Origin: a virus
Lineage: Duplodnaviria; Caudoviricetes
DNA: 64,000 bases
Reading direction: 5' to 3' (one strand)
IMG/VR virus record: IMGVR_UViG_2788499831_000001
Coordinates: 1 to 64,000 of that record
Made by a program: the position numbers and the translations under genes. Positions 1-64,000 of the stretch are shown piece after piece. Positions within the stretch are counted from its first letter, which is position 1; the number at the start of each line of letters is the position of its first letter. The notes under the pieces were generated by a model. It searched no databases, was not told where the DNA came from, and worked only from the letters and a program-made list of their open reading frames with translations.

Positions 1-333
1 ATGAGTTATGATACAGTCGCATCGCTACAACGTATGCAACAATTAGAACAAGCTCAAGCTGCAGCTGGGAAACGTTTAGTATTAAAATCAATATATTCGT
101 CTGTAGACGTTGCGTTAATAATCGTTGCAGTTATTCTATTCATTCCAACCTTCACTTTTTCTTTAGTGGCATTTTTAGTTTACTATTATACAAAATTCTT
201 TTTTATGAAAACACGATTAGTAAAGAATGTAGCTACTGGTGAAAAATTTTATGTGGATAAAGAAGAATTTAAGCAATATAAGAAGAACTCTAAGAAAAAG
301 GAAAAACAAGTTAGAAGGATATCTGATTTGTAA
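1..333 (+). CDS. hypothetical membrane protein
   Basis: 110-aa ORF with a central hydrophobic stretch and a basic C-terminus. Confidence 0.6.
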   Translation: MSYDTVASLQRMQQLEQAQAAAGKRLVLKSIYSSVDVALIIVAVILFIPTFTFSLVAFLVYYYTKFFFMKTRLVKNVATGEKFYVDKEEFKQYKKNSKKKEKQVRRISDL

Positions 334-404
334 TAATAGTATTTTAGAAGTAATGCATGTAAAATAGGCATTGAAATATTAAAATATCAAAAGGAAGTGT
401 TTAC

Positions 405-605
405 ATGAATTTTACTAAATGGCAACTTGAAGTGCTATCTGAGTTAGTTAGTGAAAAAAGTAAAGAAGCTTATAGACCAGGCAACACTACTGGAAACGTA
501 ACGATAAACGGCAGATCTTATCAAGCGTTCCCTGAAAGTGCTGGGGATGAAAATAACTTGAAATCTTTAGATGATAAATTGCAAGCCGCTCTTCAATCGA
601 AATAA
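405..605 (+). CDS. hypothetical protein
   Basis: 66-aa ORF with RBS aaaggaag. Confidence 0.55.
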   Translation: MNFTKWQLEVLSELVSEKSKEAYRPGNTTGNVTINGRSYQAFPESAGDENNLKSLDDKLQAALQSK

Positions 606-607
606 AA

Positions 608-643
608 TAAAAAAGCCGACTCAATTAAGAGCCGGCAATTTTT
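608..643. terminator. bidirectional intrinsic terminator
   Basis: A-run, GCCG(A/G)C hairpin and T-run between the convergent 405..605 ORF and the amidase. Confidence 0.6.
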
Positions 644-650
644 ATGCTTA

Positions 651-1697
651 CTATTTAATTTTTACATAATAAGGACTAGCTGTAATATAGAATACATTAC
701 CCTTACTATTCTTCACTTTATATTGCTGCGAGCCATTTACAGACACTTTATCGATAATTGTAAACCCTAAACCTTCATCGACAGTTCCTGCAACATCTCT
801 ATCAGACCAAGAAGCTTTTGAATAGAATCGTAGGTCATTCACTTTAGAAACTACACGTTTATCTTCCACGGATGAAGCTTCTTCTTTATAACGAATATAT
901 GAAGAATCATTATAAATCCACTGATTACCGCCAACATTTAACCAGTTCCCTAGCTTACCCCAAACTTTATAAGACTCATTTTTTTGCAACTTACGAATTA
1001 CACTATTGCTTGTGGATGGCCCAGACCGAAGGTTTACATTAGAACCATCAATATAAGCCACTCCACTTGTTTCTGTTACGTTTCCTGAAGGTTGTTGTGG
1101 TTTTGCTTCCACAGTGACAGAATGCCCGTTATACGCCTTTAAAACATTGTTTCTAAATTGGGATTCTGATACACCATGACTTTTAAGATATTGTATTGGG
1201 TCTTCATGATCTGTACCGCCAAGTTTGTATGTAATATCTTTATGAGTCCATAATCCAACACTTGGATGGATGTTTCTATCACGTAAGATTTTAGCAAGTA
1301 ACTTTACATATCTTTCATATGATTTCTTAAATTTAATAGGGTCACTTGTTTCGGATAATTCTACATGAACAAATCTTTTATTGGCAGCTGGACCCGCTCC
1401 CCATGCTTGATATTTAGTAGAAGCAATTTGAATTGTTTCATCCCAATCCGTCGCATAATGAACGAATGCACTACGCCATGTTCTAGCTTCATAGTTTCTG
1501 ATATTAATAGCCGGTGCTTCTGATGTCGCTGTACTATGAGCCACAACCCCTTCATATGCTCCATATCCATTGCGGTATTCAACTTTTGGTAGTCCTGGAA
1601 TAATCATTTCTCTATCTGCAAAAACACTTCCTACAGATGTTAATGTAATCATGGCAGCCATCGAAATTGATACTAAGATTTTAATAGATTTTTTCAT
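651..1697 (-). CDS. endolysin, N-acetylmuramoyl-L-alanine amidase (Amidase_2 with SH3-like cell-wall binding domains)
   Basis: VAHSTAT, AFVHY, HVELSE and DHEDP amidase motifs; SH3b-like NVNLRSGPST; signal-peptide-like N-terminus. Confidence 0.92.
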   Translation of the reverse strand: MKKSIKILVSISMAAMITLTSVGSVFADREMIIPGLPKVEYRNGYGAYEGVVAHSTATSEAPAINIRNYEARTWRSAFVHYATDWDETIQIASTKYQAWGAGPAANKRFVHVELSETSDPIKFKKSYERYVKLLAKILRDRNIHPSVGLWTHKDITYKLGGTDHEDPIQYLKSHGVSESQFRNNVLKAYNGHSVTVEAKPQQPSGNVTETSGVAYIDGSNVNLRSGPSTSNSVIRKLQKNESYKVWGKLGNWLNVGGNQWIYNDSSYIRYKEEASSVEDKRVVSKVNDLRFYSKASWSDRDVAGTVDEGLGFTIIDKVSVNGSQQYKVKNSKGNVFYITASPYYVKIK

Positions 1698-1966
1698 TTC
1701 CCATCACCATTCCCCATAATTATTTGTTTGATTTCAGATACATCTTTAGATAGCGCACCAAATGCCTCAGCTTGTTTAGTAATTACAATCTGATTTTCTG
1801 TAATTGTTTGCTGATATTTATCTTCACGTTCTTTATTTTCTTGACGTGACGCTTCTAATAGCTCCTTGCTTTCTTTCCTCGAAGAGAATAAAAGCCAAAC
1901 AAAAAGAGCGCCGAAAGCGCCCTGCTGAATTATTGAATTAAAAATTTGTTCCTCCACTGTCCTCAT
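1694..1966 (-). CDS. BhlA/UviB-family holin
   Basis: QQGAFGALFVWLLF motif, 90 aa, overlaps the amidase start. Confidence 0.85.
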   Translation of the reverse strand: MRTVEEQIFNSIIQQGAFGALFVWLLFSSRKESKELLEASRQENKEREDKYQQTITENQIVITKQAEAFGALSKDVSEIKQIIMGNGDGK

Positions 1967-2034
1967 CCCCTTTTTATAAAATAAAAAAGCCTGCTATAAG
2001 CACGCTTCGTTTTATTGTAAAATCCGTATTTAAT

Positions 2035-2145
2035 TTATTGCACTAACGCAAATACTGTATCAATTATAATTATCCAAAGAACTGCCGATGCTATACCACC
2101 TAGAACTAAAGCTTTTCCAAACCTATTTTCATTAACCATATTCAT
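2035..2145 (-). CDS. 36-aa membrane peptide MNMVNENRFGKALVLGGIASAVLWIIIIDTVFALVQ (not in ORF track)
   Basis: RBS gcgaggt; single TM segment; the second copy (ATG ~56117) keeps the frame with conservative C-terminal changes. Confidence 0.65.
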   Translation of the reverse strand: MNMVNENRFGKALVLGGIASAVLWIIIIDTVFALVQ

Positions 2146-2301
2146 AATATCTACCTCGCTTAGATAAGTTTCGTATAGATTATATTAGTATTGTTAAATC
2201 TTAATGGTTTCTATGTGAATTTAATGTGTTCAATTTCTTGCAATATAAAAAGAGTAGCGATATCGCTGCTCTTGGTTATACAAACAGTATTTTGTTAAAA
2301 G

Positions 2302-2514
2302 TTATTCGTCATCATACATTGAGCATGATATATCTAATATCTCGAAAATTTCACCAAGTAACTCTAGGTTGTAGTCGTGTTTTATTTTGTCCCAGGCAAC
2401 ACCTTTAAATCCGAATGTATTTTCACAATACCTAAACATCTTCTCGAATTCTCCAAATTCATCTAAGTCGAAATCTGTACTGTATATCTTTACACAATAT
2501 ATGATAATTAACAC
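2302..2514 (-). CDS. hypothetical acidic protein (repeat cassette)
   Basis: GTG start after ggag; 70 aa; duplicated at 56274..56486. Confidence 0.6.
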   Translation of the reverse strand: MLIIIYCVKIYSTDFDLDEFGEFEKMFRYCENTFGFKGVAWDKIKHDYNLELLGEIFEILDISCSMYDDE

Positions 2515-2539
2515 TCTCCATTATATTTTTATTAAAGAT

Positions 2540-2704
2540 TTATTCAGTACTAGGAATTACCCACCATTTACCCTTTAAATATATATAGCCAAGATGTCCT
2601 CCGGGTTTTCGATTCATATCTATGACACGATCGCATTCATGAGGTTCTTTAATAGTTTTTATAAATTCTTTTACATCTGTAATTCCATTTCCGTAATCAT
2701 ACAT
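2540..2704 (-). CDS. 54-aa hypothetical protein MYDYGNGITDVKEF...WWVIPSTE (not in ORF track)
   Basis: aaaggag RBS upstream in both repeat copies; repeat identity begins exactly at its ATG. Confidence 0.6.
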   Translation of the reverse strand: MYDYGNGITDVKEFIKTIKEPHECDRVIDMNRKPGGHLGYIYLKGKWWVIPSTE

Positions 2705-2755
2705 TATGAAATCCATCTCCTTTCAAAATAAAAAAGATTAGCGATATCGCTGCCC

Positions 2756-2938
2756 TTAGTCTAATTCTTTATAAAAATCTTCACGATACTTTTGCACTTT
2801 TTTTATGAGATAATCCATTTCACCATCTATTGTTATACCAGGTGCTCCGCCACCATGTTCATGTATTTCAGATTTTGCAGACGCTTCATATTCATTAAGG
2901 AGATTTTCAAAAATCTGTTTTAACACTTCTTTGTCCAT
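2756..2938 (-). CDS. hypothetical protein
   Basis: 60 aa from ATG after gaggtg RBS. Confidence 0.6.
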   Translation of the reverse strand: MDKEVLKQIFENLLNEYEASAKSEIHEHGGGAPGITIDGEMDYLIKKVQKYREDFYKELD

Positions 2939-2950
2939 CAGATACACCTC

Positions 2951-3127
2951 TTATGAATAAATTTCTTTGTGAACTTTTATTGATAATGGACTATTTATCA
3001 CGACTGCCCAACCATTACAACTCGTTTCTTTGCACTTGCAAGGTAATGTCACGAAACTCTCGTTATATTCTTCTAATGTGATATCAGAACATTTACAGTA
3101 TCCTTCCTCAAATTCTTCTTTTGTCAT
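2951..3127 (-). CDS. small Cys-rich hypothetical protein
   Basis: 58 aa from MTKEEFEEGYCKC; RBS aaagga. Confidence 0.55.
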   Translation of the reverse strand: MTKEEFEEGYCKCSDITLEEYNESFVTLPCKCKETSCNGWAVVINSPLSIKVHKEIYS

Positions 3128-3178
3128 ATTGTCATTCCTTTTTTCAATAATAAAAAGAGTAGCCATAGCCACCCTTTT

Positions 3179-3886
3179 TTATAATCTTCTTCTATCCCAA
3201 GTAACACCTGTTTTAAATACTTTTGCAGGAGACCCTACAATCGAGCAATTCGGCGGAAACTCTTTCGTAACGATTGATCTACTACCAACAATGCTATCAT
3301 CTGATAAATTTGTACCTTTTAAGATTTGCACTTGATGCCCTACCCAAACATGATTACCGATGTTAACATCTTTAGCAGGATTAATACGTTGGTTAGTTTC
3401 TAAGTCAATAATAGAATGCGAGTCACTATTTCGAATATCTATACCGAAAGAGAACATGCAATCTTTACCTATGGTAATTTTCCCATTAGGTTCTACAACT
3501 GAAATGCCAGCTTCCATAATTGTTGTTTCGTCCCCTATTTCAATTGAACAATTATTGTCCTCAAACCAGATTACTCCACGTTTCATGTAACAGTTTTTAC
3601 CGAAGTGAAGTTTATGATTATCTCCATTTATATAAACTTGTACATTTGAAAGGCGTGTGCCTTCTTCTATTATTATAGTGTTTCCATTACCATTTATATT
3701 GAATTGCATTTTAGATAAAAATGCACCTTGGTTAATGAGTTTGTTATCTTTACCTTTTATCTTTTTCTTATTCTTGTTTAGTATGCAATATAATTGCGAT
3801 ATTCTTTTACGAATATTAGGGTTATTACGTTGTTTTTCATCTAAAATAGACTTGATTTTACTTTTCAAGAATTCCCCTCCCCACAA
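3179..3886 (-). CDS. hexapeptide-repeat (LbH) O-acyltransferase, polysaccharide/sugar O-acetyltransferase-like
   Basis: Repeated IGxx hexapeptides; DIRNSDSHSI, IGNHVWVG and IVGSPAK motifs; true start probably TTG ~3865. Confidence 0.85.
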   Translation of the reverse strand: MWGGEFLKSKIKSILDEKQRNNPNIRKRISQLYCILNKNKKKIKGKDNKLINQGAFLSKMQFNINGNGNTIIIEEGTRLSNVQVYINGDNHKLHFGKNCYMKRGVIWFEDNNCSIEIGDETTIMEAGISVVEPNGKITIGKDCMFSFGIDIRNSDSHSIIDLETNQRINPAKDVNIGNHVWVGHQVQILKGTNLSDDSIVGSRSIVTKEFPPNCSIVGSPAKVFKTGVTWDRRRL

Positions 3887-3938
3887 TTATATTTTATCAT
3901 GCATTTGCATATTTAGAATAACGTTTTTTGTCATATTT

Positions 3939-5762
3939 CTACATTTTTATCCAATATGAATCAGTTTTTTGCAAAGTTACATATTGGCTTGGATTCAGAG
4001 AAATATTAGACCCTAAATTCAGCAAGTTATTTCCTACACCACTATTGTTTAGCGTAAGCGTACCGCCACCTCCACAGATAATAGTTACTATCTGTCCAAC
4101 GTTTCCTACTATATCGTTAATGTTTCCTGTTACCCCTTTGAGAATAAACGGGAAGTTTTGATTGAAGGGATTAGAGTTTTTAGTTATTATTGTACTCAAA
4201 TCTAAAGTCCCGCTAATAGTTCTCGGTGTTGCGTTCACATTTCCAAATGTTTTGTTAGTATCAACAAAGTCTAAAGAATAATTCTCTGCAATGCCCCTGT
4301 TTTGGAAAATGGAACCACGATAAGTGTTTTTACTTGTAATAATACTATTTTGTTCCGGAAATGGAACCGCAGGATCTCCTACGAATAATGGATAATGAGA
4401 AATAGTTGATAAATCAACAAATCCATAGTAGAATTTTGAGTCTCCTTGTTTAGTAATAACGTTATCGCTAAGCTTTATATTGACTGTATTGTAACCTGCG
4501 TTAATACCATGTCTAGTTGGATAAGCTATATTGTTCCCTGATACAATTACTGAGGCTTCCTGATAAGTTGCCTTATCCGTAACTTCTAAATAGATACCGC
4601 TACTCGGTTCTCGTTGTCCGCACCAAGCCATGTTATTATTAGAAATGATTAATGATCGCATATCCTCGCAATATATAGATTCTAGTCCTGCTTCGAATAG
4701 GTCATTATTAGAAATAATCGTAAAGTTGCTTTGCTTCACATAAACGTTATACATTTTATCAGCCGGTTTAAGTCTGTAAAACCGATGAAATAAAATGTTG
4801 TTTATAATAATTAATCCGTCTTGACCTTCGAAGTGAAAATGAGTAAGTCCTCTTATATAAAAATATGCCTGGCAACCTTTAACCTGCCAATCTCCATGTT
4901 GACTATAAACCCAAGTTGATGGAACTCCAGAAGTATAAGGAGACCAACTAGTGCGAACTGCCATATCAACATCGTAATACATACAATCACTGATAATAAC
5001 CCGTGCAGTTTGTTGGTAAGGCACATCATTGTGGATAGCTTCTCCGTGAATGGCATACCTATAATTTTGGAAATAGCAATCAGATACATTAACACATCGA
5101 GTATTTCGGATAACGATCGCATCTGTATTGTTACCTACATTATGCACAAAACGCAAACCTTCAACTCTTGTAAATAAATCTTTTATGTTATTGTCATAAC
5201 TTGGATTTGCCCTTTCAACTGAACGGATTAAAACCGTTCCTTTTAGCGTTCCAGAACCAGTCAGTTTAATATGTTTAGAAGAAATTAGAACTGTTGAAAA
5301 TTTGTACTCACCAATTGGAAAAAAGACCGTTCCTCCCTGGTCTCCAAAAGTATCTTTTATATAATTAATCGCAGCTTGGATAGCGTTTGTGTCGTCTGTT
5401 ACACCATCACCTTTTGCTCCGAAATCTAGTACACTAACCCAGTTCTTCTTTAATCTGTCAATCTTCAATTGCTCTGCATCAATACGTTCCTTTGCTGTCC
5501 CATATACTACACTATTTGCATCAACTCGGATTTGTTTTGTTTCTGGGTCAATAGAACCTTCAACAACAATCCCGTTTAATTGCTGTTGAACACTTTTTGA
5601 TAATGTATCAGCCGCATTAGATTTTTCTTCAGCCACTACGGATTTTTCTTCAGCCTTATACGATTTTCTTAATGCTTCATTCGCATTATCAATCCCCATA
5701 TTAATCTTGTAATAACTTTCGCTAATCCTCTCTGTACCTTGTAACTTAGGCGCATCAGCCAT
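3939..5762 (-). CDS. tailspike / receptor-binding protein with pectate-lyase-like parallel beta-helix (phage A)
   Basis: VSVLDFGAKGDGVTDDT motif, beta-helix repeats, directly after Dit. Confidence 0.85.
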   Translation of the reverse strand: MADAPKLQGTERISESYYKINMGIDNANEALRKSYKAEEKSVVAEEKSNAADTLSKSVQQQLNGIVVEGSIDPETKQIRVDANSVVYGTAKERIDAEQLKIDRLKKNWVSVLDFGAKGDGVTDDTNAIQAAINYIKDTFGDQGGTVFFPIGEYKFSTVLISSKHIKLTGSGTLKGTVLIRSVERANPSYDNNIKDLFTRVEGLRFVHNVGNNTDAIVIRNTRCVNVSDCYFQNYRYAIHGEAIHNDVPYQQTARVIISDCMYYDVDMAVRTSWSPYTSGVPSTWVYSQHGDWQVKGCQAYFYIRGLTHFHFEGQDGLIIINNILFHRFYRLKPADKMYNVYVKQSNFTIISNNDLFEAGLESIYCEDMRSLIISNNNMAWCGQREPSSGIYLEVTDKATYQEASVIVSGNNIAYPTRHGINAGYNTVNIKLSDNVITKQGDSKFYYGFVDLSTISHYPLFVGDPAVPFPEQNSIITSKNTYRGSIFQNRGIAENYSLDFVDTNKTFGNVNATPRTISGTLDLSTIITKNSNPFNQNFPFILKGVTGNINDIVGNVGQIVTIICGGGGTLTLNNSGVGNNLLNLGSNISLNPSQYVTLQKTDSYWIKM

Positions 5763-5775
5763 TTACGTCACCACC

Positions 5776-6585
5776 TTATATATATTTAGCGCGGTATTTG
5801 AATGCAATGTTTATATTTAGGTTTGAACCGCCTATTTGTATTGCATTAGCGCCTGGCATTAACTCGAATTTTTCTAAGTTTCCTTGCATTTGAAATAAGA
5901 AATTCTGTCCGTTCTTTATTACTGCATATCGCTCTGCATCAATTAAAAACGAAGAATTTGTAAAAGACCCAAAAGAAAAACGCCCACCTTTTAAAGTGAA
6001 CGTTAAATCGTTAGCACTGCCACTGATTTCAATTACAGGGCGTACAACTTTCTGCCCGTAATTTTCTGCAATTAAAGTTTTTGGATCAGTAACTGTATAA
6101 GATGTCTTTTTAAAATTAATAGGAATATCTGACATCCAAGGGACCATATCTTGCCAACGGATTTCCTCTGTACTTTGCAATACAGAATATGCATGAGGGT
6201 CATAAGCTATTAAAGGTAATTCAAATTTACCCATCTTAAAATATCGATCAATTGAAAGTGAACCGCTATATTGAACCTTGTAATATTTATCTGGTTCGTA
6301 ATCATAAATCAGCTTTACTTCCTTCGGTTTACCGTAAGGATCAATAAAAGCAGCCACCGTTTTTCTGATAGCTGCCGCTAATGAAAACCTATCTTCTTGT
6401 GGTTTGATAATTAATGGTAAATTAAACTCTAAAGGGTCTATGTCTGAACCAAAGTAATAAGCACCAGGACGTCCGGGAATAGAAACTGTATAGTCACGAA
6501 TTGGCGGAGCGGCTGGATGTTGGAATCCTGGTAAAAGCGCTAAACCCAATTGTTTTAACGATTTCCCATCTATTGTCAAACTCAT
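5776..6585 (-). CDS. distal tail protein (Dit)
   Basis: Directly after TMP; Sipho_tail-like sequence (RPGAYY, ELMPGANAI). Confidence 0.85.
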   Translation of the reverse strand: MSLTIDGKSLKQLGLALLPGFQHPAAPPIRDYTVSIPGRPGAYYFGSDIDPLEFNLPLIIKPQEDRFSLAAAIRKTVAAFIDPYGKPKEVKLIYDYEPDKYYKVQYSGSLSIDRYFKMGKFELPLIAYDPHAYSVLQSTEEIRWQDMVPWMSDIPINFKKTSYTVTDPKTLIAENYGQKVVRPVIEISGSANDLTFTLKGGRFSFGSFTNSSFLIDAERYAVIKNGQNFLFQMQGNLEKFELMPGANAIQIGGSNLNINIAFKYRAKYI

Positions 6586-8021
6586 AACTGCCCCACCTTT
6601 CTTCCTGATGTCTTAATATGTTTGCCTAACTCTACTGCTAATTTTTGAACATCGGCTTCTTCTCTAATTACAAATGTTGAACCCCTAAACATATCAGCAA
6701 AGTTATATGAATCCGATTTATTTGCATTTGAAGAGGAATTGCCATCCACACTACTTTGACTAGCATTTCTACTCATTGCTTGTGAGCTATTAGCCATACT
6801 GCCATATACATTACTCATGACACTTTTTAAGCCGGATAACTCTTTCATAGAATTAGCCATCGAATAACTTATATCGCCAATTAATCGGCTCATAGTACCA
6901 GTAATACCAAGTGATTTTTCGTTTGAGGATAATGGCGTTACAGAAACACGATTACCTCTCTTAGTAAATAACTCCGGTCCAGCTTCACCAGCAATAAATG
7001 AACCATCCCCGAGAACATGTCCACCTGTCGCTAACATTGGGATTGTAGGGATATGAGTTTTCCCACCACCGACAAACGGGACCCAATCTGGCATATCTAT
7101 GCTGTTAATACCCTCAATCAATGCATTAATCATTGAAATTACAGCGTTTATAGGCGCTTTCGCTGCTAATTCTATTCCGTTGAATACTCCATCAAATATT
7201 TTCACAATTCCTTTCCAAGCTTTGTCCCAATCTCCTGAGAAAGCACCAGAAATGAAATCGATAATTCCGTTTAAAATTGGCTTTAAGACTGTATCCCACA
7301 CAACTTTGATTCCATCAAATGCATCTGATACAACACTACCAATAGCACTAAATACAAATTTAAAAGCTGGTAACAGGACATTTTCTATGAATGATGAAAT
7401 TTTTGAAAAAACAGGTGAGAGTATTTCTTCCCAAACACGTTTGATAATATCAAATGCATCTTTAACAATATCCTTTATCAATGTAAATCCTTTATCAAAT
7501 ACCGGTTGTAAAGTTCCAACGATTATAGATACTATTTGATCTATTGTCGGTTTGAAATATTCATTGTATATGGCCATAATTTTATCGCCGAACAATACCC
7601 ATATAGCAATTAAACCTGCAATTGCTGCAACTACTAAAGCAATCGGACTTGTCAATACAGCCATAACTCCAGCAAACGTTATAGCACCTGATGTGGCTAA
7701 GAAGATTACTGGGGCAAGAGCTGCACAAATTCCAACAAGTATACCGATTGCAACCGTTATAGCTGTAATTGCCGCCGCTAACACTGGATGAGCTGAAATA
7801 AAACCAGCAAATGCAGAAACAACATCAGCTACTGTAAGTAACACCGGCTCAAGAGCTTCTTTTAACTCTTTCATCGCATCTTTCCATTTGACCATTGGTG
7901 ATGCATCCAATTTATTTGCGGATTGTTGTAAATCATCTATGCCTTGTTTTAAGTCAGCTTGTTTTTGTTCGGTTTGTAAAATTGTATTTATGATTTTTTG
8001 ACCTTGGTCTTCCCACATTGT
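6582..8021 (-). CDS. tail tape measure protein, exon 2
   Basis: TMWEDQG continues ELFG of exon 1; TMP W/F repeats. Confidence 0.9.
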   Translation of the reverse strand, partial: TMWEDQGQKIINTILQTEQKQADLKQGIDDLQQSANKLDASPMVKWKDAMKELKEALEPVLLTVADVVSAFAGFISAHPVLAAAITAITVAIGILVGICAALAPVIFLATSGAITFAGVMAVLTSPIALVVAAIAGLIAIWVLFGDKIMAIYNEYFKPTIDQIVSIIVGTLQPVFDKGFTLIKDIVKDAFDIIKRVWEEILSPVFSKISSFIENVLLPAFKFVFSAIGSVVSDAFDGIKVVWDTVLKPILNGIIDFISGAFSGDWDKAWKGIVKIFDGVFNGIELAAKAPINAVISMINALIEGINSIDMPDWVPFVGGGKTHIPTIPMLATGGHVLGDGSFIAGEAGPELFTKRGNRVSVTPLSSNEKSLGITGTMSRLIGDISYSMANSMKELSGLKSVMSNVYGSMANSSQAMSRNASQSSVDGNSSSNANKSDSYNFADMFRGSTFVIREEADVQKLAVELGKHIKTSGRKVGQL

Positions 8022-8250
8022 CATTTTTGTTATCGTAAAGGCTTTTTATCCTCTACTTCTTACACTTCATATTAGTGTAAGATCGGCATACGTTTTCACT
8101 AATATAGTGTCGCGGTCTCGTGGAGGGATTATATCTTTTCACCCTCTATGCTCTGCCCCTGACTATACTTCGTATAGCCTTCGGTTCAAGTCAGGAATCT
8201 CACCCTTCTTGCTTCATACCGCGATTTTAATTCGGCACAATTTATCATCT
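8022..8250 (-). ncRNA. group I self-splicing intron (IA-like, 229 nt, no ORF) in the TMP gene
   Basis: P1 UUCGGU/GCCGAA with U-G at the 5' splice site; P10 AUUGU/ACAAU; P3 UCGCGGU/ACCGCGA; P7 GAGCAUA/UAUGCC; P8 and P9 hairpins; terminal G; removal restores the frame. Confidence 0.92.
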
Positions 8251-10746
8251 ACCGAAAAGTTCTACACCAATTGCTTCTTTCAAATCAGCATCCTGGATTT
8301 GATCTAACCATTTAACCATATCCACAAATGCTTGTTTACCTTCTTCGCCACCTTTAGCTATAGCTTTCCCCCAACCTTCTAGTTGAGAGAATATTTCTTG
8401 TACAGCTGCACTATCAGGTGGATTTTTCGCAAGCTCCAGTTTCTGTGCATTCATTTCTTTAAAAGATTCTAACTCGGCTCTATGTGATTCGCGAACTGCG
8501 TCCATTTCATCACTCAAACGCTCACTTAAGGCTTGTTTGCGATTATTGTGACTTTCTTTTAAAGATGATAAATTCGCTTGATTTACTTCTCTTAATGAAT
8601 CAAGTTGCGCTTTATTTGATTCACTAATTGCTTTTAAATTTTCTTGTTTATTTTGTTGGAAAGCTTCTTTTTGTTCTTGTTGTCGTTCTTTCAGAGCTTC
8701 CTTTTCGTTGTTTATTTGTTCTTTAACTTGCTCTTTTCGGCTATCAATCTCTGACTTCAACGCTTCTTTCTTTGCATCAGATGCTTCTTTGATACCGTCT
8801 TTTTCTTCTTTTAATCTGTCAATCTGACTTTTACGTTCTTCACGTATTTTATCAAGCTGCATTTTCTCTTCGAGATCTCGCAATGCTTTTATTGCTGCCT
8901 GACGTTCTTCTTCATTTTTTGCCTTACTTATTTTTATCTTTAAATCAGCGCGTTTCTCAGCATTTTCGCGTTCTTTAATATATTTATCCTCGGCTGCTGT
9001 CTTGGAATCTAGATAACCAATTTGATCGTCAATCGCTTTAAGACGATTGTATTTTTCCTCATCGATTAATTTCATACGTTCCATATATTCTTTATCGATG
9101 AGCTTTATTTTCTGCTCAGATGACTTTTCAAAAGCCCTAACTTCTGCTTCAAGGGACTTTTCAAGAGCTTTTTGTTGTCTATCATAATTTTTCGATGTTG
9201 CATCGTATTCAGCGCTTAGTTTTTTCTCTAAATTCTTTTGTTGATTATCGTAACTTTTAGAAACTGCATTGTATTCAGCATCAAGACTTTTGGCTAATGC
9301 ATTCTGTCTTTGACTATGGCTTTTAGAAAGTGCTTTTTCTTGATTACTAAATGAGTTAGCAAGTGCAGATTCTTGTTTCGCAAATCCTTTTTGCATCGAT
9401 GATATCTGTTCATCAGACATTTTTTCAGTATCATCCACAACATCACGAATAGCATCTTTCATAGAGGTTTTTAATCCTCGGCTCATTTCAACAGATCTAA
9501 CGCGTCCTTCTTTTAGACCATCCAATAAATTATCGATATTCCAAGATTTTTCCTTTGCTGCACTTGCCATAATACTTTGTACTTCTTGTGCCGTATAACC
9601 AACTCGTCTTAACTGCGCGCCATATTCAGCAATGATATCGAGTTGTTCTGGCGGAAATCCTATTTTTAAAAGGGAATTAACTAGCCCTAATGCTTCTTCA
9701 TTAGAAATGTTTAATTCGCTACCAATTTCATTGGTCTCTTGTATTAATTCTGTAAAATCAATCTGCGAATAAGAACTAGCGATTGTTGCTGCGCCTTGTA
9801 CTATTGCCATATTGGTAGCATCAGAGGCATCTTTATTTAATGACCATTGTCTTCGTACACCTTCCAATGCTTCCTCTGCATCGCCGCCATAGGCTGTAAC
9901 AGTTCTGACTGCATCCTCCACAGATCTCTTTGATGATTCCGGAACGTCAAAGGTTATATCAATTTTTGTTTTTAACTCTGACATATCCAAAGCCTGTCCG
10001 ATGACTTCTTGAAGTCCTACACCTGCAGCTATTCCACCTATTACGTTTTCTAACTCAACACCTAATCCCTTGACACTTTCGCCTGCTTGTTCTGCTTCTT
10101 GGGAGAGCTGGTTTAAATCACTCCTGATGTTTTGAATGGAATTACCATCATCAACAGAACGAAGAGCCTGTTGCAGCCTGCCAACATCAACTTCGGCTCC
10201 CAGCGCTTCTCTTCCGACTATCTCAATGGCCTGTTCTAGTTGTCTGCTTGATGCAGTACCGTTTTTAATTGCATTCACAAGACGATTCCCTAATGCATCC
10301 GCAAAATCATCAACACTTTTTCCTGTGGCGCTAAATAAAGTCTCTAATTGTCTCGTTGAACTTGCTGCTTTTTCTTGTTCAGCCTTTAATCCTGCAAGAC
10401 TGTTCTTGAATGTATTAAGTTGCCCTTCTGTAAATTCAATTTCACGCCTAAACGCCCGATATTGTTCTTCATTAATTGTGCCACTTTCAAATTGCGCTTG
10501 AACTTGTTGTTGAGCAGACTTTAAACTATCTAATTTTTTCGTTGTATTCTCAATTTGTTGAGTAAGCAATTGTTGCTTTTGGGCTAAAGCTTCTACATTG
10601 CCCGGGTTGAATTTTAATAGTCGTTCGACATCTTTTAACTCTTTAGATAGTTCACTACTTTGTTTGTTTACATCTTTCAATGCGTTTTGAAGACCGGTTG
10701 TTTCTCCGCCGATTTCTATCGTTATTCCTTTAATTCTTCCTGCCAT
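8251..10746 (-). CDS. tail tape measure protein, exon 1 (spliced product ~1311 aa)
   Basis: MAGRIKGITIEIGGET TMP N-terminus; long coiled coil. Confidence 0.92.
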
Positions 10747-10763
10747 GTTATCACCTCGCTTGT

Positions 10764-11000
10764 TTAGAAGTTGTTAAAGTCATCTTGTGTAGCTGTTCTT
10801 GTATTTTCTTGTTCTTTCTTCGGATTTCGTAATTCAACATACTCATCGATATAATCCAAACAATCACCTATCGTCATATCTTCTAAATCTTCTTTTGAGA
10901 GTTTGCATGAATAACAAAGAGCAAGGAATGTATCAACAGAAAAACCAGCTTTTCCATCGTTACGTCCTTGCCCTTGATCATCTTCAGTTATTTTTTTTTT
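10764..11000 (-). CDS. tail assembly chaperone -1 frameshift extension (G-T product)
   Basis: A10 slippery run before TAA; -1 frame is open (ITEDDQGQ...TQDDFNNF) to 10764. Confidence 0.75.
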   Translation of the reverse strand, partial: KKKITEDDQGQGRNDGKAGFSVDTFLALCYSCKLSKEDLEDMTIGDCLDYIDEYVELRNPKKEQENTRTATQDDFNNF

Positions 11001-11350
11001 GACTGAACAGTACTTTTAATTAAGTCCTGAATTTCAGTGATAATTTCAGCAATCGGAAATTCACCGAATGTATCAAGCCATGTTAATGGATCTTGAACCT
11101 CTTTATTTGCTGTTTTAGCGAATGCCCATACTAAGTTATAAATAACTTCAAAATCTAATTTACTTAAATCAACTTGTGAAAGGTCAATGTTATTTTGGTC
11201 ACCATCAGTTGAAATGTATGAAGAAAGTACCCCTAAACTAAGGATATCAGCAAACATATCACGTCTAAATTGCGCCTTATAGCGAATAGCTGTGCCGGCG
11301 GTACTTTTCAAAAGGACTGATTTTTCATCAATTACAATTGTTTTTTCCAT
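10988..11350 (-). CDS. tail assembly chaperone
   Basis: Between the major tail protein and TMP; ends at the slippery site. Confidence 0.8.
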   Translation of the reverse strand: MEKTIVIDEKSVLLKSTAGTAIRYKAQFRRDMFADILSLGVLSSYISTDGDQNNIDLSQVDLSKLDFEVIYNLVWAFAKTANKEVQDPLTWLDTFGEFPIAEIITEIQDLIKSTVQSKKK

Positions 11351-11354
11351 CTAG

Positions 11355-11927
11355 TTACGCCCCCACTACTTTCTCATATACTTTTGTATACCATGCATCG
11401 TAAATACCTGCTGGTGTCGTTGTCTTTGTAGAAGTTTTAACTTTAAGTGTTTCCGGATGCTGCGATGCAACGAATTTCAATTCAGTTGTATTAGGCTCCG
11501 TTTTATCACTCTTTGTAGAAGAACCAAAACCAGGACGAGAAACTGATACATTATAAAGTACATGTCGTGTCGATTTTACGTCTCCATCAAATTCAAACAT
11601 AAGGGCTATTCTTTTAATCTTTGCATTTGAAACTTCTGTAAGAACTTGATCCTCTTCATCCAAAATCTCACCTAGCACTTCAGTTCGGAATGCTTCAGTA
11701 ACATTAGCAATATTTAATGTTCCTTCGTATCCTTGGTTGCTTGATTCAGTGTAGTAGTTACTATCATCAGCCCAGAAGTCTGATTGTTCACCTTTTGGGT
11801 CTAACTTCATTTCAACTGCACCAGGCAATTTACCCGGTGTTCCGTATGTGATCTTTCCTGTTGCATCTTCAGTAATTACGCTATAATGTACTTTCTTTAG
11901 ACCAAAACTCACTTTATTTTCTGCCAT
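11355..11927 (-). CDS. major tail protein (phi13 family)
   Basis: KVSFGLKKVHY and ALMFEFDGD motifs. Confidence 0.9.
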   Translation of the reverse strand: MAENKVSFGLKKVHYSVITEDATGKITYGTPGKLPGAVEMKLDPKGEQSDFWADDSNYYTESSNQGYEGTLNIANVTEAFRTEVLGEILDEEDQVLTEVSNAKIKRIALMFEFDGDVKSTRHVLYNVSVSRPGFGSSTKSDKTEPNTTELKFVASQHPETLKVKTSTKTTTPAGIYDAWYTKVYEKVVGA

Positions 11928-12260
11928 TTATATCAACCTCGTTTCGTATATTTTTTGATACATTTTTTCAGATTCAATAACCCCTTCAATTGGCGAATCA
12001 TAAGGGATTTCGAATTCATCTAGAATCTGTTCAAGCTTTGCTTCCGCAACTAAATCTTTTTTAGTTGTGTAAAGCTCTATATTTAAATCGCTTATCTTGT
12101 GGTATACCTTGTTGTCAGCCATTAAATTAGCTGAACCGTCCGCAAGAAAGCAAATATATGGCAGCTTCGGAACTGGTTTGCCTGGTAACGCTGTGAAATG
12201 CGAATAAGCCACAGGTAAACCTGTAGCATCAAGGATTTTCTTAATTTCAATTAAGTTCAT
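11928..12260 (-). CDS. tail completion/terminator protein
   Basis: Position in the head-tail module. Confidence 0.7.
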   Translation of the reverse strand: MNLIEIKKILDATGLPVAYSHFTALPGKPVPKLPYICFLADGSANLMADNKVYHKISDLNIELYTTKKDLVAEAKLEQILDEFEIPYDSPIEGVIESEKMYQKIYETRLI

Positions 12261-12625
12261 TGTTGAATCGCCCTTTCAACCCGCTCTGAAAATTCGTTTA
12301 CTGCTTTTTCTTCAGCTGGAGCAATATGGACTATAGCTGGCACACGGCCGCCATTCACTTTGGCGTGTCCCTTCTCTAATAGGTGTGTAAGCTGAGGCTT
12401 TAATGCATTATGAACAACAAATGCATTACCTTCCTTTTTCTTGCGCCACCCCTTTGCATATTTACGTCCACCTTGGCTTTCGCTTTTAGGACTCTTTTGC
12501 TTTAATTCATCTACAAGGTCGTTAGCAACTGCTTCTTTTTCAACCTCTAACTTTTCTTCTACTTCTTTCCCATATCTTTGTAGTTCTCTAGCAATATCAT
12601 TTGCTAGACTATCGATACTAGACAC
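12257..12625 (-). CDS. HK97 gp10-family neck protein
   Basis: THLLEKGHAKVNGGRV motif. Confidence 0.85.
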   Translation of the reverse strand: MSSIDSLANDIARELQRYGKEVEEKLEVEKEAVANDLVDELKQKSPKSESQGGRKYAKGWRKKKEGNAFVVHNALKPQLTHLLEKGHAKVNGGRVPAIVHIAPAEEKAVNEFSERVERAIQQ

Positions 12626-12917
12626 CAGCCTTCACCTCACAGTAGAGTTCTATTCTTTCATCATCTCTTTCATATGTGCGGTAAATGCTGTATGTCTTGT
12701 TGTTATACTGTATTTTTTGTTCTTCTTGATAATCTAATGAATAAACAATTAATACACATTTTGGTTTAAAACCATTTTGACCAGCTTGAAAGAATTCATT
12801 TTGTGAAATACTCTTTTTCTCACAAAATACTTGTCTTGTGAACCCTTCTATAACTTCTACTTGTCCCAAATCATCTGTAGTAGTAGTTAAAACTGGAAAG
12901 AATAAAATATCATTCAT
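12618..12917 (-). CDS. head closure protein
   Basis: Synteny; SPP1 gp16-like size. Confidence 0.75.
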   Translation of the reverse strand: MNDILFFPVLTTTTDDLGQVEVIEGFTRQVFCEKKSISQNEFFQAGQNGFKPKCVLIVYSLDYQEEQKIQYNNKTYSIYRTYERDDERIELYCEVKAGV

Positions 12918-13186
12918 TTGTAATCACCCGCTAAAGTGAGATGATTCTTAAGCATGTTATACGATAATTGGAATCGTTCTGCTTCCTTAGCATCAGCAAT
13001 AAAATTAGCTTTTGTATACATAATTATTGCTCGTTTTATTAGTGGATCTGTATCATCATTTGATTTGAAACCAGAAACACCAGATAACTTTAAATCAGTT
13101 CGAGCCGCTTCAATCAAATCATCAATTTCATCATCTAAAGCATTATGCGAAACACGCAATGCCTTCTTTACCACTTCAAGTATCAT
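12914..13186 (-). CDS. head-tail connector protein
   Basis: VKKALRV...DDEIDDLIEAA motif. Confidence 0.85.
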   Translation of the reverse strand: MILEVVKKALRVSHNALDDEIDDLIEAARTDLKLSGVSGFKSNDDTDPLIKRAIIMYTKANFIADAKEAERFQLSYNMLKNHLTLAGDYK

Positions 13187-13188
13187 GT

Positions 13189-13479
13189 TTATTCACCAAC
13201 TGGTTCGAGTTCTTTTAACGCTTTAAGTGCTGCTTCTTTTCCTTTAACCTTTTCCCCATTAGGAAGCTCGTAATATCCTCCGCCAACGTGGACAATTTCA
13301 GGGACAATAGGTTTATAATCACCAATTGGCTCAGTTTCTAAGAATCCTTCTTTTTGTAGGAATTCTACTCTTTCTTGATCATCGGTTTTATATGATTCTC
13401 CGACACTATAATGCACATAGGAGAACTTATCACGGAATGCTGTAATTACTTTAAATTCTTGCATTTTCTTTTCAGACAT
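13189..13479 (-). CDS. hypothetical head-associated protein
   Basis: Follows the major capsid gene. Confidence 0.6.
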   Translation of the reverse strand: MSEKKMQEFKVITAFRDKFSYVHYSVGESYKTDDQERVEFLQKEGFLETEPIGDYKPIVPEIVHVGGGYYELPNGEKVKGKEAALKALKELEPVGE

Positions 13480-13515
13480 AAAAATACCTCCTTATTTCAA
13501 ATGAAAAAGCGGCTA

Positions 13516-14682
13516 TTAAACAGTAGCCGCTTTCTTAACACGTAAGAATCCATTTTTAGAAATTACGTTACCACCAGCAAACACTGAACCTCTATGAGCA
13601 ATCATACCTTGCTTAAATTTGAAGTCAGTTGAACGTTGTACGTCCATATCAGAGAAAATAGTAAGCTGGTAGTTTGATAATGGACCATAAGCCATATTGA
13701 ATTGACCATCTGTTGTTGCTGCATCAGATACCGCTTTACACGCACTGTTGATAATAAATGGTACACCATCAATTGTCCCAGAGTTACCATTGGATACAAC
13801 ATTGTAAACCTTTTTACCATCATCTGTACGAAGTTTAGCGAATGCTTTTAAATCTTTTTTATTTAAGATTAATAACGCTGCATCTTCAACATCCTCATCG
13901 CCACCATAGCTGTAGATAATTTCATCTAATGTAGAATCGTCGATTTTAGAAATTGCTAAGTCTGTTGTTGGATCAATAGCTTTCGCCGCATCTGAGAAGA
14001 TACCTACCAGACGATTTGTTGCTCCTGTTCCAATTAAAATTTCACGAGTGATTTTCTTACGAGTTGCAACAGTAATACCTTTCATTACTTCAGAATCATA
14101 ATCAGCTGCTGGTAATTTTTGAAGTTCTTCAGTGTCTTCAGAATAAGCAGTGATTTTAGCTTTTGTAATATCAGCATATCCAAACTGAGTATCAGCCGTA
14201 GTATAATCGCCACTTTCAGTTGAATAATCCCCTTCACCATAGCTTTTAATGTATGGTTGTTGGTAGCTCTCTCCACCTCTTAATGTTTTTGTTAACACAC
14301 GATCAATTAGTGTAGAAACTTCATTAAATGTAGGTCGAATATCTGAAGCGCTATGTTTTGGTAGTACTACATTTCCACTTCCTACAGTCACAGCACGATT
14401 TTCCATTAATGCTTGTCCACGCTTTTCTGAAGCTTCTAACTCTACATCTGGTTGAGGTAGCTCATTGTTAAACGTTTCAACTACTGTACGCGTTTCTGGT
14501 TCAGCGTTGTTATTAATAACCTCCGCTTCTTTCAGTAAACGTTGACGAGTTTCGATTTGTTTTTGCGCTTCGTCAAGTTCACGTAATTCAGTTTCAAATG
14601 CTGCTAAATCTACATCTTGATCACCTTGTAGTAAAGTGCGAATTTCTGCTTTTCTAGCTAAAATTTCTTGTAATGTTTTCAA
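13516..14682 (-). CDS. major capsid protein (HK97 fold, with delta domain)
   Basis: Coiled-coil N-terminus; IDGVPFI and YGPLSNY motifs. Confidence 0.92.
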   Translation of the reverse strand: MKTLQEILARKAEIRTLLQGDQDVDLAAFETELRELDEAQKQIETRQRLLKEAEVINNNAEPETRTVVETFNNELPQPDVELEASEKRGQALMENRAVTVGSGNVVLPKHSASDIRPTFNEVSTLIDRVLTKTLRGGESYQQPYIKSYGEGDYSTESGDYTTADTQFGYADITKAKITAYSEDTEELQKLPAADYDSEVMKGITVATRKKITREILIGTGATNRLVGIFSDAAKAIDPTTDLAISKIDDSTLDEIIYSYGGDEDVEDAALLILNKKDLKAFAKLRTDDGKKVYNVVSNGNSGTIDGVPFIINSACKAVSDAATTDGQFNMAYGPLSNYQLTIFSDMDVQRSTDFKFKQGMIAHRGSVFAGGNVISKNGFLRVKKAATV

Positions 14683-14695
14683 ATAAATCTCTCCC

Positions 14696-15280
14696 TTATA
14701 AATAAGTTTTTAAAATCAGTTTTTTTCGTAAGTCTTTTTGATGACGTTCATCTACAAATTGTTTATATGGATCGTGACTTCTGGCTGAGACTTGAGAATC
14801 TGGATAAGCTGGAAATGCAACAGGGCTAATTTCAACTAATTTTGCCTTTGTAACACTACGCACAATATTATCTGGGTCAGATTCATCCCATTCTTCTTTT
14901 GCCATTTGGAAACCAAAAGAAACGCCGTCAACATCACCGCGTTTAATCGTTTTATATGTGTTATCACCAAGTGTCGTATCTGCCAAGTCTAATTCAAATC
15001 GAAGTCCTATTTCATCTTCAAATAACCTAAGAGTCCCATTCTTAGTTCTACCTAGAACTTGAGAATAATCGTGGCTCCATAATGCTAATTGGTCATCTTG
15101 TGTTAAAGAATCTGTAAATGCACCACGTTTAAATTGTTCTTTAAATCGTCTCCAATAACCCATTGTCACAGACTTCATTTCCCATTTAACTGCATATCCA
15201 ACGATTGTTCGAAGACCGCCTTCAACTTCTCTAATTTCAAGAGTACTACTCAGTAGCTCCCTCTTTTCCGTTTGGTTCAT
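14696..15280 (-). CDS. HK97-family prohead protease
   Basis: FKEQFKRGAF, GVSFGF and EISPVAFPAY motifs; start at ATG 15280. Confidence 0.92.
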   Translation of the reverse strand: MNQTEKRELLSSTLEIREVEGGLRTIVGYAVKWEMKSVTMGYWRRFKEQFKRGAFTDSLTQDDQLALWSHDYSQVLGRTKNGTLRLFEDEIGLRFELDLADTTLGDNTYKTIKRGDVDGVSFGFQMAKEEWDESDPDNIVRSVTKAKLVEISPVAFPAYPDSQVSARSHDPYKQFVDERHQKDLRKKLILKTYL

Positions 15281-16466
15281 TATTATCACCTCCTTCATCA
15301 GTAACATTTCCTTCCTTAACTAAGGCTGTATCTAATCTTCTTATCGGCTCAGACCCACCTTCAATTGGGCCAAGTGAAAGAATCGCTCTCCATTCATTCG
15401 GTGTTAATGAACCTCTATCAACCATTTGAACAAGGTCCATCTTTGTTTTCATTGAAGCGTATTGAAGGGAAGAAGATTCAAAGATAATTTTATTTCCAAA
15501 TCCTCTTTCTTTACGCGAAAAAAGCTTCCTGGTGAATTCTCCAGCAAGCTGCATCGCTAATGGTTCTATCTCTGATTCGTAATACGCATTCCATTCATCT
15601 TCGTTGTATTTACTTTGAATGATTTTTTCATTTGTATTAAAAAAGTTATAAATACGCTGAACTGTTTCTTGCATTTGTTTTGAATCTGGAACAAACGCTT
15701 CAGGTTTAACTTGTTCTAAATCATATCGTGGATCAGAAGAAGCTGCGCCACCGTCATTTGCGATATTTAAATAGTTATTAACAAAGTTTTTAACCTGCAT
15801 ATCGATATCTTCTTGTTTCAATACCGATTTAAACTTAAGAATCCACTTTACTACAGCGCTGTTTTTAATTGCTTTTACAATACCTTGGTCAGTAGTCGTT
15901 ACAATTTCCATCAATTGCGACAGTGCTTTACCAGGATGTTCACCAAAGAAGTCATTTTCATTAAAATCTTTACGTAAATGAATTACATCAGTATATGGAA
16001 CAGTCATTTGTTTTCCATTTCTAAAATAAAACTTTAAAAAGATATCTCCATATGTTCCTTCAACAACTTCAACTGTTGTGCAAGGTATAGGATATATTTC
16101 AGATGCATAGCCCAAGTCGTCTCGTTTAATATAAGCGAAGGCATTATGATTCAATTCTAATTGATTTGTCATTTTCTCTTGAAACATTTGACCCGTCATC
16201 AATGGATTGGGCTCTTCTAATAAAAACCTGATGTATGGCTCTGGATTAACTTTGAACTCGGTTTTATTATCCCTGATGTGCTTGGAAACTAATTTACCAA
16301 CAGCCTTAGCTTTCGGTCGTATACATGCGCGAATTATATCACTCTGATAAATATCTCCACTCCAAGAAAAAAAGCCGCCACCTGTATCACTAATCATTTC
16401 ATAACGGTTATAACTTTTAGTAGTTTGAGCTTGCTTTTTTCCAAATATCTTATCGAATAATCCCAA
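15246..16466 (-). CDS. portal protein (HK97 family)
   Basis: PNPLMT, VIHLR and LTPNEWR motifs. Confidence 0.92.
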   Translation of the reverse strand: MGLFDKIFGKKQAQTTKSYNRYEMISDTGGGFFSWSGDIYQSDIIRACIRPKAKAVGKLVSKHIRDNKTEFKVNPEPYIRFLLEEPNPLMTGQMFQEKMTNQLELNHNAFAYIKRDDLGYASEIYPIPCTTVEVVEGTYGDIFLKFYFRNGKQMTVPYTDVIHLRKDFNENDFFGEHPGKALSQLMEIVTTTDQGIVKAIKNSAVVKWILKFKSVLKQEDIDMQVKNFVNNYLNIANDGGAASSDPRYDLEQVKPEAFVPDSKQMQETVQRIYNFFNTNEKIIQSKYNEDEWNAYYESEIEPLAMQLAGEFTRKLFSRKERGFGNKIIFESSSLQYASMKTKMDLVQMVDRGSLTPNEWRAILSLGPIEGGSEPIRRLDTALVKEGNVTDEGGDNNEPNGKEGATE

Positions 16467-16481
16467 TTTCTCACCTCCTTC

Positions 16482-18167
16482 TTAAATCATGTTGAGATAA
16501 TCATTCCTCTTATCTTGAAGGACTACATAAGCGTTTAAAAGTGCCGCTGTTCCGTCAATACGACGACGTTGATTCTTCGTTTTATTCGGTTGGATGTTTA
16601 AATTTTTATCAATATCGATCGCGGTATTTGAAAGGCACCATTTATCGATTGGATTGTTGTTATAATTCACCTTTTTTGATTCCAAGTCAGCTCCTAATAA
16701 TTTCATCGGACTAGAGAGTGTTTGTTTACCTTGTGCAACTGGAACCATAGCTTCTTTACCAAAATAGCCTTCCATTTCTTCAACCCAATACTTCGCTGAC
16801 CATCTATCGTAACCAATCCAAGGAAGATAAATGCCGTATTCATCTCTAATTTCTAAAAACCATTCAGTAACATACTTATAATGAACTGAATTTCCTGGAG
16901 TAGTTCTTAAAAGGTCTTGTTCATACCACAAATCGTAAGGTATTTTATCTTCTTTACTTCTTTGTTCTAATAAATCTTCAGGCAACCAGTACATTTGCTT
17001 CACGTATATGTTCTTGTCATCCGGAAGCATAAAAATAACCTTCGCTGCGGTAAGGTCGGTTGTAGAAGATAAATCACAACCACCAATTCCATACGAAGGT
17101 TTTAGTGCGCTAATATCAAATTTAGCGACATTATTTAATTGTTCAAAGGTTAACCACGCTTCAGTTGATGTCTCTCTTATATTGAAATCTTTTGTAAGTA
17201 AGTTTTTAACAAGCATAGCATTTGCTTTCGCTTTTTCAACTTTACTTCTTAATTGATCTAAATTTTTGATTGTACCTAATCCTGGATTCGCTTTTTTCCA
17301 GCAAGACTCTTCTGTCCACTCTTCGCGTTTATCCAATTCATAAATAATAGGAAGAACTCGTTCATCTTTATAACCATCTGGATCTTCATAACCATTGATA
17401 ATACGTTCAGCTTCTTCATATTTAATATCAAAAATACCTTCTCGAACCGTACCGGCAGTCGTTGTAATAATTGATATTGGTTGTTCACGAGCCGTCATAC
17501 CATCAACAATAACGTCATAAAGATTCTTGTCTTCAATAGCATGTAGTTCATCTATTAATGAACAATGCACGTTAAGTCCATCAAGTGTATTTGAATCACT
17601 TGAAAGGGGTTTGAAAGAACCATCGTTAAAATCTGAAATCATTTCAGCTACTAACGTACGAATTCTTTTAGAAAGGATTGGCGATTTTTTCACCATTCTC
17701 TTTGCTTCAGACCAAATAATCTTAGCCTGATCCTTTTTAGTTGCTGCCGATACGATTTCGGGTCCTGGTTCATTATCAGCAACCATTAAATAAAGAGCGA
17801 TTGCAGAACCCCAAGCTGATTTACCATTTTTTCGGGCAACAATTAACATAAACTCACGGTATTTTCTTATACCATCTATTTTATGAACAAAACCAAATAA
17901 AGCGGCCGTCATAGCTTTTTGCCATAGTTCTAATAAAAATGGTTTTCCACCCATTTTACCTTTACTATGTTTGCAAAAATTCTCAACAAATTCTATAGCA
18001 TGATTCGCTCGGTTAGCGTTATATTCCCATTCGCTTTTGGTACTTCCTATATCAGTAACGAGTTTCTTATAAACTCGCCTAACTTTATCCGATACTATTT
18101 CTTGTCTATTTTTTATTTTGTACCAGTATTCTAGAATCGGATTATAAGATAAAGGATATTCAATCAC
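16482..18167 (-). CDS. terL: terminase large subunit
   Basis: VARKNGKS Walker A, LIDELH Walker B, RIDGTAA nuclease motif. Confidence 0.95.
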   Translation of the reverse strand: MIEYPLSYNPILEYWYKIKNRQEIVSDKVRRVYKKLVTDIGSTKSEWEYNANRANHAIEFVENFCKHSKGKMGGKPFLLELWQKAMTAALFGFVHKIDGIRKYREFMLIVARKNGKSAWGSAIALYLMVADNEPGPEIVSAATKKDQAKIIWSEAKRMVKKSPILSKRIRTLVAEMISDFNDGSFKPLSSDSNTLDGLNVHCSLIDELHAIEDKNLYDVIVDGMTAREQPISIITTTAGTVREGIFDIKYEEAERIINGYEDPDGYKDERVLPIIYELDKREEWTEESCWKKANPGLGTIKNLDQLRSKVEKAKANAMLVKNLLTKDFNIRETSTEAWLTFEQLNNVAKFDISALKPSYGIGGCDLSSTTDLTAAKVIFMLPDDKNIYVKQMYWLPEDLLEQRSKEDKIPYDLWYEQDLLRTTPGNSVHYKYVTEWFLEIRDEYGIYLPWIGYDRWSAKYWVEEMEGYFGKEAMVPVAQGKQTLSSPMKLLGADLESKKVNYNNNPIDKWCLSNTAIDIDKNLNIQPNKTKNQRRRIDGTAALLNAYVVLQDKRNDYLNMI

Positions 18168-18543
18168 GTTTATTCACGAATGATTCAAATCCATCATCTT
18201 TCTTTTTAGGTTCTGGTGGAATCTTAGGAACATAATCGCCGAGTTGTTTCATGATAGATTGATAATTTTTATTCATCGATATATAACGTCGAGCTTGTGG
18301 ACGTTCTCGCTCATATGGATCTTGATTCTCTGATTGCGAGAACATTTCATCATACCCATTCTCATCAAGATCTTTTCGAATATCTTCTAATCGTACACGC
18401 AAGTCTGCAGCTTCAACAATTAACCCCTCCACAACCAAGAGGGTATCTTTTGGCATCTCTTTATAAATCCGTTTAAGTCTGTTTACTTCCTTCTTAACTC
18501 GTTCTTCTTTTGTTAATTCTTTCTTTATCGCCATCAATAACAC
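18160..18543 (-). CDS. terS: terminase small subunit
   Basis: Directly upstream of and overlapping terL; typical size. Confidence 0.8.
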   Translation of the reverse strand: MLLMAIKKELTKEERVKKEVNRLKRIYKEMPKDTLLVVEGLIVEAADLRVRLEDIRKDLDENGYDEMFSQSENQDPYERERPQARRYISMNKNYQSIMKQLGDYVPKIPPEPKKKDDGFESFVNKRD

Positions 18544-18554
18544 CTCACTTCATT

Positions 18555-18660
18555 TGTATTGGGGTAGGGGGGTCACGCGAAATGACCTGTGTGTTATACG
18601 AAGCTCCCCTCTCGGTCCCCCTATGCCCTTTGCTTTATTTTTTTATAGGGGGGATTGTTT
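18555..18660. other. probable cos packaging region
   Basis: GC-rich G/C-run segment (tcccccta...ataggggg) just upstream of terS, the usual cos position in HNH-terminase phages. Confidence 0.5.
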
Positions 18661-18785
18661 CATTTTCAAAACTTCATGCTTTACTTCTAATACATCTTTA
18701 GATGGAACCTTTTCTTCATATGCTAAATTTGCTTCAGGACTTGATATTACCCAATTACGGCAACCAAATTTGTTCTCTTCACTCA

Positions 18786-18950
18786 TTACCTCACTCCTTT
18801 TAATTTCGATCTATCAATCACCCATGTCTTACCTATCTTCTTTGCTACAATCTTTCCTTCTGCACACAAATTCTTTACATGACCAGAAGATACATTAAGA
18901 ATAATCGCAGCATCATTTACACCAATTGTATTATGGAAGAAAGCATTCAT
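18786..18950 (-). CDS. 54-aa excisionase-like HTH protein (not in ORF track)
   Basis: MNAFFHNTIGVNDAAIILNVSSGHVKNLCAEGKIVAKKIGKTWVID; resembles the N-terminus of 50456..50860. Confidence 0.7.
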   Translation of the reverse strand: MNAFFHNTIGVNDAAIILNVSSGHVKNLCAEGKIVAKKIGKTWVIDRSKLKGVR

Positions 18951-19424
18951 TCATTTATTAATCTGTCCTCCATTGCTCCAACCACATCCTGCACAATGTT
19001 TAACATTAGCTACTGCTCCACCATCAGCATATAATTCAGTAGCTTCTATCGGTTCATCACAGCAAGGACACGCTTCTATATCTATAGGTTTCACAGATAA
19101 TACTTTATCCATATTGAAATAACTCCTACCTGCTGCTAATAATCCATTACCTTCACTATTAAACAATCTAACTTCACCCGTCACTATGTCTGTACTACCA
19201 TCAACTAACGTTATCTTGTTTGCTTTGATATACTTAGATTCATTCTGTTCCAGTGGATTGTTACCATTATACTTTTGGTTCTTATACTTTGATATATGCC
19301 ACACATCTACAAAAGCACCGTTACATTTCGGACAAACGGTTACTTCTTGATATTCATCTTCTGGCGATTGATAGGTTTTAATTTGATAGTCACAAGCTAA
19401 ACAACATCTAAAAACATTACTCAA
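18951..19424 (-). CDS. Zn-ribbon-containing hypothetical protein
   Basis: Several CxxC pairs. Confidence 0.65.
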   Translation of the reverse strand: MSNVFRCCLACDYQIKTYQSPEDEYQEVTVCPKCNGAFVDVWHISKYKNQKYNGNNPLEQNESKYIKANKITLVDGSTDIVTGEVRLFNSEGNGLLAAGRSYFNMDKVLSVKPIDIEACPCCDEPIEATELYADGGAVANVKHCAGCGWSNGGQINK

Positions 19425-19437
19425 CTATCCTCACTCC

Positions 19438-19659
19438 TTACCATTCTCCTAATAACTCGCGTAACTTGGGATGTCTGTGCTCGTACCACTTATATTCCAT
19501 GTCATAATAAAGACGAATCATTTCAATTGTTTCAGTCTTTGTCATACCATGTACATACTTCATAACAAACTTAATTTCGTTATAAGCTTTATGAATATCG
19601 TTTATTCGTAAACTCTCACGCCAATTAACTAATGTATTGATTAAGTAGTGTCTAACCAT
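19438..19659 (-). CDS. hypothetical protein
   Basis: 73-aa ORF coupled to its neighbours. Confidence 0.6.
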   Translation of the reverse strand: MVRHYLINTLVNWRESLRINDIHKAYNEIKFVMKYVHGMTKTETIEMIRLYYDMEYKWYEHRHPKLRELLGEW

Positions 19660-19664
19660 TAAGC

Positions 19665-19967
19665 TTAATCCCTCCTAATCAAATCACCATTCTCATCAAA
19701 CATTACATCTTCTCTAATCAATACAGCTTTACCGAACGTCTTAGTGTTATGACAAGGTAAGCATAAGTATTGTAGGTTCTCATGATTCAATGTGATATCC
19801 GGATTGTCTATAGTCTCTGGTGTTATCTCTACAATATGGTCAACAATATATCCTGGTACTTCTTTGCAATGCTCACACATACCATCTAATGTTGTAGCGA
19901 TGTATGACTCTCTGCACTTCTCCCAAGCTGTTGACTTATAGAATCTCTTTGCGTATTCCTTAGCCAT
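19665..19967 (-). CDS. HNH endonuclease (terminase-associated)
   Basis: CEHC...VDH...NLQYLCLPCHN. Confidence 0.9.
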   Translation of the reverse strand: MAKEYAKRFYKSTAWEKCRESYIATTLDGMCEHCKEVPGYIVDHIVEITPETIDNPDITLNHENLQYLCLPCHNTKTFGKAVLIREDVMFDENGDLIRRD

Positions 19968-20172
19968 TCACCCACCTCACGATAATCTCTTCTGTAAATT
20001 TAGCAGCTCTTTAAGTTCTAATTATCCTTTGTTACATTCTCCGTACTATCACTATCAGCATATAAATCTTAAGCTTTCCCTTTAATTGGTTTTATTAATA
20101 TCGGTTCTCCATATGTTCCATCCTCATTACGTACAGCAAAATAGATATCTTTTACAACGTCTTTAGTTGGCA

Positions 20173-20454
20173 TCATTCATCCCCCTCCATTAATTCATAC
20201 TCTCTTACTCTTGTAAGTGCATACTCAAGTGTACCTAAGATATTATCTGCGCTATTGCTTTCGCTTACTTGTACACTTAAAATATCAACTTTCCTTTTTA
20301 AATCTTCCACAGTTGTAGATAATGATTTGACTATTTCCTTTAACTCTTGATTTTCTATAGCTAAATTAGTTAAATACTCGATTCTCTTTTTGAATTTAAC
20401 TTCTTCAAATATACGTTTTTCAAAATCCTTCATCTCAACCTCCTTACAAAACAA
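20173..20454 (-). CDS. hypothetical coiled-coil protein
   Basis: Heptad pattern; start probably the second ATG. Confidence 0.6.
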   Translation of the reverse strand: MFCKEVEMKDFEKRIFEEVKFKKRIEYLTNLAIENQELKEIVKSLSTTVEDLKRKVDILSVQVSESNSADNILGTLEYALTRVREYELMEGDE

Positions 20455-20469
20455 AAAAGGCAGACACCT

Positions 20470-20721
20470 TTATTTAGCGTCAACCTTCTCTTCTTTTTTA
20501 TCCTTATTAAAGATCTTCATTACCTTAAATGTTAGTAACACTGGCCAGAACGGACAAACAATCGCAACAAATAATAACGTCGATAAGAACTGAATAAGAA
20601 TCTTGGCTCTTTCTTCTTCCGTTTGAGCATCACTTTCTTTAACTACCTTACGTAATGGCCCATATGCTGCAGTTGATACAAATATCATACCGACTGCTAT
20701 ATATAATAAGAAATAAAGCAT
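20470..20721 (-). CDS. small membrane protein
   Basis: Two hydrophobic segments, RBS aaggagtg. Confidence 0.65.
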   Translation of the reverse strand: MLYFLLYIAVGMIFVSTAAYGPLRKVVKESDAQTEEERAKILIQFLSTLLFVAIVCPFWPVLLTFKVMKIFNKDKKEEKVDAK

Positions 20722-20763
20722 TTCATCACTCCTTTTATTTAAAATAAAAAAGCAGCTTATTAG

Positions 20764-21012
20764 CTACTGCAATTGTTCTACTATCTCATTAAATAACAGT
20801 TGTCCTTTTTCCGGATATCTTTCTAATCCACCATCAGCAAAGTATTCACCCTCATTACTGATCATTTCAATTAGCACTTCACCCTTCTCCCAAACTTGCA
20901 ATGATAATGTTGTACTTGATTCAAATTGTTTTAATGCTTCATTTCTGTCTACAGTCGCCACCGTAATATCTAAATCACCATGGTCCCACATCGAAATGGT
21001 ATAGATCAGCAC
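20764..21012 (-). CDS. hypothetical protein
   Basis: GTG start after gaggtg. Confidence 0.65.
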   Translation of the reverse strand: MLIYTISMWDHGDLDITVATVDRNEALKQFESSTTLSLQVWEKGEVLIEMISNEGEYFADGGLERYPEKGQLLFNEIVEQLQ

Positions 21013-21300
21013 GAAATCACCTCAAATGAATTTTACGTTCAATTTATATAATGCACTATAAATAGACATCGATTTAATAATAAATTAGTAAAAATGTATG
21101 CATAGGTAAATAGAGAAGAATATAGACTTCTTATAGAATGACATATACATATATCTACTTGTAATCAATACAACTAAAACATAATTATAGTTATATACAA
21201 CTACAATTCGTTAACTATCTTTATTTTCATCCGCGTGTGGAGAACTCCCTTTTGATTTGTATATACCTGCGTAAGGCAAAAAAACAAAAGGAGAAAAATT

Positions 21301-21399
21301 ATGAAAATAGAAATTCAATTCAAACTAAAAATCAATATCAACCACCGTACGTTAGTAGAATTATTTTTACTAATCGTACAAGCTTACCTGGGGCTATAG
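21301..21399 (+). CDS. 32-aa peptide MKIEIQFKLKININHRTLVELFLLIVQAYLGL (not in ORF track)
   Basis: Strong aaggag RBS, upstream anti-SD sequence, terminator over the stop. Confidence 0.5.
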   Translation: MKIEIQFKLKININHRTLVELFLLIVQAYLGL

Positions 21400-21401
21400 T
21401 C

Positions 21402-21509
21402 TCAGGTGTTTTTTTCTTTCGTTGTGTTCGTTTGTTTTGTAACATATCGATAATACATGCGAAGGATGATTATCCATATTAGAATTCCGAAGAAGTCTGT
21501 CCAATCCAC
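21402..21509 (-). CDS. 35-aa membrane peptide MDWTDFFGILIWIIILRMYYRYVTKQTNTTKEKNT (not in ORF track)
   Basis: GTG after ggtgagga; TM segment with polar/basic tail. Confidence 0.5.
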   Translation of the reverse strand: MDWTDFFGILIWIIILRMYYRYVTKQTNTTKEKNT

Positions 21510-21754
21510 TTCCTCACCCCTAACAAGTAGTCCTAGCTCTAATAAGCATCGGCTTACGATTCATTACTTGTGATTTAACTATTGCTATCTCTTCAAAACA
21601 TAAATTACATAGTAGCTCTACGTATATCACTATCCCCATATGAGCCACCCTGTTCCTAAACCGATTAAAAAAGGAACGCACGACTTCTTCAATACATACC
21701 ACTTATATTCCCAAAAGAACTCTAGTACATCTTTAAAAGTAGTTGGGCCCCACA

Positions 21755-22006
21755 TCATTCTTCATCCCATGTATCTACTCGACCTCGTTCATAAGACCAA
21801 ATCCCATTCTCTTGTAGAGAAATAAGTGTTATTTCAACAGGAACATATTTAACTGACAGTTCTTCATCAATAACTTTTTGCGCTAATTCTTCAGTTGGAA
21901 GAAAACACGTTTCTTTTAAAGATTGCGTCTCCTCTTGCGTTGATAAATCATAAAATGAATCTTCTTCAAATTGATAAGCTATAGCGTAAAACTTCATTCT
22001 TCTCAC
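21755..22006 (-). CDS. hypothetical protein
   Basis: 83-aa ORF. Confidence 0.65.
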   Translation of the reverse strand: MRRMKFYAIAYQFEEDSFYDLSTQEETQSLKETCFLPTEELAQKVIDEELSVKYVPVEITLISLQENGIWSYERGRVDTWDEE

Positions 22007-22104
22007 CCCTTCTCCCTAAATGCAACACGTTTGCGCTTATCTTTCCTTAACAACAAACAAGACGCCCCCAGATCACGGCAGCGCCTACGATAATTGCTAT
22101 TGGT

Positions 22105-22308
22105 TTAATCATTATCATCAGCAATTAAATGTTCAATCCCTTTTGCTGCTTCATCATCGACATACATAGGTATCCTTTTTAAAATTTCTAGTATATCTTG
22201 AACAGATTGAATCTTATTCGGGTCAATTTTACGACGTGTTATCGGTTTTAACTTAATTGTGTTATTTGGCGTAGTTCTCCACATCGACTCATCCATCCTC
22301 CTAACCAA
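22105..22308 (-). CDS. hypothetical protein
   Basis: RBS aggagg; true start likely MDES. Confidence 0.6.
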   Translation of the reverse strand: MVRRMDESMWRTTPNNTIKLKPITRRKIDPNKIQSVQDILEILKRIPMYVDDEAAKGIEHLIADDND

Positions 22309-22899
22309 ATGTCCATTTTGTTCAATAAAAAAAAGAACACTATAAAGTGCCCTAAGCTTCTGAGTATTAAATATACGACAATGCCCTGCCCGTTCTAATG
22401 GCGCAACATAAAAGAGCTTTATAGCGGAATATATATAGCTCTCGGAAAAGGAATAAGTTGGTTGGCATTGACTCGATATTGTATGTTTGGGAATTCCTTA
22501 TGTGCAATAAAAAAAGAGCCCTATAAGGTGCTCGTCCAATACGATTATAAAGAATGAATACGTCGTGTTCAGTTATTAGTATATGCTTGTCTCATTCAAA
22601 GTTTTACTGGTTTAATGTGTAATTTCTATATAACAAAGAAAAAAGCACCCGTTATGGATGCTATAACTCACTTTTTAAGTATGGAATACTTATGATTTTA
22701 TTTTTATCCATTGGAATAGTTACAGCCCTCAATTCCTTGACTGCTTCCTTTTCATCCAATGTACTATTCTTTAATTGTTTTTCTAACAATTCATTATTCG
22801 CAATCACTGTAATAGTTAATTTACTATTATTCATGTCCTCATCCTTTCTTCAAAAAAAAGAAACCGCTACAATTATGTAACGGCTTTTTTACGGCTTAT

Positions 22900-23710
22900 A
22901 AAAATATTAAAAGGGATGGAAGAAATTCACGTTCGTACATAAGGGGATATGTTTATGTGAATTCAAGGCTGAGTACTCTCAACCTTCTCCAAGCCACCGC
23001 ATCATGTAATGTTTTAGCTCTCATTAGCTACGCGCTTTACGTTCGGTGACTGGGAGAAGACTAAGAATCTTCTCGTTTTAAGTCCGTGGACTCGAGAGCT
23101 ATGGTGTAACTCTCTTATAAAGGTTTTTTAATTTTTATCAAGACGTATGTGTTTCTTCCAACGCCTTGTTTGAACCAATATACAGGGAGGACAGTAGACT
23201 GTCTATATTGGCTCAAACAAAGAGCGGAAGCTCTCTGCTCAACGAAAAATGTGAGTAATTCGTTAAAAGTGTAATTTATATCGTCCAAACTGGTGAAGAG
23301 AAGCCTATTTTAATATTTGTTTTCTTTCCATAAACGTGATGTTCATTTACTCATAAACAACCACCCCATTCCATTTCCAAAAACAAACAACAGAGAGTAA
23401 TAGACTTATATTCACTATCAACCCAGAGGACGCATTCTGGGCTGAGTGGTAAATATAATAGAAACAGCATGACGAATGCGAGTTATCTCACACCCGCCAC
23501 ACTGGAATATGTCTTAATTAGTTTTAAAGCTTTTAGCAATCCTTTTTCTTCTTTAAAGGGAATCTTCTCACCCTTAACCACGGATTTTTACCGCCGATAC
23601 CCTGCACCTATACATTTTGTTGCAGTAACGTTTTGTTAATGGGGTTATTCCGTAACGGATTGTGATTACCGAATAAGTACGCTATCCCCTAGTTATGCTG
23701 TTTTCAAAGA
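22900..23710 (-). ncRNA. hairpin-rich non-coding region (candidate long structured RNA or late leader)
   Basis: No ORF >=60 aa; about a dozen inverted repeats; strand inferred from the upstream arpU-like gene. Confidence 0.5.
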
Positions 23711-23719
23711 GCAATTAAC

Positions 23720-23785
23720 TGTAGGTATAGCGTACCGTTTATTCAATTGTTAAAAGGTGCTGAAAAAGGTGCCCAAAAGTGACAT
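23720..23785 (-). promoter_or_regulatory. probable ArpU-activated late promoter with three direct repeats
   Basis: aaaaggtgc at 23752 and 23764, aaaagtgac at 23775 (+ strand), directly after the arpU-like stop. Confidence 0.5.
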
Positions 23786-23794
23786 TTTTTATCT

Positions 23795-24175
23795 TTATGA
23801 AATCATCCCGAGCGCTTTTGCAACGCTTAGTACAGCTGATTTTCTTTTTCTATAGAATGTCCGTTTATGTAGCCCGAGCACTGTATAAATGTAATCATCA
23901 TTTAGCAGCTTTATATTCATATACTTCATTTCAAGTATTGATTTCTGATCTTCGTCTAAAGCTTCTTCTAAAGTCCGTTTAATTTGAATGTAGCGTAGAT
24001 AATCCTGATTCTCTTCTTCTTTATTTGCTCTTAACTCTGGGAATAACAACTCCACTCCAAATGCTGTACGTTCTTGTCTGTTTTGGTATTTCACTTTAAG
24101 CACACGGTAGTCTTGCAGTGCTTCAATTACATATGGTCTAATCGCTTTTTCATCAATTAATTGTTTTTGTCCCAA
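23795..24175 (-). CDS. ArpU/RinA-family late transcriptional activator
   Basis: Ends with LHKRTFYRKRKSAVLSVA HTH; last gene of the early operon. Confidence 0.85.
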   Translation of the reverse strand: MGQKQLIDEKAIRPYVIEALQDYRVLKVKYQNRQERTAFGVELLFPELRANKEEENQDYLRYIQIKRTLEEALDEDQKSILEMKYMNIKLLNDDYIYTVLGLHKRTFYRKRKSAVLSVAKALGMIS

Positions 24176-24313
24176 ACTAGAATCCCCCTGTTTCGAATTT
24201 TGGTTTTTACATTCACATCAGGTACGTGAAATTTTACTATCTCTTTGTTGAATAAGGGAACGATGACTACAATACAGCCCCCACCACACTGTTAGTCATG
24301 GTTCCGCTATCCA

Positions 24314-24520
24314 TTAAGCTGTCTTTTGTCCAACTGTTATTCCACTACTAAACCGCCACCCATCATTTAAATGGTCCATTAACTCCTGATACGTAAATAC
24401 ATCGAATACCGTAACGCACTGATTATCTCCAAACCCTGGCTCTTTTCGAAACAACATATATTCTCTTGTACCTTCGTATCTTTTTATGACACTCACTCCT
24501 TTATGATCTTGTCCATTCAC
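24314..24520 (-). CDS. hypothetical protein
   Basis: ORF coupled to DUF1064 gene; start uncertain. Confidence 0.55.
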   Translation of the reverse strand: MNGQDHKGVSVIKRYEGTREYMLFRKEPGFGDNQCVTVFDVFTYQELMDHLNDGWRFSSGITVGQKTA

Positions 24521-24923
24521 CTAACTTCTTGTCCCATATCACAACGATTAACTCCTGTTTGTTTAAGTACTCCCATAGTTTCTTACGTAACGGGAATCCC
24601 TCGTTTATTGCTTTCTTATGCCCTTTTACATCAACCACCTCTACACGCCCATCTGAGTACGTTACTTTAAAGTCTGGCGTAAACTTCATAGATGTCTTTT
24701 TCGACTTACCTGACTTCGTTATGCTGCTCTTAATCTCAAAAGATGGTACTAAGGTATAGGATGGATGGCACTCAATATGAGAAACATCCTCCCGTCCCTG
24801 TAAGTACTTGTAATAGTTCATTTCTGACTGTGAATCAAAGTTTATTCCGTCATAAGTCACTTTCTTCTGTTTAATCCGTGGTGCATTCTTTTTCTTAGCT
24901 GTTGTCTTTCTTTTTCTAATCAA
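24501..24923 (-). CDS. DUF1064-family putative endonuclease
   Basis: DGINFDSQSE, FTPDF and VVDVKG (PD-(D/E)xK-like). Confidence 0.8.
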   Translation of the reverse strand: MIRKRKTTAKKKNAPRIKQKKVTYDGINFDSQSEMNYYKYLQGREDVSHIECHPSYTLVPSFEIKSSITKSGKSKKTSMKFTPDFKVTYSDGRVEVVDVKGHKKAINEGFPLRKKLWEYLNKQELIVVIWDKKLGEWTRS

Positions 24924-24939
24924 TTATTAACCTCACCTT

Positions 24940-25113
24940 CTATTCCATTTGCTCTTTACACTCTTCAAGAAAATCAATAACTTCCTGAACGTGCTCCCTT
25001 GTTGTCATACTCTCCATTACATATCCTTCATCGTTATAAACATTAACCTTATTTCCTGCAAATTCCATTCCACACATTCCGTCTGCGCCTAATAGCTTTA
25101 CGTTACCTTCCAT
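24940..25113 (-). CDS. 57-aa hypothetical protein MEGNVKLLGADGMCG... (not in ORF track)
   Basis: RBS gcgaggt, open frame, fills an intergenic gap. Confidence 0.6.
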   Translation of the reverse strand: MEGNVKLLGADGMCGMEFAGNKVNVYNDEGYVMESMTTREHVQEVIDFLEECKEQME

Positions 25114-25130
25114 TCTTTTAACCTCGCTTT

Positions 25131-25463
25131 CTATTCTTCGTTTTTTACATAAAACAATTTCATGTAGAAAAATGCCATTGCAAAAGTAACCAATTCTGCA
25201 CCAACTTTATAATATTCAGCATGCATCATATAAATCGCAGCTGCTAACGCTGCAAATACAGGGCCTACTGTGAAAACCATTACTGCCAACCTATTTGTGC
25301 ATCCATTACGAAGTACAATTGTTATTCCTACTACAATTAGTAGATTTCCTATATTTCCTATGATTCTAGGCGTGTTCAAGTCATAAATACTTATTCCTAA
25401 TGATGTTATTGCGCTTGCCCACATTATTGCTAAAATTGTATTCACTAACTTAGGTGAAAACAT
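25131..25463 (-). CDS. membrane protein (about 4 TM)
   Basis: Highly hydrophobic 110 aa. Confidence 0.7.
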   Translation of the reverse strand: MFSPKLVNTILAIMWASAITSLGISIYDLNTPRIIGNIGNLLIVVGITIVLRNGCTNRLAVMVFTVGPVFAALAAAIYMMHAEYYKVGAELVTFAMAFFYMKLFYVKNEE

Positions 25464-25491
25464 ATTTCCACTTCACTTTCTATTAAAAGGA

Positions 25492-25842
25492 TTATTTTGT
25501 TATGTTTTTACCTTCATGAATATTACCGATTATTTTAAAATTACGACTCAAGCTTTGATACCACTCTGAACCATCTTCATTTGTTGTCAACGCAATAAAT
25601 TGACATCTCTTTTCATCCCAAACAATTTTATGTTCATCACCAAAAGGATTCTTAACGATGTCCCCTTCGTAAATTTCACTTCCATGAAAATCCTTTAATC
25701 CTGTGTATTGCTGTGGATTTAGACATGTATACCAACTATCATCTTCACTATTTAATATCCACCAATTATCGCCATCTTTTGATACACATTCGCTATAAAT
25801 CCAACTTGATCCATCCCAAGCACGGAATTTAATTTTTCTCAT
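25492..25842 (-). CDS. YopX-family protein
   Basis: IKFRAW, QYTGLKD, EIYEGDIV and IGNIHE motifs. Confidence 0.9.
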   Translation of the reverse strand: MRKIKFRAWDGSSWIYSECVSKDGDNWWILNSEDDSWYTCLNPQQYTGLKDFHGSEIYEGDIVKNPFGDEHKIVWDEKRCQFIALTTNEDGSEWYQSLSRNFKIIGNIHEGKNITK

Positions 25843-25916
25843 TTCCCTCTACCTCCCCTGAATAAAACTCAATATTCCGTCAATACTGTAGACAACCCAT
25901 TTCTTAACCTGAGCAG

Positions 25917-26315
25917 TTAGCTTTTGCTAGCTGCTCTTTTGTTTTCTGGATCTTCGAATTTCGCTTTTAATCGTTCGTAATCTCGTCTTTCTTGCTCTTC
26001 TTTTCTTTTTTTATATTCTTCTTGTTGTTTCTGTTGTTGTAAGAGCCTTTGATTCTCATACTCTTGAATCTCTTCATGAGATATTATTCCTTTTTCATGC
26101 AATGTTTTTCTTAACCAATTATGATTTAACACATATGCTCTTGCGTTGCCTTTGCCGTATACACTGATTTCACTGCTGCCATCATCTTGGAATTGCTCAA
26201 CTACTAAGATTCCCTTATCTTTTGTAACGATTGTAATAGCTTTAGCAAATTGAGCCATGTGTGTAAAAGCTATTTCTTTCCCGTTTAAATCCTCTTCTTT
26301 TGAAATAAAGTACAT
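25917..26315 (-). CDS. hypothetical protein
   Basis: 132 aa, coiled-coil C-terminus. Confidence 0.7.
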   Translation of the reverse strand: MYFISKEEDLNGKEIAFTHMAQFAKAITIVTKDKGILVVEQFQDDGSSEISVYGKGNARAYVLNHNWLRKTLHEKGIISHEEIQEYENQRLLQQQKQQEEYKKRKEEQERRDYERLKAKFEDPENKRAASKS

Positions 26316-26352
26316 TTAGCATCTTCCTTTTCTACAAAATGAAATTTTTATA

Positions 26353-26547
26353 CTAATCTTCCTCAAGAACCGTAACAGTTAAGTAATTCCTAGCTCTCTT
26401 TCGCTTTGCTAACTTCCTCTGATAAGCTGGCGTTGTGTAATAACGAACTGTTGCAGGAAGTACGCCCATATGTTGAGCGCATTCCTTTGCAGTTCCAATA
26501 CATACGAATGATTCACCTTTATAAACGACGTACTCCTTTAAGTTCAT
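26353..26547 (-). CDS. small HTH-like hypothetical protein
   Basis: GTAKECAQHMGVLPATVRYY. Confidence 0.7.
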   Translation of the reverse strand: MNLKEYVVYKGESFVCIGTAKECAQHMGVLPATVRYYTTPAYQRKLAKRKRARNYLTVTVLEED

Positions 26548-26588
26548 TTCTCATTCCCCTTGTCTACAAAATGAAGTTTTTGTTTGAA

Positions 26589-27305
26589 TTACCCTTGATA
26601 CTTTTTAAATAACTCGGCCATTGACATATTGTTGTATTTCGCCAAGTCCTTCGTTACGGCACATACATTACGGAAAGCTGTACAACCCACTCCAACATCA
26701 AGGTATTCTAGTAGATCCACATACCAATCATTTCGATATGTTTCTTCATCATCGTTTACTGTTTCTACCCAGCATACTAATTCTTGGTGGTTGACTTCAG
26801 CTTTGTCGGTAGGGATCGGTTGATTACTTCCTGTATCCCAGCGCCATCCACCATTTTTCCAATGACCATCATCTAAATCTCTGTTATCCGCATCATCACT
26901 TAGTTTTTTGAAATCATCATCTGAAACTTCATATACCTGGTACGATGTAGTTTCATCACCATATGTTCTCGTTGCATAAACCCCTAATCTTTTTAAATCT
27001 TCAGTTATGTTCCCCTGCACTAAGATTTCTTCTACCTTAATAATTTCATAAGCTTTGCAAATCCAAGGATCTTCATCATCTTCCACATCATTTGCTAAGA
27101 ATATTTCCACCTTTACTTCTAGACCGTTCTCCATAATTGCAATGCACTCATAATAATCATCTAAAAACTGTTCCTTCTCATCCCTTGTATCTACTAAAGA
27201 CCCCCACTCATCCGGGAAACTATCAAAGAAATGTTCTATAGCCCCTCCTAACTGTAAGTAATCACCATACGTATTTTCATAAACTAATTTTTCTTCCATT
27301 TTCAT
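26589..27305 (-). CDS. hypothetical two-domain protein
   Basis: 238 aa; N-terminal domain paralogous to the C-terminal part of 27685..28110. Confidence 0.7.
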   Translation of the reverse strand: MKMEEKLVYENTYGDYLQLGGAIEHFFDSFPDEWGSLVDTRDEKEQFLDDYYECIAIMENGLEVKVEIFLANDVEDDEDPWICKAYEIIKVEEILVQGNITEDLKRLGVYATRTYGDETTSYQVYEVSDDDFKKLSDDADNRDLDDGHWKNGGWRWDTGSNQPIPTDKAEVNHQELVCWVETVNDDEETYRNDWYVDLLEYLDVGVGCTAFRNVCAVTKDLAKYNNMSMAELFKKYQG

Positions 27306-27341
27306 TCTCCTTTTCTAATAAAATAGCGTTTTTATAACAAA

Positions 27342-27749
27342 TTACTTGTCTTTGTATTCCATCTCCACAAAATCAGCTAATTCAATTTTTTTCTGTACTT
27401 CTTCTTCCAAATAGTGAAATACCGCTTCTTCTCCACCTTGTTCTCTAACATAGGAAATCCATTGTTTCTGTGAATCATCTAATTCGAGTTTTATTGTTGC
27501 TTTAACAATCATTGTGTTTTCACTCCGATCCATAGATTTTGTTTGTTTTTTCGAATCACCTGTACCGTTGCAAAATAGACAAGGTAATTCGTTACCTTTG
27601 AAATCAATTGCATATCCTTCTCCGTTGCATAATGAACATGCATCCATAAAATTCACCTCACTTCCATACAAGATAACGATTTTGTTAAGAAATTTTATAC
27701 GCCTTGCAAACCCATGATTCATCTTCTTTATCCTCTGCATCATCATCAA
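27342..27749 (-). CDS. hypothetical protein with CxxCxGxG Zn-finger
   Basis: CSLCNGEG and CLFCNGTG; start uncertain. Confidence 0.55.
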   Translation of the reverse strand: MMMMQRIKKMNHGFARRIKFLNKIVILYGSEVNFMDACSLCNGEGYAIDFKGNELPCLFCNGTGDSKKQTKSMDRSENTMIVKATIKLELDDSQKQWISYVREQGGEEAVFHYLEEEVQKKIELADFVEMEYKDK

Positions 27750-28110
27750 AACTGATTTCTATTTTTAATTTCAGTCCATTTTCCATAACAATGATACTTT
27801 CATGCGACTTATCAAGATAACTAGTTTCTCCATCATAATCATCTATCATCTGTCCCCACTCCTCAGGGAAACTATCATAAAAATGTTCTACTGCACCTTC
27901 TATATTCAGATAATTACCAAAAGAATTTTCATAAATCAAATTTTCTTCCTTTTTACGATTCTTATTCCCCGATAAAGCAAACGCATAACGTTCTATTGAT
28001 AGAGTGCGAACAGCTCCTTCCTCCGTTAAAGAAATCTCAATTCTCTTTATACCTTCTTCCTTTTGTTTTTCCTTATTAACCTGTACATCTTGACCATTAA
28101 ACTTAATCAT
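27685..28110 (-). CDS. hypothetical protein
   Basis: 141 aa, RBS agggag. Confidence 0.6.
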   Translation of the reverse strand: MIKFNGQDVQVNKEKQKEEGIKRIEISLTEEGAVRTLSIERYAFALSGNKNRKKEENLIYENSFGNYLNIEGAVEHFYDSFPEEWGQMIDDYDGETSYLDKSHESIIVMENGLKLKIEISFDDDAEDKEDESWVCKAYKIS

Positions 28111-28146
28111 TCTTCATTCTCCCTTTCTCCAAATAAAGATTTTGTT

Positions 28147-28332
28147 CTATTTCACTTCATGGATAATAACTAGTACTCTACCTTCCATGTTTTCGCTCCA
28201 AGAGTACACGCAACCCGTTTCCTCTAATACCGCTTCTAAACGTGGCAATACTTCTTGTACATCCTCTTTCTCAATAATCGCTTTTCCTTTACCCTCTAGT
28301 AACTCATCTAAATATTTCTTTAATTTATTCAT
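28147..28332 (-). CDS. hypothetical protein
   Basis: 61 aa, RBS ggagg. Confidence 0.7.
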   Translation of the reverse strand: MNKLKKYLDELLEGKGKAIIEKEDVQEVLPRLEAVLEETGCVYSWSENMEGRVLVIIHEVK

Positions 28333-28377
28333 GTTTACTTACCTCCATTTTTTAAAATAAGGATTTTTTTAAATTTA

Positions 28378-28472
28378 TTCACACATAAGTATTAAACTGT
28401 TATACTTAACAAACCTGATTAGAAATGATACATTCTATGGAAAGCCCTAGTCCTCTAGGGCTCTTTTTTTAT
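28378..28472 (+). ncRNA. candidate ~60-nt antisense sRNA unit
   Basis: TTCACA-N17-TATACT promoter followed by gccctag/ctagggc terminator with T-run. Confidence 0.45.
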
Positions 28473-28646
28473 TCAAATAAGAATTTTGTTTAAAAATTCA
28501 TTAACCTTATTGATTTCTTTGCATACATTACAATCACAAGGAATTCTACAGGTTTCCCTAGTCCAGTTACCTTGTATTCCTTGCACACCTTAAGGGAAGA
28601 ATCAGTTTATAACAAACGGGTTCTATTATTTTGGGTTATAAAATAA

Positions 28647-29171
28647 CTATTTTGTACTAATTGACTCCCAATCAAATGTTTCTAATATATTCAACAATCG
28701 TTCCACTTTTGGTGCTCTCCATGCCGTCATAGCGTATGTATGAGCTTTTGAAGTGTAATGATAATTATTTAGTTCAAGGTGACGTTTCGCTTCTTCTTTC
28801 GTTAGAAACATAGTGTCAGGCACAATAAAATCCTCTTCTTTTACAAACACCGTGTCATAGTATCCACATTCGTTCATATTGTTCTCTACATACTCCCATA
28901 ACTCATCGAAGTTCTCACTTTCATCATTGATAAGATTTTGTAATTCTTCATCTTCTTCAATATCCTCTTCAAAATATTCTTCCAAGAACTCCTTTAAGTC
29001 ACTAAATTTAGAGAATTTAACATGATCACCATCGTTAAAGAAACGCTCCTCGTTTCCTGGAACAGATCGATAATCCTTGATTACCCAAAACCGTGGTGAT
29101 GCGTTCCCATCAGTTTCTTGTGTTTTTAACTCCTGCTGCAGTTCCTTTAAAAATTGAATATCCTTGTTCAT
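28647..29171 (-). CDS. hypothetical acidic protein
   Basis: 174-aa ORF. Confidence 0.75.
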   Translation of the reverse strand: MNKDIQFLKELQQELKTQETDGNASPRFWVIKDYRSVPGNEERFFNDGDHVKFSKFSDLKEFLEEYFEEDIEEDEELQNLINDESENFDELWEYVENNMNECGYYDTVFVKEEDFIVPDTMFLTKEEAKRHLELNNYHYTSKAHTYAMTAWRAPKVERLLNILETFDWESISTK

Positions 29172-29210
29172 TTCCCATTTCCCCCTTTTGTAATCAAATA
29201 ACGCTTTTGT

Positions 29211-29498
29211 TTAGTTTTCTATCAATCCAACCACGATACACGGAATGCTCTTATCTTCTTTTTCCTCATAAATTTCTTCCAATGTTTTATAAACAGGAAA
29301 CCCAATACATTCCCATTCAATTTCTTCCTTACGATCTATTGTTTCAACACTAATTTCTTCTATTTCGTTACCTTCCTTCTGATAATCCATAACAAGATAT
29401 CCAACCGCTTCATATTTACTATTGGCTGCAATAACTTTCATAGTAGTCCAAATACCTTCTGAAGTTACTTTGTAAAATTCCATTTTCTTTTCCCTCAT
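29211..29498 (-). CDS. hypothetical protein
   Basis: True start probably MEFYKV. Confidence 0.7.
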   Translation of the reverse strand: MREKKMEFYKVTSEGIWTTMKVIAANSKYEAVGYLVMDYQKEGNEIEEISVETIDRKEEIEWECIGFPVYKTLEEIYEEKEDKSIPCIVVGLIEN

Positions 29499-29523
29499 TT
29501 CTTTACAAAATTCAAATTAGGTC

Positions 29524-29856
29524 TTACTTCACATCAACACGTTTCTTACTGTCTTCCTCACTAAATCCGTTCGGGAATCGCTTCATTAACTTATGAATGT
29601 TCTTCTCTGCAATCTCATTTAAATCAAGATGGTGAGTTTCTGCTAATGCCGCCAAGTACCAAAGTACATCACCTAACTCCTTCTCAACCTCGTCCTCATT
29701 TAAATTGTGGCCATGATATACCGCCTTCTTAATATGGTCCGTAACTTCACCAGCTTCCCCACACAAACCCATAGCGTAGTTTGTAGCATCCTGCTCATAC
29801 GTTCTTCCTGTTGCAAATGTTCTTGTAACTGCTGTTTGATATTCTTTAAAATTCAT
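29524..29856 (-). CDS. MazG-like nucleotide pyrophosphohydrolase
   Basis: GLCGEAGE and ELGDVLWY motifs. Confidence 0.9.
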   Translation of the reverse strand: MNFKEYQTAVTRTFATGRTYEQDATNYAMGLCGEAGEVTDHIKKAVYHGHNLNEDEVEKELGDVLWYLAALAETHHLDLNEIAEKNIHKLMKRFPNGFSEEDSKKRVDVK

Positions 29857-29869
29857 TCCATTCCGCTCC

Positions 29870-30079
29870 TTATAAGTAACTTTTCAATTTCTCTTTCTGT
29901 TTCTTCAACACTTCCAAGGAAAGCTTTGTCTTCCGCTTCTCGCTATCCAATCCAACCAAGTGGTATTCCATCTTACGAATCTCGCTTTCTACTACTGCGA
30001 GTTCACTATTCACCTGAATCTTAGTTGATTCTTTCATCTGAATTTCACCCTCCTTGGATGAATCCAAATTTCTTTCCAA
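29870..30079 (-). CDS. hypothetical coiled-coil protein
   Basis: Start probably MKESTK. Confidence 0.55.
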   Translation of the reverse strand: MERNLDSSKEGEIQMKESTKIQVNSELAVVESEIRKMEYHLVGLDSEKRKTKLSLEVLKKQKEKLKSYL

Positions 30080-30291
30080 CCAGACTTACCGTACTCGCCA
30101 ATTGTGATATACGACTCAATGTATTTTTCATGTTCCCAAACGAAATCACGATGCCATTTGAACGTTTTATCTATGCACCCGAAATTCTTTTCGGCTTCAA
30201 CGTATTGTTTAACTGTCATATTTTCTTCGTTTTTATATCCAGTTTCTAAACAATCTAATTTGAATAATTGTTTCCTTCTTGAATATCTCAT
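30034..30291 (-). CDS. hypothetical protein
   Basis: 85-aa ORF. Confidence 0.6.
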   Translation of the reverse strand: MRYSRRKQLFKLDCLETGYKNEENMTVKQYVEAEKNFGCIDKTFKWHRDFVWEHEKYIESYITIGEYGKSGWKEIWIHPRRVKFR

Positions 30292-30303
30292 CCATAAAAC
30301 CTC

Positions 30304-30561
30304 CTACAGTCCTAATTCCTCCATAATCTTGCCAATGTTCTCATCAAACCCTCGATAAATATTGCTGTTTATTACAAAAGTGGGTAATGTCGAACTAGCA
30401 TATTTAAGTGTTAGTTCCTGACGCAAATCATCGTCTTTATCAATATTTCTTTCTTCAATATCAACCTCAACTGGACAACTCTTTAACATCTCCTTAGCCC
30501 GTTTGCATCTCGAACAAGATGAACCCGTGTACATAATGATCTTAGTTGCCATTCTCTTCAT
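30304..30561 (-). CDS. glutaredoxin/NrdH-like redoxin
   Basis: MYTGSSCSRCKRAK (CxxC) and TLPTF. Confidence 0.85.
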   Translation of the reverse strand: MKRMATKIIMYTGSSCSRCKRAKEMLKSCPVEVDIEERNIDKDDDLRQELTLKYASSTLPTFVINSNIYRGFDENIGKIMEELGL

Positions 30562-30633
30562 TCTCCTTTGATTCTGCTAATAATTGAGTTACTTCAAAAA
30601 CTAAATTTTCTACCATTATTCGCATCCTCCTAA

Positions 30634-31191
30634 TTAAGAAATATGTTTCCATTTATATCCGTAAGCCGTCTTTCTTTTTCCGTTACAACAAGCTGATATG
30701 CTACTAGCTACATTCACTCCTCTTCCTAACGACCTAGATGCTTCTCTAACTGATTCGAATGTATCTAACAGTATGTTGTCTAATGAATATTGAGCCACTT
30801 TTTTGTTGCAAGTATTTAACCCAGTTTCGAATGCATGTTTAACATTTTCTGCTTGTGTTACCCATTCTAGATTTCTTACGTCATTATCATCTCGTACACC
30901 ATTTTTATGGTTAACAAACGGTTTATTATCGGGGTTTTCGATAAACGCTTCTGCCACTAATCTGTGTATAGAAAATTTCTTAGATATTGTATCTATTGTA
31001 AAAACTGCGTAGGCGTAATGATTTTGCACCTGAATATGCGTTTTAAGTATCCTTTCTTTTATAATTTGCTTTCTACCGCATCTAACAATTGGTCTATCTA
31101 GGCTCAAAACCCGACCTTTATTCGATATTTTGTAATAACCTTCATATCCTTTTACATCCCTCCATTCTTCGCTATGCTGTGTGTTTTTCAT
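30634..31191 (-). CDS. free-standing NUMOD4-HNH homing endonuclease with C-terminal NUMOD1-like DNA-binding domain
   Basis: EEWRDVKGYEGYYKISNKGRV, HRLVAEAF, VNHKNG...NLEWVT, FESVREA. Confidence 0.9.
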   Translation of the reverse strand: MKNTQHSEEWRDVKGYEGYYKISNKGRVLSLDRPIVRCGRKQIIKERILKTHIQVQNHYAYAVFTIDTISKKFSIHRLVAEAFIENPDNKPFVNHKNGVRDDNDVRNLEWVTQAENVKHAFETGLNTCNKKVAQYSLDNILLDTFESVREASRSLGRGVNVASSISACCNGKRKTAYGYKWKHIS

Positions 31192-31382
31192 TGTTCTTCC
31201 TCCTTGTATTTAGATAAGATAGTTGTTAATGCTATTGCTGTTCCTTCATTCGCAATCCATTGTCCTTTATAAAAACCGGATAACCCCAAATCTTCGTTAT
31301 CATAAGCCTTGTCCGCTTTCTTTCTGTTTTCCACTGCTGACAACTGTAACTGTTCGATATACTCTTCAATCGCTTCTCTCAT
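31188..31382 (-). CDS. hypothetical protein
   Basis: 64 aa, coupled. Confidence 0.65.
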   Translation of the reverse strand: MREAIEEYIEQLQLSAVENRKKADKAYDNEDLGLSGFYKGQWIANEGTAIALTTILSKYKEEEQ

Positions 31383-31798
31383 TACTTCTTACCTCCCTGT
31401 AATAACTCTGGATTCTCAAACATATTTCCCTTTATATGGTTTAAATTCAATTCGCTCCATAATCGCACTGCATCATTTACCTCGTTATCAATCCACCAAA
31501 CTCCCTCTTCTTGCTTAACTACACCAGTAAGTCCATGCGATGTTTCTACACGGTGGTCATAAAATTCTTGGTAAACGATGTCACCTTCGTAAATTTCATT
31601 TCCGTGTACGTCTTTTAAACCTGTGTATTGCAACAGTGCAACATCTTTTAATCTCCTTACATAAGTACCGTAACAAATTCCACCTTTAATCATCGCCACT
31701 TGTACAACTTCATTAGCAAAATCTATATATCCAACGTCATATATTTTTTCTGATACCTTGTCGAAAGCTTTAAACTTAATCTCTCTCATTCTCCCCAT
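31382..31798 (-). CDS. YopX-family protein
   Basis: EIKFKAFD and LQYTGLKD...EIYEGDIV. Confidence 0.9.
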   Translation of the reverse strand: MGRMREIKFKAFDKVSEKIYDVGYIDFANEVVQVAMIKGGICYGTYVRRLKDVALLQYTGLKDVHGNEIYEGDIVYQEFYDHRVETSHGLTGVVKQEEGVWWIDNEVNDAVRLWSELNLNHIKGNMFENPELLQGGKK

Positions 31799-31919
31799 CC
31801 CCTTTTATCAATTTGAATAACTCCTGCTCACTCATTTCATACAACTGACGTCCTGTTTTTTCTTCCTTGTAGATTCCCTTATGTAATAAGACGTCGATGA
31901 AAACTTGTTTCCTGTCCAT
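31776..31919 (-). CDS. 47-aa FbpA-like basic protein (not in ORF track)
   Basis: MDRKQVFIDVLLHKGIYKEEKTGRQLYEMSEQEL. Confidence 0.6.
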   Translation of the reverse strand: MDRKQVFIDVLLHKGIYKEEKTGRQLYEMSEQELFKLIKGDGENERD

Positions 31920-31928
31920 GTTGCCTCC

Positions 31929-32384
31929 CTAGCTGATTTGTTTCTTCTTTTTCTTCCTAACCGGTTTCGTAGCTGCTACATCCATATCCCACTTCATTAC
32001 GAGTATTCTTGTTTGCAAAGTACTACCGCAAATCCCATTTTTTCTAGCCTTGTCAAAGATTTCTTTAGGAATGATACGTTTTTTAGAGTTCAATTTTTCT
32101 ACAACTTCTTGATAAGTGAGGATTGGTGTCGTCGCCGCTTCTTCTGGGTCCCACTTATGAACATTTACGCGATTTCTAAAATTCCGATATGAAATCCCGT
32201 TTTTTTCCGCTATCTCTACAAACTTCTTATACTTCTTTCGGAATGAAACGTATATTGGCTTTGTAATTGCATCCTCAATCGACCAATTTAATTTATTTAC
32301 ACGTTGGTCTACATTGACCTTTGATATACCGTTTCTTTCTGCAACCTCGTAATCTTTTTCAGTAGGTACTGGTTTATACTGCAT
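31929..32384 (-). CDS. repeat HTH protein (PVL ORF50/SA1788-like)
   Basis: Three AxxNGI...R...W...AxTxP repeats. Confidence 0.75.
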   Translation of the reverse strand: MQYKPVPTEKDYEVAERNGISKVNVDQRVNKLNWSIEDAITKPIYVSFRKKYKKFVEIAEKNGISYRNFRNRVNVHKWDPEEAATTPILTYQEVVEKLNSKKRIIPKEIFDKARKNGICGSTLQTRILVMKWDMDVAATKPVRKKKKKQIS

Positions 32385-32704
32385 TGTTCTTCCTCCTTAC
32401 TCTTGACGATATTTCTGCTGCTTCTTTTTTTGTTAACCGCGGAACAACTGCTGCCTCAAATGGATCCCGACCTTTAGACTGAACGCGTTGACGAAACAAT
32501 TTATATCCAATCCCGTTTTTCTCCGCTATCTCTAATTCTTTCTTATACTTTTTTTGCAAATGATTCGTTCACTGGCCTTGTAATAGCTTTTAATATGTTC
32601 CAACCTCGTATAATCCGCTGATCTACATTACATTTGCTAATACCATTCCTCTTAGCTATTTCATATTGTTCCCAAGTAGGAACTGGAAGGTAATTATTCT
32701 CCAT
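32374..32704 (-). pseudogene. frameshifted paralog of 31929..32384
   Basis: MENNYLPVPTWEQYEIAKRNGI... breaks at an A7 run (~32549-32555); continues in another frame as KYKKELEIAEKNGI. Confidence 0.65.
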
Positions 32705-32714
32705 TTTCTCCCTC

Positions 32715-32981
32715 CTAATCTAGCTCCATGATTTCTTTAAGCGTTCTATCAGATACATAAATTTTTACAATTTGTATTTTGTAACCGTGCTTACCTTTCG
32801 CGGCAGCCTCTGCTTCATTACGATTATTAGCCTCAAACCAATCAATGCTTTGTCTTTTATCTTTGTAAAAATCAACAGCGTATGTCGTTATGACTGGTGT
32901 CTTTGCTAGGAATCGCTCGGCCGTGCTCTTTGCTTTGTAATCGAAACTTCCCACAACATCCTCTAGTGTTAGTTGTTTCAT
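32715..32981 (-). CDS. hypothetical protein
   Basis: 88 aa, coupled. Confidence 0.7.
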   Translation of the reverse strand: MKQLTLEDVVGSFDYKAKSTAERFLAKTPVITTYAVDFYKDKRQSIDWFEANNRNEAEAAAKGKHGYKIQIVKIYVSDRTLKEIMELD

Positions 32982-33265
32982 GCCCCTAACCCCATCGGAC
33001 GCGACTTGATGATGTTTTTGTCTGCCTGATCCATAATCAAAGCGGCAATTTCTAATTGATGTCTTCCCAACTCTTTTGCGATTTCAAGGATTCCTTTGTC
33101 TTCCTTCCACATTTCTTGGAATCGAATCACTTCGCTTTCATCAAATACCAAGTCCAGTTCTTCTAAAGCGATATACAAATTACGACGCGATTTCTTCATG
33201 TACTTCCTCTGCTGCAACGCCATTGTGTAATTTTCCTTTTCCAAATCCGTTCCAAGTCTTGGCAT
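32978..33265 (-). CDS. HTH-containing hypothetical protein
   Basis: ILEIAKELGR motif. Confidence 0.7.
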   Translation of the reverse strand: MPRLGTDLEKENYTMALQQRKYMKKSRRNLYIALEELDLVFDESEVIRFQEMWKEDKGILEIAKELGRHQLEIAALIMDQADKNIIKSRPMGLGA

Positions 33266-33443
33266 CCCATTTCCCCTCCAGTTGTAATTGATGAATCTCT
33301 CTTAGCTCCGCCATAACAGCATGACGCCTTCTATCCACTTCTTCAGGACTGCGCTTCCCTGCTTCGCAAACACATGACCCAAATTGATACATACCCGTTC
33401 CAATGTCGTTCTGAATTACTCCCGTTCCGTTACATGCACACAT
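33180..33443 (-). CDS. hypothetical protein with Cys motifs
   Basis: MCACNGTG...CVC; common after dnaC-like genes. Confidence 0.55.
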   Translation of the reverse strand: MCACNGTGVIQNDIGTGMYQFGSCVCEAGKRSPEEVDRRRHAVMAELREIHQLQLEGKWDAKTWNGFGKGKLHNGVAAEEVHEEIAS

Positions 33444-33460
33444 TTCAATTTCCCCCTTAT

Positions 33461-34384
33461 TTATGCCGTTCTATAACTAACTCCCTTAACTTGGTACAAG
33501 TACTTTTTACTCATTCCGTACAAACGATCAGCTGCCGCAAATCCTATTTTGTCTTCCAATGTGTCTAAGTCTTCGTTGCTTGTGTACCAAATCGGTAAAT
33601 TCCGTAAGTATCGCTCATTGATAATCTTGTAATACATGTCCTCTTTGAACTCGCTGTACTTCGATTTTGCTATGTCATCCCACACGAGAATGTCACAAGT
33701 GCATAAGTCATGTAGTAATTCATTTAATCGTTTTTTATTGTCATTTAGGAACGCTGCATTTTGTATTTCAGCCATGATATTTACATCCTGGACACATAGT
33801 ACTCTAGCTCCACGTAAACGCCCTGTGCGCTCGTCTACGATCTTGAATTTATTCAATGCATATTTAGCTGCTGCTATTTGCAAATGAGTCTTCCCTAATC
33901 CGTACGAATTGTTTTCCTGACGCATTTTATTTCGTTCTCCTGGAGGTAAACTTTTTAATCTTGTTTCACCCACTGATGCAATAAACCCGATACTATTCAT
34001 CTTTGAATCTCTAATTTCGTTAAAGACTTTCAAATAATCGATCATAGCGTCATATAAAACTTTCTGCACTTCTGCCTCCCTTATGTAGTTATCAAATCGT
34101 GCATTTTCAAACTCAGATGGAATCATTGCGTACTTGAAACGAGCTTTTAGACTTTTCCTTTCTAAGCATTCACATTCGATAGCAACATCAACATATTTCC
34201 CTTTTAGAAATTCAGATGGCTCTTTAATGAACGTATACCCTTTATCACCACATATTTCACAATCAACCGATGGTTTGAGCGAATCCTCTCCCGCTGGTCG
34301 GTTGGATTCCTCTGCCAGTGCCTTTTTGTGCATAACTTCCGCTCGCTTCATTAAATCCTTCATTATGTCCCCCAACTTTTCCAT
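33461..34384 (-). CDS. DnaC/IstB-like helicase loader ATPase
   Basis: GLGKTHL Walker A, LVWDDI Walker B, YTSNE. Confidence 0.9.
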   Translation of the reverse strand: MEKLGDIMKDLMKRAEVMHKKALAEESNRPAGEDSLKPSVDCEICGDKGYTFIKEPSEFLKGKYVDVAIECECLERKSLKARFKYAMIPSEFENARFDNYIREAEVQKVLYDAMIDYLKVFNEIRDSKMNSIGFIASVGETRLKSLPPGERNKMRQENNSYGLGKTHLQIAAAKYALNKFKIVDERTGRLRGARVLCVQDVNIMAEIQNAAFLNDNKKRLNELLHDLCTCDILVWDDIAKSKYSEFKEDMYYKIINERYLRNLPIWYTSNEDLDTLEDKIGFAAADRLYGMSKKYLYQVKGVSYRTA

Positions 34385-35063
34385 TACCTTTCACCCCTTT
34401 GTTTTTAAACTCTGTTTCTGATGCTTCAACATCTGCTAAAGTACGAATGTTATTGTTAGCCCACTGCTTCAAGATTCCCTCAGCATAGTTCCATTTAGCT
34501 TGCTTTTTTAATGCGCGTTCCATAGCTGCTATAACCAATTCTTCGCTTGTATCTTTAATCCACTGATCTACGTTATCTGCCATGTACGGATTTAATATTC
34601 CAATGTTACTTTCATAGAATGAGAAGGGATTCTTACTACTATTACTTATTGTTAAATTAGTATTGTTAAGATTAGTATTGTTAGTGTTTCCCTCAGACAC
34701 TACCCCTAGTTTCTCTGGGACACTACCCTGGTTTCCCTCAGACACTACTAGTTTCTGTGAGACACTAGGGGTAGGTAGTACGTAATAGATATTTGATAAG
34801 TTATTTCCTTGTTCATCTTTCCTGTTAATTTTTTGGATGTACCCTTTTTCTTCTAATGACTTGATACATTGGACAATCTTCTTTCTTCCGCATCCAACTT
34901 TTTCAGTTAATGTCGTTAATGAAGGGAACGCTGATTGTGTATCTCGATTCGCATGTCTTACAATCACTGCGTAAGCTTTAAACTCGTAAACATCCAAATC
35001 ACAGTTGTCTATTGCGTCATTCTCTATCATGAAAAATCCGCGTCTTTTATCAATAAAATTCAT
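34263..35063 (-). CDS. phage replisome organizer (HTH with DnaD C-terminal domain)
   Basis: AFPSLTTL HTH; DnaD-like YAEGILKQW. Confidence 0.9.
   Translation of the reverse strand: MNFIDKRRGFFMIENDAIDNCDLDVYEFKAYAVIVRHANRDTQSAFPSLTTLTEKVGCGRKKIVQCIKSLEEKGYIQKINRKDEQGNNLSNIYYVLPTPSVSQKLVVSEGNQGSVPEKLGVVSEGNTNNTNLNNTNLTISNSSKNPFSFYESNIGILNPYMADNVDQWIKDTSEELVIAAMERALKKQAKWNYAEGILKQWANNNIRTLADVEASETEFKNKGVKGNGKVGGHNEGFNEASGSYAQKGTGRGIQPTSGRGFAQTIG
34659..34768. repeat. lytic replication origin iterons
   Basis: Four 18-bp GTTTC-N4-(A/G)GACACTA repeats at 34686, 34709, 34731 and 34751, next to AT-rich ttagtattgtta repeats. Confidence 0.75.
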
Positions 35064-35306
35064 TTAGTTCACCTTCTTCATTTCCGTTTCATAGAAGCAA
35101 TCCGTTTCGTCAATTTCACCAGTTGTATGAATTCTTTCCGTATTTACAACCTTTCGGACTGGATACACACATTCATAACCGTCTTTCGCCATTTTATATA
35201 TCCGTTTGCCAATTTCCGTTTTGTCTGTATCTCGTAAGTATTTGTTTTCGTTCTTTTTACTTGGAATTAAGAAACTATATCGTTTTGATCTGTATACCGT
35301 TTCCAT
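35064..35306 (-). CDS. hypothetical protein
   Basis: 80 aa. Confidence 0.6.
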   Translation of the reverse strand: METVYRSKRYSFLIPSKKNENKYLRDTDKTEIGKRIYKMAKDGYECVYPVRKVVNTERIHTTGEIDETDCFYETEMKKVN

Positions 35307-35473
35307 TTACATCTCCCTCTCGCATATAGCAAATCCTTTCGATACTTTCAGGACCCTATAACCTGGGTAGCGTTTTGGATTTATATATTTCAGTTCGTTT
35401 TTCTTTGCTTCGTCTGTTGATTTGGCATCCTTCCAGCACCAAGCCGGAAGGAGTACCTTACTTTGTTTTTCAA

Positions 35474-36301
35474 TCATTGTTCAAATACAATTTCTGATTG
35501 CCCGTTATTTGTTGTTTCTTCACTAGTTTCTTCTGCTTCAATAAATTCTGGTTCTGCTGTAATATCTTTTCGTACCACTTCGTCATGCTGCGCCTGCGTT
35601 TGGACTTCGATGCTGATTGGTAAGTATTTAAACATCGCTCTCACGACTGTTTTCTTCGCCATTTCTTCATAATCACTATCCCAAGGGCTGTAACTTTTTG
35701 ATTTCGCTCTAGTGCGGCGTTTTTCAACTTCGCTTTTTGGCATAAATTCCATTTGGTAACCACCATCTTTAAAATGTGCAACTGCATAAGCTCCAATGAA
35801 TGCCCCACGCTCTCCAAATGAAGGTTTGTGCTTTAATGTAGGTTGTAAGCCTAATTCGTATTCGAATTCATCGTTCTCGTACACAGCGTGAGCGTAAATA
35901 CTTTGGATGTGACCGGAACGTCTAGCAAGATCAATCATTCCTTTGTAGCCAATGATGAACTGTACTTCTTTTACCCATTGAGGATTTTGTTTCGTTCCAG
36001 CGTTCTTATTGAAGGGAATTAAGTAGCAATGACCTAACAATCCTGGCTCGAGTCCAAGTTGCACAGCTTGCATAACCGCTCCCATAAGTGAAGGTACTGT
36101 ACATTCAAGTAATGTTGGATTTGTTCGAATGGTTGTAAGTGCGATACGACTCATACGGTCCATATCCATATGCTTAGGTAATGCTTCAGCCATTTTAGGG
36201 CCCATCTTTTTCATATAAGCTTCTACCGTTTGTTCCGGAGTGGTTGGTGCACTTCCCTTACGAGTTGCTAATTGAGTTTTAACATCTTGATTAGTTGCCA
36301 T
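35474..36301 (-). CDS. recT: RecT-family ssDNA annealing protein
   Basis: AVQLGLEPG.LGHCYLIPF, FIIGYKG and MAKKTV motifs. Confidence 0.95.
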   Translation of the reverse strand: MATNQDVKTQLATRKGSAPTTPEQTVEAYMKKMGPKMAEALPKHMDMDRMSRIALTTIRTNPTLLECTVPSLMGAVMQAVQLGLEPGLLGHCYLIPFNKNAGTKQNPQWVKEVQFIIGYKGMIDLARRSGHIQSIYAHAVYENDEFEYELGLQPTLKHKPSFGERGAFIGAYAVAHFKDGGYQMEFMPKSEVEKRRTRAKSKSYSPWDSDYEEMAKKTVVRAMFKYLPISIEVQTQAQHDEVVRKDITAEPEFIEAEETSEETTNNGQSEIVFEQ

Positions 36302-36315
36302 TTTTTATTTCCCCC

Positions 36316-37257
36316 TTATTTAATTGAAAATCTTCTTGTATTAGATTCTTTCGTATATTGTTTATATAAATCTGGGTGTTCTTCCTTAAAACGTTTACTA
36401 TCAAAGCGATTAGTAGAATAAGATTTCCAAAGAACTGTGTAATTCTCAGTAGCTCCTTTTGCTCTCTCTCCAAGCATTGCTTTCAATTTGTTTTCGTACT
36501 CTTTTTTCTGTGTATCTAACACTTTTAGTTCAGCTTCAATTTGATTACGAGCTTCTACTAATATCTCAGCTTCATTTGAGAGGCTTACAACGTTATCTTC
36601 AAATCCTTTTGGATACATTTGATTTAAGAGATTTGTAGACGCATCACTTCCATCGAACATTGGTGGTTCTAACTTCTCGACATGATTTTGCCAAAAGTCT
36701 TTTTCAATATCGATTAAGTACTGAATAACCTCTTCATCACGTTCAATCTTTTTATAGATGAATTTATTCCCGCCAATTAATACTGCAATCCACCATGCTT
36801 CATAACCTGTTACAGCCATATAATGTTGGCACTGAATGAGATAAGACGTTGGTACTTCTTCACCCTCCCATTCTTTCTTTAGATATTCAGATGCGGTTTT
36901 ACACTCAAGCCCTACCTTTTCACTGATAATGAGCCTGTCCACATTTGCGAGCATCCAAGGATAATCCGGATGTTGTAAGATTGCATTTCGTTTACGTACT
37001 TTCAATCCAGTTCGTGAACTAAATTCTTGTGCTACGACTTCCTCGAGAACATTTCCGAAGTGAGCTGCTTCACTTTGAATATCTTCTTCTGGCGATTCGC
37101 CAACTTTATCCATATAAACCGAAATTGGTGATTTCCATTTGTTTAGACCTGCAATAGCAGATGCATCAGAACCTCCAATACCTGCCTTTCTTGCTTCTAA
37201 CCATTGTTCATGAGCCATTTCTTTTGTTATTGCTAATACGTTTGCATTCATTTCCAC
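36316..37257 (-). CDS. YqaJ-family viral recombinase exonuclease
   Basis: GIGGSD, LANVDR, LECKT and YLIQCQHY motifs. Confidence 0.95.
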   Translation of the reverse strand: MEMNANVLAITKEMAHEQWLEARKAGIGGSDASAIAGLNKWKSPISVYMDKVGESPEEDIQSEAAHFGNVLEEVVAQEFSSRTGLKVRKRNAILQHPDYPWMLANVDRLIISEKVGLECKTASEYLKKEWEGEEVPTSYLIQCQHYMAVTGYEAWWIAVLIGGNKFIYKKIERDEEVIQYLIDIEKDFWQNHVEKLEPPMFDGSDASTNLLNQMYPKGFEDNVVSLSNEAEILVEARNQIEAELKVLDTQKKEYENKLKAMLGERAKGATENYTVLWKSYSTNRFDSKRFKEEHPDLYKQYTKESNTRRFSIK

Positions 37258-37384
37258 ATTCCTCCTTATTTACTTAGAAGAAACGACTATGTTATAATAG
37301 AGGTACAATTTATTGAGTCGTTTCCTGAACCAGCCGATTACGCCAAATCGGCTGGTTTTATTTTGTTTTGATGCTTCGCTTGTC

Positions 37385-37666
37385 CTATTCACTTAACCAC
37401 TCTGGGTCTTCATGCCAACCGCCTTCATCGTGATCGTAACGATAGTAATAAGCATCGCCATCTTCATTAACAATGGGATTTGTGTAGGTGTCATAAGGTC
37501 GAGTACCTTCCATGTAGTACGTCATTACGTATTTACCTAACATAGGGCAATAAATTTCTCCCCACTCAACTCCATTACTCCAACTAATTTCTCTCATTTC
37601 CATTCCCCTTTCTGATGCTTTCACGCATCGGAATATCCAGGAACCTTTCGGTAAGGTGGGGACCAA
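37385..37666 (-). CDS. hypothetical protein
   Basis: True start probably MEMREISW. Confidence 0.6.
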   Translation of the reverse strand: MVPTLPKGSWIFRCVKASERGMEMREISWSNGVEWGEIYCPMLGKYVMTYYMEGTRPYDTYTNPIVNEDGDAYYYRYDHDEGGWHEDPEWLSE

Positions 37667-37715
37667 TATTAGATTCCTGAATATTCCGACAAGCGAAGGC
37701 TTGTCCTATTTAGAA

Positions 37716-38018
37716 TCACCATTCATTCCGTTCACGAACGATTTTTAGCTGCTCTGGTGTTAATTCAACATCTACAGGTTCATAATTATTTTTAATAAAC
37801 TCAATGTCGTTTGACATCGGTAAGCCTGCCATGAATTTATAAAATTTATCAACGTCATCTTGGTTTGGTTTTTGTAAATCGTACCTTGTGATGAACAATG
37901 CATCTGTAAATACTTGTGTATCTAAATATTCATCTGACCAATCTCCACACTCAGGGCCATCACATAAATAGCGATTATCTTTATTTTTAGCTTTGAATGC
38001 TATTGCTGGTATTTTCAT
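37716..38018 (-). CDS. hypothetical protein
   Basis: 100 aa, RBS ggagga. Confidence 0.65.
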   Translation of the reverse strand: MKIPAIAFKAKNKDNRYLCDGPECGDWSDEYLDTQVFTDALFITRYDLQKPNQDDVDKFYKFMAGLPMSNDIEFIKNNYEPVDVELTPEQLKIVRERNEW

Positions 38019-38412
38019 CTCTCATTTCCTCCTACTCTTTCTGCAACTCTTTGAGCGTATCGAACTTGCTGTTTGATATATGGATCTTCCCAACTACCTC
38101 CACTTGCGACCCAATCAGTTAAACGGCTTTTTATATCCGTCAATACCTCGAATGGTAGCAAATGAGCTATTTTGTTTAATTCCTCCAATTACTATCCCCC
38201 TCTCTATTTAGCTAGAGTTATAAACTCGTAATGTTGAATAGCAACGATTTCCGCACTGTTATGTACGTCTCTAGCTTTTAAATCATTTATGATCCACAAG
38301 ATTTTCTTTCGTTCGTCTGCATCTCGCTGCTGTTTGTCCATCGCTTTACCACCTTATTTATCTATTGCTCTCCTAATTTGGTATAATGTTCCTTGAAAGG
38401 GGAACTTACTAT

Positions 38413-38946
38413 ATGACAGCTAATATCATTCAAATTATTTCAATCATCTTAACTACAGTCATCTCAATTATTTCGGTAGTAATTGCAGTTAAATCTCTAA
38501 AAACTACCCAAAAATCGATTGAAGAAGCCAATAGGCCATATGTTGTAGTTTATAAGGATTACGTCCATGTCTTGTCTAACATCACAGAGTATCTGGTTAT
38601 TAAAAACTTTGGAAAAACTGGCGCTACTATCGAATCTTTAATTTTTAATCCTGAGTATTATGACAAGAAAAACAATCCTTTATTCAAAAACTTAGAAAAT
38701 ACTTTTATTGCACCTGGTCAATCTATAAAGACCGTAATTTCATCCAATGCTTTTGGGCAAAAAAGAGAAGGTATAACAACTTTAACTATTAGGTATAAAG
38801 ATACTAATCGTTCTTATTACGAAGAAATCAACCTAAATGAAGAACTAATTCGTGATCTTTCCTTTATGAAAACCGATCCCTCTGGATACACCATAGAATC
38901 AGTTATTACCAGAACTGCTCAAGAGTTCCTTAGAAGAAACCTTTAA
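38413..38946 (+). CDS. membrane-anchored moron protein (opposite strand)
   Basis: N-terminal TM segment, RBS aagggg, upstream TG-TATAAT. Confidence 0.75.
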   Translation: MTANIIQIISIILTTVISIISVVIAVKSLKTTQKSIEEANRPYVVVYKDYVHVLSNITEYLVIKNFGKTGATIESLIFNPEYYDKKNNPLFKNLENTFIAPGQSIKTVISSNAFGQKREGITTLTIRYKDTNRSYYEEINLNEELIRDLSFMKTDPSGYTIESVITRTAQEFLRRNL

Positions 38947-39111
38947 AATTTTAGTTTGTTCCTCAAGAAATGACTCAAAGTTTTCTAATATCATTCGAGC
39001 TTCACCATAATTCAAATCATGTTCAGCAAGTATATTTATTATGTCTTCCCTCACTTGCTGAATTTTTTCTTGTTGTAATATACCTTTATACATCACGATG
39101 TCTGCTCTCAT
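38899..39111 (-). CDS. hypothetical protein
   Basis: 70 aa. Confidence 0.55.
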   Translation of the reverse strand: MRADIVMYKGILQQEKIQQVREDIINILAEHDLNYGEARMILENFESFLEEQTKILKVSSKELLSSSGNN

Positions 39112-39298
39112 TTTGTTCCTCCTTCATATTTCTGTGTTTAATAAATTCACGAAGTTCTTTTAGGAAGGATGCTTGCGCTGACATGCATTCTTCTCTACTC
39201 CAGAAAGTTAACTCCAACTTAAGTTGGCTTTCTTTAACCTCCCCTTTTAAATTCATCGTCTTGGCATCATAGTTTGTAATAAACACCTTTGAGTTCAT
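39086..39298 (-). CDS. hypothetical protein
   Basis: 70 aa, RBS ggagag. Confidence 0.55.
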   Translation of the reverse strand: MNSKVFITNYDAKTMNLKGEVKESQLKLELTFWSREECMSAQASFLKELREFIKHRNMKEEQNESRHRDV

Positions 39299-39578
39299 TT
39301 CCCTCTCTCCTTCGGCTCTTAACTATTTAAAAGAATTTGTCTAGCTTCAGCTAAATTTTTAATCACTAGCGCTGTTTCTGCACTGTTACAAATCTTAGTC
39401 AATTCATTGATTCGCTCTAATAATTCTTGAGCTACCTTGCCTTTGTGTAATTGATTTGTCATTTTTGCTCCTCCTTCATAATCCGTTTGTTTATGCGTTC
39501 CATCAGATATATGAATCCAGCAAGGCCAATGACTGCAACTAGTACCATTAAATGTGAGAATGTGCTTTCTTCCATTAT

Positions 39579-39761
39579 TCATTCCTCCTCTTGTTCCCAA
39601 AGAATGTTTAAAGCATTTTCGATTAACCCTTCTAAGTATTCAGTTCTATTCATGATGCTTGGGAATGAGCCATGTGAATTAGTAAGTGTTGCTGGGTAAC
39701 GATCTCTAACATCTCTGAAAGCCGATTCTAAAATATCGATTGCTTCTTTTAACTCACTCAT
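39579..39761 (-). CDS. hypothetical protein
   Basis: 60 aa, coupled to the antirepressor. Confidence 0.6.
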   Translation of the reverse strand: MSELKEAIDILESAFRDVRDRYPATLTNSHGSFPSIMNRTEYLEGLIENALNILWEQEEE

Positions 39762-40486
39762 GCTGTTGCACTTCCTTTGTTAAGAAGCTTGTCAGCTACT
39801 CGAACAGCATCTTCTAATTGATTTGTCATCGATAAGTACTGCGGTCTTGTTAAATCTTTAAGGCCGTGTTTCTCTTTATATTTTGTAATTCGTAATTTCA
39901 GGTTTGTTTTATACGCTGTGTTGAATGCATCTGTGAAAGCTCTCCATGCATTTGGGATAGTCATTTTCTCTTGTTGTGCATGTCGTCTAATCATTTTGTT
40001 TAAGCGTTGCTGCAAGTCACCAATTGTATCGATTCTGTCAATATTATCTAATCGGTGATTCACTGTTGTTACTTGCTGTTCTAGCTGAACCATTCGTCTT
40101 TCGCTTTCCATATTTTGTTGAGCTAACATGTAGATCAACTCAGCTGGTGACTTTGCTTGTTGTTGACGGAATCGTTTTTCTACTTCAATGAAGTATTTTC
40201 TGATTACTCGTCCAGCTTCGTTATTTTGTACCATCGCTACTTCTTTAGCTGTATCTATTGTGAGCCAATACTCCACTTTAGGTCGTCCGTTTGTTTTTTC
40301 CGAAACTGGAAAAAAGTCTTCTCTTTCGATGAAACCGTATTTTTCGATACGTTCTTGTATCCATGCAGCGAAAACTTTACCGACCAACATCTGCTCATGT
40401 AACTCACGAGCATTTACGAACTTTTCACCATTCTCATTTTGATAAACTGGAAGCATTTCATTTGCGATTACTTTTAATTGATTCAT
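39758..40486 (-). CDS. AntA/AntB-family antirepressor
   Basis: VNARELHE, AKEVAMV and IRKYFIEVEK motifs. Confidence 0.9.
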   Translation of the reverse strand: MNQLKVIANEMLPVYQNENGEKFVNARELHEQMLVGKVFAAWIQERIEKYGFIEREDFFPVSEKTNGRPKVEYWLTIDTAKEVAMVQNNEAGRVIRKYFIEVEKRFRQQQAKSPAELIYMLAQQNMESERRMVQLEQQVTTVNHRLDNIDRIDTIGDLQQRLNKMIRRHAQQEKMTIPNAWRAFTDAFNTAYKTNLKLRITKYKEKHGLKDLTRPQYLSMTNQLEDAVRVADKLLNKGSATA

Positions 40487-40498
40487 TTTCTTTCCTCC

Positions 40499-40741
40499 CT
40501 ATCCGATAAGTTCCGTATCTTTGATACGTTTTGTATCATCAAAGTCATTAAAAATGTCTGGGAATAATTCTGTTACCCTGACACCGAAAAATCTTTGATA
40601 TACCTTCATTGTCTTGACACTAGGGTTCCTTTCACCCTTTTCTACCTTGCGAACAAATACAGTTGATAAGTTTAAAGCTACAGCTAACTCTTTTTGTGTT
40701 AAACTCCTTGCTGTACGTTCATCTATAAGTCTTTTCCTCAT
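40499..40741 (-). CDS. Cro-like XRE regulator
   Basis: LTQKELA...VEKGERNPS HTH. Confidence 0.88.
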   Translation of the reverse strand: MRKRLIDERTARSLTQKELAVALNLSTVFVRKVEKGERNPSVKTMKVYQRFFGVRVTELFPDIFNDFDDTKRIKDTELIG

Positions 40742-40880
40742 TTCATCACCTACCGTTTGATACGTTTTGTATCGTTAACTGTAGTATAGATGATACATTA
40801 TGTATCGTCAACCCCTTTTGATACATTTTATATCTTTTTTAATAAAACTCTTTAAAACGATACATTTTGTATCTATAATG
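40523..40880. promoter_or_regulatory. cI/cro switch: five GATAC-N5-(G/A)TATC operators and divergent sigmaA promoters
   Basis: Operators at 40523, 40759, 40792, 40820 and 40859; TTGACG-N17-TATACT (-) and TTTAAA-N17-TATAAT (+). Confidence 0.85.
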
Positions 40881-40928
40881 AGGGTATACTAATAATAATT
40901 GATACGGTGCGAGAGGGGATTTATTAAA

Positions 40929-41279
40929 ATGACATTTGGAGAAAAGTTAAAAGAGTTGAGAGGTAGCAGGACCCAGGAAGAGGTTGCTAAAGGTATCGAA
41001 ATATCTAGAGCTAGATATTCTCACTTCGAAAACGATCGTAACGAACCAGACTTACAACTAATACAGAAAATAGCTGATTATCATAAAGTAACTACAGATT
41101 ACCTATTAGGACGCGTTGAAGATTCACGTTTAACAAAAGAAGATGACGAGAAAGCAACAGAAATGGCCAAGAGGCTTGAAAAGTTAATCGCCGAGCTAGA
41201 GGATTCAGAGCAAGATAAAGCATTAGAGCACTTAGAAATGTTTGTTCAATACCAAAAAGCAAAAAATAATAGTAAATAA
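40929..41279 (+). CDS. CI-like XRE repressor (no S24 peptidase domain)
   Basis: TQEEVA...[14 protein letters not shown]; divergent from cro. Confidence 0.9.
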
Positions 41280-41312
41280 CAAAAAGACTATCCATATTGG
41301 TAGTCTTTTTTC
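41280..41312. terminator. bidirectional terminator between cI and the aimX region
   Basis: aaaaagacta...tagtcttttt. Confidence 0.8.
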
Positions 41313-41320
41313 TTTGTGCT

Positions 41321-41437
41321 CTATTCTTCTTTATATGTACCTGATGTAACTGATTCTAGTAATTCACCTACATCCTCGCTTCCATTCTTTAATAACCATT
41401 CAATAGCTGCCTCTTTTAATAATTGCTCTTTTGTCAT
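41321..41437 (-). CDS. 38-aa ORF in the aimX position (MTKEQLLKEAAIEWLLKNG...)
   Basis: RBS ggggg; downstream of aimP and the palindrome, convergent on cI. Confidence 0.55.
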   Translation of the reverse strand: MTKEQLLKEAAIEWLLKNGSEDVGELLESVTSGTYKEE

Positions 41438-41536
41438 TTCAAATTCCCCCTGCATCCTCTTTATAGTTTGTGAATTTTTCACAATTGGTAAGTGTTTACC
41501 GAAATCGAAAAACACTTACCAATCTCCAGAAACAGC

Positions 41537-41567
41537 GAATGACATCGCCATTTTGACGATGTCATTC
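41537..41567. promoter_or_regulatory. candidate AimR-binding palindrome
   Basis: Perfect GAATGACATCG-N9-CGATGTCATTC between aimP and aimX. Confidence 0.65.
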
Positions 41568-41611
41568 ATATATAATATATTTAATTATTTATTCATCAAA
41601 TTTGTTTTATA

Positions 41612-41758
41612 TCAACCGGAACCAGTTCCAGGATCAACCATCTTATATAGTACCGGAGCTGTTGAAGCTTCTTGTTTAGGCGCTTCCTTTACTGGTGGAT
41701 TCAGTAAAATTGCTCCAACTAATAGTAAAGCTGGTACTACTTTAAGGATTTTACGCAT
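41612..41758 (-). CDS. aimP: arbitrium pro-peptide AimP (48 aa, not in ORF track)
   Basis: MRKILKVVPALLLVGAILLNPPVKEAPKQEASTAPVLYKMVDPGTGSG; signal peptide with a Gly-rich DPG C-terminus; RBS aggaggt; directly after aimR. Confidence 0.85.
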   Translation of the reverse strand: MRKILKVVPALLLVGAILLNPPVKEAPKQEASTAPVLYKMVDPGTGSG

Positions 41759-41800
41759 AAAATACCTCCTTAATTTGCTAAGTATATTATACCATATTTA

Positions 41801-42943
41801 CTATATTATCCCTAGGTTTTTCTTCGGTAATTGGGAGTAAAAAATATTGCCTAATTGCTCGAACTTATTTAAGGACTCTGCAAATAAGTTTTTATCATTT
41901 TTCGCTAAAGCTAGATAATATAATTGAAATGCAGATAGCTCTCCATTTTCCTCTTTGAGACGTTCTAACATCCTGATAGCTTTTTCATTATCCCCTAATT
42001 GAATTTCTAAATAAGCTTTCTCAGCTATATGGATCGGATGAACATTATTTAATCCAACTTTCCACATTATTTTCAAAAATTCAATCGTGTTTACCATCAT
42101 ATCGTTACGTAAACTCATACGAGCGTTAAGTTTCTTCTCTAATATTTCAATTGCTTGGTTAATATAATGCGTTGCTGTTTCAAAACTTTCAAAAGTGTAC
42201 GATTCTCCTAAAGTTCCATATGCAGTAGCTACGATCATCGGAAACCGTCGTCGTAACTCTTCCCTGTTTATAATTTCATGACATGTAGTTCTTGCTTTTT
42301 CTACTTCACCTGACATTAACAGTCCTTGAATCATACATTCTTTAATTTTGTATTCAAAGGAGAGCTTTAAATAAGGATCCGAAATTGAATCCACCTCTTC
42401 CAATAAGATAGCAGCAGTATCATTCAGCAATTTGAAATTCCTTCTATCAGCTGTTGCAAATAACGATAAGATTTCAAATAAAATTTGCATTTCGGTTGTA
42501 GATAACTTTATTTCCTTCTTTGCCTGATGTAGTCGTTTTTGCAATTTCTTCCCTGACAACTCGCCCTTATTACGTAAGTAAATTAGTTCATAAACATAAG
42601 CCCATTCACGATTATCTTTATCATGAGATGTTTTTTCAATGTCGACCAATTGTTTTAATAATTCCTGTTCACCATGCACAGCGAGATAATCCATCGCTAA
42701 CCTCTTATTGATTGGTTTATCCGTCTGAGAAAAATATCTTTCGCAACACATTCTTCTTGTAGTTACATCGTTAGGGAAAACTTCTTTTAATAATTCACCA
42801 TAAGTATTAGACCTCATTTGAGACTTCCCATTAAGGAAATTAGAAATGGTAACATGTGTTGTGTTGATCTGTTTTCCAATTTTACGAGTGCTCATTCTGT
42901 GAAAATTGATTTGATTTGAAATCTTATTTAATACCTCTTGCAC
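41801..42943 (-). CDS. aimR: AimR-family lysis-lysogeny peptide receptor (HTH + TPR)
   Basis: ~380 aa from GTG after aggagg; N-terminal HTH, TPR-like helices, adjacent pro-peptide. Confidence 0.88.
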   Translation of the reverse strand: MQEVLNKISNQINFHRMSTRKIGKQINTTHVTISNFLNGKSQMRSNTYGELLKEVFPNDVTTRRMCCERYFSQTDKPINKRLAMDYLAVHGEQELLKQLVDIEKTSHDKDNREWAYVYELIYLRNKGELSGKKLQKRLHQAKKEIKLSTTEMQILFEILSLFATADRRNFKLLNDTAAILLEEVDSISDPYLKLSFEYKIKECMIQGLLMSGEVEKARTTCHEIINREELRRRFPMIVATAYGTLGESYTFESFETATHYINQAIEILEKKLNARMSLRNDMMVNTIEFLKIMWKVGLNNVHPIHIAEKAYLEIQLGDNEKAIRMLERLKEENGELSAFQLYYLALAKNDKNLFAESLNKFEQLGNIFYSQLPKKNLGII

Positions 42944-43048
42944 AGTGCTTGTCCTCCTTGTGGACAAAAGACACGTAAACCCCAATTTGTTACATATAAA
43001 GGAAAACGCGCCACTTTCAATCTAAGGTGTGTTATAATCAGTATGTAC

Positions 43049-43130
43049 AAGATCCGCGACAATGTTCCCTAGTCAGGTAGGGGGCAGTGTAAGTAGTGAG
43101 GCAAACACTCTTACACCGTGGGTCTTTTTT
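43049..43130 (+). ncRNA. three-way-junction structured RNA upstream of aimR (antisense sRNA or aimR leader)
   Basis: Closing stem aagatccgcg/cgtgggtctt, two internal hairpins, TG-TATAAT at 43030-38, 3' T-run. Confidence 0.5.
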
Positions 43131-43269
43131 ACGTCCGTTTTTTTATTGTATTAATAATACCACAAATTTCCCAATATTCTGTCGTATAGTTGTCTGAAAA
43201 CTATTGAGAAAGTTGAAAAACAGCTTCACATCAACGTTTTTAACCCATATGAATATTTTACCACAAATA

Positions 43270-43283
43270 AGAACTTTTGTTCT
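43270..43283. promoter_or_regulatory. candidate LexA (SOS) box
   Basis: AGAACTTTTGTTCT fits the Firmicutes GAAC-N4-GTTC core. Confidence 0.45.
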
Positions 43284-43376
43284 AGTTTTAGTCGTTTAAC
43301 AACTTATATTTTCATTCAGTTAATAAAACGACTTATTATAGTAGTATGATAGTGTAATATTTATACTTTAATTATT

Positions 43377-43721
43377 ATGATAATCTTTGGAAAAACTTTA
43401 AAACATTTAAGAAATTCGCGCGACTTAACGCAATTAGAACTAGCAGAGATTCTAAACTTAAGTCAAAGTCAGATTAAAAATTGGGAAACAGGTCGATTCC
43501 AACCGGATATCGAAACTTTAGCAAGTATCGCCTCCTTTTTTAATGTCTCTTTAGACGTTCTTGTGGGCTTCTCTAACAACTTTCAAGACGAACCAATACA
43601 ACAAGTCATTTCTGAAGCTAGGTCAACGTATGGGACGCTAGACGATGCTCAGAAAGAAAGGTTTTGTAATCAGTTGCTATTAATAATTCAGATGATTAGA
43701 GATAACCCCGAAACGTTCTAA
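43377..43721 (+). CDS. XRE-family transcriptional regulator
   Basis: LTQLELA...WETGRFQPD HTH. Confidence 0.88.
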   Translation: MIIFGKTLKHLRNSRDLTQLELAEILNLSQSQIKNWETGRFQPDIETLASIASFFNVSLDVLVGFSNNFQDEPIQQVISEARSTYGTLDDAQKERFCNQLLLIIQMIRDNPETF

Positions 43722-43989
43722 TCAAGGGAGCTAATACAGCTCTCTTTTTTTATACAGAAAAACTGTAACTAAAACGCTTACTAGCTCCGTTTGACTATAT
43801 TTTACATCCCGTCTTTTTCCAATAATAGCGGTAAAATATTCTTCTAAAGTCAGAAATTAGTGAAAAACAGACTATTTTTACTGTCATTACTGTGTTTATA
43901 TCAAATATGCAATATTGCATATCCATTAACTGTAATATAATCCATGTTTTGATTATATTATTCAGCACTTATTAGTGCTATAATCCGCT

Positions 43990-44116
43990 TTGACTAACTG
44001 CTATGAAAGCTCATGCCATTGCTAACGTGAGCAGTTAATCATCCACAGCTAGGGTAGACTCCCTAGATCGCGGTACTATTCCGCAGCCCTTAACAATTTG
44101 TTAGGGGCTTTTTTTA
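43990..44116 (+). ncRNA. candidate ~125-nt structured sRNA
   Basis: TG-C-TATAAT at 43976-84, three hairpins and a terminator with T-run, no ORF. Confidence 0.55.
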
Positions 44117-44212
44117 TTTCCTTTCGACAAAATATGACAAAATAGTTGTAACTGTTTCTGTTATTATGTTCTAGAAATCTTACATTTTATATTTTGGGGA
44201 CGGAGTGAAAAA

Positions 44213-44548
44213 ATGAAATCTAAAGGTATTGCGTATTTATTACATATTTTCCTTGGATTCTTAGGTGCGGGAAGATTTTATGTAGGAGATATCGGCATGG
44301 GTATCTTAAATCTTTTAACATTCGGTGGATTCGGTTTCTTATGGGTTATTGATCTATTCTTGCTTAGCGGACGTGTAGATTATAAGAATGCATTATTCGC
44401 TGCTCGTACTGCTGGAACTAACAATGTAAATAATGTTAATACAGTTCAAGTTAATATTGATCCGAATATGTTAAAGGGACTGCAAGCTGAACCTGCCGCT
44501 ACAACGCAAGGGGACAAAACTGACGGTGTAGATTTGTCTAAGAATTAA
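44213..44548 (+). CDS. TM2-domain (NINE) membrane protein
   Basis: KSKGIAYLLHIFLGFLGAGRFYVG...WVIDLF. Confidence 0.85.
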   Translation: MKSKGIAYLLHIFLGFLGAGRFYVGDIGMGILNLLTFGGFGFLWVIDLFLLSGRVDYKNALFAARTAGTNNVNNVNTVQVNIDPNMLKGLQAEPAATTQGDKTDGVDLSKN

Positions 44549-44784
44549 TAATGTGAGCACTCTTTTGAGTGCTTTTATTTTTTTCTCAATGACCAATATT
44601 AATTAACATGGTAAAATATAATATGTATTGGCATCCAATACATATTATTAAAATTAAAGTGGTTCAAGTCGGAGGAAGGCACCTTAGGGTGTCTTTTCTT
44701 TTGTACATCAATAAATATTCTTTCTATTCTGTTTTCATAAAATTAATGGTATATTTTGTATATAAATATTAAGGGGGAATAGAA

Positions 44785-45045
44785 ATGCAGTTACAAAACA
44801 TCGATCTAGAACTAAAAAAATTTCTTTACCAACAAATTTATGTACATAAAATCGGGTCAATCGATACTCTACTTGCAGAAGGATATATGTTTGATGCACA
44901 AGAGATACAACAAGCGCTAGAGGTATTTATGAGAAATGAACTCATAATACCTACAGTATCTACAATGCAAATAGGACAGAAAAAAGTAGATTTTATGCGT
45001 AATGATGAAAAATTTAGGATTTTAAAAGAAAATGATCAATTATAA
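44785..45045 (+). CDS. hypothetical protein
   Basis: 86 aa, RBS aagggg. Confidence 0.7.
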   Translation: MQLQNIDLELKKFLYQQIYVHKIGSIDTLLAEGYMFDAQEIQQALEVFMRNELIIPTVSTMQIGQKKVDFMRNDEKFRILKENDQL

Positions 45046-45144
45046 AAACAAATATTAGATAAACATGATTCAAGTTAAAGGAAAACGCCTTAAAATGTCT
45101 TTTTTCTCAATATAAGAGTTCTAAATGCATGCTATAATTTTAAT

Positions 45145-45225
45145 AGAAATTCCCTTTTGTGCAATGAGATAGAAATACCCAACCAACAACCCACTGTTAC
45201 GGAAATTCAGTGGGCTTTTCTTTTG
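45145..45225 (+). ncRNA. candidate ~80-nt sRNA
   Basis: TG-C-TATAAT at 45130-38; cccactg/cagtggg terminator. Confidence 0.45.
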
Positions 45226-45284
45226 TTTTTACATTTGTTATAATTTCTTTAAAGGTATTGCGATGTTTCTGTACGTATATAATA

Positions 45285-45416
45285 AAAGAAGAGATGCTAC
45301 TAACATCTCTTCAGGTAACTGCTACCGCAAGGTGAGTGGTTACAACTAAATACTACTTTTTAGATTTAGAAGACTTCCCACGCTTGCGAGGCTGACGGGT
45401 GGTCTTCTTCTTTTTG
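45285..45416 (+). ncRNA. candidate type I antitoxin RNA
   Basis: TATAAT at 45278; hairpins; terminator overlaps the 3' end of the convergent peptide gene. Confidence 0.6.
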
Positions 45417-45508
45417 TTTTTAGAAGTAATCTTCTTAACTACGAAAACTACGAGTTCTCGTACAATCGTCTTAATTACCTCTAATACTATTTGAAGAAAT
45501 AGATCCAT
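45353..45508 (-). CDS. candidate type I toxin, 51 aa (not in ORF track)
   Basis: MDLFLQIVLEVIKTIVRELVVFVVKKITSKNKKKKTTRQPRKRGKSSKSKK; aaggaggt RBS partly inside a hairpin. Confidence 0.7.
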   Translation of the reverse strand: MDLFLQIVLEVIKTIVRELVVFVVKKITSKNKKKKTTRQPRKRGKSSKSKK

Positions 45509-45794
45509 TGGCTACACCTCCTTCCCTCATCAAATGAGAAAAGGACAGTCGTAACCACCCACCCTACAATATACAGTTGTTCTTATTCTATCATACTTGT
45601 ACAAGCTCACCAATATAAAAAAGCCCACCTATTTCCGTAGGTGGGTTATATGTGATTTTGCACTTGTGCATTATTAAATAATACCAAGAATCCTTAATCC
45701 TCGTTCGGCTTCCCGATTTCTCTTCTTTTTTCGTCAAATCTCTGCTATGATTGAGGGTAGTTACATAGATTTTTAAACAATTAACTTTATATAA

Positions 45795-45915
45795 AATTAA
45801 AAAACCCCCGGCTTAGTTTTTAGATGGTTCAAGGTTGGTCGCCAGAACACCATTTAAAAACTCCAAAAGCAGAGGTTTTGTAAGTTACGTCATTTAGTTA
45901 TTGCTGTCTATATTG
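45795..45915 (-). ncRNA. candidate antisense copy-control RNA for rep
   Basis: TTGTAT-N17-TATGAT promoter on the - strand (45949-45921), two hairpins, 3' U-run. Confidence 0.55.
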
Positions 45916-46008
45916 ATAGTATCATAACTTCAAAAAAACGTAAATACAATTCCTCTATTTTGACATACCCAATTTTAAGCCGGGGTGGAAAATGGAGGAT
46001 TTTTTGTT

Positions 46009-46911
46009 ATGACTAACGATATTTTTAAACACGCTCGGAAACGAGGACATAGTGTAGTAGAGAACGCTTTACTAGATGATTGTAAACTCACAGGGATGGC
46101 TAAATACCTTTTAATTCAGTTCTGTTCGCATAGGGATGGAGTTTGGAAGGTTAATATGCCCGATATTATTAAACGTTCTAAAAACGGACGTGACGCGCAC
46201 TATAACGCACTTACAGAACTAATACATAATAAGTACGCGGCACGTGTAAAAGTATTGGAAAAGGGTAAGTTCATAAAGCAAATCTACATCTACGGACAAG
46301 TAAAAGAAGATGTTGCCGAAATGTTAGAAGAAACAATCCAAGAACAAATTTCGGAAGGATATCTAGTTCGCGTAGAGTTCGGGAAGCCGATTCCTGAAAA
46401 TCCGGAAATGGTTTCCGAAGGTTCGGAGAGCTCCGAAAACCCACTTCCTGAAAATCCGAATGTGGAAATCCCGAATCCGGAAAGTCAGTACATTATAAAT
46501 AACCAAAGAAAAAATACCAAAAAAGAAAATACCAATATATATATAAATAATATAGCAAAAATTGATGATGATAAGCGAAGCTTCTCTTCTCCTTCCCTTA
46601 CAGAAGAAGAATTAAATTTAATAATCAATTCTCTCCGGGAAGCTACAAAAGACGAATTAACAGATCGAAGCTTTAAATCTGTTTTACGAAAAGTAATGGA
46701 TAAATACAATCAAGGTAAGATTACTAACTTTAGAGATTACTTAATCTCAGCTTTAGCGAATAAGATTGAAGACTTGGAGCTTCGAAGAATAAAAGAAAAT
46801 GCTAAAAAGCAATTACACGAAGATAAAATTGATCGTGGTTTAATAGCGCAATCTTTATCAGAACATCAATATACAGGTAAAGTGCCTTTCTATGATTGGT
46901 TGGCGTCATAA
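46009..46911 (+). CDS. plasmid-prophage replication initiator
   Basis: N-terminal HTH-type replication domain, internal ttcctgaaaatccg repeats (46391, 46445), next to the partition genes. Confidence 0.75.
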   Translation: MTNDIFKHARKRGHSVVENALLDDCKLTGMAKYLLIQFCSHRDGVWKVNMPDIIKRSKNGRDAHYNALTELIHNKYAARVKVLEKGKFIKQIYIYGQVKEDVAEMLEETIQEQISEGYLVRVEFGKPIPENPEMVSEGSESSENPLPENPNVEIPNPESQYIINNQRKNTKKENTNIYINNIAKIDDDKRSFSSPSLTEEELNLIINSLREATKDELTDRSFKSVLRKVMDKYNQGKITNFRDYLISALANKIEDLELRRIKENAKKQLHEDKIDRGLIAQSLSEHQYTGKVPFYDWLAS

Positions 46912-47094
46912 TCAATTTAGGAGGATAAACATATAAAAATTTCACATACCATATCTGTTGTGAAAAAGAGATTTTTCGGTTCGTAGGGGATTTTAACGAA
47001 TCTTAGGGAGGACAAGCCTATGTCTTCCCTACCTCGTAACATGCGTTTTTGTAGATATTGCGAAGTCTTTGCGATGCCCTACGACCTCGCAAAC

Positions 47095-47200
47095 CAACAT
47101 TCAATGATTAACCAATGATAAATTTATCATTTTTGGTATATTTCATTGAATTAAAACGTAAGTATCTGTTAGAATCAAAAATATCAATGATTAACCATTG
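47095..47200. promoter_or_regulatory. candidate parC centromere/operator
   Basis: tcaatgattaacca at 47101 and 47184; palindrome aatgataaatttatcatt at 47114. Confidence 0.55.
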
Positions 47201-47221
47201 GTTTTTGAAAGGGGAATATAT

Positions 47222-48253
47222 ATGTTATTAGGAAATCCGTATGCGATTGACTTAGGAAATGGCTTTACAAAGCGTGCTTCAAAGAAAAATAAATCACTAG
47301 AGGCAGATGTTATTACAGAATTATCGGTGTTAGCACCAGTTGATGATTACTACAACGAAGCTAGTTTCACAAAAATCGAACTAACAAACACTGACTTCCC
47401 TTACTACATAGGAGAAGAAGCTAGAAAATCAAAGCTTCCATTAATTCGTGCACTTGGCGAGAACAAAGCGAAACGTTATGAAGATCCAACGTTTAAGAAA
47501 CAATTATTCGGATTCATTGCAAAAGACTTCAAAAAGAACGTTACTATTCCATTGCTTGTTACAGGCCTTCCGGTATCACACTTCGGTAATCAACGTGAAT
47601 CGATTCAAAAAGTAGCTATGGAAGAAACAGCTGTTAAAGTGAATGGCGAACTAATCACAATTAAGGTAAAACAATGCCTAGTTATTCCGCAACCAGTAGG
47701 GACACAATATTACCTAGTTAAAAAAGAAATCATTAATAAAGAAGATCGTATTCTTATTATCGATGGTGGATTTGGTACATTTGATGTTACTGATATGTCT
47801 GGTAACGCTGTTATCGACCGTTTAGGAACTGAATTAGGCTGTGAGAAAGCATTCATGACTATTGAACAAATCGTTCGCGATAACATTGGTGAAACACCTG
47901 ATTTAAGCGTATCTAACATGCACTATATCCTTGAGAATGGCTATAAGTACAATGGCTCTCTATACGACTTATACACTCATAAAGATGTAGCTGAGAAGGT
48001 TGATGAAGAATTACAACGTCATTTCGATGCAGCACTACGTGAAGTGTCTCAAAAGTTCAACTTAGCTGTATACGATAAAATCGTGTGGACTGGTGGAATG
48101 GCTGCGCTTCATAAAAAACGTATCGAAAAGAAAAAAGAGCAATTCCCAACATTTGCGGTTCTAGAAAATGGTCAAGAAGCTAACCTATTAGGATACTACT
48201 ATTTAGGATGTGACGTATTTGACAAACTTACAAAAGAAAAAGCTTCAAATTGA
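47222..48253 (+). CDS. parM: ParM/StbA-family actin-like segregation ATPase
   Basis: AIDLGNGFTK, TGLP, PQPVG, IIDGGFGT and TGG actin-fold motifs. Confidence 0.92.
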   Translation: MLLGNPYAIDLGNGFTKRASKKNKSLEADVITELSVLAPVDDYYNEASFTKIELTNTDFPYYIGEEARKSKLPLIRALGENKAKRYEDPTFKKQLFGFIAKDFKKNVTIPLLVTGLPVSHFGNQRESIQKVAMEETAVKVNGELITIKVKQCLVIPQPVGTQYYLVKKEIINKEDRILIIDGGFGTFDVTDMSGNAVIDRLGTELGCEKAFMTIEQIVRDNIGETPDLSVSNMHYILENGYKYNGSLYDLYTHKDVAEKVDEELQRHFDAALREVSQKFNLAVYDKIVWTGGMAALHKKRIEKKKEQFPTFAVLENGQEANLLGYYYLGCDVFDKLTKEKASN

Positions 48254-48551
48254 GTTGAATCCTAAAAAGGATGAAAGACTGTATAACATGATTGTTAAAC
48301 TAGAAGAAGAAGGCGAAGGAGAGAAAGGATACGTTAATGATCAAGTGAAAAAACGTTTAGAAATGTATCAAGTTCTTTCTGAAGTAGCTGGAGAAGATGA
48401 CCCAATTGAAATAGTAAAGAAATTGTTAATCAACGTTAGAACTAACGGTGTGCAAATTGAGGAAACAGCAGTCGATGAACCTACCGATGAAGTTGCTAAT
48501 AATGCTATGGATTTAATTGATGGTCTTAACAATTGGAATAACATGAATTAA
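48210..48551 (+). CDS. ParR-like DNA-binding adaptor
   Basis: Overlaps the parM stop; size and acidic C-terminus fit. Confidence 0.7.
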   Translation: MTYLTNLQKKKLQIELNPKKDERLYNMIVKLEEEGEGEKGYVNDQVKKRLEMYQVLSEVAGEDDPIEIVKKLLINVRTNGVQIEETAVDEPTDEVANNAMDLIDGLNNWNNMN

Positions 48552-48680
48552 TAGATATTTAAGTAAAATATAACCTCCTCCCTCTCTCTCACTGCTTTTT
48601 CATGGAATATTGGAATTATGGAAAAGTATCCCTGAGATAAACAAGAGAGAGGAGGCGATTTTTCGAAAGAGGGGAGCTTC

Positions 48681-49061
48681 ATGAGCGTAATCAACCCTAT
48701 GTTTGAACCTCGAAAACAATCTACTACAATAACAAACCAACAACCTCGTAAAACTCGTTCAGACAAAAAGAAAGACGTAAAAATCCCCGTAACTGAAATA
48801 CAAAGACAACTAATAAGAACCTCAGCCTTCCGAGAAGGAATAACCACTACACAATATATGTCTAAATTAATTACAGAACATCTAAACCTATCTTATATTG
48901 CAGAGATACACAACTATGATTATATCGATACGAAAAGATATATACACGCAAAGTTAGATCAAGAAGTTCATAAGAAACTTGTCCATCTCGCTATAGAATG
49001 GGGAGTATCACAAAGAGCTGCAGCAACACGTATTTTATGCTTTGCATTACGCACAATGTGA
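48681..49061 (+). CDS. hypothetical DNA-binding protein (two ribbon-helix-helix-like repeats)
   Basis: 126 aa, RBS gagggg. Confidence 0.65.
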   Translation: MSVINPMFEPRKQSTTITNQQPRKTRSDKKKDVKIPVTEIQRQLIRTSAFREGITTTQYMSKLITEHLNLSYIAEIHNYDYIDTKRYIHAKLDQEVHKKLVHLAIEWGVSQRAAATRILCFALRTM

Positions 49062-49603
49062 GAGGTGACAACATGTATAGTAAATACGATGTGATGACGA
49101 AGGAAATACAACTTATGAGCGCTAGTAATTGGTGGGAACGGACTAAGATTGAATGGAAATTAAAAGAGAAGTACCGTTTTGAAGTGAAGATGCTCAAAAT
49201 TTATTTATTCCGTATGAATATTATTATCGAAGATATGGAAGATGAAGATTACGAGTGTAACGCTAGTGATCTAGCTGAGATACTTGTTGAGGACTTTCTC
49301 GAACATATAAGGTCTAAAAACAGTATGGAACAGCTGTATCAAATTTTAGAAAGTAAAAAGCACTATACAGATTATGAATTAGAATTTAATGAAAATGATG
49401 AACGATATGGAACAATTGAAGTGAAGATTGATAGAAGAACCTTGAGACGTATTGAAGTGTTTTTCTCCGATATGGCCCATACTTTTCCTACGCATGGCTA
49501 CACGGCGGATAAACTGATTAACATCTTAATGTGTGACTACATGAAGTATTATGCTGAAGAACCTGGAAAGAAGCTATCTTTGTTAAAACGGAGATTTTCA
49601 TAA
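48998..49603 (+). CDS. hypothetical protein
   Basis: True start probably MYSKYDV (RBS gaggtg). Confidence 0.7.
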   Translation: MGSITKSCSNTYFMLCITHNVRGDNMYSKYDVMTKEIQLMSASNWWERTKIEWKLKEKYRFEVKMLKIYLFRMNIIIEDMEDEDYECNASDLAEILVEDFLEHIRSKNSMEQLYQILESKKHYTDYELEFNENDERYGTIEVKIDRRTLRRIEVFFSDMAHTFPTHGYTADKLINILMCDYMKYYAEEPGKKLSLLKRRFS

Positions 49604-49680
49604 TGTTCAAGATTCCTATTTTCGGGATGTTTAAAAAATGAAATCTTTGACCACTCTTGTACTAAGAACTTAAAACAGGA

Positions 49681-49923
49681 GTGATTAGAATGGGATGGCT
49701 TATTTCTGGTAAAGGGAGAAAGTCAAAGCTCTCCAATTTTCTGGAGAAAAACAAAATTACTCAGCAAGAATTAGCGGAAAGAAGTGGTGTAAGTAAATCT
49801 ACAATCAGTCGTGTATGCCAAGGTGATAAATTCTCTCCAACTATGAAGAATGCTCAAAAGATTATAAAGGCATTAAAAAAGTTAACAAATAAAGAGGTTC
49901 ATTATGATGATTTTTGGATGTAG
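49681..49923 (+). CDS. XRE HTH protein
   Basis: ITQQELAERSGVSKSTISR. Confidence 0.85.
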   Translation: MIRMGWLISGKGRKSKLSNFLEKNKITQQELAERSGVSKSTISRVCQGDKFSPTMKNAQKIIKALKKLTNKEVHYDDFWM

Positions 49924-49989
49924 CTGGCTAATTGAGTCGGCTTTTTCTTTTGTCGAAACTTTGTCGAACGAAAAGAGACTAAAAACACC

Positions 49990-50053
49990 AAATAACCGTT
50001 GACGGTTATTTAAGGGAGTGATATATTATAACTAACATAACCGATAACGGTTA
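49990..50053 (+). promoter_or_regulatory. sigmaA promoter overlapped by two TAACCG-N4-CGGTTA operators
   Basis: AAATAACCGT-TG-ACGGTTATTT at 49990; second copy at 50038; TTGACG-N17-TATATT. Confidence 0.7.
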
Positions 50054-50072
50054 AACGAAGGAGGAAGTAGCG

Positions 50073-50456
50073 ATGAACGTTATGAAAAAAGCTTGGGAAA
50101 TTGCTCGTAAAGGTCAAAAACAATTTGGTGGCAAAGTTAAAGAATATTTCGCTCAAGCTTTAAAGATAGCGTGGACAATCGTGAAAAAAGGGATGAAATA
50201 TGTACAACTAACAAAAGAAGAATTTATGAATGAAATTCGTAATACAGGGAAATTTGAGGGGTTCTTAACTTACAAAAATGATTTTAAGGATACTCAAAAA
50301 ATCAAAGTTGTAGCTGATTTAGAGAAACAAGAAATCGCTGTTGATATGGGTTTAAAATCTTTATACAGTGACTTATCAGAAGCTATCAATAACTACAAAC
50401 GACATAATCATTATGCAGGAAACGGTACAGAAGTTTATTTTTGGAGAGAAAACTAA
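50073..50456 (+). CDS. hypothetical protein
   Basis: RBS aggagg; 127 aa. Confidence 0.75.
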   Translation: MNVMKKAWEIARKGQKQFGGKVKEYFAQALKIAWTIVKKGMKYVQLTKEEFMNEIRNTGKFEGFLTYKNDFKDTQKIKVVADLEKQEIAVDMGLKSLYSDLSEAINNYKRHNHYAGNGTEVYFWREN

Positions 50457-50860
50457 TGAATAATCCACTAGATAACATCATGGGCGTTAAAGAAGCTGGA
50501 GAAATGTGGGGATTATCAGCAGACCGCGTGAAAGGTTTGTGTCAGTCTGGGGAAGTAATCGCTAAGAAAATCGGGAATAGTTGGGTGCTTGATAAAAATC
50601 AACCGAACCCAAAGGGTGGAAGAAGAATGAGATTAGGAGGAGTGAAAATGAGAACATGGGAACGAGAAGGATATAAAGTGATGGAAGTAGAGCATAATTT
50701 CGATTTACATGCTTTTGATGTAATCAAGAAAGAGAAGGTTGTTGCTACAATTACACCTAACACGATTGAAGATATGAACCATATTATAGACGACCTAAAC
50801 AACGGTGAAGATGTAGATGGTTGGGAAGACGGCATGGGTAATACGATTTCAATAAATTAA
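50456..50860 (+). CDS. HTH_17-like protein fused to a hypothetical domain
   Basis: IMGVKEAGEMWGLS...AKKIGNSW; internal RBS and ATG at ~50647. Confidence 0.7.
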   Translation: MNNPLDNIMGVKEAGEMWGLSADRVKGLCQSGEVIAKKIGNSWVLDKNQPNPKGGRRMRLGGVKMRTWEREGYKVMEVEHNFDLHAFDVIKKEKVVATITPNTIEDMNHIIDDLNNGEDVDGWEDGMGNTISIN

Positions 50861-50889
50861 AAAAAGCCGTCAAATGACGGCCCTTATTT

Positions 50890-51690
50890 TTATTTCACTT
50901 CATACCACCAACCTTTACGGTCAAGCCAACCTTTCATGCCGTTTAATTGCGAATCCGATGTTGGATCAGTAACGAAATATGTTAATCCATTAGATTGTAA
51001 TTTGAAGTCCGCTGTCATCTTCAAAGAATTTAAAGCGCCCATTACATCAGGAGTTTCGTATGGTGAAAAAGCACCTGTTTGGATGATGTTTTGTTTAGGT
51101 TCTTCCGCTTGTACTTGCTCCTGTGCTGCTCCAGTAAACCATGCTAAAGACTTATTTCCTATAAGTGAATTAAGATCACATTTACCGATACCAGGTACAT
51201 TTCCTGTTTCAGTGTATTGCCAAATATCGCAAGGATATGCTGGTTTATTACCACCATAACGCGGAATCCAAACGAAATCACATTTCACATTTGCCATACC
51301 AAAAGGTGCGTACATATGATGACCGACATATAAACCGACTTTCTTAGCTCCTAATCGGTATAACTCATCGATAAACGCCTGTGTACCTGCTCTCATATCA
51401 TTCATTGTTTTTACTTCTACATCAGCCACCCATACAGTTGCGCTCTTATCACCACGGCTCCAGAAGTCTTGCGCTTCTTTCTTCGCATCATTAATCGATA
51501 CAAATCTACAGAACGCATAATTGCCAAAAGGAATATTACGAATCTTCATAGCGGCTACATAAGATTTGTATACTGGATCGACGTAGTTAGAACCATCTTG
51601 TACACGAGCAATTACGAAATCTAAATGTTTTGCTGCCGTATCCCAATCAGGACTTCCATTCCATTTAGACATATCAACAATATATCCCAT
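50890..51690 (-). CDS. endolysin, GH25 muramidase (PlyB-like)
   Basis: [14 protein letters not shown] and IWQYTETG motifs. Confidence 0.92.
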
Positions 51691-51902
51691 TACTTATCCG
51701 CTCCTTCATTTCGTTTATCAGCAAACCATTTGCCAGCTGTAGGATTAGATACAACACCTGCAGCAATCAAAATGTATAGAATCATATCTACGTATTTTTG
51801 ATATCTTCCTAAGTTAAAGTGAGGAACGGTATCCATTAATACCATCCCTACCAACGCGAATAATGCTACCCATAATCCATAATTCTTGAATTTCTCTTGC
51901 AT
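51690..51902 (-). CDS. small holin-like protein
   Basis: Two TM segments, GVVSNPT motif. Confidence 0.75.
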
Positions 51903-51904
51903 CG

Positions 51905-52393
51905 TTATTTCCTCCGTTTCCTTGTATCAGAACGTTTTATTTTTGCTTCAATTTCACTCGCTACACTTTCTAATAACCATGTTGGAATCCATTTGTCCCA
52001 ACCAACACGAACGCAATTAGCTGTGAAACTGTTGAAAATGTGATATGTTAAACCGCCAGTTACCATAAAGAAAAAGAAATCAGGTAATTTAAAAGCAATA
52101 TCAAACATGTGAGCTAAACATGGCAATAAAAAAAGCACCACGGTACGCGCGATGCCTTCAACTCCATATGCCGATGAATACGATCCATCTAACTTTGACG
52201 CTTTGCTTCCGGTAATCCAATCGAGTGCAACAACCATCATCAGAATGAATATCCAGATTAGATTAGTTTTTCCATAAACCAAACTTAAGAACGTCCCTAC
52301 TCCACCGCTTACGAATGAAGCTGCTTTAAATTGTGCTGTATTAAAAATATCGATTATATTAAGACTTCTGAAAATGTCATGAACTCGCTCCAA
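51905..52393 (-). CDS. phage holin family protein
   Basis: ALDWITG motif; multiple TM segments. Confidence 0.8.
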   Translation of the reverse strand: MERVHDIFRSLNIIDIFNTAQFKAASFVSGGVGTFLSLVYGKTNLIWIFILMMVVALDWITGSKASKLDGSYSSAYGVEGIARTVVLFLLPCLAHMFDIAFKLPDFFFFMVTGGLTYHIFNSFTANCVRVGWDKWIPTWLLESVASEIEAKIKRSDTRKRRK

Positions 52394-52438
52394 TTGTTCA
52401 CCTCCTTTTACATAATAAAAAAAGACACGCTTGTGTCA

Positions 52439-53395
52439 TTACTTAAAACAACTAACATCCATACCGAATATATCTGCAATATCACTCTCGCTACGATCAG
52501 ATAAATAAGATTCTGTCGTTGACACATCGCTATGATTAGCAAGGGACTTTAATTTTTCGAGTGGTATACCTTGCTCACGAAGATTATCAAGCCTTGAATG
52601 ACGGAAAGCATGGGGATTAATTGAAATTGTTTTACCTTCCTTATTACTCAACATGCTGGATAAAATCTCACACCAGTAATTAAAAGCGCTCTTATTAACT
52701 ACTCTCTTTTGACCATTGCCATATGTCTTTACAAATAGCTGATTAATATTATCTTCTCCTCTATCTTCAAGGTACTTCGAAATTAATAATCTGGTACGTT
52801 CGTTGTAATACAACCTAAATTTCTTGCTTCTTTTTCCAATAACAGTATTTGTATAATACCGTTCAGCCAGTCCATCTTTTAATACCTGGTGCACTTCATT
52901 CTTTCTTGCTGCACTGTAATAAGAAATACCAAGATATACAGCGATAAGTATCTGGTCCTTTTTATCCAGTTCATCTAGTAACCATTCAATCTGTTCCTCT
53001 TTTAAAAATGTGATTTCTCTAATTGGATTTTTCGGTAAACCTTTTACCCTAGAACCAATATTAAATTCATAATCATAATCGTCGTCATCTGCACAAAACT
53101 CAAGTGTGGACCGTAATGCACTCATTAATCCATTTACACGAGCATTAGACATGTCCATTTCTTGAAATACAATACAAAGATTACGAATATCTTTTCTTGT
53201 TAGTTCTGTGAATCTTTTGTTATCAAAATGCTGATAAATCAAATACATTATGATTCTTAGGTCCCACCGATATTGCTTTAAAGTACTCTTTGCTTTTCCT
53301 TGTGCCTTCTTTTCAATCAGGAAGTCCCTAACTAGGTTCTTATTATCTGAACTAACGTGTTTATCGTAAATTATAGGATCTACAATTCGTTTCAA
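52439..53395 (-). CDS. tyrosine recombinase (XerC/D-like)
   Basis: SAARKNE, HAFRHS, ANHS and TESY catalytic motifs; TTG start after aggaggtg. Confidence 0.92.
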   Translation of the reverse strand: MKRIVDPIIYDKHVSSDNKNLVRDFLIEKKAQGKAKSTLKQYRWDLRIIMYLIYQHFDNKRFTELTRKDIRNLCIVFQEMDMSNARVNGLMSALRSTLEFCADDDDYDYEFNIGSRVKGLPKNPIREITFLKEEQIEWLLDELDKKDQILIAVYLGISYYSAARKNEVHQVLKDGLAERYYTNTVIGKRSKKFRLYYNERTRLLISKYLEDRGEDNINQLFVKTYGNGQKRVVNKSAFNYWCEILSSMLSNKEGKTISINPHAFRHSRLDNLREQGIPLEKLKSLANHSDVSTTESYLSDRSESDIADIFGMDVSCFK

Positions 53396-53432
53396 TATAA
53401 TCAGCACCTCCTGATAAAATAAAAAGAACAGA

Positions 53433-53921
53433 TTATTTCTGTTCTGTAGGTTCCGTTTCTTCACCAGTTCCTTCTGATGGTTCAGTTGTTGGCGGTTCAA
53501 CTGGGTTTGTCGGTTGCTCAGGTTCTGTTACAGGCGGTTGTTCTGGCTCTTTTGATTCTTCTTTCACAGGAACAACTTGTTTCACGTCGATTCGAGAGAA
53601 GATGTAGTCACCAATTACGACTGTAATTGTATTATTATTGTTTAATTGTTCATTTAAGTAGATTGGATCATAATCATTTGTTACAATCACCATAGGTTTT
53701 CCACTATTTGTGTGGACTTCTAATTTTGTAGTACCTTCTGTTACAGGTAAATTAACCGGAAGAATACGTTTCACATCAATTCGTTGAATAATAAAATCAC
53801 CGATAAGCACGGTGATTAGGTCATTACTATTTAATTGGTCGTTTAGCACCTGTGCATTGTAAGTTTCAGTTTGTACCTTATGTTTCAGTCCGCTTTGTGT
53901 ATGGATTTCAATTGTTTGCAT
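53433..53921 (-). CDS. hypothetical protein with a duplicated ~55-aa domain and Pro/Glu tail
   Basis: Two HT.SG...IG D....IDVK repeats. Confidence 0.75.
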   Translation of the reverse strand: MQTIEIHTQSGLKHKVQTETYNAQVLNDQLNSNDLITVLIGDFIIQRIDVKRILPVNLPVTEGTTKLEVHTNSGKPMVIVTNDYDPIYLNEQLNNNNTITVVIGDYIFSRIDVKQVVPVKEESKEPEQPPVTEPEQPTNPVEPPTTEPSEGTGEETEPTEQK

Positions 53922-53959
53922 ATGTTATCAATCTCCTTCTCTATTTTTAATTATTCATC

Positions 53960-55927
53960 TCAATACGTGCCACCGCTCCTCGACTGGATAAACAAGCGTC
54001 CTGTAACAGTAGCGTTTATTCTAGCTAAACTATTCGGCGTGATTTTAATCTCAACATAGCGGCCACGTTGAAGTTTTCCCTCATTGTCCTTCGCTAAATA
54101 TGGAATCAAATTAATATCTTGTCCTCTTATTGAGTCAAACGGTAATGTATTCCCATCCACTTCAATCGTTACTTTTGATGGAGTTTGATATAATTCGAAA
54201 ATGCCGAACTCAATTTCATGCGTGTGGTCTGGCAATGTAATATCGTGTTTATGGTTAGGAATGCTGATGTCGTGCGTATGGTTTGGAATACTGATGTTAT
54301 GGCTATGATTTGGGATACTTATACTATGATTATGGTCTGGTAATGAAATATCATGTGTATGATCTCCACTAGAACCGTGTGTATAGAAACTAGATCCCGT
54401 TCCTTTTGCGTAAAATGAAGCCGCAGTATTTCTTCCAGGATCAGAAAAAGCTGTATACAATCCTATTGTTGTTGGTTCAGCAGGCATAATCCCACCACCA
54501 TGAAACATCTTATGAACATGATCTCCGCCACCACTTGATGTTTTAACCGTACCGCCACCAGAACCGGTTGAACTAACGTTTGCTCCTCCTGAACTTGTAG
54601 AACCTACATTAGCACCACCAGCTTGCGTTGAACCAACCGTTGCTCCACCGGATGAAGTAGAACCTACAACAGCCCCGCCGCCTTTGATAGCACGCTCGTA
54701 TGCCCTAAATCTTAATATCTCAAATGTCAGTAACAGTTCATTCACATTCTTAACATCGTTAGGTATTTGAAACCTAATGATAGCTGGATGTTCAGGGTCA
54801 CAATTATCTTGGAAGTCTCGACTATCGATATTTGTTGTCCCTTGAGAATACACTTCGTTGACTCTCTGGCGTTTTTCGATATCGGCTTGTATTGTTCCTA
54901 AATCAGTTACCTTATTTTCTAATACAAGCTTTACATCAAGCGGATTACCTGTAACATCACCTTTAGGACGGTCCATTACTCGTAAATCAACCGATATATT
55001 AAAATCCTCATCATATAAGCGCACTAGCTTACCAGTCTCATACTTTTCTATTTTGTATGGATCAATTAACTCATAATCAATCGCATCTATTTCATACGTA
55101 ACTTTTGGCATACACGCTTTTAGTAACATTGCTTGTGCGGAAGCATAAAGGGTTTTCGGGTCCTCGAATTTTCTATCTACCCAAATGTAATCAAACCCAT
55201 CGTGTAAATCTCTAACAAACTCAGGAGCATCTATATAGGGAAGACCATTGTTAACGCTTTTTATCGTAAGCTGATTAACACCTTCGCCATAACCAAGTGG
55301 ATAAATCCTTGTCATAACATCTTTAGCTTTTACTTTGCGCTTAATACCCTTCATATTCTTCCGGTATCGAAGTTCGCCCGTAATTTCTTCTGAGTATCGG
55401 ACAATGTTTAAAGTCCAAGGATAAGACGAATCATCCCAAGTCCATTGGAATTTTTCATCAAATGGCTTCGGAATGCTATATATTGGGCCTAATAACGTAT
55501 CTTCATTTTCCCAACTGTATGAAAAATACTTTGTAAAATCACATTGACCAAGTTTCCAATGCTTTATTCTTTGTTTGCTAAGGAGATACTCAATGTTCTG
55601 TCTTGTGGTTAAATTAATTCTTTCGTGATAACCAAAAAGCACGCTGTCCATCAGTGTGGATAAAACGTGCTCACAGTCATAAGTTATTATTTTTTCATGT
55701 ACTTCTCTCTCTTCTTCACTGTCCATAATACGGAACATTCCAATACGCTTACCGTTATCAAATATCTCAACATAATCAAACGTTTCAATTTCTTCTCTTT
55801 TCGGATCAGTAAACGGCAATGAAAAACCCGCCGTCCAAAGTTCATTGAGTGGCGGGTTGTATTTTATATTATATGCATTCTCAAGATATGCCTTGAGTTG
55901 CATTTGCTTATTATAGAGTTTTAGCAA
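53960..55927 (-). CDS. tail-associated (Tal/endopeptidase-type) minor tail protein of phage A
   Basis: TRIYPLGYGEG motif; C-terminal GG-x-V-G-S-T and PxHxH repeats. Confidence 0.85.
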   Translation of the reverse strand: MLKLYNKQMQLKAYLENAYNIKYNPPLNELWTAGFSLPFTDPKREEIETFDYVEIFDNGKRIGMFRIMDSEEEREVHEKIITYDCEHVLSTLMDSVLFGYHERINLTTRQNIEYLLSKQRIKHWKLGQCDFTKYFSYSWENEDTLLGPIYSIPKPFDEKFQWTWDDSSYPWTLNIVRYSEEITGELRYRKNMKGIKRKVKAKDVMTRIYPLGYGEGVNQLTIKSVNNGLPYIDAPEFVRDLHDGFDYIWVDRKFEDPKTLYASAQAMLLKACMPKVTYEIDAIDYELIDPYKIEKYETGKLVRLYDEDFNISVDLRVMDRPKGDVTGNPLDVKLVLENKVTDLGTIQADIEKRQRVNEVYSQGTTNIDSRDFQDNCDPEHPAIIRFQIPNDVKNVNELLLTFEILRFRAYERAIKGGGAVVGSTSSGGATVGSTQAGGANVGSTSSGGANVSSTGSGGGTVKTSSGGGDHVHKMFHGGGIMPAEPTTIGLYTAFSDPGRNTAASFYAKGTGSSFYTHGSSGDHTHDISLPDHNHSISIPNHSHNISIPNHTHDISIPNHKHDITLPDHTHEIEFGIFELYQTPSKVTIEVDGNTLPFDSIRGQDINLIPYLAKDNEGKLQRGRYVEIKITPNSLARINATVTGRLFIQSRSGGTY

Positions 55928-56031
55928 TGTATCACCTTCTTTGCAAAATAAAAAAGCCTGCTATAAGCACGCTTCATTTTGTTGTAAAATTCGTATTTTA
56001 TTTAATTTATTGTATTACCGCAAATACTGCG

Positions 56032-56676
56032 TCAATTATAATTATCCAAAGAACTGCCGATGCTATACCACCTAGAACTAAAGCTTTTCCAAACCTATTT
56101 TCATTAACCATATTCATAATATCTACCTCGCTTAGATAAGTTTCGTATAGATTATATTAGTATTGTTAAATCTTAATGGTTTCTATGTGAATTTAATGTG
56201 TTCAATTTCTTGCAATATAAAAAGAGTAGCGATATCGCTGCTCTTGGTTATACAAACAGTATTTTGTTAAAAGTTATTCGTCATCATACATTGAGCATGA
56301 TATATCTAATATCTCGAAAATTTCACCAAGTAACTCTAGGTTGTAGTCGTGTTTTATTTTGTCCCAGGCAACACCTTTAAATCCGAATGTATTTTCACAA
56401 TACCTAAACATCTTCTCGAATTCTCCAAATTCATCTAAGTCGAAATCTGTACTGTATATCTTTACACAATATATGATAATTAACACTCTCCATTATATTT
56501 TTATTAAAGATTTATTCAGTACTAGGAATTACCCACCATTTACCCTTTAAATATATATAGCCAAGATGTCCTCCGGGTTTTCGATTCATATCTATGACAC
56601 GATCGCATTCATGAGGTTCTTTAATAGTTTTTATAAATTCTTTTACATCTGTAATTCCATTTCCGTAATCATACAT
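56032..56676. repeat. 645-bp direct repeat, right copy (flanks ~55945 and ~56710)
   Basis: Matches 2060..2704. Confidence 0.97.
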
Positions 56677-56743
56677 GATGAAATCCAGCTCCTTTGCAAA
56701 ATAAAAAAGCCTGTTGCTACACGCTTGAATTTCGAATTTACAT

Positions 56744-56878
56744 TTATGACTTTAGTTGTGGAGTGATTAAGATTGCATCCATTTCTTGCTGTGTTAAATA
56801 TCCTTTTGCGGCACAAGCTCTCACATATGTTTCATCGGCTTTTTTCATAAACCACATATTTAAAATAAATTGATACAT
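56744..56878 (-). CDS. XkdX-like 44-aa protein (not in ORF track)
   Basis: MYQFILNMWF...AKGYLTQQEMDAI; position before the lysis genes. Confidence 0.7.
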   Translation of the reverse strand: MYQFILNMWFMKKADETYVRACAAKGYLTQQEMDAILITPQLKS

Positions 56879-56880
56879 AA

Positions 56881-57216
56881 TTACTTACCTCCCATTATTA
56901 ATTCCATTAATGCATTTTCTACGGCTTCTAAACGTTCAAGTGCCGTTGGTTTTGATTGTTTTTCTTTCCACTCATTCCCTGTCCATTCCCAAGTCTTCAC
57001 GAAATCAGATGGAACGATTAATGTCGAGTTTGGAGGTGGCTCATAAGTTACTACCGTTTCTATATTGCCACTAGGATCATGTAACTGTGCTTCGATTAGG
57101 TCAATAAATAACTGACCATCACTTGTTCTATATTGTGTAATTCCTTCTACATCAACAAATTTAATGTATATTTTGCTGTTATCCCATACATAATATCGTC
57201 GTTTCATAACATTCAC
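56881..57216 (-). CDS. XkdW-like tail-associated protein
   Basis: C-terminal KPTALERLEAVENALMEL. Confidence 0.65.
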   Translation of the reverse strand: MNVMKRRYYVWDNSKIYIKFVDVEGITQYRTSDGQLFIDLIEAQLHDPSGNIETVVTYEPPPNSTLIVPSDFVKTWEWTGNEWKEKQSKPTALERLEAVENALMELIMGGK

Positions 57217-57217
57217 C

Positions 57218-59098
57218 TCAAATTTTAATCCAATATGTGTCTGTCTTTTTCAAGCGTACATATTGACTTTGGGTTAACTCAATTTTTGAACCAATGTTTA
57301 AGAGGTCAGGTCCTGTTCCTGTATTGTTTAAAGTAAGGTTAGCCGCCCCAGCAACGATGAGTGTGATTTCCTGCCCTAACTTAGCTCCAGTTATCTTATT
57401 AATGCTACCTTGTACATTTTTAAACATAAATGGATACGCTTCGTTAAATGGATTCGTGTTTTTGTTTATTAAACTTGAAACATTAAACTCACCATTTATT
57501 GTCCGTGGAGTAACGTTTATATTTCCAAATGTTCTTTGATTGTCAACATATGATAAAGGCATGTTGCCAATGGATACACCACGAATTTGGAAAAGAGCTC
57601 CATCGTAGGCATTTAGTGATGTACGTACGCGTTGCTTTCCTTCAAAGTCTTCTGTTAATTCAGCAATAAAAATAGAATAGGCATTCGGCAATGAATCTGT
57701 TCCATAATAAAATTTCGAGTTACCCGTTGCGGTAATGCTATTCGCATTGACTAGTGCATTGATTACTCGATACCCGATATTAATACCACATCGTGTTGGA
57801 TAGGTAATTGGGTTGTTAGCAACAATAATGTTTGCTTCTGGATATGTTGATTTATCTATCGTTTCTATATAAATACCGTCTCCTGGAATTCGTTGCCCCG
57901 GCCACGCAATATTATTACCAGTTATAGTTAATGTTCTCGGATCTTCAATATGAATCGAATTCCAGCCAGCTTCGAAACATTGATTATCTGATATAGTACC
58001 GAAATTGCTTTGTTTTACATAGATGTTATGGCATTTAGTAGCTGATTTCAAACGATATAATTGATGGAAAAAGAAATTGTCAGAGATGTTATATCCGTCT
58101 TGCCCTTCTAAATGGATATGAGTAATTCCCCTTGTTGTTAAATATCCATGACAGCCTGTAATTTGCCAGTCCCCATGTTGATTGTACCGCCAATTTTGTG
58201 AAACACCTTCATACCATGGCATCCAACTGGTTTTTATACAATAATCCACATTCACAAAAAAACAATCGGTAATTTGAACCCTAGCAGTTTGTTGGTAAGG
58301 AACATCTTCAAACAACGCTTCACCATGGACGGCACGATGATAGTTTTCAAAATAACAATTTTCGACCGTTACACAACGTGTATTCTGAATTACAATTGCA
58401 TCCGTTTTATTGTCTTTATCGTGTTTAAATCTAAGCCCAACAATTTTAGTAAATAAGTCAACAATATTATTGTCATAACTAGGATTAGGCCGCTCTATTG
58501 ATTTTATTTTAATTGTCCCTTGCAAAGTCCCAGGCCCTGTAACAGTTATATGTGGTGATGTGATTAAAACTTCATCATATTTATAAGTGCCCAAAGGGAT
58601 ATAAAGAAGACCTCCTGCAAAAGGAAAATTAGGTTGATTATTTTTTATATAATCAATAGTAGCTTGTATACTATCAGTATTATTAAAGTTTGGATCTTCT
58701 TGTTTACTTTTTGCTCCTGACCAAGTAATACTAATTCCTTTCCCCAGAATATCTTTATCAGCCTTCGTTTGATCAGACACTACTTTTGCTAAAAGTGCAT
58801 CGACTGCATCAGCTCTTTTTCCTGCTGTATCAAATGTTTCACCTGTAACCATACTTGTTCTAAAATCGACCAATTCACTTATAGAAGGATTTTCATTAGT
58901 CATATTAGCAATTTGATTATCATATTTCTTTTCTAATGCGGTTTGTTTATGTTGTGTGTTCTTAGATAATGTTGTGGCTGACTCTGTTTCTTTATTAATA
59001 GCATCTACCGCATCGTGTATAGATCCACGAACTTCTTTACCATAAATGGCAGTTTTGATTCCACGCAGAAAATTAATTATATTAGCCACATCATGCAC
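57218..59098 (-). CDS. tailspike / beta-helix depolymerase-like protein (prophage B)
   Basis: Beta-helix region homologous to 3939..5762. Confidence 0.85.
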   Translation of the reverse strand: MHDVANIINFLRGIKTAIYGKEVRGSIHDAVDAINKETESATTLSKNTQHKQTALEKKYDNQIANMTNENPSISELVDFRTSMVTGETFDTAGKRADAVDALLAKVVSDQTKADKDILGKGISITWSGAKSKQEDPNFNNTDSIQATIDYIKNNQPNFPFAGGLLYIPLGTYKYDEVLITSPHITVTGPGTLQGTIKIKSIERPNPSYDNNIVDLFTKIVGLRFKHDKDNKTDAIVIQNTRCVTVENCYFENYHRAVHGEALFEDVPYQQTARVQITDCFFVNVDYCIKTSWMPWYEGVSQNWRYNQHGDWQITGCHGYLTTRGITHIHLEGQDGYNISDNFFFHQLYRLKSATKCHNIYVKQSNFGTISDNQCFEAGWNSIHIEDPRTLTITGNNIAWPGQRIPGDGIYIETIDKSTYPEANIIVANNPITYPTRCGINIGYRVINALVNANSITATGNSKFYYGTDSLPNAYSIFIAELTEDFEGKQRVRTSLNAYDGALFQIRGVSIGNMPLSYVDNQRTFGNINVTPRTINGEFNVSSLINKNTNPFNEAYPFMFKNVQGSINKITGAKLGQEITLIVAGAANLTLNNTGTGPDLLNIGSKIELTQSQYVRLKKTDTYWIKI

Positions 59099-60617
59099 CT
59101 CCTGTCCCTTCTAATGCAGTTACACGTTTATCTACTGATTGTAGATCTGATTGTACCTTCTCAATACTTTTACTAATTGTTTCAATATTTTTTTCAACCA
59201 TATCTACTTTTTCGCTAACAACTGTAATGTTTTGAGCATTCTTTTCTATATCTTTTTGAATTTGTAAAACACTTTCTGCCGTAGGTAGATTCTGTATTTC
59301 ACCTTCAATTTGTTTTAATGTATTTTCTAAATCAAATACAGATTTAATAATCAACTGTAAATCAACATTGCCAACAGATTCTTTTAAAGTTTGTAGTTCT
59401 TGCTTAGCTTCATCTAGGCTTGTTGATAAAGAACTAATTTTAGTAGTCTGTTTGAACACTGTATTTTGTAGCCCTTCGATATTTTGAGTTGATTTTTGCA
59501 AATCACTTTGATATTGGTTTAAAGTTTTAAATTTATCACCAATTGTTAAACTCGCATTTTGCGGACTATTAATATCCAATGATTTACCTATAATCCTTAA
59601 TCGTTCATCGATACCCATGATTGGATTTTTAACCTGATGAGAATTACCTATTTCAAAAGAATCCATATCAAGTCCAAGTAAAAATAAATCCAGCGCACTG
59701 ATTTTATATTGAACATGAGTAACCTTTTGATTTAAAAACCATTCTCGACCTTTAGATAGAAGGTTGCTAACAATCGTTACATCATCCCATGTTATCGACT
59801 TCCCTTGAATTCCAAAATCGTGTATTAATGCTTTATCATCAAGATAAGGTACGCCATTATTTACAGCTTCAATAGTTAATCTTGCTTCAGATGCATCAGT
59901 TGCCCCCTCTTCTTTAGATTCAACACGAGCCCCTAACGGAGTTAGCCTTGTAACAATTTGAGTAGGATCAATGTCACAAGACATACTGATTAAATTTTTC
60001 GCAATACGAATATCCGTACTCTTATCCTCACCAATCCGATTTACCAAGTCTAAAAAGCGAACTCCGTTTACTTTACGTATTTGAAGTTCGCCATTCAATT
60101 TATCTATTAACTTTTCTTTTATTGTATCGAACGTATCTTTTTCAGCTGATAAATAAAGATATAAATTGTTTGTGGAATTCGTTGCTGTTATATTTCCAAT
60201 TCGAAACTGCTTATATGATTCCACTTGTAAATTGTGATAGTTGATAATCTTCGTAAGAAGTTCGAACGGTGTACCGCGGAATTCCATATGTCGTTGCACA
60301 GAATCATGTAAATATCCAAGTTCTCCTTCACATTCATATGAATCACTATGAAGGCCTGTATTGTCCATATTTTTACTTGGACCTAATACACGCCCTTCAA
60401 ATTCATACTTACCTGTCTTTGTATTTAATACATTAATAAGTGTTTTCAATGGCTTTATCTTATGAAAACCAGGATTGTTCATAAAAAAACTAAAATTAAA
60501 GGAATCTATCAAATTTATTTCCTTTTTTATTACTCCAGATGCTAACTTCAGACCATCTGCATGCGAACTATGAATCATTGTTTCAATACCATCATTAATC
60601 ATCGTAACTTTGTACAT
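59091..60617 (-). CDS. tail endopeptidase-type (Tal) protein (prophage B)
   Basis: TRLTPLG motif; coiled-coil C-terminus. Confidence 0.85.
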   Translation of the reverse strand: MYKVTMINDGIETMIHSSHADGLKLASGVIKKEINLIDSFNFSFFMNNPGFHKIKPLKTLINVLNTKTGKYEFEGRVLGPSKNMDNTGLHSDSYECEGELGYLHDSVQRHMEFRGTPFELLTKIINYHNLQVESYKQFRIGNITATNSTNNLYLYLSAEKDTFDTIKEKLIDKLNGELQIRKVNGVRFLDLVNRIGEDKSTDIRIAKNLISMSCDIDPTQIVTRLTPLGARVESKEEGATDASEARLTIEAVNNGVPYLDDKALIHDFGIQGKSITWDDVTIVSNLLSKGREWFLNQKVTHVQYKISALDLFLLGLDMDSFEIGNSHQVKNPIMGIDERLRIIGKSLDINSPQNASLTIGDKFKTLNQYQSDLQKSTQNIEGLQNTVFKQTTKISSLSTSLDEAKQELQTLKESVGNVDLQLIIKSVFDLENTLKQIEGEIQNLPTAESVLQIQKDIEKNAQNITVVSEKVDMVEKNIETISKSIEKVQSDLQSVDKRVTALEGTGGA

Positions 60618-61330
60618 TAAATCAACTCCTTATAAAAGCGAAATGATATTGTGCCACTACCATTGATTCTAAGTACGTTTTCTCCTGATTTAAGTACAAA
60701 ATTTTTATCTTTTGTAACACCTGCAGGTACTGAGTATGTAACACCATCTTTAATAATTTTCATCGAATTAGAGGTTTTTATTTCAGGTACCGCGTCTGGA
60801 GTACCCACATTTAATAATGTAACTGTCAATGCGCCCTTTACAATGAAATCAGTCGTTTGTGCCACATCTAAATCAAAGTTAAAACTATCCCATATGTCGT
60901 TACCCTCATGTAATTCAGCAATCATAAAAGGATACGCTCTGAAGGATACCGTCATTGTTCCAGTTTCCCAATCGTCTTGGAAATCTGCTGCACTTTCCAC
61001 TTCAGCTAAGAAATAATAACCAGGTATCGTATCATCATAAAGCTTTTTTCTCCCGTTAGTATTCATAAGCCAATTAATTAATTTTGTTTTTTCAATTTGC
61101 ATTGCATGAGGTGTATAGTTTCCTCTTCTTAGAATATTAAATTGATATTTTAATTCTCTGGAACCGTATGTTTGCGACCCATATAGCTCACTGAAATCAT
61201 ACTCCACATTTGAAAAAGGAACTTGTACAATTATCTTTTCTTTAGAAGGAAATCCAATATCCCTTTCAGCTGGCATAGTATAGCCCATGTCATTATATGA
61301 ATGTTTTCCATCAAATTTAATACCGTACAT
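60617..61330 (-). CDS. distal tail protein (prophage B)
   Basis: After TMP; LKSGENVLRI. Confidence 0.85.
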   Translation of the reverse strand: MYGIKFDGKHSYNDMGYTMPAERDIGFPSKEKIIVQVPFSNVEYDFSELYGSQTYGSRELKYQFNILRRGNYTPHAMQIEKTKLINWLMNTNGRKKLYDDTIPGYYFLAEVESAADFQDDWETGTMTVSFRAYPFMIAELHEGNDIWDSFNFDLDVAQTTDFIVKGALTVTLLNVGTPDAVPEIKTSNSMKIIKDGVTYSVPAGVTKDKNFVLKSGENVLRINGSGTISFRFYKELI

Positions 61331-63994
61331 CTATGCCAGCCCCCTTTCAATTCTTCTAATTCTTACGCCACCTTCATGATCTGTATAATCTCCGGTGATT
61401 TGAGCAAACGTTCTTCCATCCACTTGTAAAATAATTGGACGGTCATTACTTTGCTGTGGCATCGTAGATGCAATTCCTTTTCCAATTGCACCAAGTGTTT
61501 TCTCATTTAAAGGTAAAACACCCTCTGGTCCAGCTTCACCTGCGCCTTGTAAATTGCCGCCGTTCATTCCAAAAATAGTTGGACGAGTGAATATACCACC
61601 TTTAGCACGCCATTCTATACCAATCCCTGATGGATATTCAATATCTTTTCCCAAAACATTTTTATGACTAGTCTGCAGACTGAAGTGTGGCATTTTGGGC
61701 ATTTCAGGTTTAGGAATTTTTAATTTGAGTCCATCAAAGAATCCCTTGATTTTATCAATAAATCCCTTCACCCCTTCAACCGCTTCCTTTATCGGATCCA
61801 TAATAAATCGCTTTGCTGCATCGAATTTTTCCTTAGCTGCATTCTTAACAGCATCAAATTTTTCTTTGGCTGAATTATAGAGTTCATTGAATTTTTCTTT
61901 GGTCGAGTTATAAGCTGAAATAACCGGATCAATGATATATTTATAAACTGCCTGCCATGCCGCAAGTGTATAAGATTGGATTTTCGCCCAATTTGCTAAT
62001 ATCCAATTCGCTAAATCATTTAGTTTTTCTTTTGTTGCGCTCCACAATTCCTGAACTGGTTGAATGACATACTGTTTCACTAAACTCCACGCTGCAGACG
62101 TATACGACTTCACTGTTTCCCACTGTGAATTTAACCAGGAAACTAGCTCACCAAGCTGAGATTTACACCAGTTATACGCTTCAACCATTGGATCAATAAT
62201 ATATTTACTAATGGCAGCCCAGGCAATTTGAGTTCCCGCTTGTATCAATAACCACCCTGCTTCTAAAACGACAGAAACCGCCGAAATAATTGGATCTAAA
62301 ACTGTGAGTATTGTATTCCACGTATCTTGCCAAGCCTGAATCAATGACCCCCACAATTCAGATGCTGTTTCGACAAGTGACGACCACCAAGATGACGCTG
62401 TTTCGACAATTCCGGACCACAAATCACTAAAGAATTGACCTATTGGGTCAAAAAAGCTATGCATCATCTCAATAAATGAAGACCAGGCACCTGAGAAGTA
62501 TTCAACTGTGGAAGACCATCCATCGCTACAAGCCTGAACTAAACCAGACCACAATTCACCAAACCAGGATGAGAATTGCGACCACTTTTCTGAAAGCCAA
62601 TCGGTTATTTGTCCCCAGTTCTGTATTGCCCAAATAACGCCTGCTATTACAGCCGCTACTCCAGCGATAACAAGCATGACAACTCCAAGTGTTGTACCCA
62701 ATACGCTAACCGACACTACAACTGCAGCAATGATGGGTGCCAAAACACCTACTACAGCTATCAATCCAGCAAAAACATAAACAAAGTTTTGAATCGGTTC
62801 CGGTAGATTTGTAAACCACTCAATTACAGATTTAATCCCTTCTACTAATGGCGGTAAAATATCTTTAGCTAATTCAGCGAGTTTTTTTCCAACTGGCTCT
62901 AAGGCTGCTTGTGTTTCTCTTAACGCCTTTTGAAATTGTTGACCAAGTGATTCTTCTTGAAGCTTCTTCATTTCTTCCATACGTCCGTTTACATCACCAA
63001 GACCACCATGAACATTATTTAAACTCAATACTGCTTCTGCGCCCATGTCCTCCCATTTCGTGCCGAATAAAGCTACTCCAATTTGGTTTGCTGCTACTTT
63101 GTCATCCATCTTTTGAAGGTCACCTAACACAGCGTTAAATACATCCGCTGCGGTTCCTTTTCCTTCGTTGAATGATTTCCATACTTTTTGTGTCTCTTCA
63201 GATAAATCACCGAATCCTTCTGACACACCTTTTGATCCATCTTGTACACGAATACCGAATTCTTTTACAAGGTCATTGATATAATCAAGATTGTACGAAC
63301 CATTTTTAGTCCCATTCGCAAGGATAGTGAACATTTCTTGAGCACTAAAACCACCTTGTTTAAATAATGGTGCATATTCCGAAAGATTATCAAATAGTTC
63401 ATCAGAATAATTCAACCCTTCTTGAGCCCCTGCAGCGAGTAAATCAAATGTTTCCTGTGTTGATAAACCAAACTGCGACATTAACTGTCCTGCACCTCTC
63501 GTAGCCTCGTTTAAATCAACATCATAGACTTTAGCAAGTGTTAAAACATCTTCTGATGCCATTTGTAACTCATCGTATGGAACATCACGCATATTTTGAA
63601 AAACTTTTACAAGCGCGTTATCAACTTCCTCAAGACTTTCGCCAAATCCCTTTTTCCACACATCTTTCGAAATCTTACCGAGATTCTCTGCACCTTTTTG
63701 AGTCAATCCTAATGAAGCTTGAATCTTCCGTTGTGATCTATCAAAATCTATTGCTATACCTACGGTCGCTTTACCAAGTTCGATTAATTGTTGAGACATC
63801 CCCTGCAGCATTTGAGTGGCTTCCATCATGTTATGCAAATCTAACTTCTTACCAAGTTGCTCCATACCGTCTGCAGCTTGATCTCCACTTCTTCCTACAC
63901 TTTGTAATGAATTCTCAAATTGTTTCAATGTAGTTTTAGCTTGATTTAATTTCGTTTCAAGTTGTTGCACTTCTGTGGAATTCTCGCCATACAC
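61331..63994 (-). CDS. tail tape measure protein (prophage B; 5' end outside the window)
   Basis: ALFGTKWEDMG motif; W-rich repeats. Confidence 0.92.
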   Translation of the reverse strand: MYGENSTEVQQLETKLNQAKTTLKQFENSLQSVGRSGDQAADGMEQLGKKLDLHNMMEATQMLQGMSQQLIELGKATVGIAIDFDRSQRKIQASLGLTQKGAENLGKISKDVWKKGFGESLEEVDNALVKVFQNMRDVPYDELQMASEDVLTLAKVYDVDLNEATRGAGQLMSQFGLSTQETFDLLAAGAQEGLNYSDELFDNLSEYAPLFKQGGFSAQEMFTILANGTKNGSYNLDYINDLVKEFGIRVQDGSKGVSEGFGDLSEETQKVWKSFNEGKGTAADVFNAVLGDLQKMDDKVAANQIGVALFGTKWEDMGAEAVLSLNNVHGGLGDVNGRMEEMKKLQEESLGQQFQKALRETQAALEPVGKKLAELAKDILPPLVEGIKSVIEWFTNLPEPIQNFVYVFAGLIAVVGVLAPIIAAVVVSVSVLGTTLGVVMLVIAGVAAVIAGVIWAIQNWGQITDWLSEKWSQFSSWFGELWSGLVQACSDGWSSTVEYFSGAWSSFIEMMHSFFDPIGQFFSDLWSGIVETASSWWSSLVETASELWGSLIQAWQDTWNTILTVLDPIISAVSVVLEAGWLLIQAGTQIAWAAISKYIIDPMVEAYNWCKSQLGELVSWLNSQWETVKSYTSAAWSLVKQYVIQPVQELWSATKEKLNDLANWILANWAKIQSYTLAAWQAVYKYIIDPVISAYNSTKEKFNELYNSAKEKFDAVKNAAKEKFDAAKRFIMDPIKEAVEGVKGFIDKIKGFFDGLKLKIPKPEMPKMPHFSLQTSHKNVLGKDIEYPSGIGIEWRAKGGIFTRPTIFGMNGGNLQGAGEAGPEGVLPLNEKTLGAIGKGIASTMPQQSNDRPIILQVDGRTFAQITGDYTDHEGGVRIRRIERGLA

Positions 63995-64000
63995 ACGCTT

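Follow-up and report, generated by a model that had tools for sequence, protein, structure and literature searches.

A 53,972-bp phage-plasmid drawn inside a second Bacillus prophage through a shared 645-bp cassette: cointegrate or assembler path?

Does a complete phage-plasmid reside within another prophage of a bacterial chromosome, or was it placed there by an assembler? The question arose from a 64,000-nt window (positions 1 to 64,000 of IMG/VR record IMGVR_UViG_2788499831_000001), for which the original prediction was a Campbell-type integration of one phage, A, into another, B, through an identical repeat, R. The window was compared with itself at an offset of 53,972. Positions 2060-2704 (R copy 1) and 56032-56676 (R copy 2) matched base for base over 645 bp as an exact direct repeat, in agreement with the prediction. 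A chance origin of such a match is impossible. BLAST of the 89-kb record against itself identified R as the core of a single 779-bp homology block with 97.4% identity (1965-2736 versus 55931-56709); a second repeat was not found in this comparison. The block has imperfect edges: at left some 95 nt share 85-89% identity and include an indel of 5 nt, and at right the edge measures some 32 nt. Outside the block the same search found similarity between A and B only in the two spike genes (65% over 658 nt).

R carries three small minus-strand ORFs coding for 54/58 aa, 70 aa and a hydrophobic peptide of 36 aa. A Pfam search with these ORFs returned no match; the 70-aa ORF matched phrog_4117 (function unknown). 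In A as well as in B, R is situated at the distal end of the tail operon. On each side it is bordered by a linker of hairpin, T-run and ribosome-binding site, the cassette separator in these phages. At left of copy 1 (1965..2059, 85-89% identical to 55931-56031) the minus strand reads hairpin, T-run and ribosome-binding site ahead of the BhlA holin gene of B, and the left flank of copy 2 (55931..56031) lies ahead of the gene for a 655-aa tail-tip protein of A. The right flank of copy 1 (2705..2736) is of A type, again with hairpin, T-run and ribosome-binding site, and was also present in three metagenome contigs; that of copy 2 (56677..56709) is of B type. The earlier statement that the diverged flanks sort as a single crossover predicts carries no information that is not already in the assignment of the genes. 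R is a moron cassette common to both phages and a usable recombination substrate whichever state predominates.

What is enclosed by the repeats? The inter-repeat segment together with one copy of R comprises 53,972 bp and, as judged by its genes, is a Bacillus cereus-group phage-plasmid of the IEBH/250/pBT1850055 type. Next to R copy 1 the minus strand codes for two small morons of 63 and 73 aa without family match (2756..3172) and a hexapeptide-repeat O-acetyltransferase-like moron (3179..3886; weak Pfam Hexapep match, NCBIfam WbbJ and maltose O-acetyltransferase-like matches below cutoffs). These are followed by a 607-aa tail spike with a pectate-lyase-like beta-helix (3939..5762; Pfam Pect-lyase_RHGA_epim), the distal tail protein Dit (5776..6585; Pfam Sipho_tail), the gene of which shares 89% DNA identity with the Dit genes of pHS18-5 and NZ_CP130287, and a tape-measure gene (TMP) in two ORFs of 833 and 480 aa (6582..10746). 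The latter are interrupted by a structured insertion of 229 nt (8022-8250), probably an ORF-less group I intron. The head and tail morphogenesis genes, assigned by Pfam, extend on the same strand from 11355 to 18543 (tail tube, connectors, capsid, prohead protease, portal, TerL and a candidate TerS) and have 82% DNA identity to phage Athena. At the opposite end of A, likewise on the minus strand, a holin (Phage_holin_4_1) and a GH25 endolysin with a PlyG cell-wall-binding domain (50890..52393) are collinear with the ParM region, as in LY4 and pBT1850055. Last comes the tail-associated lysin or tail-tip protein Tal of 655 aa (53960..55927, minus strand; Pfam Prophage_tail). A thus possesses TerL, portal, protease, capsid, tail tube, TMP with its intron, Dit, spike, Tal, holin and GH25, and this virion, packaging and lysis set is complete only once A is circularised at R. 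In this record Tal is about 48 kb away from Dit and the spike. In pHS18-5, pBT1850055, N5-665 and Athena a Tal homologue is found 2-3.7 kb from Dit, and in the relatives of A the counterparts of the 655-aa Tal, holin and GH25 form an uninterrupted stretch that adjoins Dit at one end and the ParM/Rep region at the other. The synteny of the relatives therefore bears out two earlier claims, that a complete phage-plasmid lies between the repeats and that circularisation at R yields the order TMP-Dit-spike-morons-R-Tal-recombinase-holin-GH25. The plasmid prophages of B. cereus sensu lato share the order TMP, Dit, variable gene, Tal, holin and GH25 with A. Between Dit and Tal they have one GDSL esterase or hypothetical gene, whereas A has the spike, the acetyltransferase, small ORFs and R.

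The maintenance genes of A indicated a plasmid. The minus strand has phage replication genes, for a DnaD/DnaB_2-type replisome organiser with a DnaC/IstB-like loader (33461..35063), and also codes for a RecT annealase with a YqaJ exonuclease (35474..37257; Pfam 6e-60 and 1e-42, respectively) and the arbitrium receptor AimR (41801..42985; Pfam 4e-60). On the plus strand are a plasmid replication initiator Rep (45985..46911; phrog_4707, replication initiation protein) and an actin-like ParM with, downstream, a 113-aa candidate adaptor that is ParR-like (47198..48551; Pfam ALP_N, phrog_5401; the NCBIfam ParM match was below cutoff). Of the Rep and ParMR attributed to A in the original prediction, Rep and ParM were thus recovered, and ParR as a candidate. 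Counterparts of Rep are annotated as replication protein in IEBH, 250, LY4 and PfNC7401, and the Rep/ParM region has 84-91% DNA identity to IEBH, 250, LY4 and many plasmids. IEBH, 250, PfNC7401, vB_BceS_LY4, vB_BtS_B83, pBT1850055 and pHS18-5 all carry a ParM-like protein with small adaptor and Rep as A does. The Xer-like tyrosine recombinase, AimR and the siphovirus virion module are likewise shared with the B. cereus sensu lato plasmid prophages of 42-56 kb, with 82-91% DNA identity to A across the replication/partition half; 338 plasmids in PLSDB match this half. Close relatives of Rep were counted in species-representative genomes (6 loci) and in IMG/VR (8 loci on 7 records). All were on plasmid-sized contigs of 15-91 kb; among these 6 + 8 loci no chromosomal contig carried a relative of the A replicon. 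One IMG/VR record has Rep split over both ends, as a circle would give. Unlike these relatives on plasmid-sized contigs, A is drawn within a chromosomal contig in this record.

Might A have entered by its own recombinase? The original prediction had seen no evident integrase-att module in A. A tyrosine recombinase is in fact present (52439..53500, minus strand; Pfam Phage_integrase), 2.5 kb from R copy 2, and could act at a site inside R such that the repeats would be attL and attR. It is weakly similar to XerA/C/D (NCBIfam), and homologues with 71% identity are found on many B. thuringiensis plasmids of 45-47 kb. Probably it is a multimer resolvase. In this group of bacteria, circular plasmid prophages have been described as marked by ParM together with a Xer-like recombinase (PMC8026635). 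A Xer-like enzyme of the kind usual in episomal relatives is no argument for an integrase-att module. The junctions also speak against site-specific integration: 645 bp are duplicated exactly and the homology decays over 779 bp, as opposed to a short core. A search of R and its flanks for dif- or lox-like inverted repeats (11-nt arms, 5-9 nt spacer, up to 2 mismatches) found none, and a short identical core with a recognisable recombinase site was not seen at either junction. Site-specific integration is therefore very improbable. On the reading that an assembler made the join, we infer that A is mainly episomal.

The sequences outside the R copies belong to a different phage. B is, by gene content and synteny, a Wrath/BMBtp-like prophage of about 37 kb which is split into two halves and integrated next to comFA by a large serine recombinase. 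The left arm starts with a 110-aa gene (1..333, plus strand), homologues of which follow the amidase in Wrath and BMBtp phages. It continues with an N-acetylmuramoyl-L-alanine amidase with SH3 domain as endolysin (651..1697, minus strand; Pfam Amidase_2 and SH3_3; 76-83% DNA identity to Wrath, BMBtp15, BMBtp1 and BMBtp16) and a BhlA-family holin (1694..1966, minus strand; Pfam Holin_BhlA). Beyond R copy 2 the minus strand codes for a 44-aa XkdX/SPP1 gp23.1-like protein (weak Pfam SPP1_GP23-1 match) and a 111-aa protein at the XkdW position (56744..57216), the XkdW/XkdX location being as in Wrath. A 626-aa beta-helix tail spike (57218..59098; 65% DNA identity to the A spike), Tal of 508 aa and Dit of 237 aa (59091..61330; 79% DNA identity to Wrath; Tal with Pfam Prophage_tail on the record and TIGR01665) and a tape-measure gene (61331..64000), which runs past the window end to a full product of 1093 aa, complete this part. 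A large serine recombinase of 453 aa with Resolvase, Recombinase and Zn_ribbon_recom domains is located at record positions 85879-87240. Host genes flank B, an NlpC/P60-PcsB gene past the serine recombinase and ComFA-like, ComFC-like, hpf and secA genes beyond the other end. In Wrath and BMBtp the holin, amidase, 110-aa, 85-aa and LexA-like genes come directly after Tal, spike and XkdW. Accordingly, removal of A restores the order that had been claimed for B, TMP-Dit-Tal-spike-XkdW-XkdX-R-BhlA-amidase, in synteny with Wrath and BMBtp16. On the favoured reading, two unrelated temperate siphoviruses reside in one bacterial lineage.

All virion-module genes of A and B are on the minus strand; therefore a simple tandem of two prophages, each with its own R, looks possible at first sight. 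This was rejected as practically untenable because B genes are on both sides of A and because Wrath/BMBtp and the relatives of A keep contiguous the genes which are separated here. A is flanked by direct repeats of a sequence common to both parents, and recombination at R restores two complete collinear parents, in the case of A in synteny with pHS18-5, pBT1850055, N5-665 and Athena. Since the relatives carry the separated genes contiguously, A-R-A and B-R-B are the parental forms. In the contig A and B are joined just as a single reciprocal crossover within R would join them, and such a join could originate in a cell or in an assembler; the original prediction had already allowed for a misassembly through the repeat.

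The source is contig SMDF01000001.1 (564,948 bp) of the WGS draft assembly GCA_004346705.1 from 'B. thuringiensis' LP-1-YM; the record contains no Ns. From the general workings of de Bruijn-graph assemblers one would expect R to be a single edge in the assembly graph and A a loop which leaves R and returns to R. One walk around this loop would generate B-R-A-R-B, whether or not any cell holds such a molecule; A would then be mainly episomal and B intact. Our best reading is that the A-B join is a short-read assembler's walk through the R-A-R loop; we give this about an even chance, which puts it a little ahead of a real cointegrate. Support comes from the confinement of Rep relatives to small contigs, the PLSDB matches and the ParM/Xer-like signature. 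Independent k-mer contigs from run SRR8466202 break at the borders of R, one starting at window position 2007 and another ending at 2675. As they stop at the homology borders, the graph of this run carries no information across R. An assembler that uses a collapsed repeat edge twice renders the R copies identical by construction, and a few real differences may have been erased. Three metagenome contigs with 100% identity to R across 418-429 nt count against such an erasure. Against an assembler path is that many assemblers break contigs at repeats they cannot span instead of walking a loop. That the 565-kb contig runs without a break through both copies of R may be a sign that R was spanned by read pairs; with long inserts or long reads behind the assembly the join would be real.

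The competing explanation is a real, clonal cointegrate: a single recombination event within R, driven by RecA or by the RecT/YqaJ of A, joined A to the resident B, and A is now chromosomal and nested in B; a reverse crossover through R would release both parents. This is a serious possibility, to which we assign clearly less than an even chance. The topology matches a single crossover exactly, with direct repeats and both parental orders restored at R. The homology is perfect over 645 bp, and A encodes an annealase-exonuclease pair. The contig runs uninterrupted across the two junctions, and the arrangement recurs in two large contigs on record (0.2-1 Mb), although these may not be independent assemblies. 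Phage single-strand-annealing recombinases drive exchange between phages and prophages (PMC3945230), and integrated relatives of P1-like phage-plasmids have been reported (PMC10879196). On the other hand, none of the Rep loci counted above is on a chromosomal contig, a draft short-read graph yields the same contig for either state, and an active plasmid origin with a ParM centromere may be costly in a chromosome. Furthermore, intramolecular excision between direct repeats as a rule proceeds more readily than the joining of two molecules; at equilibrium one would therefore expect mostly the free state. The more far-reaching version, i.e. a stably inherited cointegrate in which an integrase-less phage-plasmid was captured via the shared moron cassette of a prophage and tail-tip and lysis ends were exchanged, we consider rather unlikely.

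Homologous cointegrates of this sort are an already known kind of event. Campbell-type cointegrates of a circular replicon and the chromosome arise when F forms Hfr strains via a shared IS, and with P1 via shared sequence. There, too, direct repeats of the shared sequence flank the circular element, and a back-crossover restores both parents without a dedicated integrase, as would apply to A and B. In the present case a phage moron cassette of 645 bp takes the place of the IS, and the cointegrate is a putative one, drawn in a contig. Unlike in the F and P1 cases the target is the tail operon of another prophage; as a result both phages would swap tail-tip and lysis ends. With respect to phage recombination, the RecT/YqaJ pair and the short block of homology with a co-resident prophage place A close to the systems in which 'relaxed homologous recombination' of temperate phages with resident prophages produces annealase-driven mosaicism, and exchange at short homologous blocks is a described route to mosaic phages (PMC3945230). 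In that study double exchanges by Rad52-like recombinases gave mosaic phages in E. coli; here a single-crossover topology is drawn from sequence.

Could both states coexist? In a mixed population fusion and resolution through R would be ongoing, so that most cells would carry free A and few the cointegrate, or vice versa, and the assembler would have reported one of the two states. The evidence for this is the same as that for the assembler path and the cointegrate. A precedent for two states, and likewise for a real cointegrate, is the plasmidial prophage pLUSID3 of B. thuringiensis HER1410, which nanopore reads showed as free circle and integrated within one culture (PMC7466992). Yet pLUSID3 is Wrath-like and resembles B, not A. 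It integrates whole and site-specifically into flgK, presumably via its own recombinases, and neither a second phage nor a shared repeat is involved, unlike in A-R-B (PMC7466992). As at RecA-level rates a minority form is normally far below 1%, a mixed population is improbable.

Irrespective of the state that was sequenced, host RecA or the RecT/YqaJ pair of A could fuse and resolve the two genomes at R. A crossover there would exchange the downstream parts, Tal, resolvase, holin and GH25 of A for BhlA and amidase of B. In a real cointegrate the late operon of B would run into Tal, resolvase, holin and GH25 of A, and the tail operon of A into BhlA and amidase of B. An alternative resolution would then yield chimeric phages. 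Upon induction A would replicate and package by headful without excising, and host DNA next to it could thereby be carried along, as happens in lateral transduction.

The enclosed segment is delimited by a 645-bp direct repeat, here called R, and the two copies of R (2060-2704 and 56032-56676) were the same at every base. This identity had been claimed in the original prediction; it was borne out by a base-for-base comparison of the window against a copy of itself shifted by 53,972, by a repeat finder and by a DNA search across the full record. When the 89,130-bp record was compared with itself by BLAST, one 779-bp block of 97.4% identity (1965-2736 vs 55931-56709) and no second repeat were observed. 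Apart from this block, the enclosed segment and its flanks were similar only in the spike genes (65% over 658 nt) of A, the phage-plasmid between the R copies, and B, the prophage whose two arms flank A. R is real and is the sole substantial homology between enclosed segment and flanks. It carries three small ORFs on the minus strand (54/58 aa, 70 aa and a 36-aa hydrophobic peptide) for which Pfam and PHROGs searches returned no informative family. R is bordered on both sides by a recurring intergenic linker, which consists of a hairpin, then a TTTTTTATTTT-like run, then a ribosome-binding site (1960-2001, 3129-3170, 20723-20764, 22836-22877 and 55927-55968; also 2705-2740 and 56677-56712). 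Linkers of the same kind are found at other small-gene cassettes and gene boundaries in A. The homology between A and B fades exactly inside the linkers, which may be crossover points for cassette exchange.

Element A comprises 2705-56031 and one R copy, i.e. 53,972 bp as a circle. Its genes were called by Pfam, NCBIfam and PHROGs searches. Virion and packaging genes code for TerL, portal, S78 protease, HK97-type capsid, tail tube, tape-measure protein (TMP), Dit, a spike of pectate-lyase-like type and a 655-aa Tal with a Prophage_tail match; lysis is covered by a holin together with a GH25 lysin that bears a PlyG binding domain. Replication and recombination are represented by a DnaD-like organiser, a DnaC-like loader and RecT with a YqaJ exonuclease, regulation by AntA, HTH regulators and AimR, and plasmid maintenance by a replication initiator (Rep), an actin-like ParM with a small gene after it, and an Xer-like tyrosine recombinase. 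The replication/partition half had 82-91% DNA identity to 338 Bacillus plasmids and to IEBH, 250, PfNC7401, LY4 and 0105phi7-2, known plasmid prophages of the B. cereus group which are alike to A in this DNA. The head/tail half matched phage Athena at the DNA level. Homologues of the recombinase (71% identity) were located on many 45-47 kb B. thuringiensis plasmids. ParM and an Xer-like recombinase are typical of circular plasmid prophages in the B. cereus group, and the recombinase is thought to resolve multimers (PMC8026635). The earlier statement that A is without an integrase-att module is acceptable in spirit, as the recombinase is Xer-like with homologues on plasmids, but A does contain a tyrosine recombinase. 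On every sequence criterion tried A is a B. cereus-group plasmid prophage. All close relatives of Rep that were found lay on contigs of 15-91 kb, 6 of 6 loci in species genomes and 8 of 8 loci (7 records) in IMG/VR, and in one such contig Rep was divided between the contig ends, as a circle predicts. Base rates therefore point to an episomal A. Between a TM2-domain gene and Rep there is an inverted repeat (44617-44649; 13-bp arms with one mismatch, 7-nt spacer), which is a candidate operator or, alternatively, a candidate resolution site for the Xer-like recombinase.

Element B extends from 56677 to the end of the record and, on the other side of A, over 1-2059 and about 2.5 kb past the window start. 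Its gene order is TMP (1093 aa), Dit, Tal (508 aa), beta-helix spike, a gene in the XkdW position, an XkdX-like gene, R, BhlA holin and amidase. Farther right in the record are capsid, portal, TerL, D5-type primase-helicase, Gam, an S24 repressor and a 453-aa large serine recombinase, next to which a host NlpC/P60-PcsB gene follows. Left of the window start we found a LexA-like gene and a 278-aa gene, then the host genes ComFA-like, ComFC-like, csp, hpf, secA and prfB. Because of the serine recombinase and the host genes beyond both ends, B is a normally integrated prophage. The record, whose first 64 kb are the window, was placed by exact-protein look-ups, in reversed orientation, in contig SMDF01000001.1 (564,948 bp) of assembly GCA_004346705.1; it has 0 Ns. 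SMDF01 is listed in a taxonomy paper as 'B. thuringiensis' LP-1-YM, a strain from the USA that has LP-2-YM as its sister strain (PMC11843730). In IMG/VR the 89,130 bp are a provirus with a CheckV completeness of 100. This one 'provirus' record holds two phage genomes, A with about 54 kb and B with about 35 kb, and B is truncated on the left by the record start.

The parental arrangement of both elements was assessed by synteny. The circular plasmids pHS18-5 and pBT1850055 have TMP first, then Dit, a single variable gene of ~650-700 aa and Tal (as 'phage tail spike protein'), after which come small genes, the holin and GH25. Dit is likewise near Tal in Athena and in a Bacillus sp. N5-665 prophage, and GH25 is collinear with the ParM/Rep region in A's relatives. 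In the record about 48 kb separate A's Dit from its Tal, and only circularisation at R brings the two to 3.7 kb from each other. B was compared arm by arm, with TMP to Tal on the right and the holin, amidase and 110-aa gene on the left. Both arms were matched by the same phages, Wrath, BMBtp15, BMBtp1 and BMBtp16, in which the two arms are only 2.5-4.5 kb apart. Synteny in relatives of each element thus agreed with the gene orders that had been claimed for a circularised A and an excised B. Judged by gene order, A-R-A and B-R-B are the parental junctions of the two elements. A tandem of two complete prophages is ruled out by synteny because B's genes flank A on both sides. The chromosomal A-like tail and lysis module of N5-665 was considered as a precedent for an integrated phage-plasmid; only those modules are common with A, and it is uninformative on integration.

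The junctions drawn in the contig, B-R-A and A-R-B, correspond to exactly one crossover in R, and the original prediction took A to be apparently Campbell-integrated in B. A de Bruijn graph represents R as a single edge, to which A is attached as a loop. Assemblers of this type can legitimately output a path that goes round the loop once, and commonly do so; both R copies then come from one edge and are identical by construction. Independent k-mer contigs from run SRR8466202, identical in sequence, ended where the homology begins (2007) and 30 nt inside R (2675). Such breaks are the behaviour of de Bruijn graphs at repeats, and the phasing across R is that of the contig only. Considering also that the confinement of close Rep relatives to small contigs favours an episomal A, we see an even chance that the join was made by the assembler. 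A real clonal cointegrate is conceivable, if somewhat doubtful. Plausible catalysts are at hand, RecA or A's RecT/YqaJ pair; phage annealases have a general role in recombination (PMC3945230). pLUSID3, another plasmidial prophage of B. thuringiensis, was found by long reads in a free and an integrated state; however, it is Wrath-like and integrates site-specifically (PMC7466992). P1-like phage-plasmids also have known integrated relatives (PMC10879196). Site-specific integration at R is unlikely because the duplication is far too long, a dif-/lox-like site (recombinase-type inverted repeat) was not found in R and A's recombinase is of the plasmid-resolvase kind. The closest known mechanism for a real cointegrate would be Campbell-type homologous cointegration as in Hfr formation. 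A mixed population appears quite improbable.

R was sought in other sequences with the aim of finding natural A-R-A or B-R-B junctions. No relatives of its 70-aa ORF were present in viral contigs or species-genome contigs, and only one was seen among metagenome contigs, on a 1-kb contig. A search against 5.8 billion proteins returned the window's own protein alone, and exact look-up of the 36-aa junction ORFs returned the source contig alone. R is rare. At the DNA level, three short metagenome contigs from different samples (L010, L011 and L012, compared with window 2276-3870) were 100% identical to R over 418-429 nt. In these, R comes directly after an A-type acetyltransferase gene (92-93.5% identical to that of A), and the right flank of R is A-type; the two small ORFs of 2756-3172 are missing and the contigs stop inside R. 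R behaves as a highly conserved cassette travelling with the A-type spike and acetyltransferase region, its neighbours being less conserved. Identical R sequences in three metagenome contigs and in two co-resident phages that are unrelated to each other would fit a recent, cassette-wise spread at conserved linkers. As R is conserved more than its neighbours, the identity of the two copies here is by itself no proof of recombination within this cell. In A, the pectate-lyase-like spike is followed directly by the hexapeptide-repeat O-acetyltransferase-like gene (3179-5762, minus strand). The adjacency hints that A may alter, by lysogenic conversion, the surface polysaccharide recognised by its spike.

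If real, the cointegrate would represent a tangible intermediate of module exchange between phages: a plasmid-type phage and an integrating one, both in the same cell, would trade their receptor-binding and lysis ends via a shared 645-bp cassette, and a phage-plasmid would become chromosomal without an integrase. A phage-plasmid nested in a prophage tail operon would be a fresh case of a known type of event. It would leave the two phages with exchanged tail-tip and lysis ends and might allow DNA to be packaged without prior excision. If an artefact, the record is a warning that a circular replicon which shares one repeat with the chromosome can enter a chromosomal contig and then be catalogued inside one 89-kb 'provirus' rated 100% complete.

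The tape-measure gene of A is cut into ORFs of 833 aa and 480 aa by a structured insertion of 229 nt (8022-8250, minus strand), which is missing from Athena and N5-665. The two ORFs fuse in frame once the insertion is removed. The end of the upstream exon and the start of the insertion form a 6-bp P1-like helix in which the exon-terminal U pairs with G at the 5' junction, and the last base of the insertion is G. It folded far better than shuffled controls (z = -5.1). At least 11 Bacillus plasmids have the same insertion in their TMP genes; matches in Clostridioides and Limosilactobacillus plasmids were weaker. Rfam gave no match at gathering score in the whole window and, for the insertion, only a chance-level sRNA match. 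From its features, the insertion is probably a group I intron that lacks an ORF. The TMP of plasmid pBWB404 has been noted as split, possibly non-functional, and was read as degenerate; similar split TMPs were reported in other plasmids (PMC8026635). Of the plasmids noted there, pBWB404 was matched to the insertion, which its record (NC_010183.1) carries. If it is an intron, the TMP of pBWB404 may be intact after splicing and the plasmid is not necessarily degenerate. The early region of A contains an HNH-NUMOD homing-endonuclease-like gene (30634-31191, minus strand) and a 58-nt repeat of 86% identity, the copies of which are 5.9 kb apart (25654-25711 and 31574-31631).

Follow-up and report, generated by a model that had tools for sequence, protein, structure and literature searches.

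A short ordered motif marks the joints of a probable gene-cassette array in temperate siphophages of the Bacillus cereus group

We describe an accessory-gene region of a temperate phage in which an oriented motif of 16-17 nt recurs at nearly every junction, and we propose that the segment from 25.5 to 29.2 kb is probably an array of about ten exchangeable cassettes with conserved linkers, whose units would be exchanged by short-homology recombination. The region lies in a window of 64,000 nt (the whole stretch of DNA analysed, IMGVR_UViG_2788499831_000001:1-64000; 36% G+C) from an 89-kb viral contig, and its genes are transcribed from the minus strand. Ten motif copies, here called joints, are packed into 3.7 kb of small, functionally uncharacterised genes (Table 1). 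Across related phages the joints keep a fixed order around hypervariable cargo, and homology breaks off at their edges. The initial annotation of the window, which had proposed an integron-like or microhomology-based cassette system with a protein-binding or antitermination site and chance as alternatives, is partly supported as a whole; its central observation, that the motif occurs at accessory-gene junctions, is confirmed, and more strongly than it had been stated.

On the coding strand the motif is the 17-mer A-Y-AAAA-W-N-N-T-Y-ATTT-K-R, which occupies plus-strand positions p-1 to p+15 relative to a position p listed in the initial annotation, where all ten listed 16-mers are indeed found. 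The window is AT-rich, and spacers between stop codons and ribosome sites might resemble one another by chance; the degenerate consensus first given, with up to two mismatches, has 27 matches in the whole window against 24.8 expected and hence no enrichment. With zero or one mismatch, all matches but one fall within 22306-29210, on a single strand. A matrix trained on the ten listed sites (leave-one-out scores, 8.9-21 bits) returns 11 matches of at least 16.6 bits, all on the minus strand within 22305-29210, and nothing above 12.4 bits on either strand of the other 82 kb. An independent matrix, derived only from 56 sites of nine other phages, yields ten coding-strand matches in the contig that score 16.9 bits or more, all in 25484-29210, against 0.10 on average and at most 2 in 500 dinucleotide shuffles of the region; its only two remaining matches of 12 bits or more are plus-strand reads of existing near-palindromic sites. 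This matrix upholds nine of the ten listed copies, leaves that at 22306 doubtful (below 12 bits) and adds one at 27669-27685, while the two positions put forward as weaker copies, 21023 (3.9 bits) and 29507 (-2.6 bits), do not belong to the set. No match to the motif occurs in the other 82 kb, which includes about 60 other gene junctions, or in 17 prophages with related RecT genes from other Bacillaceae genera, some of which have a similar G+C. Chance resemblance, which also would not account for central bases that are conserved and ordered across phages, is refuted by the ten-site matrix, the other-genus prophages and the independent matrix with its shuffles, and retains a negligible probability.

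Table 1. Coordinates of the joints, the cassettes between them and the candidate recombination enzymes
Feature	Sequence	Coordinates	Strand	Remarks
Joint a	ACAAAAGCGTTATTTGA	29194..29210	-	22.2 bits (independent matrix); begins right after the stop of gene 29211-29483
Joint b	ACAAAATAGTTATTTTA	28639..28655	-	22.7 bits; its TAG (28647-28649) is the stop of gene 28647-29171
Joint c	ACAAAATTCTTATTTGA	28473..28489	-	19.1 bits; ORF-less unit comes next
Joint d, first copy	AAAAAATCCTTATTTTA	28353..28369	-	17.2 bits
Joint d, second copy	ACAAAATCTTTATTTGG	28129..28145	-	21.8 bits
Joint e	ACAAAATCGTTATCTTG	27669..27685	-	17.1 bits; missing from the initial annotation
Joint f	ATAAAAACGCTATTTTA	27319..27335	-	20.5 bits
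Joint g	ACAAAAACTTCATTTTG	26567..26583	-	21.8 bits
Joint h	ATAAAAATTTCATTTTG	26335..26351	-	17.8 bits
Joint i	ACAAAATAATCCTTTTA	25484..25500	-	16.9 bits; includes the TAA stop (25492-25494) of gene 25492-25842
Solitary copy, doubtful	ACAAAATGGACATTTGG	22305..22321	-	11.7 bits (leave-one-out); <12 bits with the independent matrix
Cassette a-b		28647..29171	-	174-aa protein, phrog_3205 (PHROGs)
Cassette b-c		28490..28638	.	149-nt unit, no ORF; bounded exactly by two joints; conserved in other phages
Cassette c-d		28370..28472	+	103-nt unit, no ORF; plus-strand promoter-like site 28378-28406, plus-strand terminator 28443-28462
Cassette d-d		28147..28332	-	61-aa protein, phrog_33845 (PHROGs)
Cassette d-e		27685..28110	-	141-aa protein
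Cassette e-f		27342..27647	-	101-aa protein, phrog_18684 at the C-terminal end
Cassette f-g		26589..27305	-	238-aa protein, phrog_4643
Cassette g-h		26353..26547	-	64-aa protein, phrog_803 ('host nuclease inhibitor')
Cassette h-i		25492..26315	-	two genes, 132 aa (phrog_11750) and 116 aa (YopX)
RecT		35474-36301	-	Pfam 6e-60
YqaJ exonuclease		36316-37257	-	Pfam 1.2e-42

Upstream genes end at the joint itself: their stop codon either abuts it or sits within it, the latter in two copies, as first described, namely joints b and i, and at joint e the stop of gene 27685-28110 overlaps it by one base. The Shine-Dalgarno sequence begins 2-6 nt past the motif, closer than the approximately 10 nt originally estimated, and the start codon follows 18-22 nt past the motif end. 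Joint a is the first joint of the array in eight of the nine named relatives, and joint i is the final one here and in most relatives. The solitary copy at 22305..22321 stands between a terminator and gene 22105-22287, and its centre was not seen among the relatives' copies. Inside the array, the only gene junction free of the motif is that of the h-i pair, which is separated by a hairpin element (25911-25936).

The motif is a family trait of temperate siphophages of the B. cereus group. It is found in the same module and orientation in the nine named phages, in 46 of 117 IMG/VR loci fetched with the exact core of joint b, and in five B. cereus-group prophages located via RecT. In host chromosomes it remains at background level, with 8, 18 and 16 matches against 7, 11 and 8 for a control pattern. 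Sorted by their central bases, the copies fall into nine variants, a to i, which follow one common order: in the window and the nine named phages 211 pairs are concordant and 8 discordant, and in the 46 IMG/VR loci 775 and 45. This 'address' is not absolute, since 27 of 61 multi-member cassette families are found after more than one joint variant.

What lies between the joints turns over extensively. The 314 units examined belong to 197 families, with 16-40 families per slot in slots a-h, although families were set at the DNA level and diverged homologues are therefore counted as different; the cargo includes reverse-oriented genes and ORF-less units. Where one side of a junction pair carries a homologous gene (889 pairs), the other side is homologous too in just 39. 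Blocks of homology end preferentially at the motif, with 510 of 2093 5' ends at -10 to 0 (2.7% under random placement) and 462 of 1837 3' ends at +10 to +25 (4.3%), in counts drawn from related loci whose events are not independent. Identity profiles confine the segment common to junctions to positions -1 to +14, with the stop-codon side tracking the upstream gene and the ribosome-site side the downstream gene, and isolated matches of 24-57 bp span junctions only, comprising the motif and the adjacent ribosome-site sequence.

A16R4 and MY192 differ by one gene, about 0.75 kb, with both breakpoints within joints g and h, and 10 of 26 clean indels have all three breakpoints at joints, with overlaps of 19-31 nt, where about 0.1% would be expected by chance for a single indel. 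The comparison of gain and loss breakpoints in related phages that the initial annotation had suggested is thus positive: gains, losses and replacements fall at or in the motif, which marks cassette junctions as it had claimed and agrees with its microhomology option. Because single-gene swaps, losses and gains in relatives occur exactly at the motif, the motif probably acts as a fixed gene-shuffling joint. The gene of cassette a-b has about 75% DNA identity to genes of SPbeta-like phages and of B. subtilis myophages such as SBSphiJ7 (Herelleviridae). The ORF-less b-c unit is matched from joint to joint in BMBtp3, PHBA67-J and McSteamy, and in Fah from about 24 nt inside joint b; in PHBA67-J and McSteamy it sits between c and d. 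The 3' part of cassette f-g is 92% identical to phage Athena as far as the next start codon. Cassette d-e clusters with f-g by single linkage, a clustering that over-merges.

We propose that the array occupies the early operon of a temperate siphophage of the B. cereus group, with the replication genes on one side and the late activator on the other, and that each cassette would comprise one gene or one RNA. Each joint may be viewed as an oriented element of 16-17 nt with an invariant 5' arm (AYAAAA), a slot-specific centre of 3-5 nt and an invariant 3' arm (YATTT). Partner phages, co-infecting or co-resident, could recombine within a joint and swap the unit between two joints with the genes left intact; nine variants in the same order across a pool of related phages make such in-joint exchange without gene breakage possible. 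Recombination between neighbouring, non-identical joints would delete or duplicate a unit. The joints would then persist since arrays and cassettes that keep them stay exchangeable. Short-homology recombination appears the most likely enzymology, carried out by the phage single-strand annealing pair RecT and YqaJ, which are candidate enzymes for exchange at the joints, by host RecA or by template switching. A shared segment of 16 nt is short beside the minimal homology lengths of RecA- or RecT-type recombination.

A dedicated integron-type recombinase is unlikely to act at the joints. Like integron cassettes bounded by attC sites, the units are mostly co-oriented, separated by direct repeats and very diverse in cargo. 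The attC sites are imperfect palindromes of about 55-140 nt that form hairpins as single strands. The joint motif neither folds nor shows pairing covariation, and is therefore not attC-like: 228 motif 20-mers gave a mean of -0.45 kcal/mol and no stable hairpin, with no covariation between positions 1 and 16. The array also differs from an integron in lacking IntI and attI, in providing each cassette with its own ribosome site and in the fixed order of its joints. Integron cassettes lack promoters and are expressed from a single one upstream. Here a search for sigma-70-like promoters on the coding strand found no site coincident with any joint, which is consistent with one operon, yet some units contain reverse-oriented genes or their own promoter and terminator. 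No recombinase was found by Pfam among the larger ORFs scanned from about 23.8 to 43 kb, and none was named by PHROGs among the genes of 22.1-30.6 kb. The only protein of the window with a Phage_integrase domain or tyrosine-recombinase fold (52439-53500) is encoded about 23 kb away, in another module, and is Xer-like to judge from its sequence matches: its best NCBIfam models are XerA and XerC, at 79 and 73 bits against cut-offs of 220 and 335, and its PDB matches are XerC and XerD. With neither an integron integrase nor a tyrosine recombinase near the array, nor attC-like folding, the term integron-like is not supported in its strict sense.

A different recombinase might nevertheless bind the invariant arms and use the centre as an overlap that must match, a reading that we judge quite improbable. 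It would account for the arm-centre-arm layout, with its rough dyad symmetry (AYAAAA-N6-TTTKR) and copies that are all direct repeats, and for position-specific centres in fixed order. Its candidate enzyme, encoded in cis or supplied by a co-resident prophage, is a 180-aa Phage_integrase-domain protein consisting of the catalytic domain only, which occurs in 22 of 61 array loci (the downstream flank reaches 3 kb or more in just 27 of the 61), invariably on the downstream side of the array and in many relatives adjoining ArpU, with the signature residues R, K, H-x-x-R, H and Y invariant in 20 members. The protein is absent from the present contig (tblastn E above 7) and from the ORFs of the fetched loci of Fah, McSteamy, BceA1 and 0105phi7-2 (blastp), although all five have the same joints in the same order, and a small enzyme beside late genes may just resolve plasmid-prophage multimers. 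Arms of 6 nt are far below the length of known tyrosine-recombinase sites. Also speaking against this reading, the g-by-h event united two sites with differing centres, and 27 of 61 cassette families follow more than one variant. If the reading were true, the array would be a naturally occurring system of recombinase-mediated cassette exchange whose sites are mutually incompatible: two phages could exchange units of the same slot only, and adjacent joints would be protected from mutual deletion.

The arms are strictly conserved, being nearly invariant across 349 unique copies, and orientation is strict as well; both features are also compatible with a binding site for a protein or RNA, at which recombination would be a side effect. 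The motif would in that case be primarily cis-regulatory, on mRNA or DNA, and a conserved phage factor or RNA would co-regulate the accessory genes through their translation, processing or silencing; we regard this as possible, if unlikely. Orientation follows transcription without exception in the nine relatives (56 coding-strand matches to 0), and the spacing to the start codon peaks tightly at 17-22 nt past the motif. A parallel can also be drawn to the start-associated sequences (SAS/ESAS) of Cluster K mycobacteriophages (Pope et al. 2011, PMC3203893), which are likewise asymmetric, one-oriented, restricted to non-structural genes and essentially absent from the host genome, and which precede genes of different families, sometimes with the upstream stop codon inside. 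In virtually all copies, however, a SAS includes the Shine-Dalgarno core and is 3-7 bp away from the start codon (PMC3203893), whereas the joints lie upstream of the ribosome site, have position-specific centres and in more than half of the cases are not followed by a recognisable ORF: a ribosome site with an ORF of at least 35 codons is missing downstream of 199 of 352 unique copies, which nevertheless score as well as the others (18.7 against 19.4 bits).

A further precedent comes from phage SPbeta, a Bacillus arbitrium phage in which repeated, conserved intergenic elements, the SPBRE operators, are bound by the recombinase-fold repressor MrpR/SroF (PMC10516654; bioRxiv 10.1101/2025.11.27.690993). 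As far as the accessible parts of these sources describe them, SPBREs are operators of 24-26 bp, read by a monomer and dispersed over some ten promoters, and are thereby set apart in length and distribution from joints of 17 nt at consecutive junctions of one operon; no MrpR-like protein was found in the window. Against the cis-regulatory reading, joints flank reverse-oriented genes and ORF-less units, form no stable hairpin, show no covariation and coincide with no sigma-70-like promoter, and the host has no corresponding regulon. No nucleic-acid-binding protein common to all array loci was found in the flanks covered, and regulation would leave the position-specific, order-keeping centres unexplained. 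The antitermination site offered by the initial annotation finds no support.

For exchange by short-homology recombination, the closest known kind, in the accessible portions of the literature, is the promoter-early stem-loop (PeSL) of T4-type phages (Arbiol et al. 2010, PMC2839356; Comeau et al. 2014, PMC4122927). As described there, PeSLs, like the joints, are short and conserved and recur in a hyperplastic region, where they separate non-essential genes of unknown function. In either system, insertions, deletions and replacements between related phages have their breakpoints in the motif, and exchange is ascribed to homologous recombination between its copies; excised mini-circles have been shown for PeSLs (PMC2839356, PMC4122927). 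A PeSL is a composite of a strong sigma-70 promoter and a terminator stem-loop in lytic myoviruses of Gram-negative hosts, whereas the joints are 16-17 nt long, have neither promoter-like site nor stem-loop, and belong to temperate siphophages of Gram-positive hosts, where they lie within a single operon. Their position-specific centres in fixed order were not seen among the features given for PeSLs in those portions.

The modular theory that Susskind and Botstein reportedly put forward for lambdoid phages likewise invokes 'linker' or boundary sequences between modules, and the idea is the same, in that short conserved inter-module sequences guide in-register homologous exchange. At the joints, too, homology between phages begins and ends at a short sequence common to otherwise unrelated neighbours. 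Lambdoid linker sequences are few and debated. The joints differ from them in marking nearly every junction of a ten-unit array, in delimiting single small genes and in bearing junction-specific signatures.

Phage genomes are mosaics, and the sites and manner of single-gene exchange among them have mostly been deduced from scattered breakpoints. The window, the opening 64 kb of a virus contig 89 kb long, carries a temperate siphophage of the Bacillus cereus group with its genes on the minus strand. At the DNA level it resembles known phages in patches that are scattered across dozens of Bacillus phages, indicating that the region is highly mosaic. Beyond 43 kb the window carries a second set of phage genes together with plasmid-type functions, and the contig resembles either a phage-plasmid or a composite.

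Coordinates of features in the window and, in the last row, of repeat-bearing junctions in another Bacillus phage
Feature	Position	Remark
Structural and lysis genes	~0.6-18 kb	
Late activator, ArpU-like	23795-24175	
Small accessory genes	24.3-30.6 kb	
HNH endonuclease, I-HmuI-like	30634-31191 (-)	NUMOD4/NUMOD1 domains; free-standing homing-type gene between replication genes and array
DnaC/DnaD-like replication genes	33.5-35.1 kb	
RecT	35474-36301	
YqaJ	36316-37257	
AimR, arbitrium receptor	41801-42985	
HTH regulators	within 43000-53500	
Actin-like partition protein	47198-48253	plasmid-type function, past 43 kb
PlyG-type endolysin	50890-51690	
Xer-like tyrosine recombinase	52439-53500	part of second phage gene set
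Second tail-gene set	from 53960 on	
SBSphiJ7 junctions	~1046-1100, 1263-1300, 1476-1500, 2760-2780	carry the CTTAGTAGCTCMCTG... repeat

Almost all small accessory genes of the array are separated by an oriented 17-nt motif, hereafter the joint, and the DNA between two consecutive joints is referred to as a unit or cassette. The initial annotation had listed ten 16-mers, all of them correctly positioned, which read A-Y-AAAA-W-N-N-T-Y-ATTT-K-R on the coding strand. With two mismatches allowed, the loose consensus that it proposed occurs 27 times in the whole window, which is no enrichment over the 24.8 matches expected, but its good matches do all fall on a single strand within a stretch of 7 kb. 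A matrix derived from the ten sites returns 11 matches scoring at least 16.6 bits, all of them on the minus strand between 22305 and 29210, and none above 12.4 bits elsewhere in the 89 kb. To escape circularity, a second matrix drew solely on nine other phages, which supplied 56 sites. This independent matrix places 10 matches on the contig's coding strand with scores of 16.9 bits or more, none of them outside 25484-29210, compared with an average of 0.10 and never more than 2 in dinucleotide shuffles of the array region. It recovers nine of the ten listed copies, leaving the one at 22306 doubtful, adds a copy at 27669-27685 that had been missed, and rejects the supposed weaker copies at 21023 and 29507. 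The motif is real and strongly non-random. Between 25.4 and 29.3 kb it occupies every unit boundary except the junction preceding the gene at 25492-25842, and it is absent from the junctions of replication, late-regulator and structural genes in the window. The stop codon of the upstream gene adjoins or falls within the motif, the ribosome site begins 2-6 nt past it and the start codon lies 18-22 nt past its end.

The same module carries the motif in the same orientation in the phages Athena, A16R4, BMBtp3, PHBA67-J, BceA1, McSteamy, Fah, MY192 and 0105phi7-2, which together contain 56 matches scoring 14 bits or more, every one of them on the coding strand. Scanning IMG/VR for exact copies of one variant of the motif gave at least 117 loci, and 46 of the 117 listed hold arrays of 3-12 copies. 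In B. cereus-group genomes, arrays are present in five of the eight closest RecT-bearing prophages. None was found in 17 prophages with related RecT from other Bacillaceae genera, including some of similar G+C content; the motif is therefore not a general low-G+C intergenic feature, and its interpretation as a general low-G+C translation leader was rejected. A strict pattern has 8, 18 and 16 exact matches in three complete or draft host genomes, compared with 7, 11 and 8 for a control pattern; there is hence no host regulon, and a site for a host factor was rejected. An entire group of temperate phages from the B. cereus group has the array in common, the Wbeta/gamma/Fah relatives among them.

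Each joint consists of invariant flanks, or arms, around a variable centre, and sorting the copies by their central bases defines nine variants: a (GCGT), b (TAGT), c (TTCT), d (TCTT or TCCT), e (TCGT), f (ACGC), g (ACTTC), h (ATTTC) and i (TAATCC). The window's own series is a b c d d e f g h i. This order is maintained across the window and the nine named phages, where 211 ordered variant pairs are concordant and 8 discordant, and across the 46 IMG/VR array loci among the matches listed (775 concordant against 45 discordant). Two of the loci, L023 and L091, read exactly abcdefghi, and a few contain internal duplications, such as abdefghi-defg. The result is a compact array of 17-nt joints, each bearing its own 'address', with very fast turnover of the cargo between them.

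The extent of this turnover is apparent at the DNA level, where the 314 joint-to-joint units make up 197 families, with 16-40 families among the 21-59 units sampled for each position in the array (slot) from a to h. Cargo genes may be reverse-oriented, as in the b-c and d-f intervals of PHBA67-J, and a unit may lack any ORF: the one at 28490-28638 in the window is conserved in four other phages at 75-86% identity, with a joint-to-joint match in three of the four. When a homologous gene lies on one side of a junction, homology seldom continues on the other (39 of 889 junction pairs). For homology blocks of at least 150 bp, 24% of the 5' ends fall within 10 nt before the motif, against 2.7% by random placement, and 25% of the 3' ends fall at +10 to +25 of the motif, against 4.3%. 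In pairs homologous only upstream, similarity is kept through the motif centre and reaches background at positions 15-17, while in pairs homologous only downstream identity stays at background up to position -2 and rises inside the 5' arm. The segment shared independently of the neighboring genes is therefore limited to positions -1 to +14, with the stop-codon side of the joint travelling with the upstream unit and the ribosome site with the downstream unit. The initial annotation was right to infer gene cassettes and to look for breakpoints at the motif: in relatives, homology ends pile up and some indels have all their breakpoints at joints.

Individual exchanges can also be traced. A16R4 and MY192 are identical upstream through joint g and again from joint h on, differing by a single gene (~0.75 kb), and the crossover maps within nine bases common to joints g and h. 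In 10 of 26 clean indels all three breakpoints are located at joints, with an overlap of 19-31 nt and a chance expectation of ~0.1% per indel. Furthermore, 27 of 61 multi-member cargo families are found after more than one variant, and exchange between different slots therefore also takes place. We propose that joints would serve as conserved linkers, where phages exchange units by recombination, and that occasional recombination between neighboring joints would cause the loss or duplication of a unit. The most likely route would be recombination on short homology, with a phage annealing protein and its exonuclease (here RecT and YqaJ), template switching or the RecA of the host as candidates. 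Annealing proteins of phages are known to act on homologies that are diverged or short (De Paepe et al. 2014, PMC3945230). The position-specific centres would favor exchange within the same slot, presumably because the identical stretch is longest between joints of that slot.

The arm-centre-arm layout also recalls recombinase sites with spacers that must match, suggesting site-specific recombination at the joints. A possible agent would be a catalytic-domain-only tyrosine recombinase of 180 aa that adjoins ArpU in 22 of 61 array loci, only 27 of which have at least 3 kb of downstream flank, and whose signature residues (R, K, HxxR, H, Y) are all invariant in 20 members. However, the contig of the window lacks this protein, as do several phages that share its joints; the arms are very short, and recombination has occurred between joints with different centres, making a site-specific mechanism improbable in our assessment. 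The stand-alone domain is encoded at L037:2602-3144 (-), L039:8378-8920 (+) and 18 other loci, directly after a 160-aa ArpU-type gene and downstream of most arrays, and could be involved in multimer resolution or act at joints.

A regulatory role for the arms of the joint offers another explanation, which we regard as possible but rather unlikely. Motif scores are equivalent for copies with a ribosome site and ORF after them (19.4 bits, 153 copies) and for those without (18.7 bits, 199 copies), which argues against a pure translation-start element. No nucleic-acid-binding protein common to all array loci was found in the available flanks, where only DnaD/DnaC-like replication genes are near-universal.

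Several specific candidates were rejected. No promoter-like site on the coding strand coincides with any joint, as a sigma-70 promoter per joint would demand, and sigma-70-like sites are depleted in the array region, with 15 where 32.7 would be expected. Fah, McSteamy and MY192 encode a sigma factor upstream of the array, yet the window has the same joints and no sigma-like domain among its scanned ORFs upstream of the array, which discounts a promoter for a phage sigma factor. Published ArpU sites comprise three 7-nt direct repeats before terS (PMC3753634), an architecture different from the joint motif and without a match to it, and the SPBRE/SroF operators of SPbeta are long and do not match it either. 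A three-frame stop linker was dismissed, given that the frames closed within -4 to +18 are no more numerous than in shuffles. The initial annotation was wrong about integron-type machinery. The motif does not fold and lacks pairing covariation. An attC-like hairpin of RNA or single-stranded DNA is discarded (mean folding energy -0.45 kcal/mol, no covariation between positions 1 and 16), and junction 50-mers fold no better than controls. The array is not an integron.

The promoter-early stem-loops (PeSL) of T4-type phages (PMC2839356, PMC4122927) are the closest known kind, a conserved motif that separates non-essential genes and serves as a point of module shuffling. Their defining promoter and stem-loop are missing in the joint, which adds addressed centres in a fixed order. 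The start-associated sequences (SAS) of Cluster K mycobacteriophages (PMC3203893) share with the joint a single orientation, absence from the host and restriction to non-structural genes, but the joint differs in position and does not require a downstream gene. A full-text literature search, with coverage that excluded three key papers on Wbeta, gamma and Fah, returned no description of the joint motif. The long-standing 'linker' idea of modular phage evolution is realized by the joints, and linker-guided exchange thereby becomes directly testable in a tractable Gram-positive system. Joints mark the location of fast-evolving accessory genes, which are likely to be host-takeover and anti-defence genes, and may be usable as natural landing pads in phage engineering.

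Junction elements also surround homologues of the window gene at 28647-29171 in other Bacillus phages. In SPbetaL2 (L198), related palindromes occur at ~3503-3540, 3940-3980 and 209-225, with ATAAAATCTTGTTTTTA directly before the homologue, TTAAAATCGTGATTTTA before the next gene upstream and a nearby copy identical to variant b (ATAAAATAGTTATTTTA, 18.8 bits). In the Herelleviridae myophage SBSphiJ7 (L199) the homologue resides in an array with a different junction repeat, CTTAGTAGCTCMCTG..., from which Bacillus phage lineages seem to own separate junction repeats. Taken together, the flanking elements of this gene suggest that the junction principle may be general and its motifs lineage-specific.

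Some units of the window present features of their own. The cassettes at 27685-28110 and 26589-27305 were grouped with cassettes of Athena and BMBtp3 in one family (F4) by a single-linkage clustering that over-merges; their paralogy, if true, would point to a unit duplicated within the array or to a single family captured more than once. The ORF-less slot at 28370-28472 contains a promoter-like site on the plus strand (TTCACA-17-TATACT with TG, 28378-28406) together with a terminator on the same strand (28443-28462). The end of the unit at 28490-28638 resembles, on reading the sequence, a plus-strand terminator, where the terminator scan called none. Both ORF-less slots may encode small antisense RNAs; no Rfam family was matched by joints or ORF-less units. 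In the non-coding stretch after the ArpU-like gene, beside a terminator at 22886-22861, positions 22858-22966 (-) match the RsaE/RoxS small RNA family over the full model length at a sub-threshold 49.1 bits (gathering score 79, E 8.4e-06), and may represent a phage-borne RoxS-like RNA. Lastly, arrays contain a second repeated element, a G+C-rich hairpin (GAGCAGTTAGC...GCTAGCTGCTC) located at 25911-25936 in the window and at several places in the comparison loci L004, L006, L002 and L008, which reads as a terminator for the strand opposite the operon and occurs at most three times per array in PHBA67-J and McSteamy.
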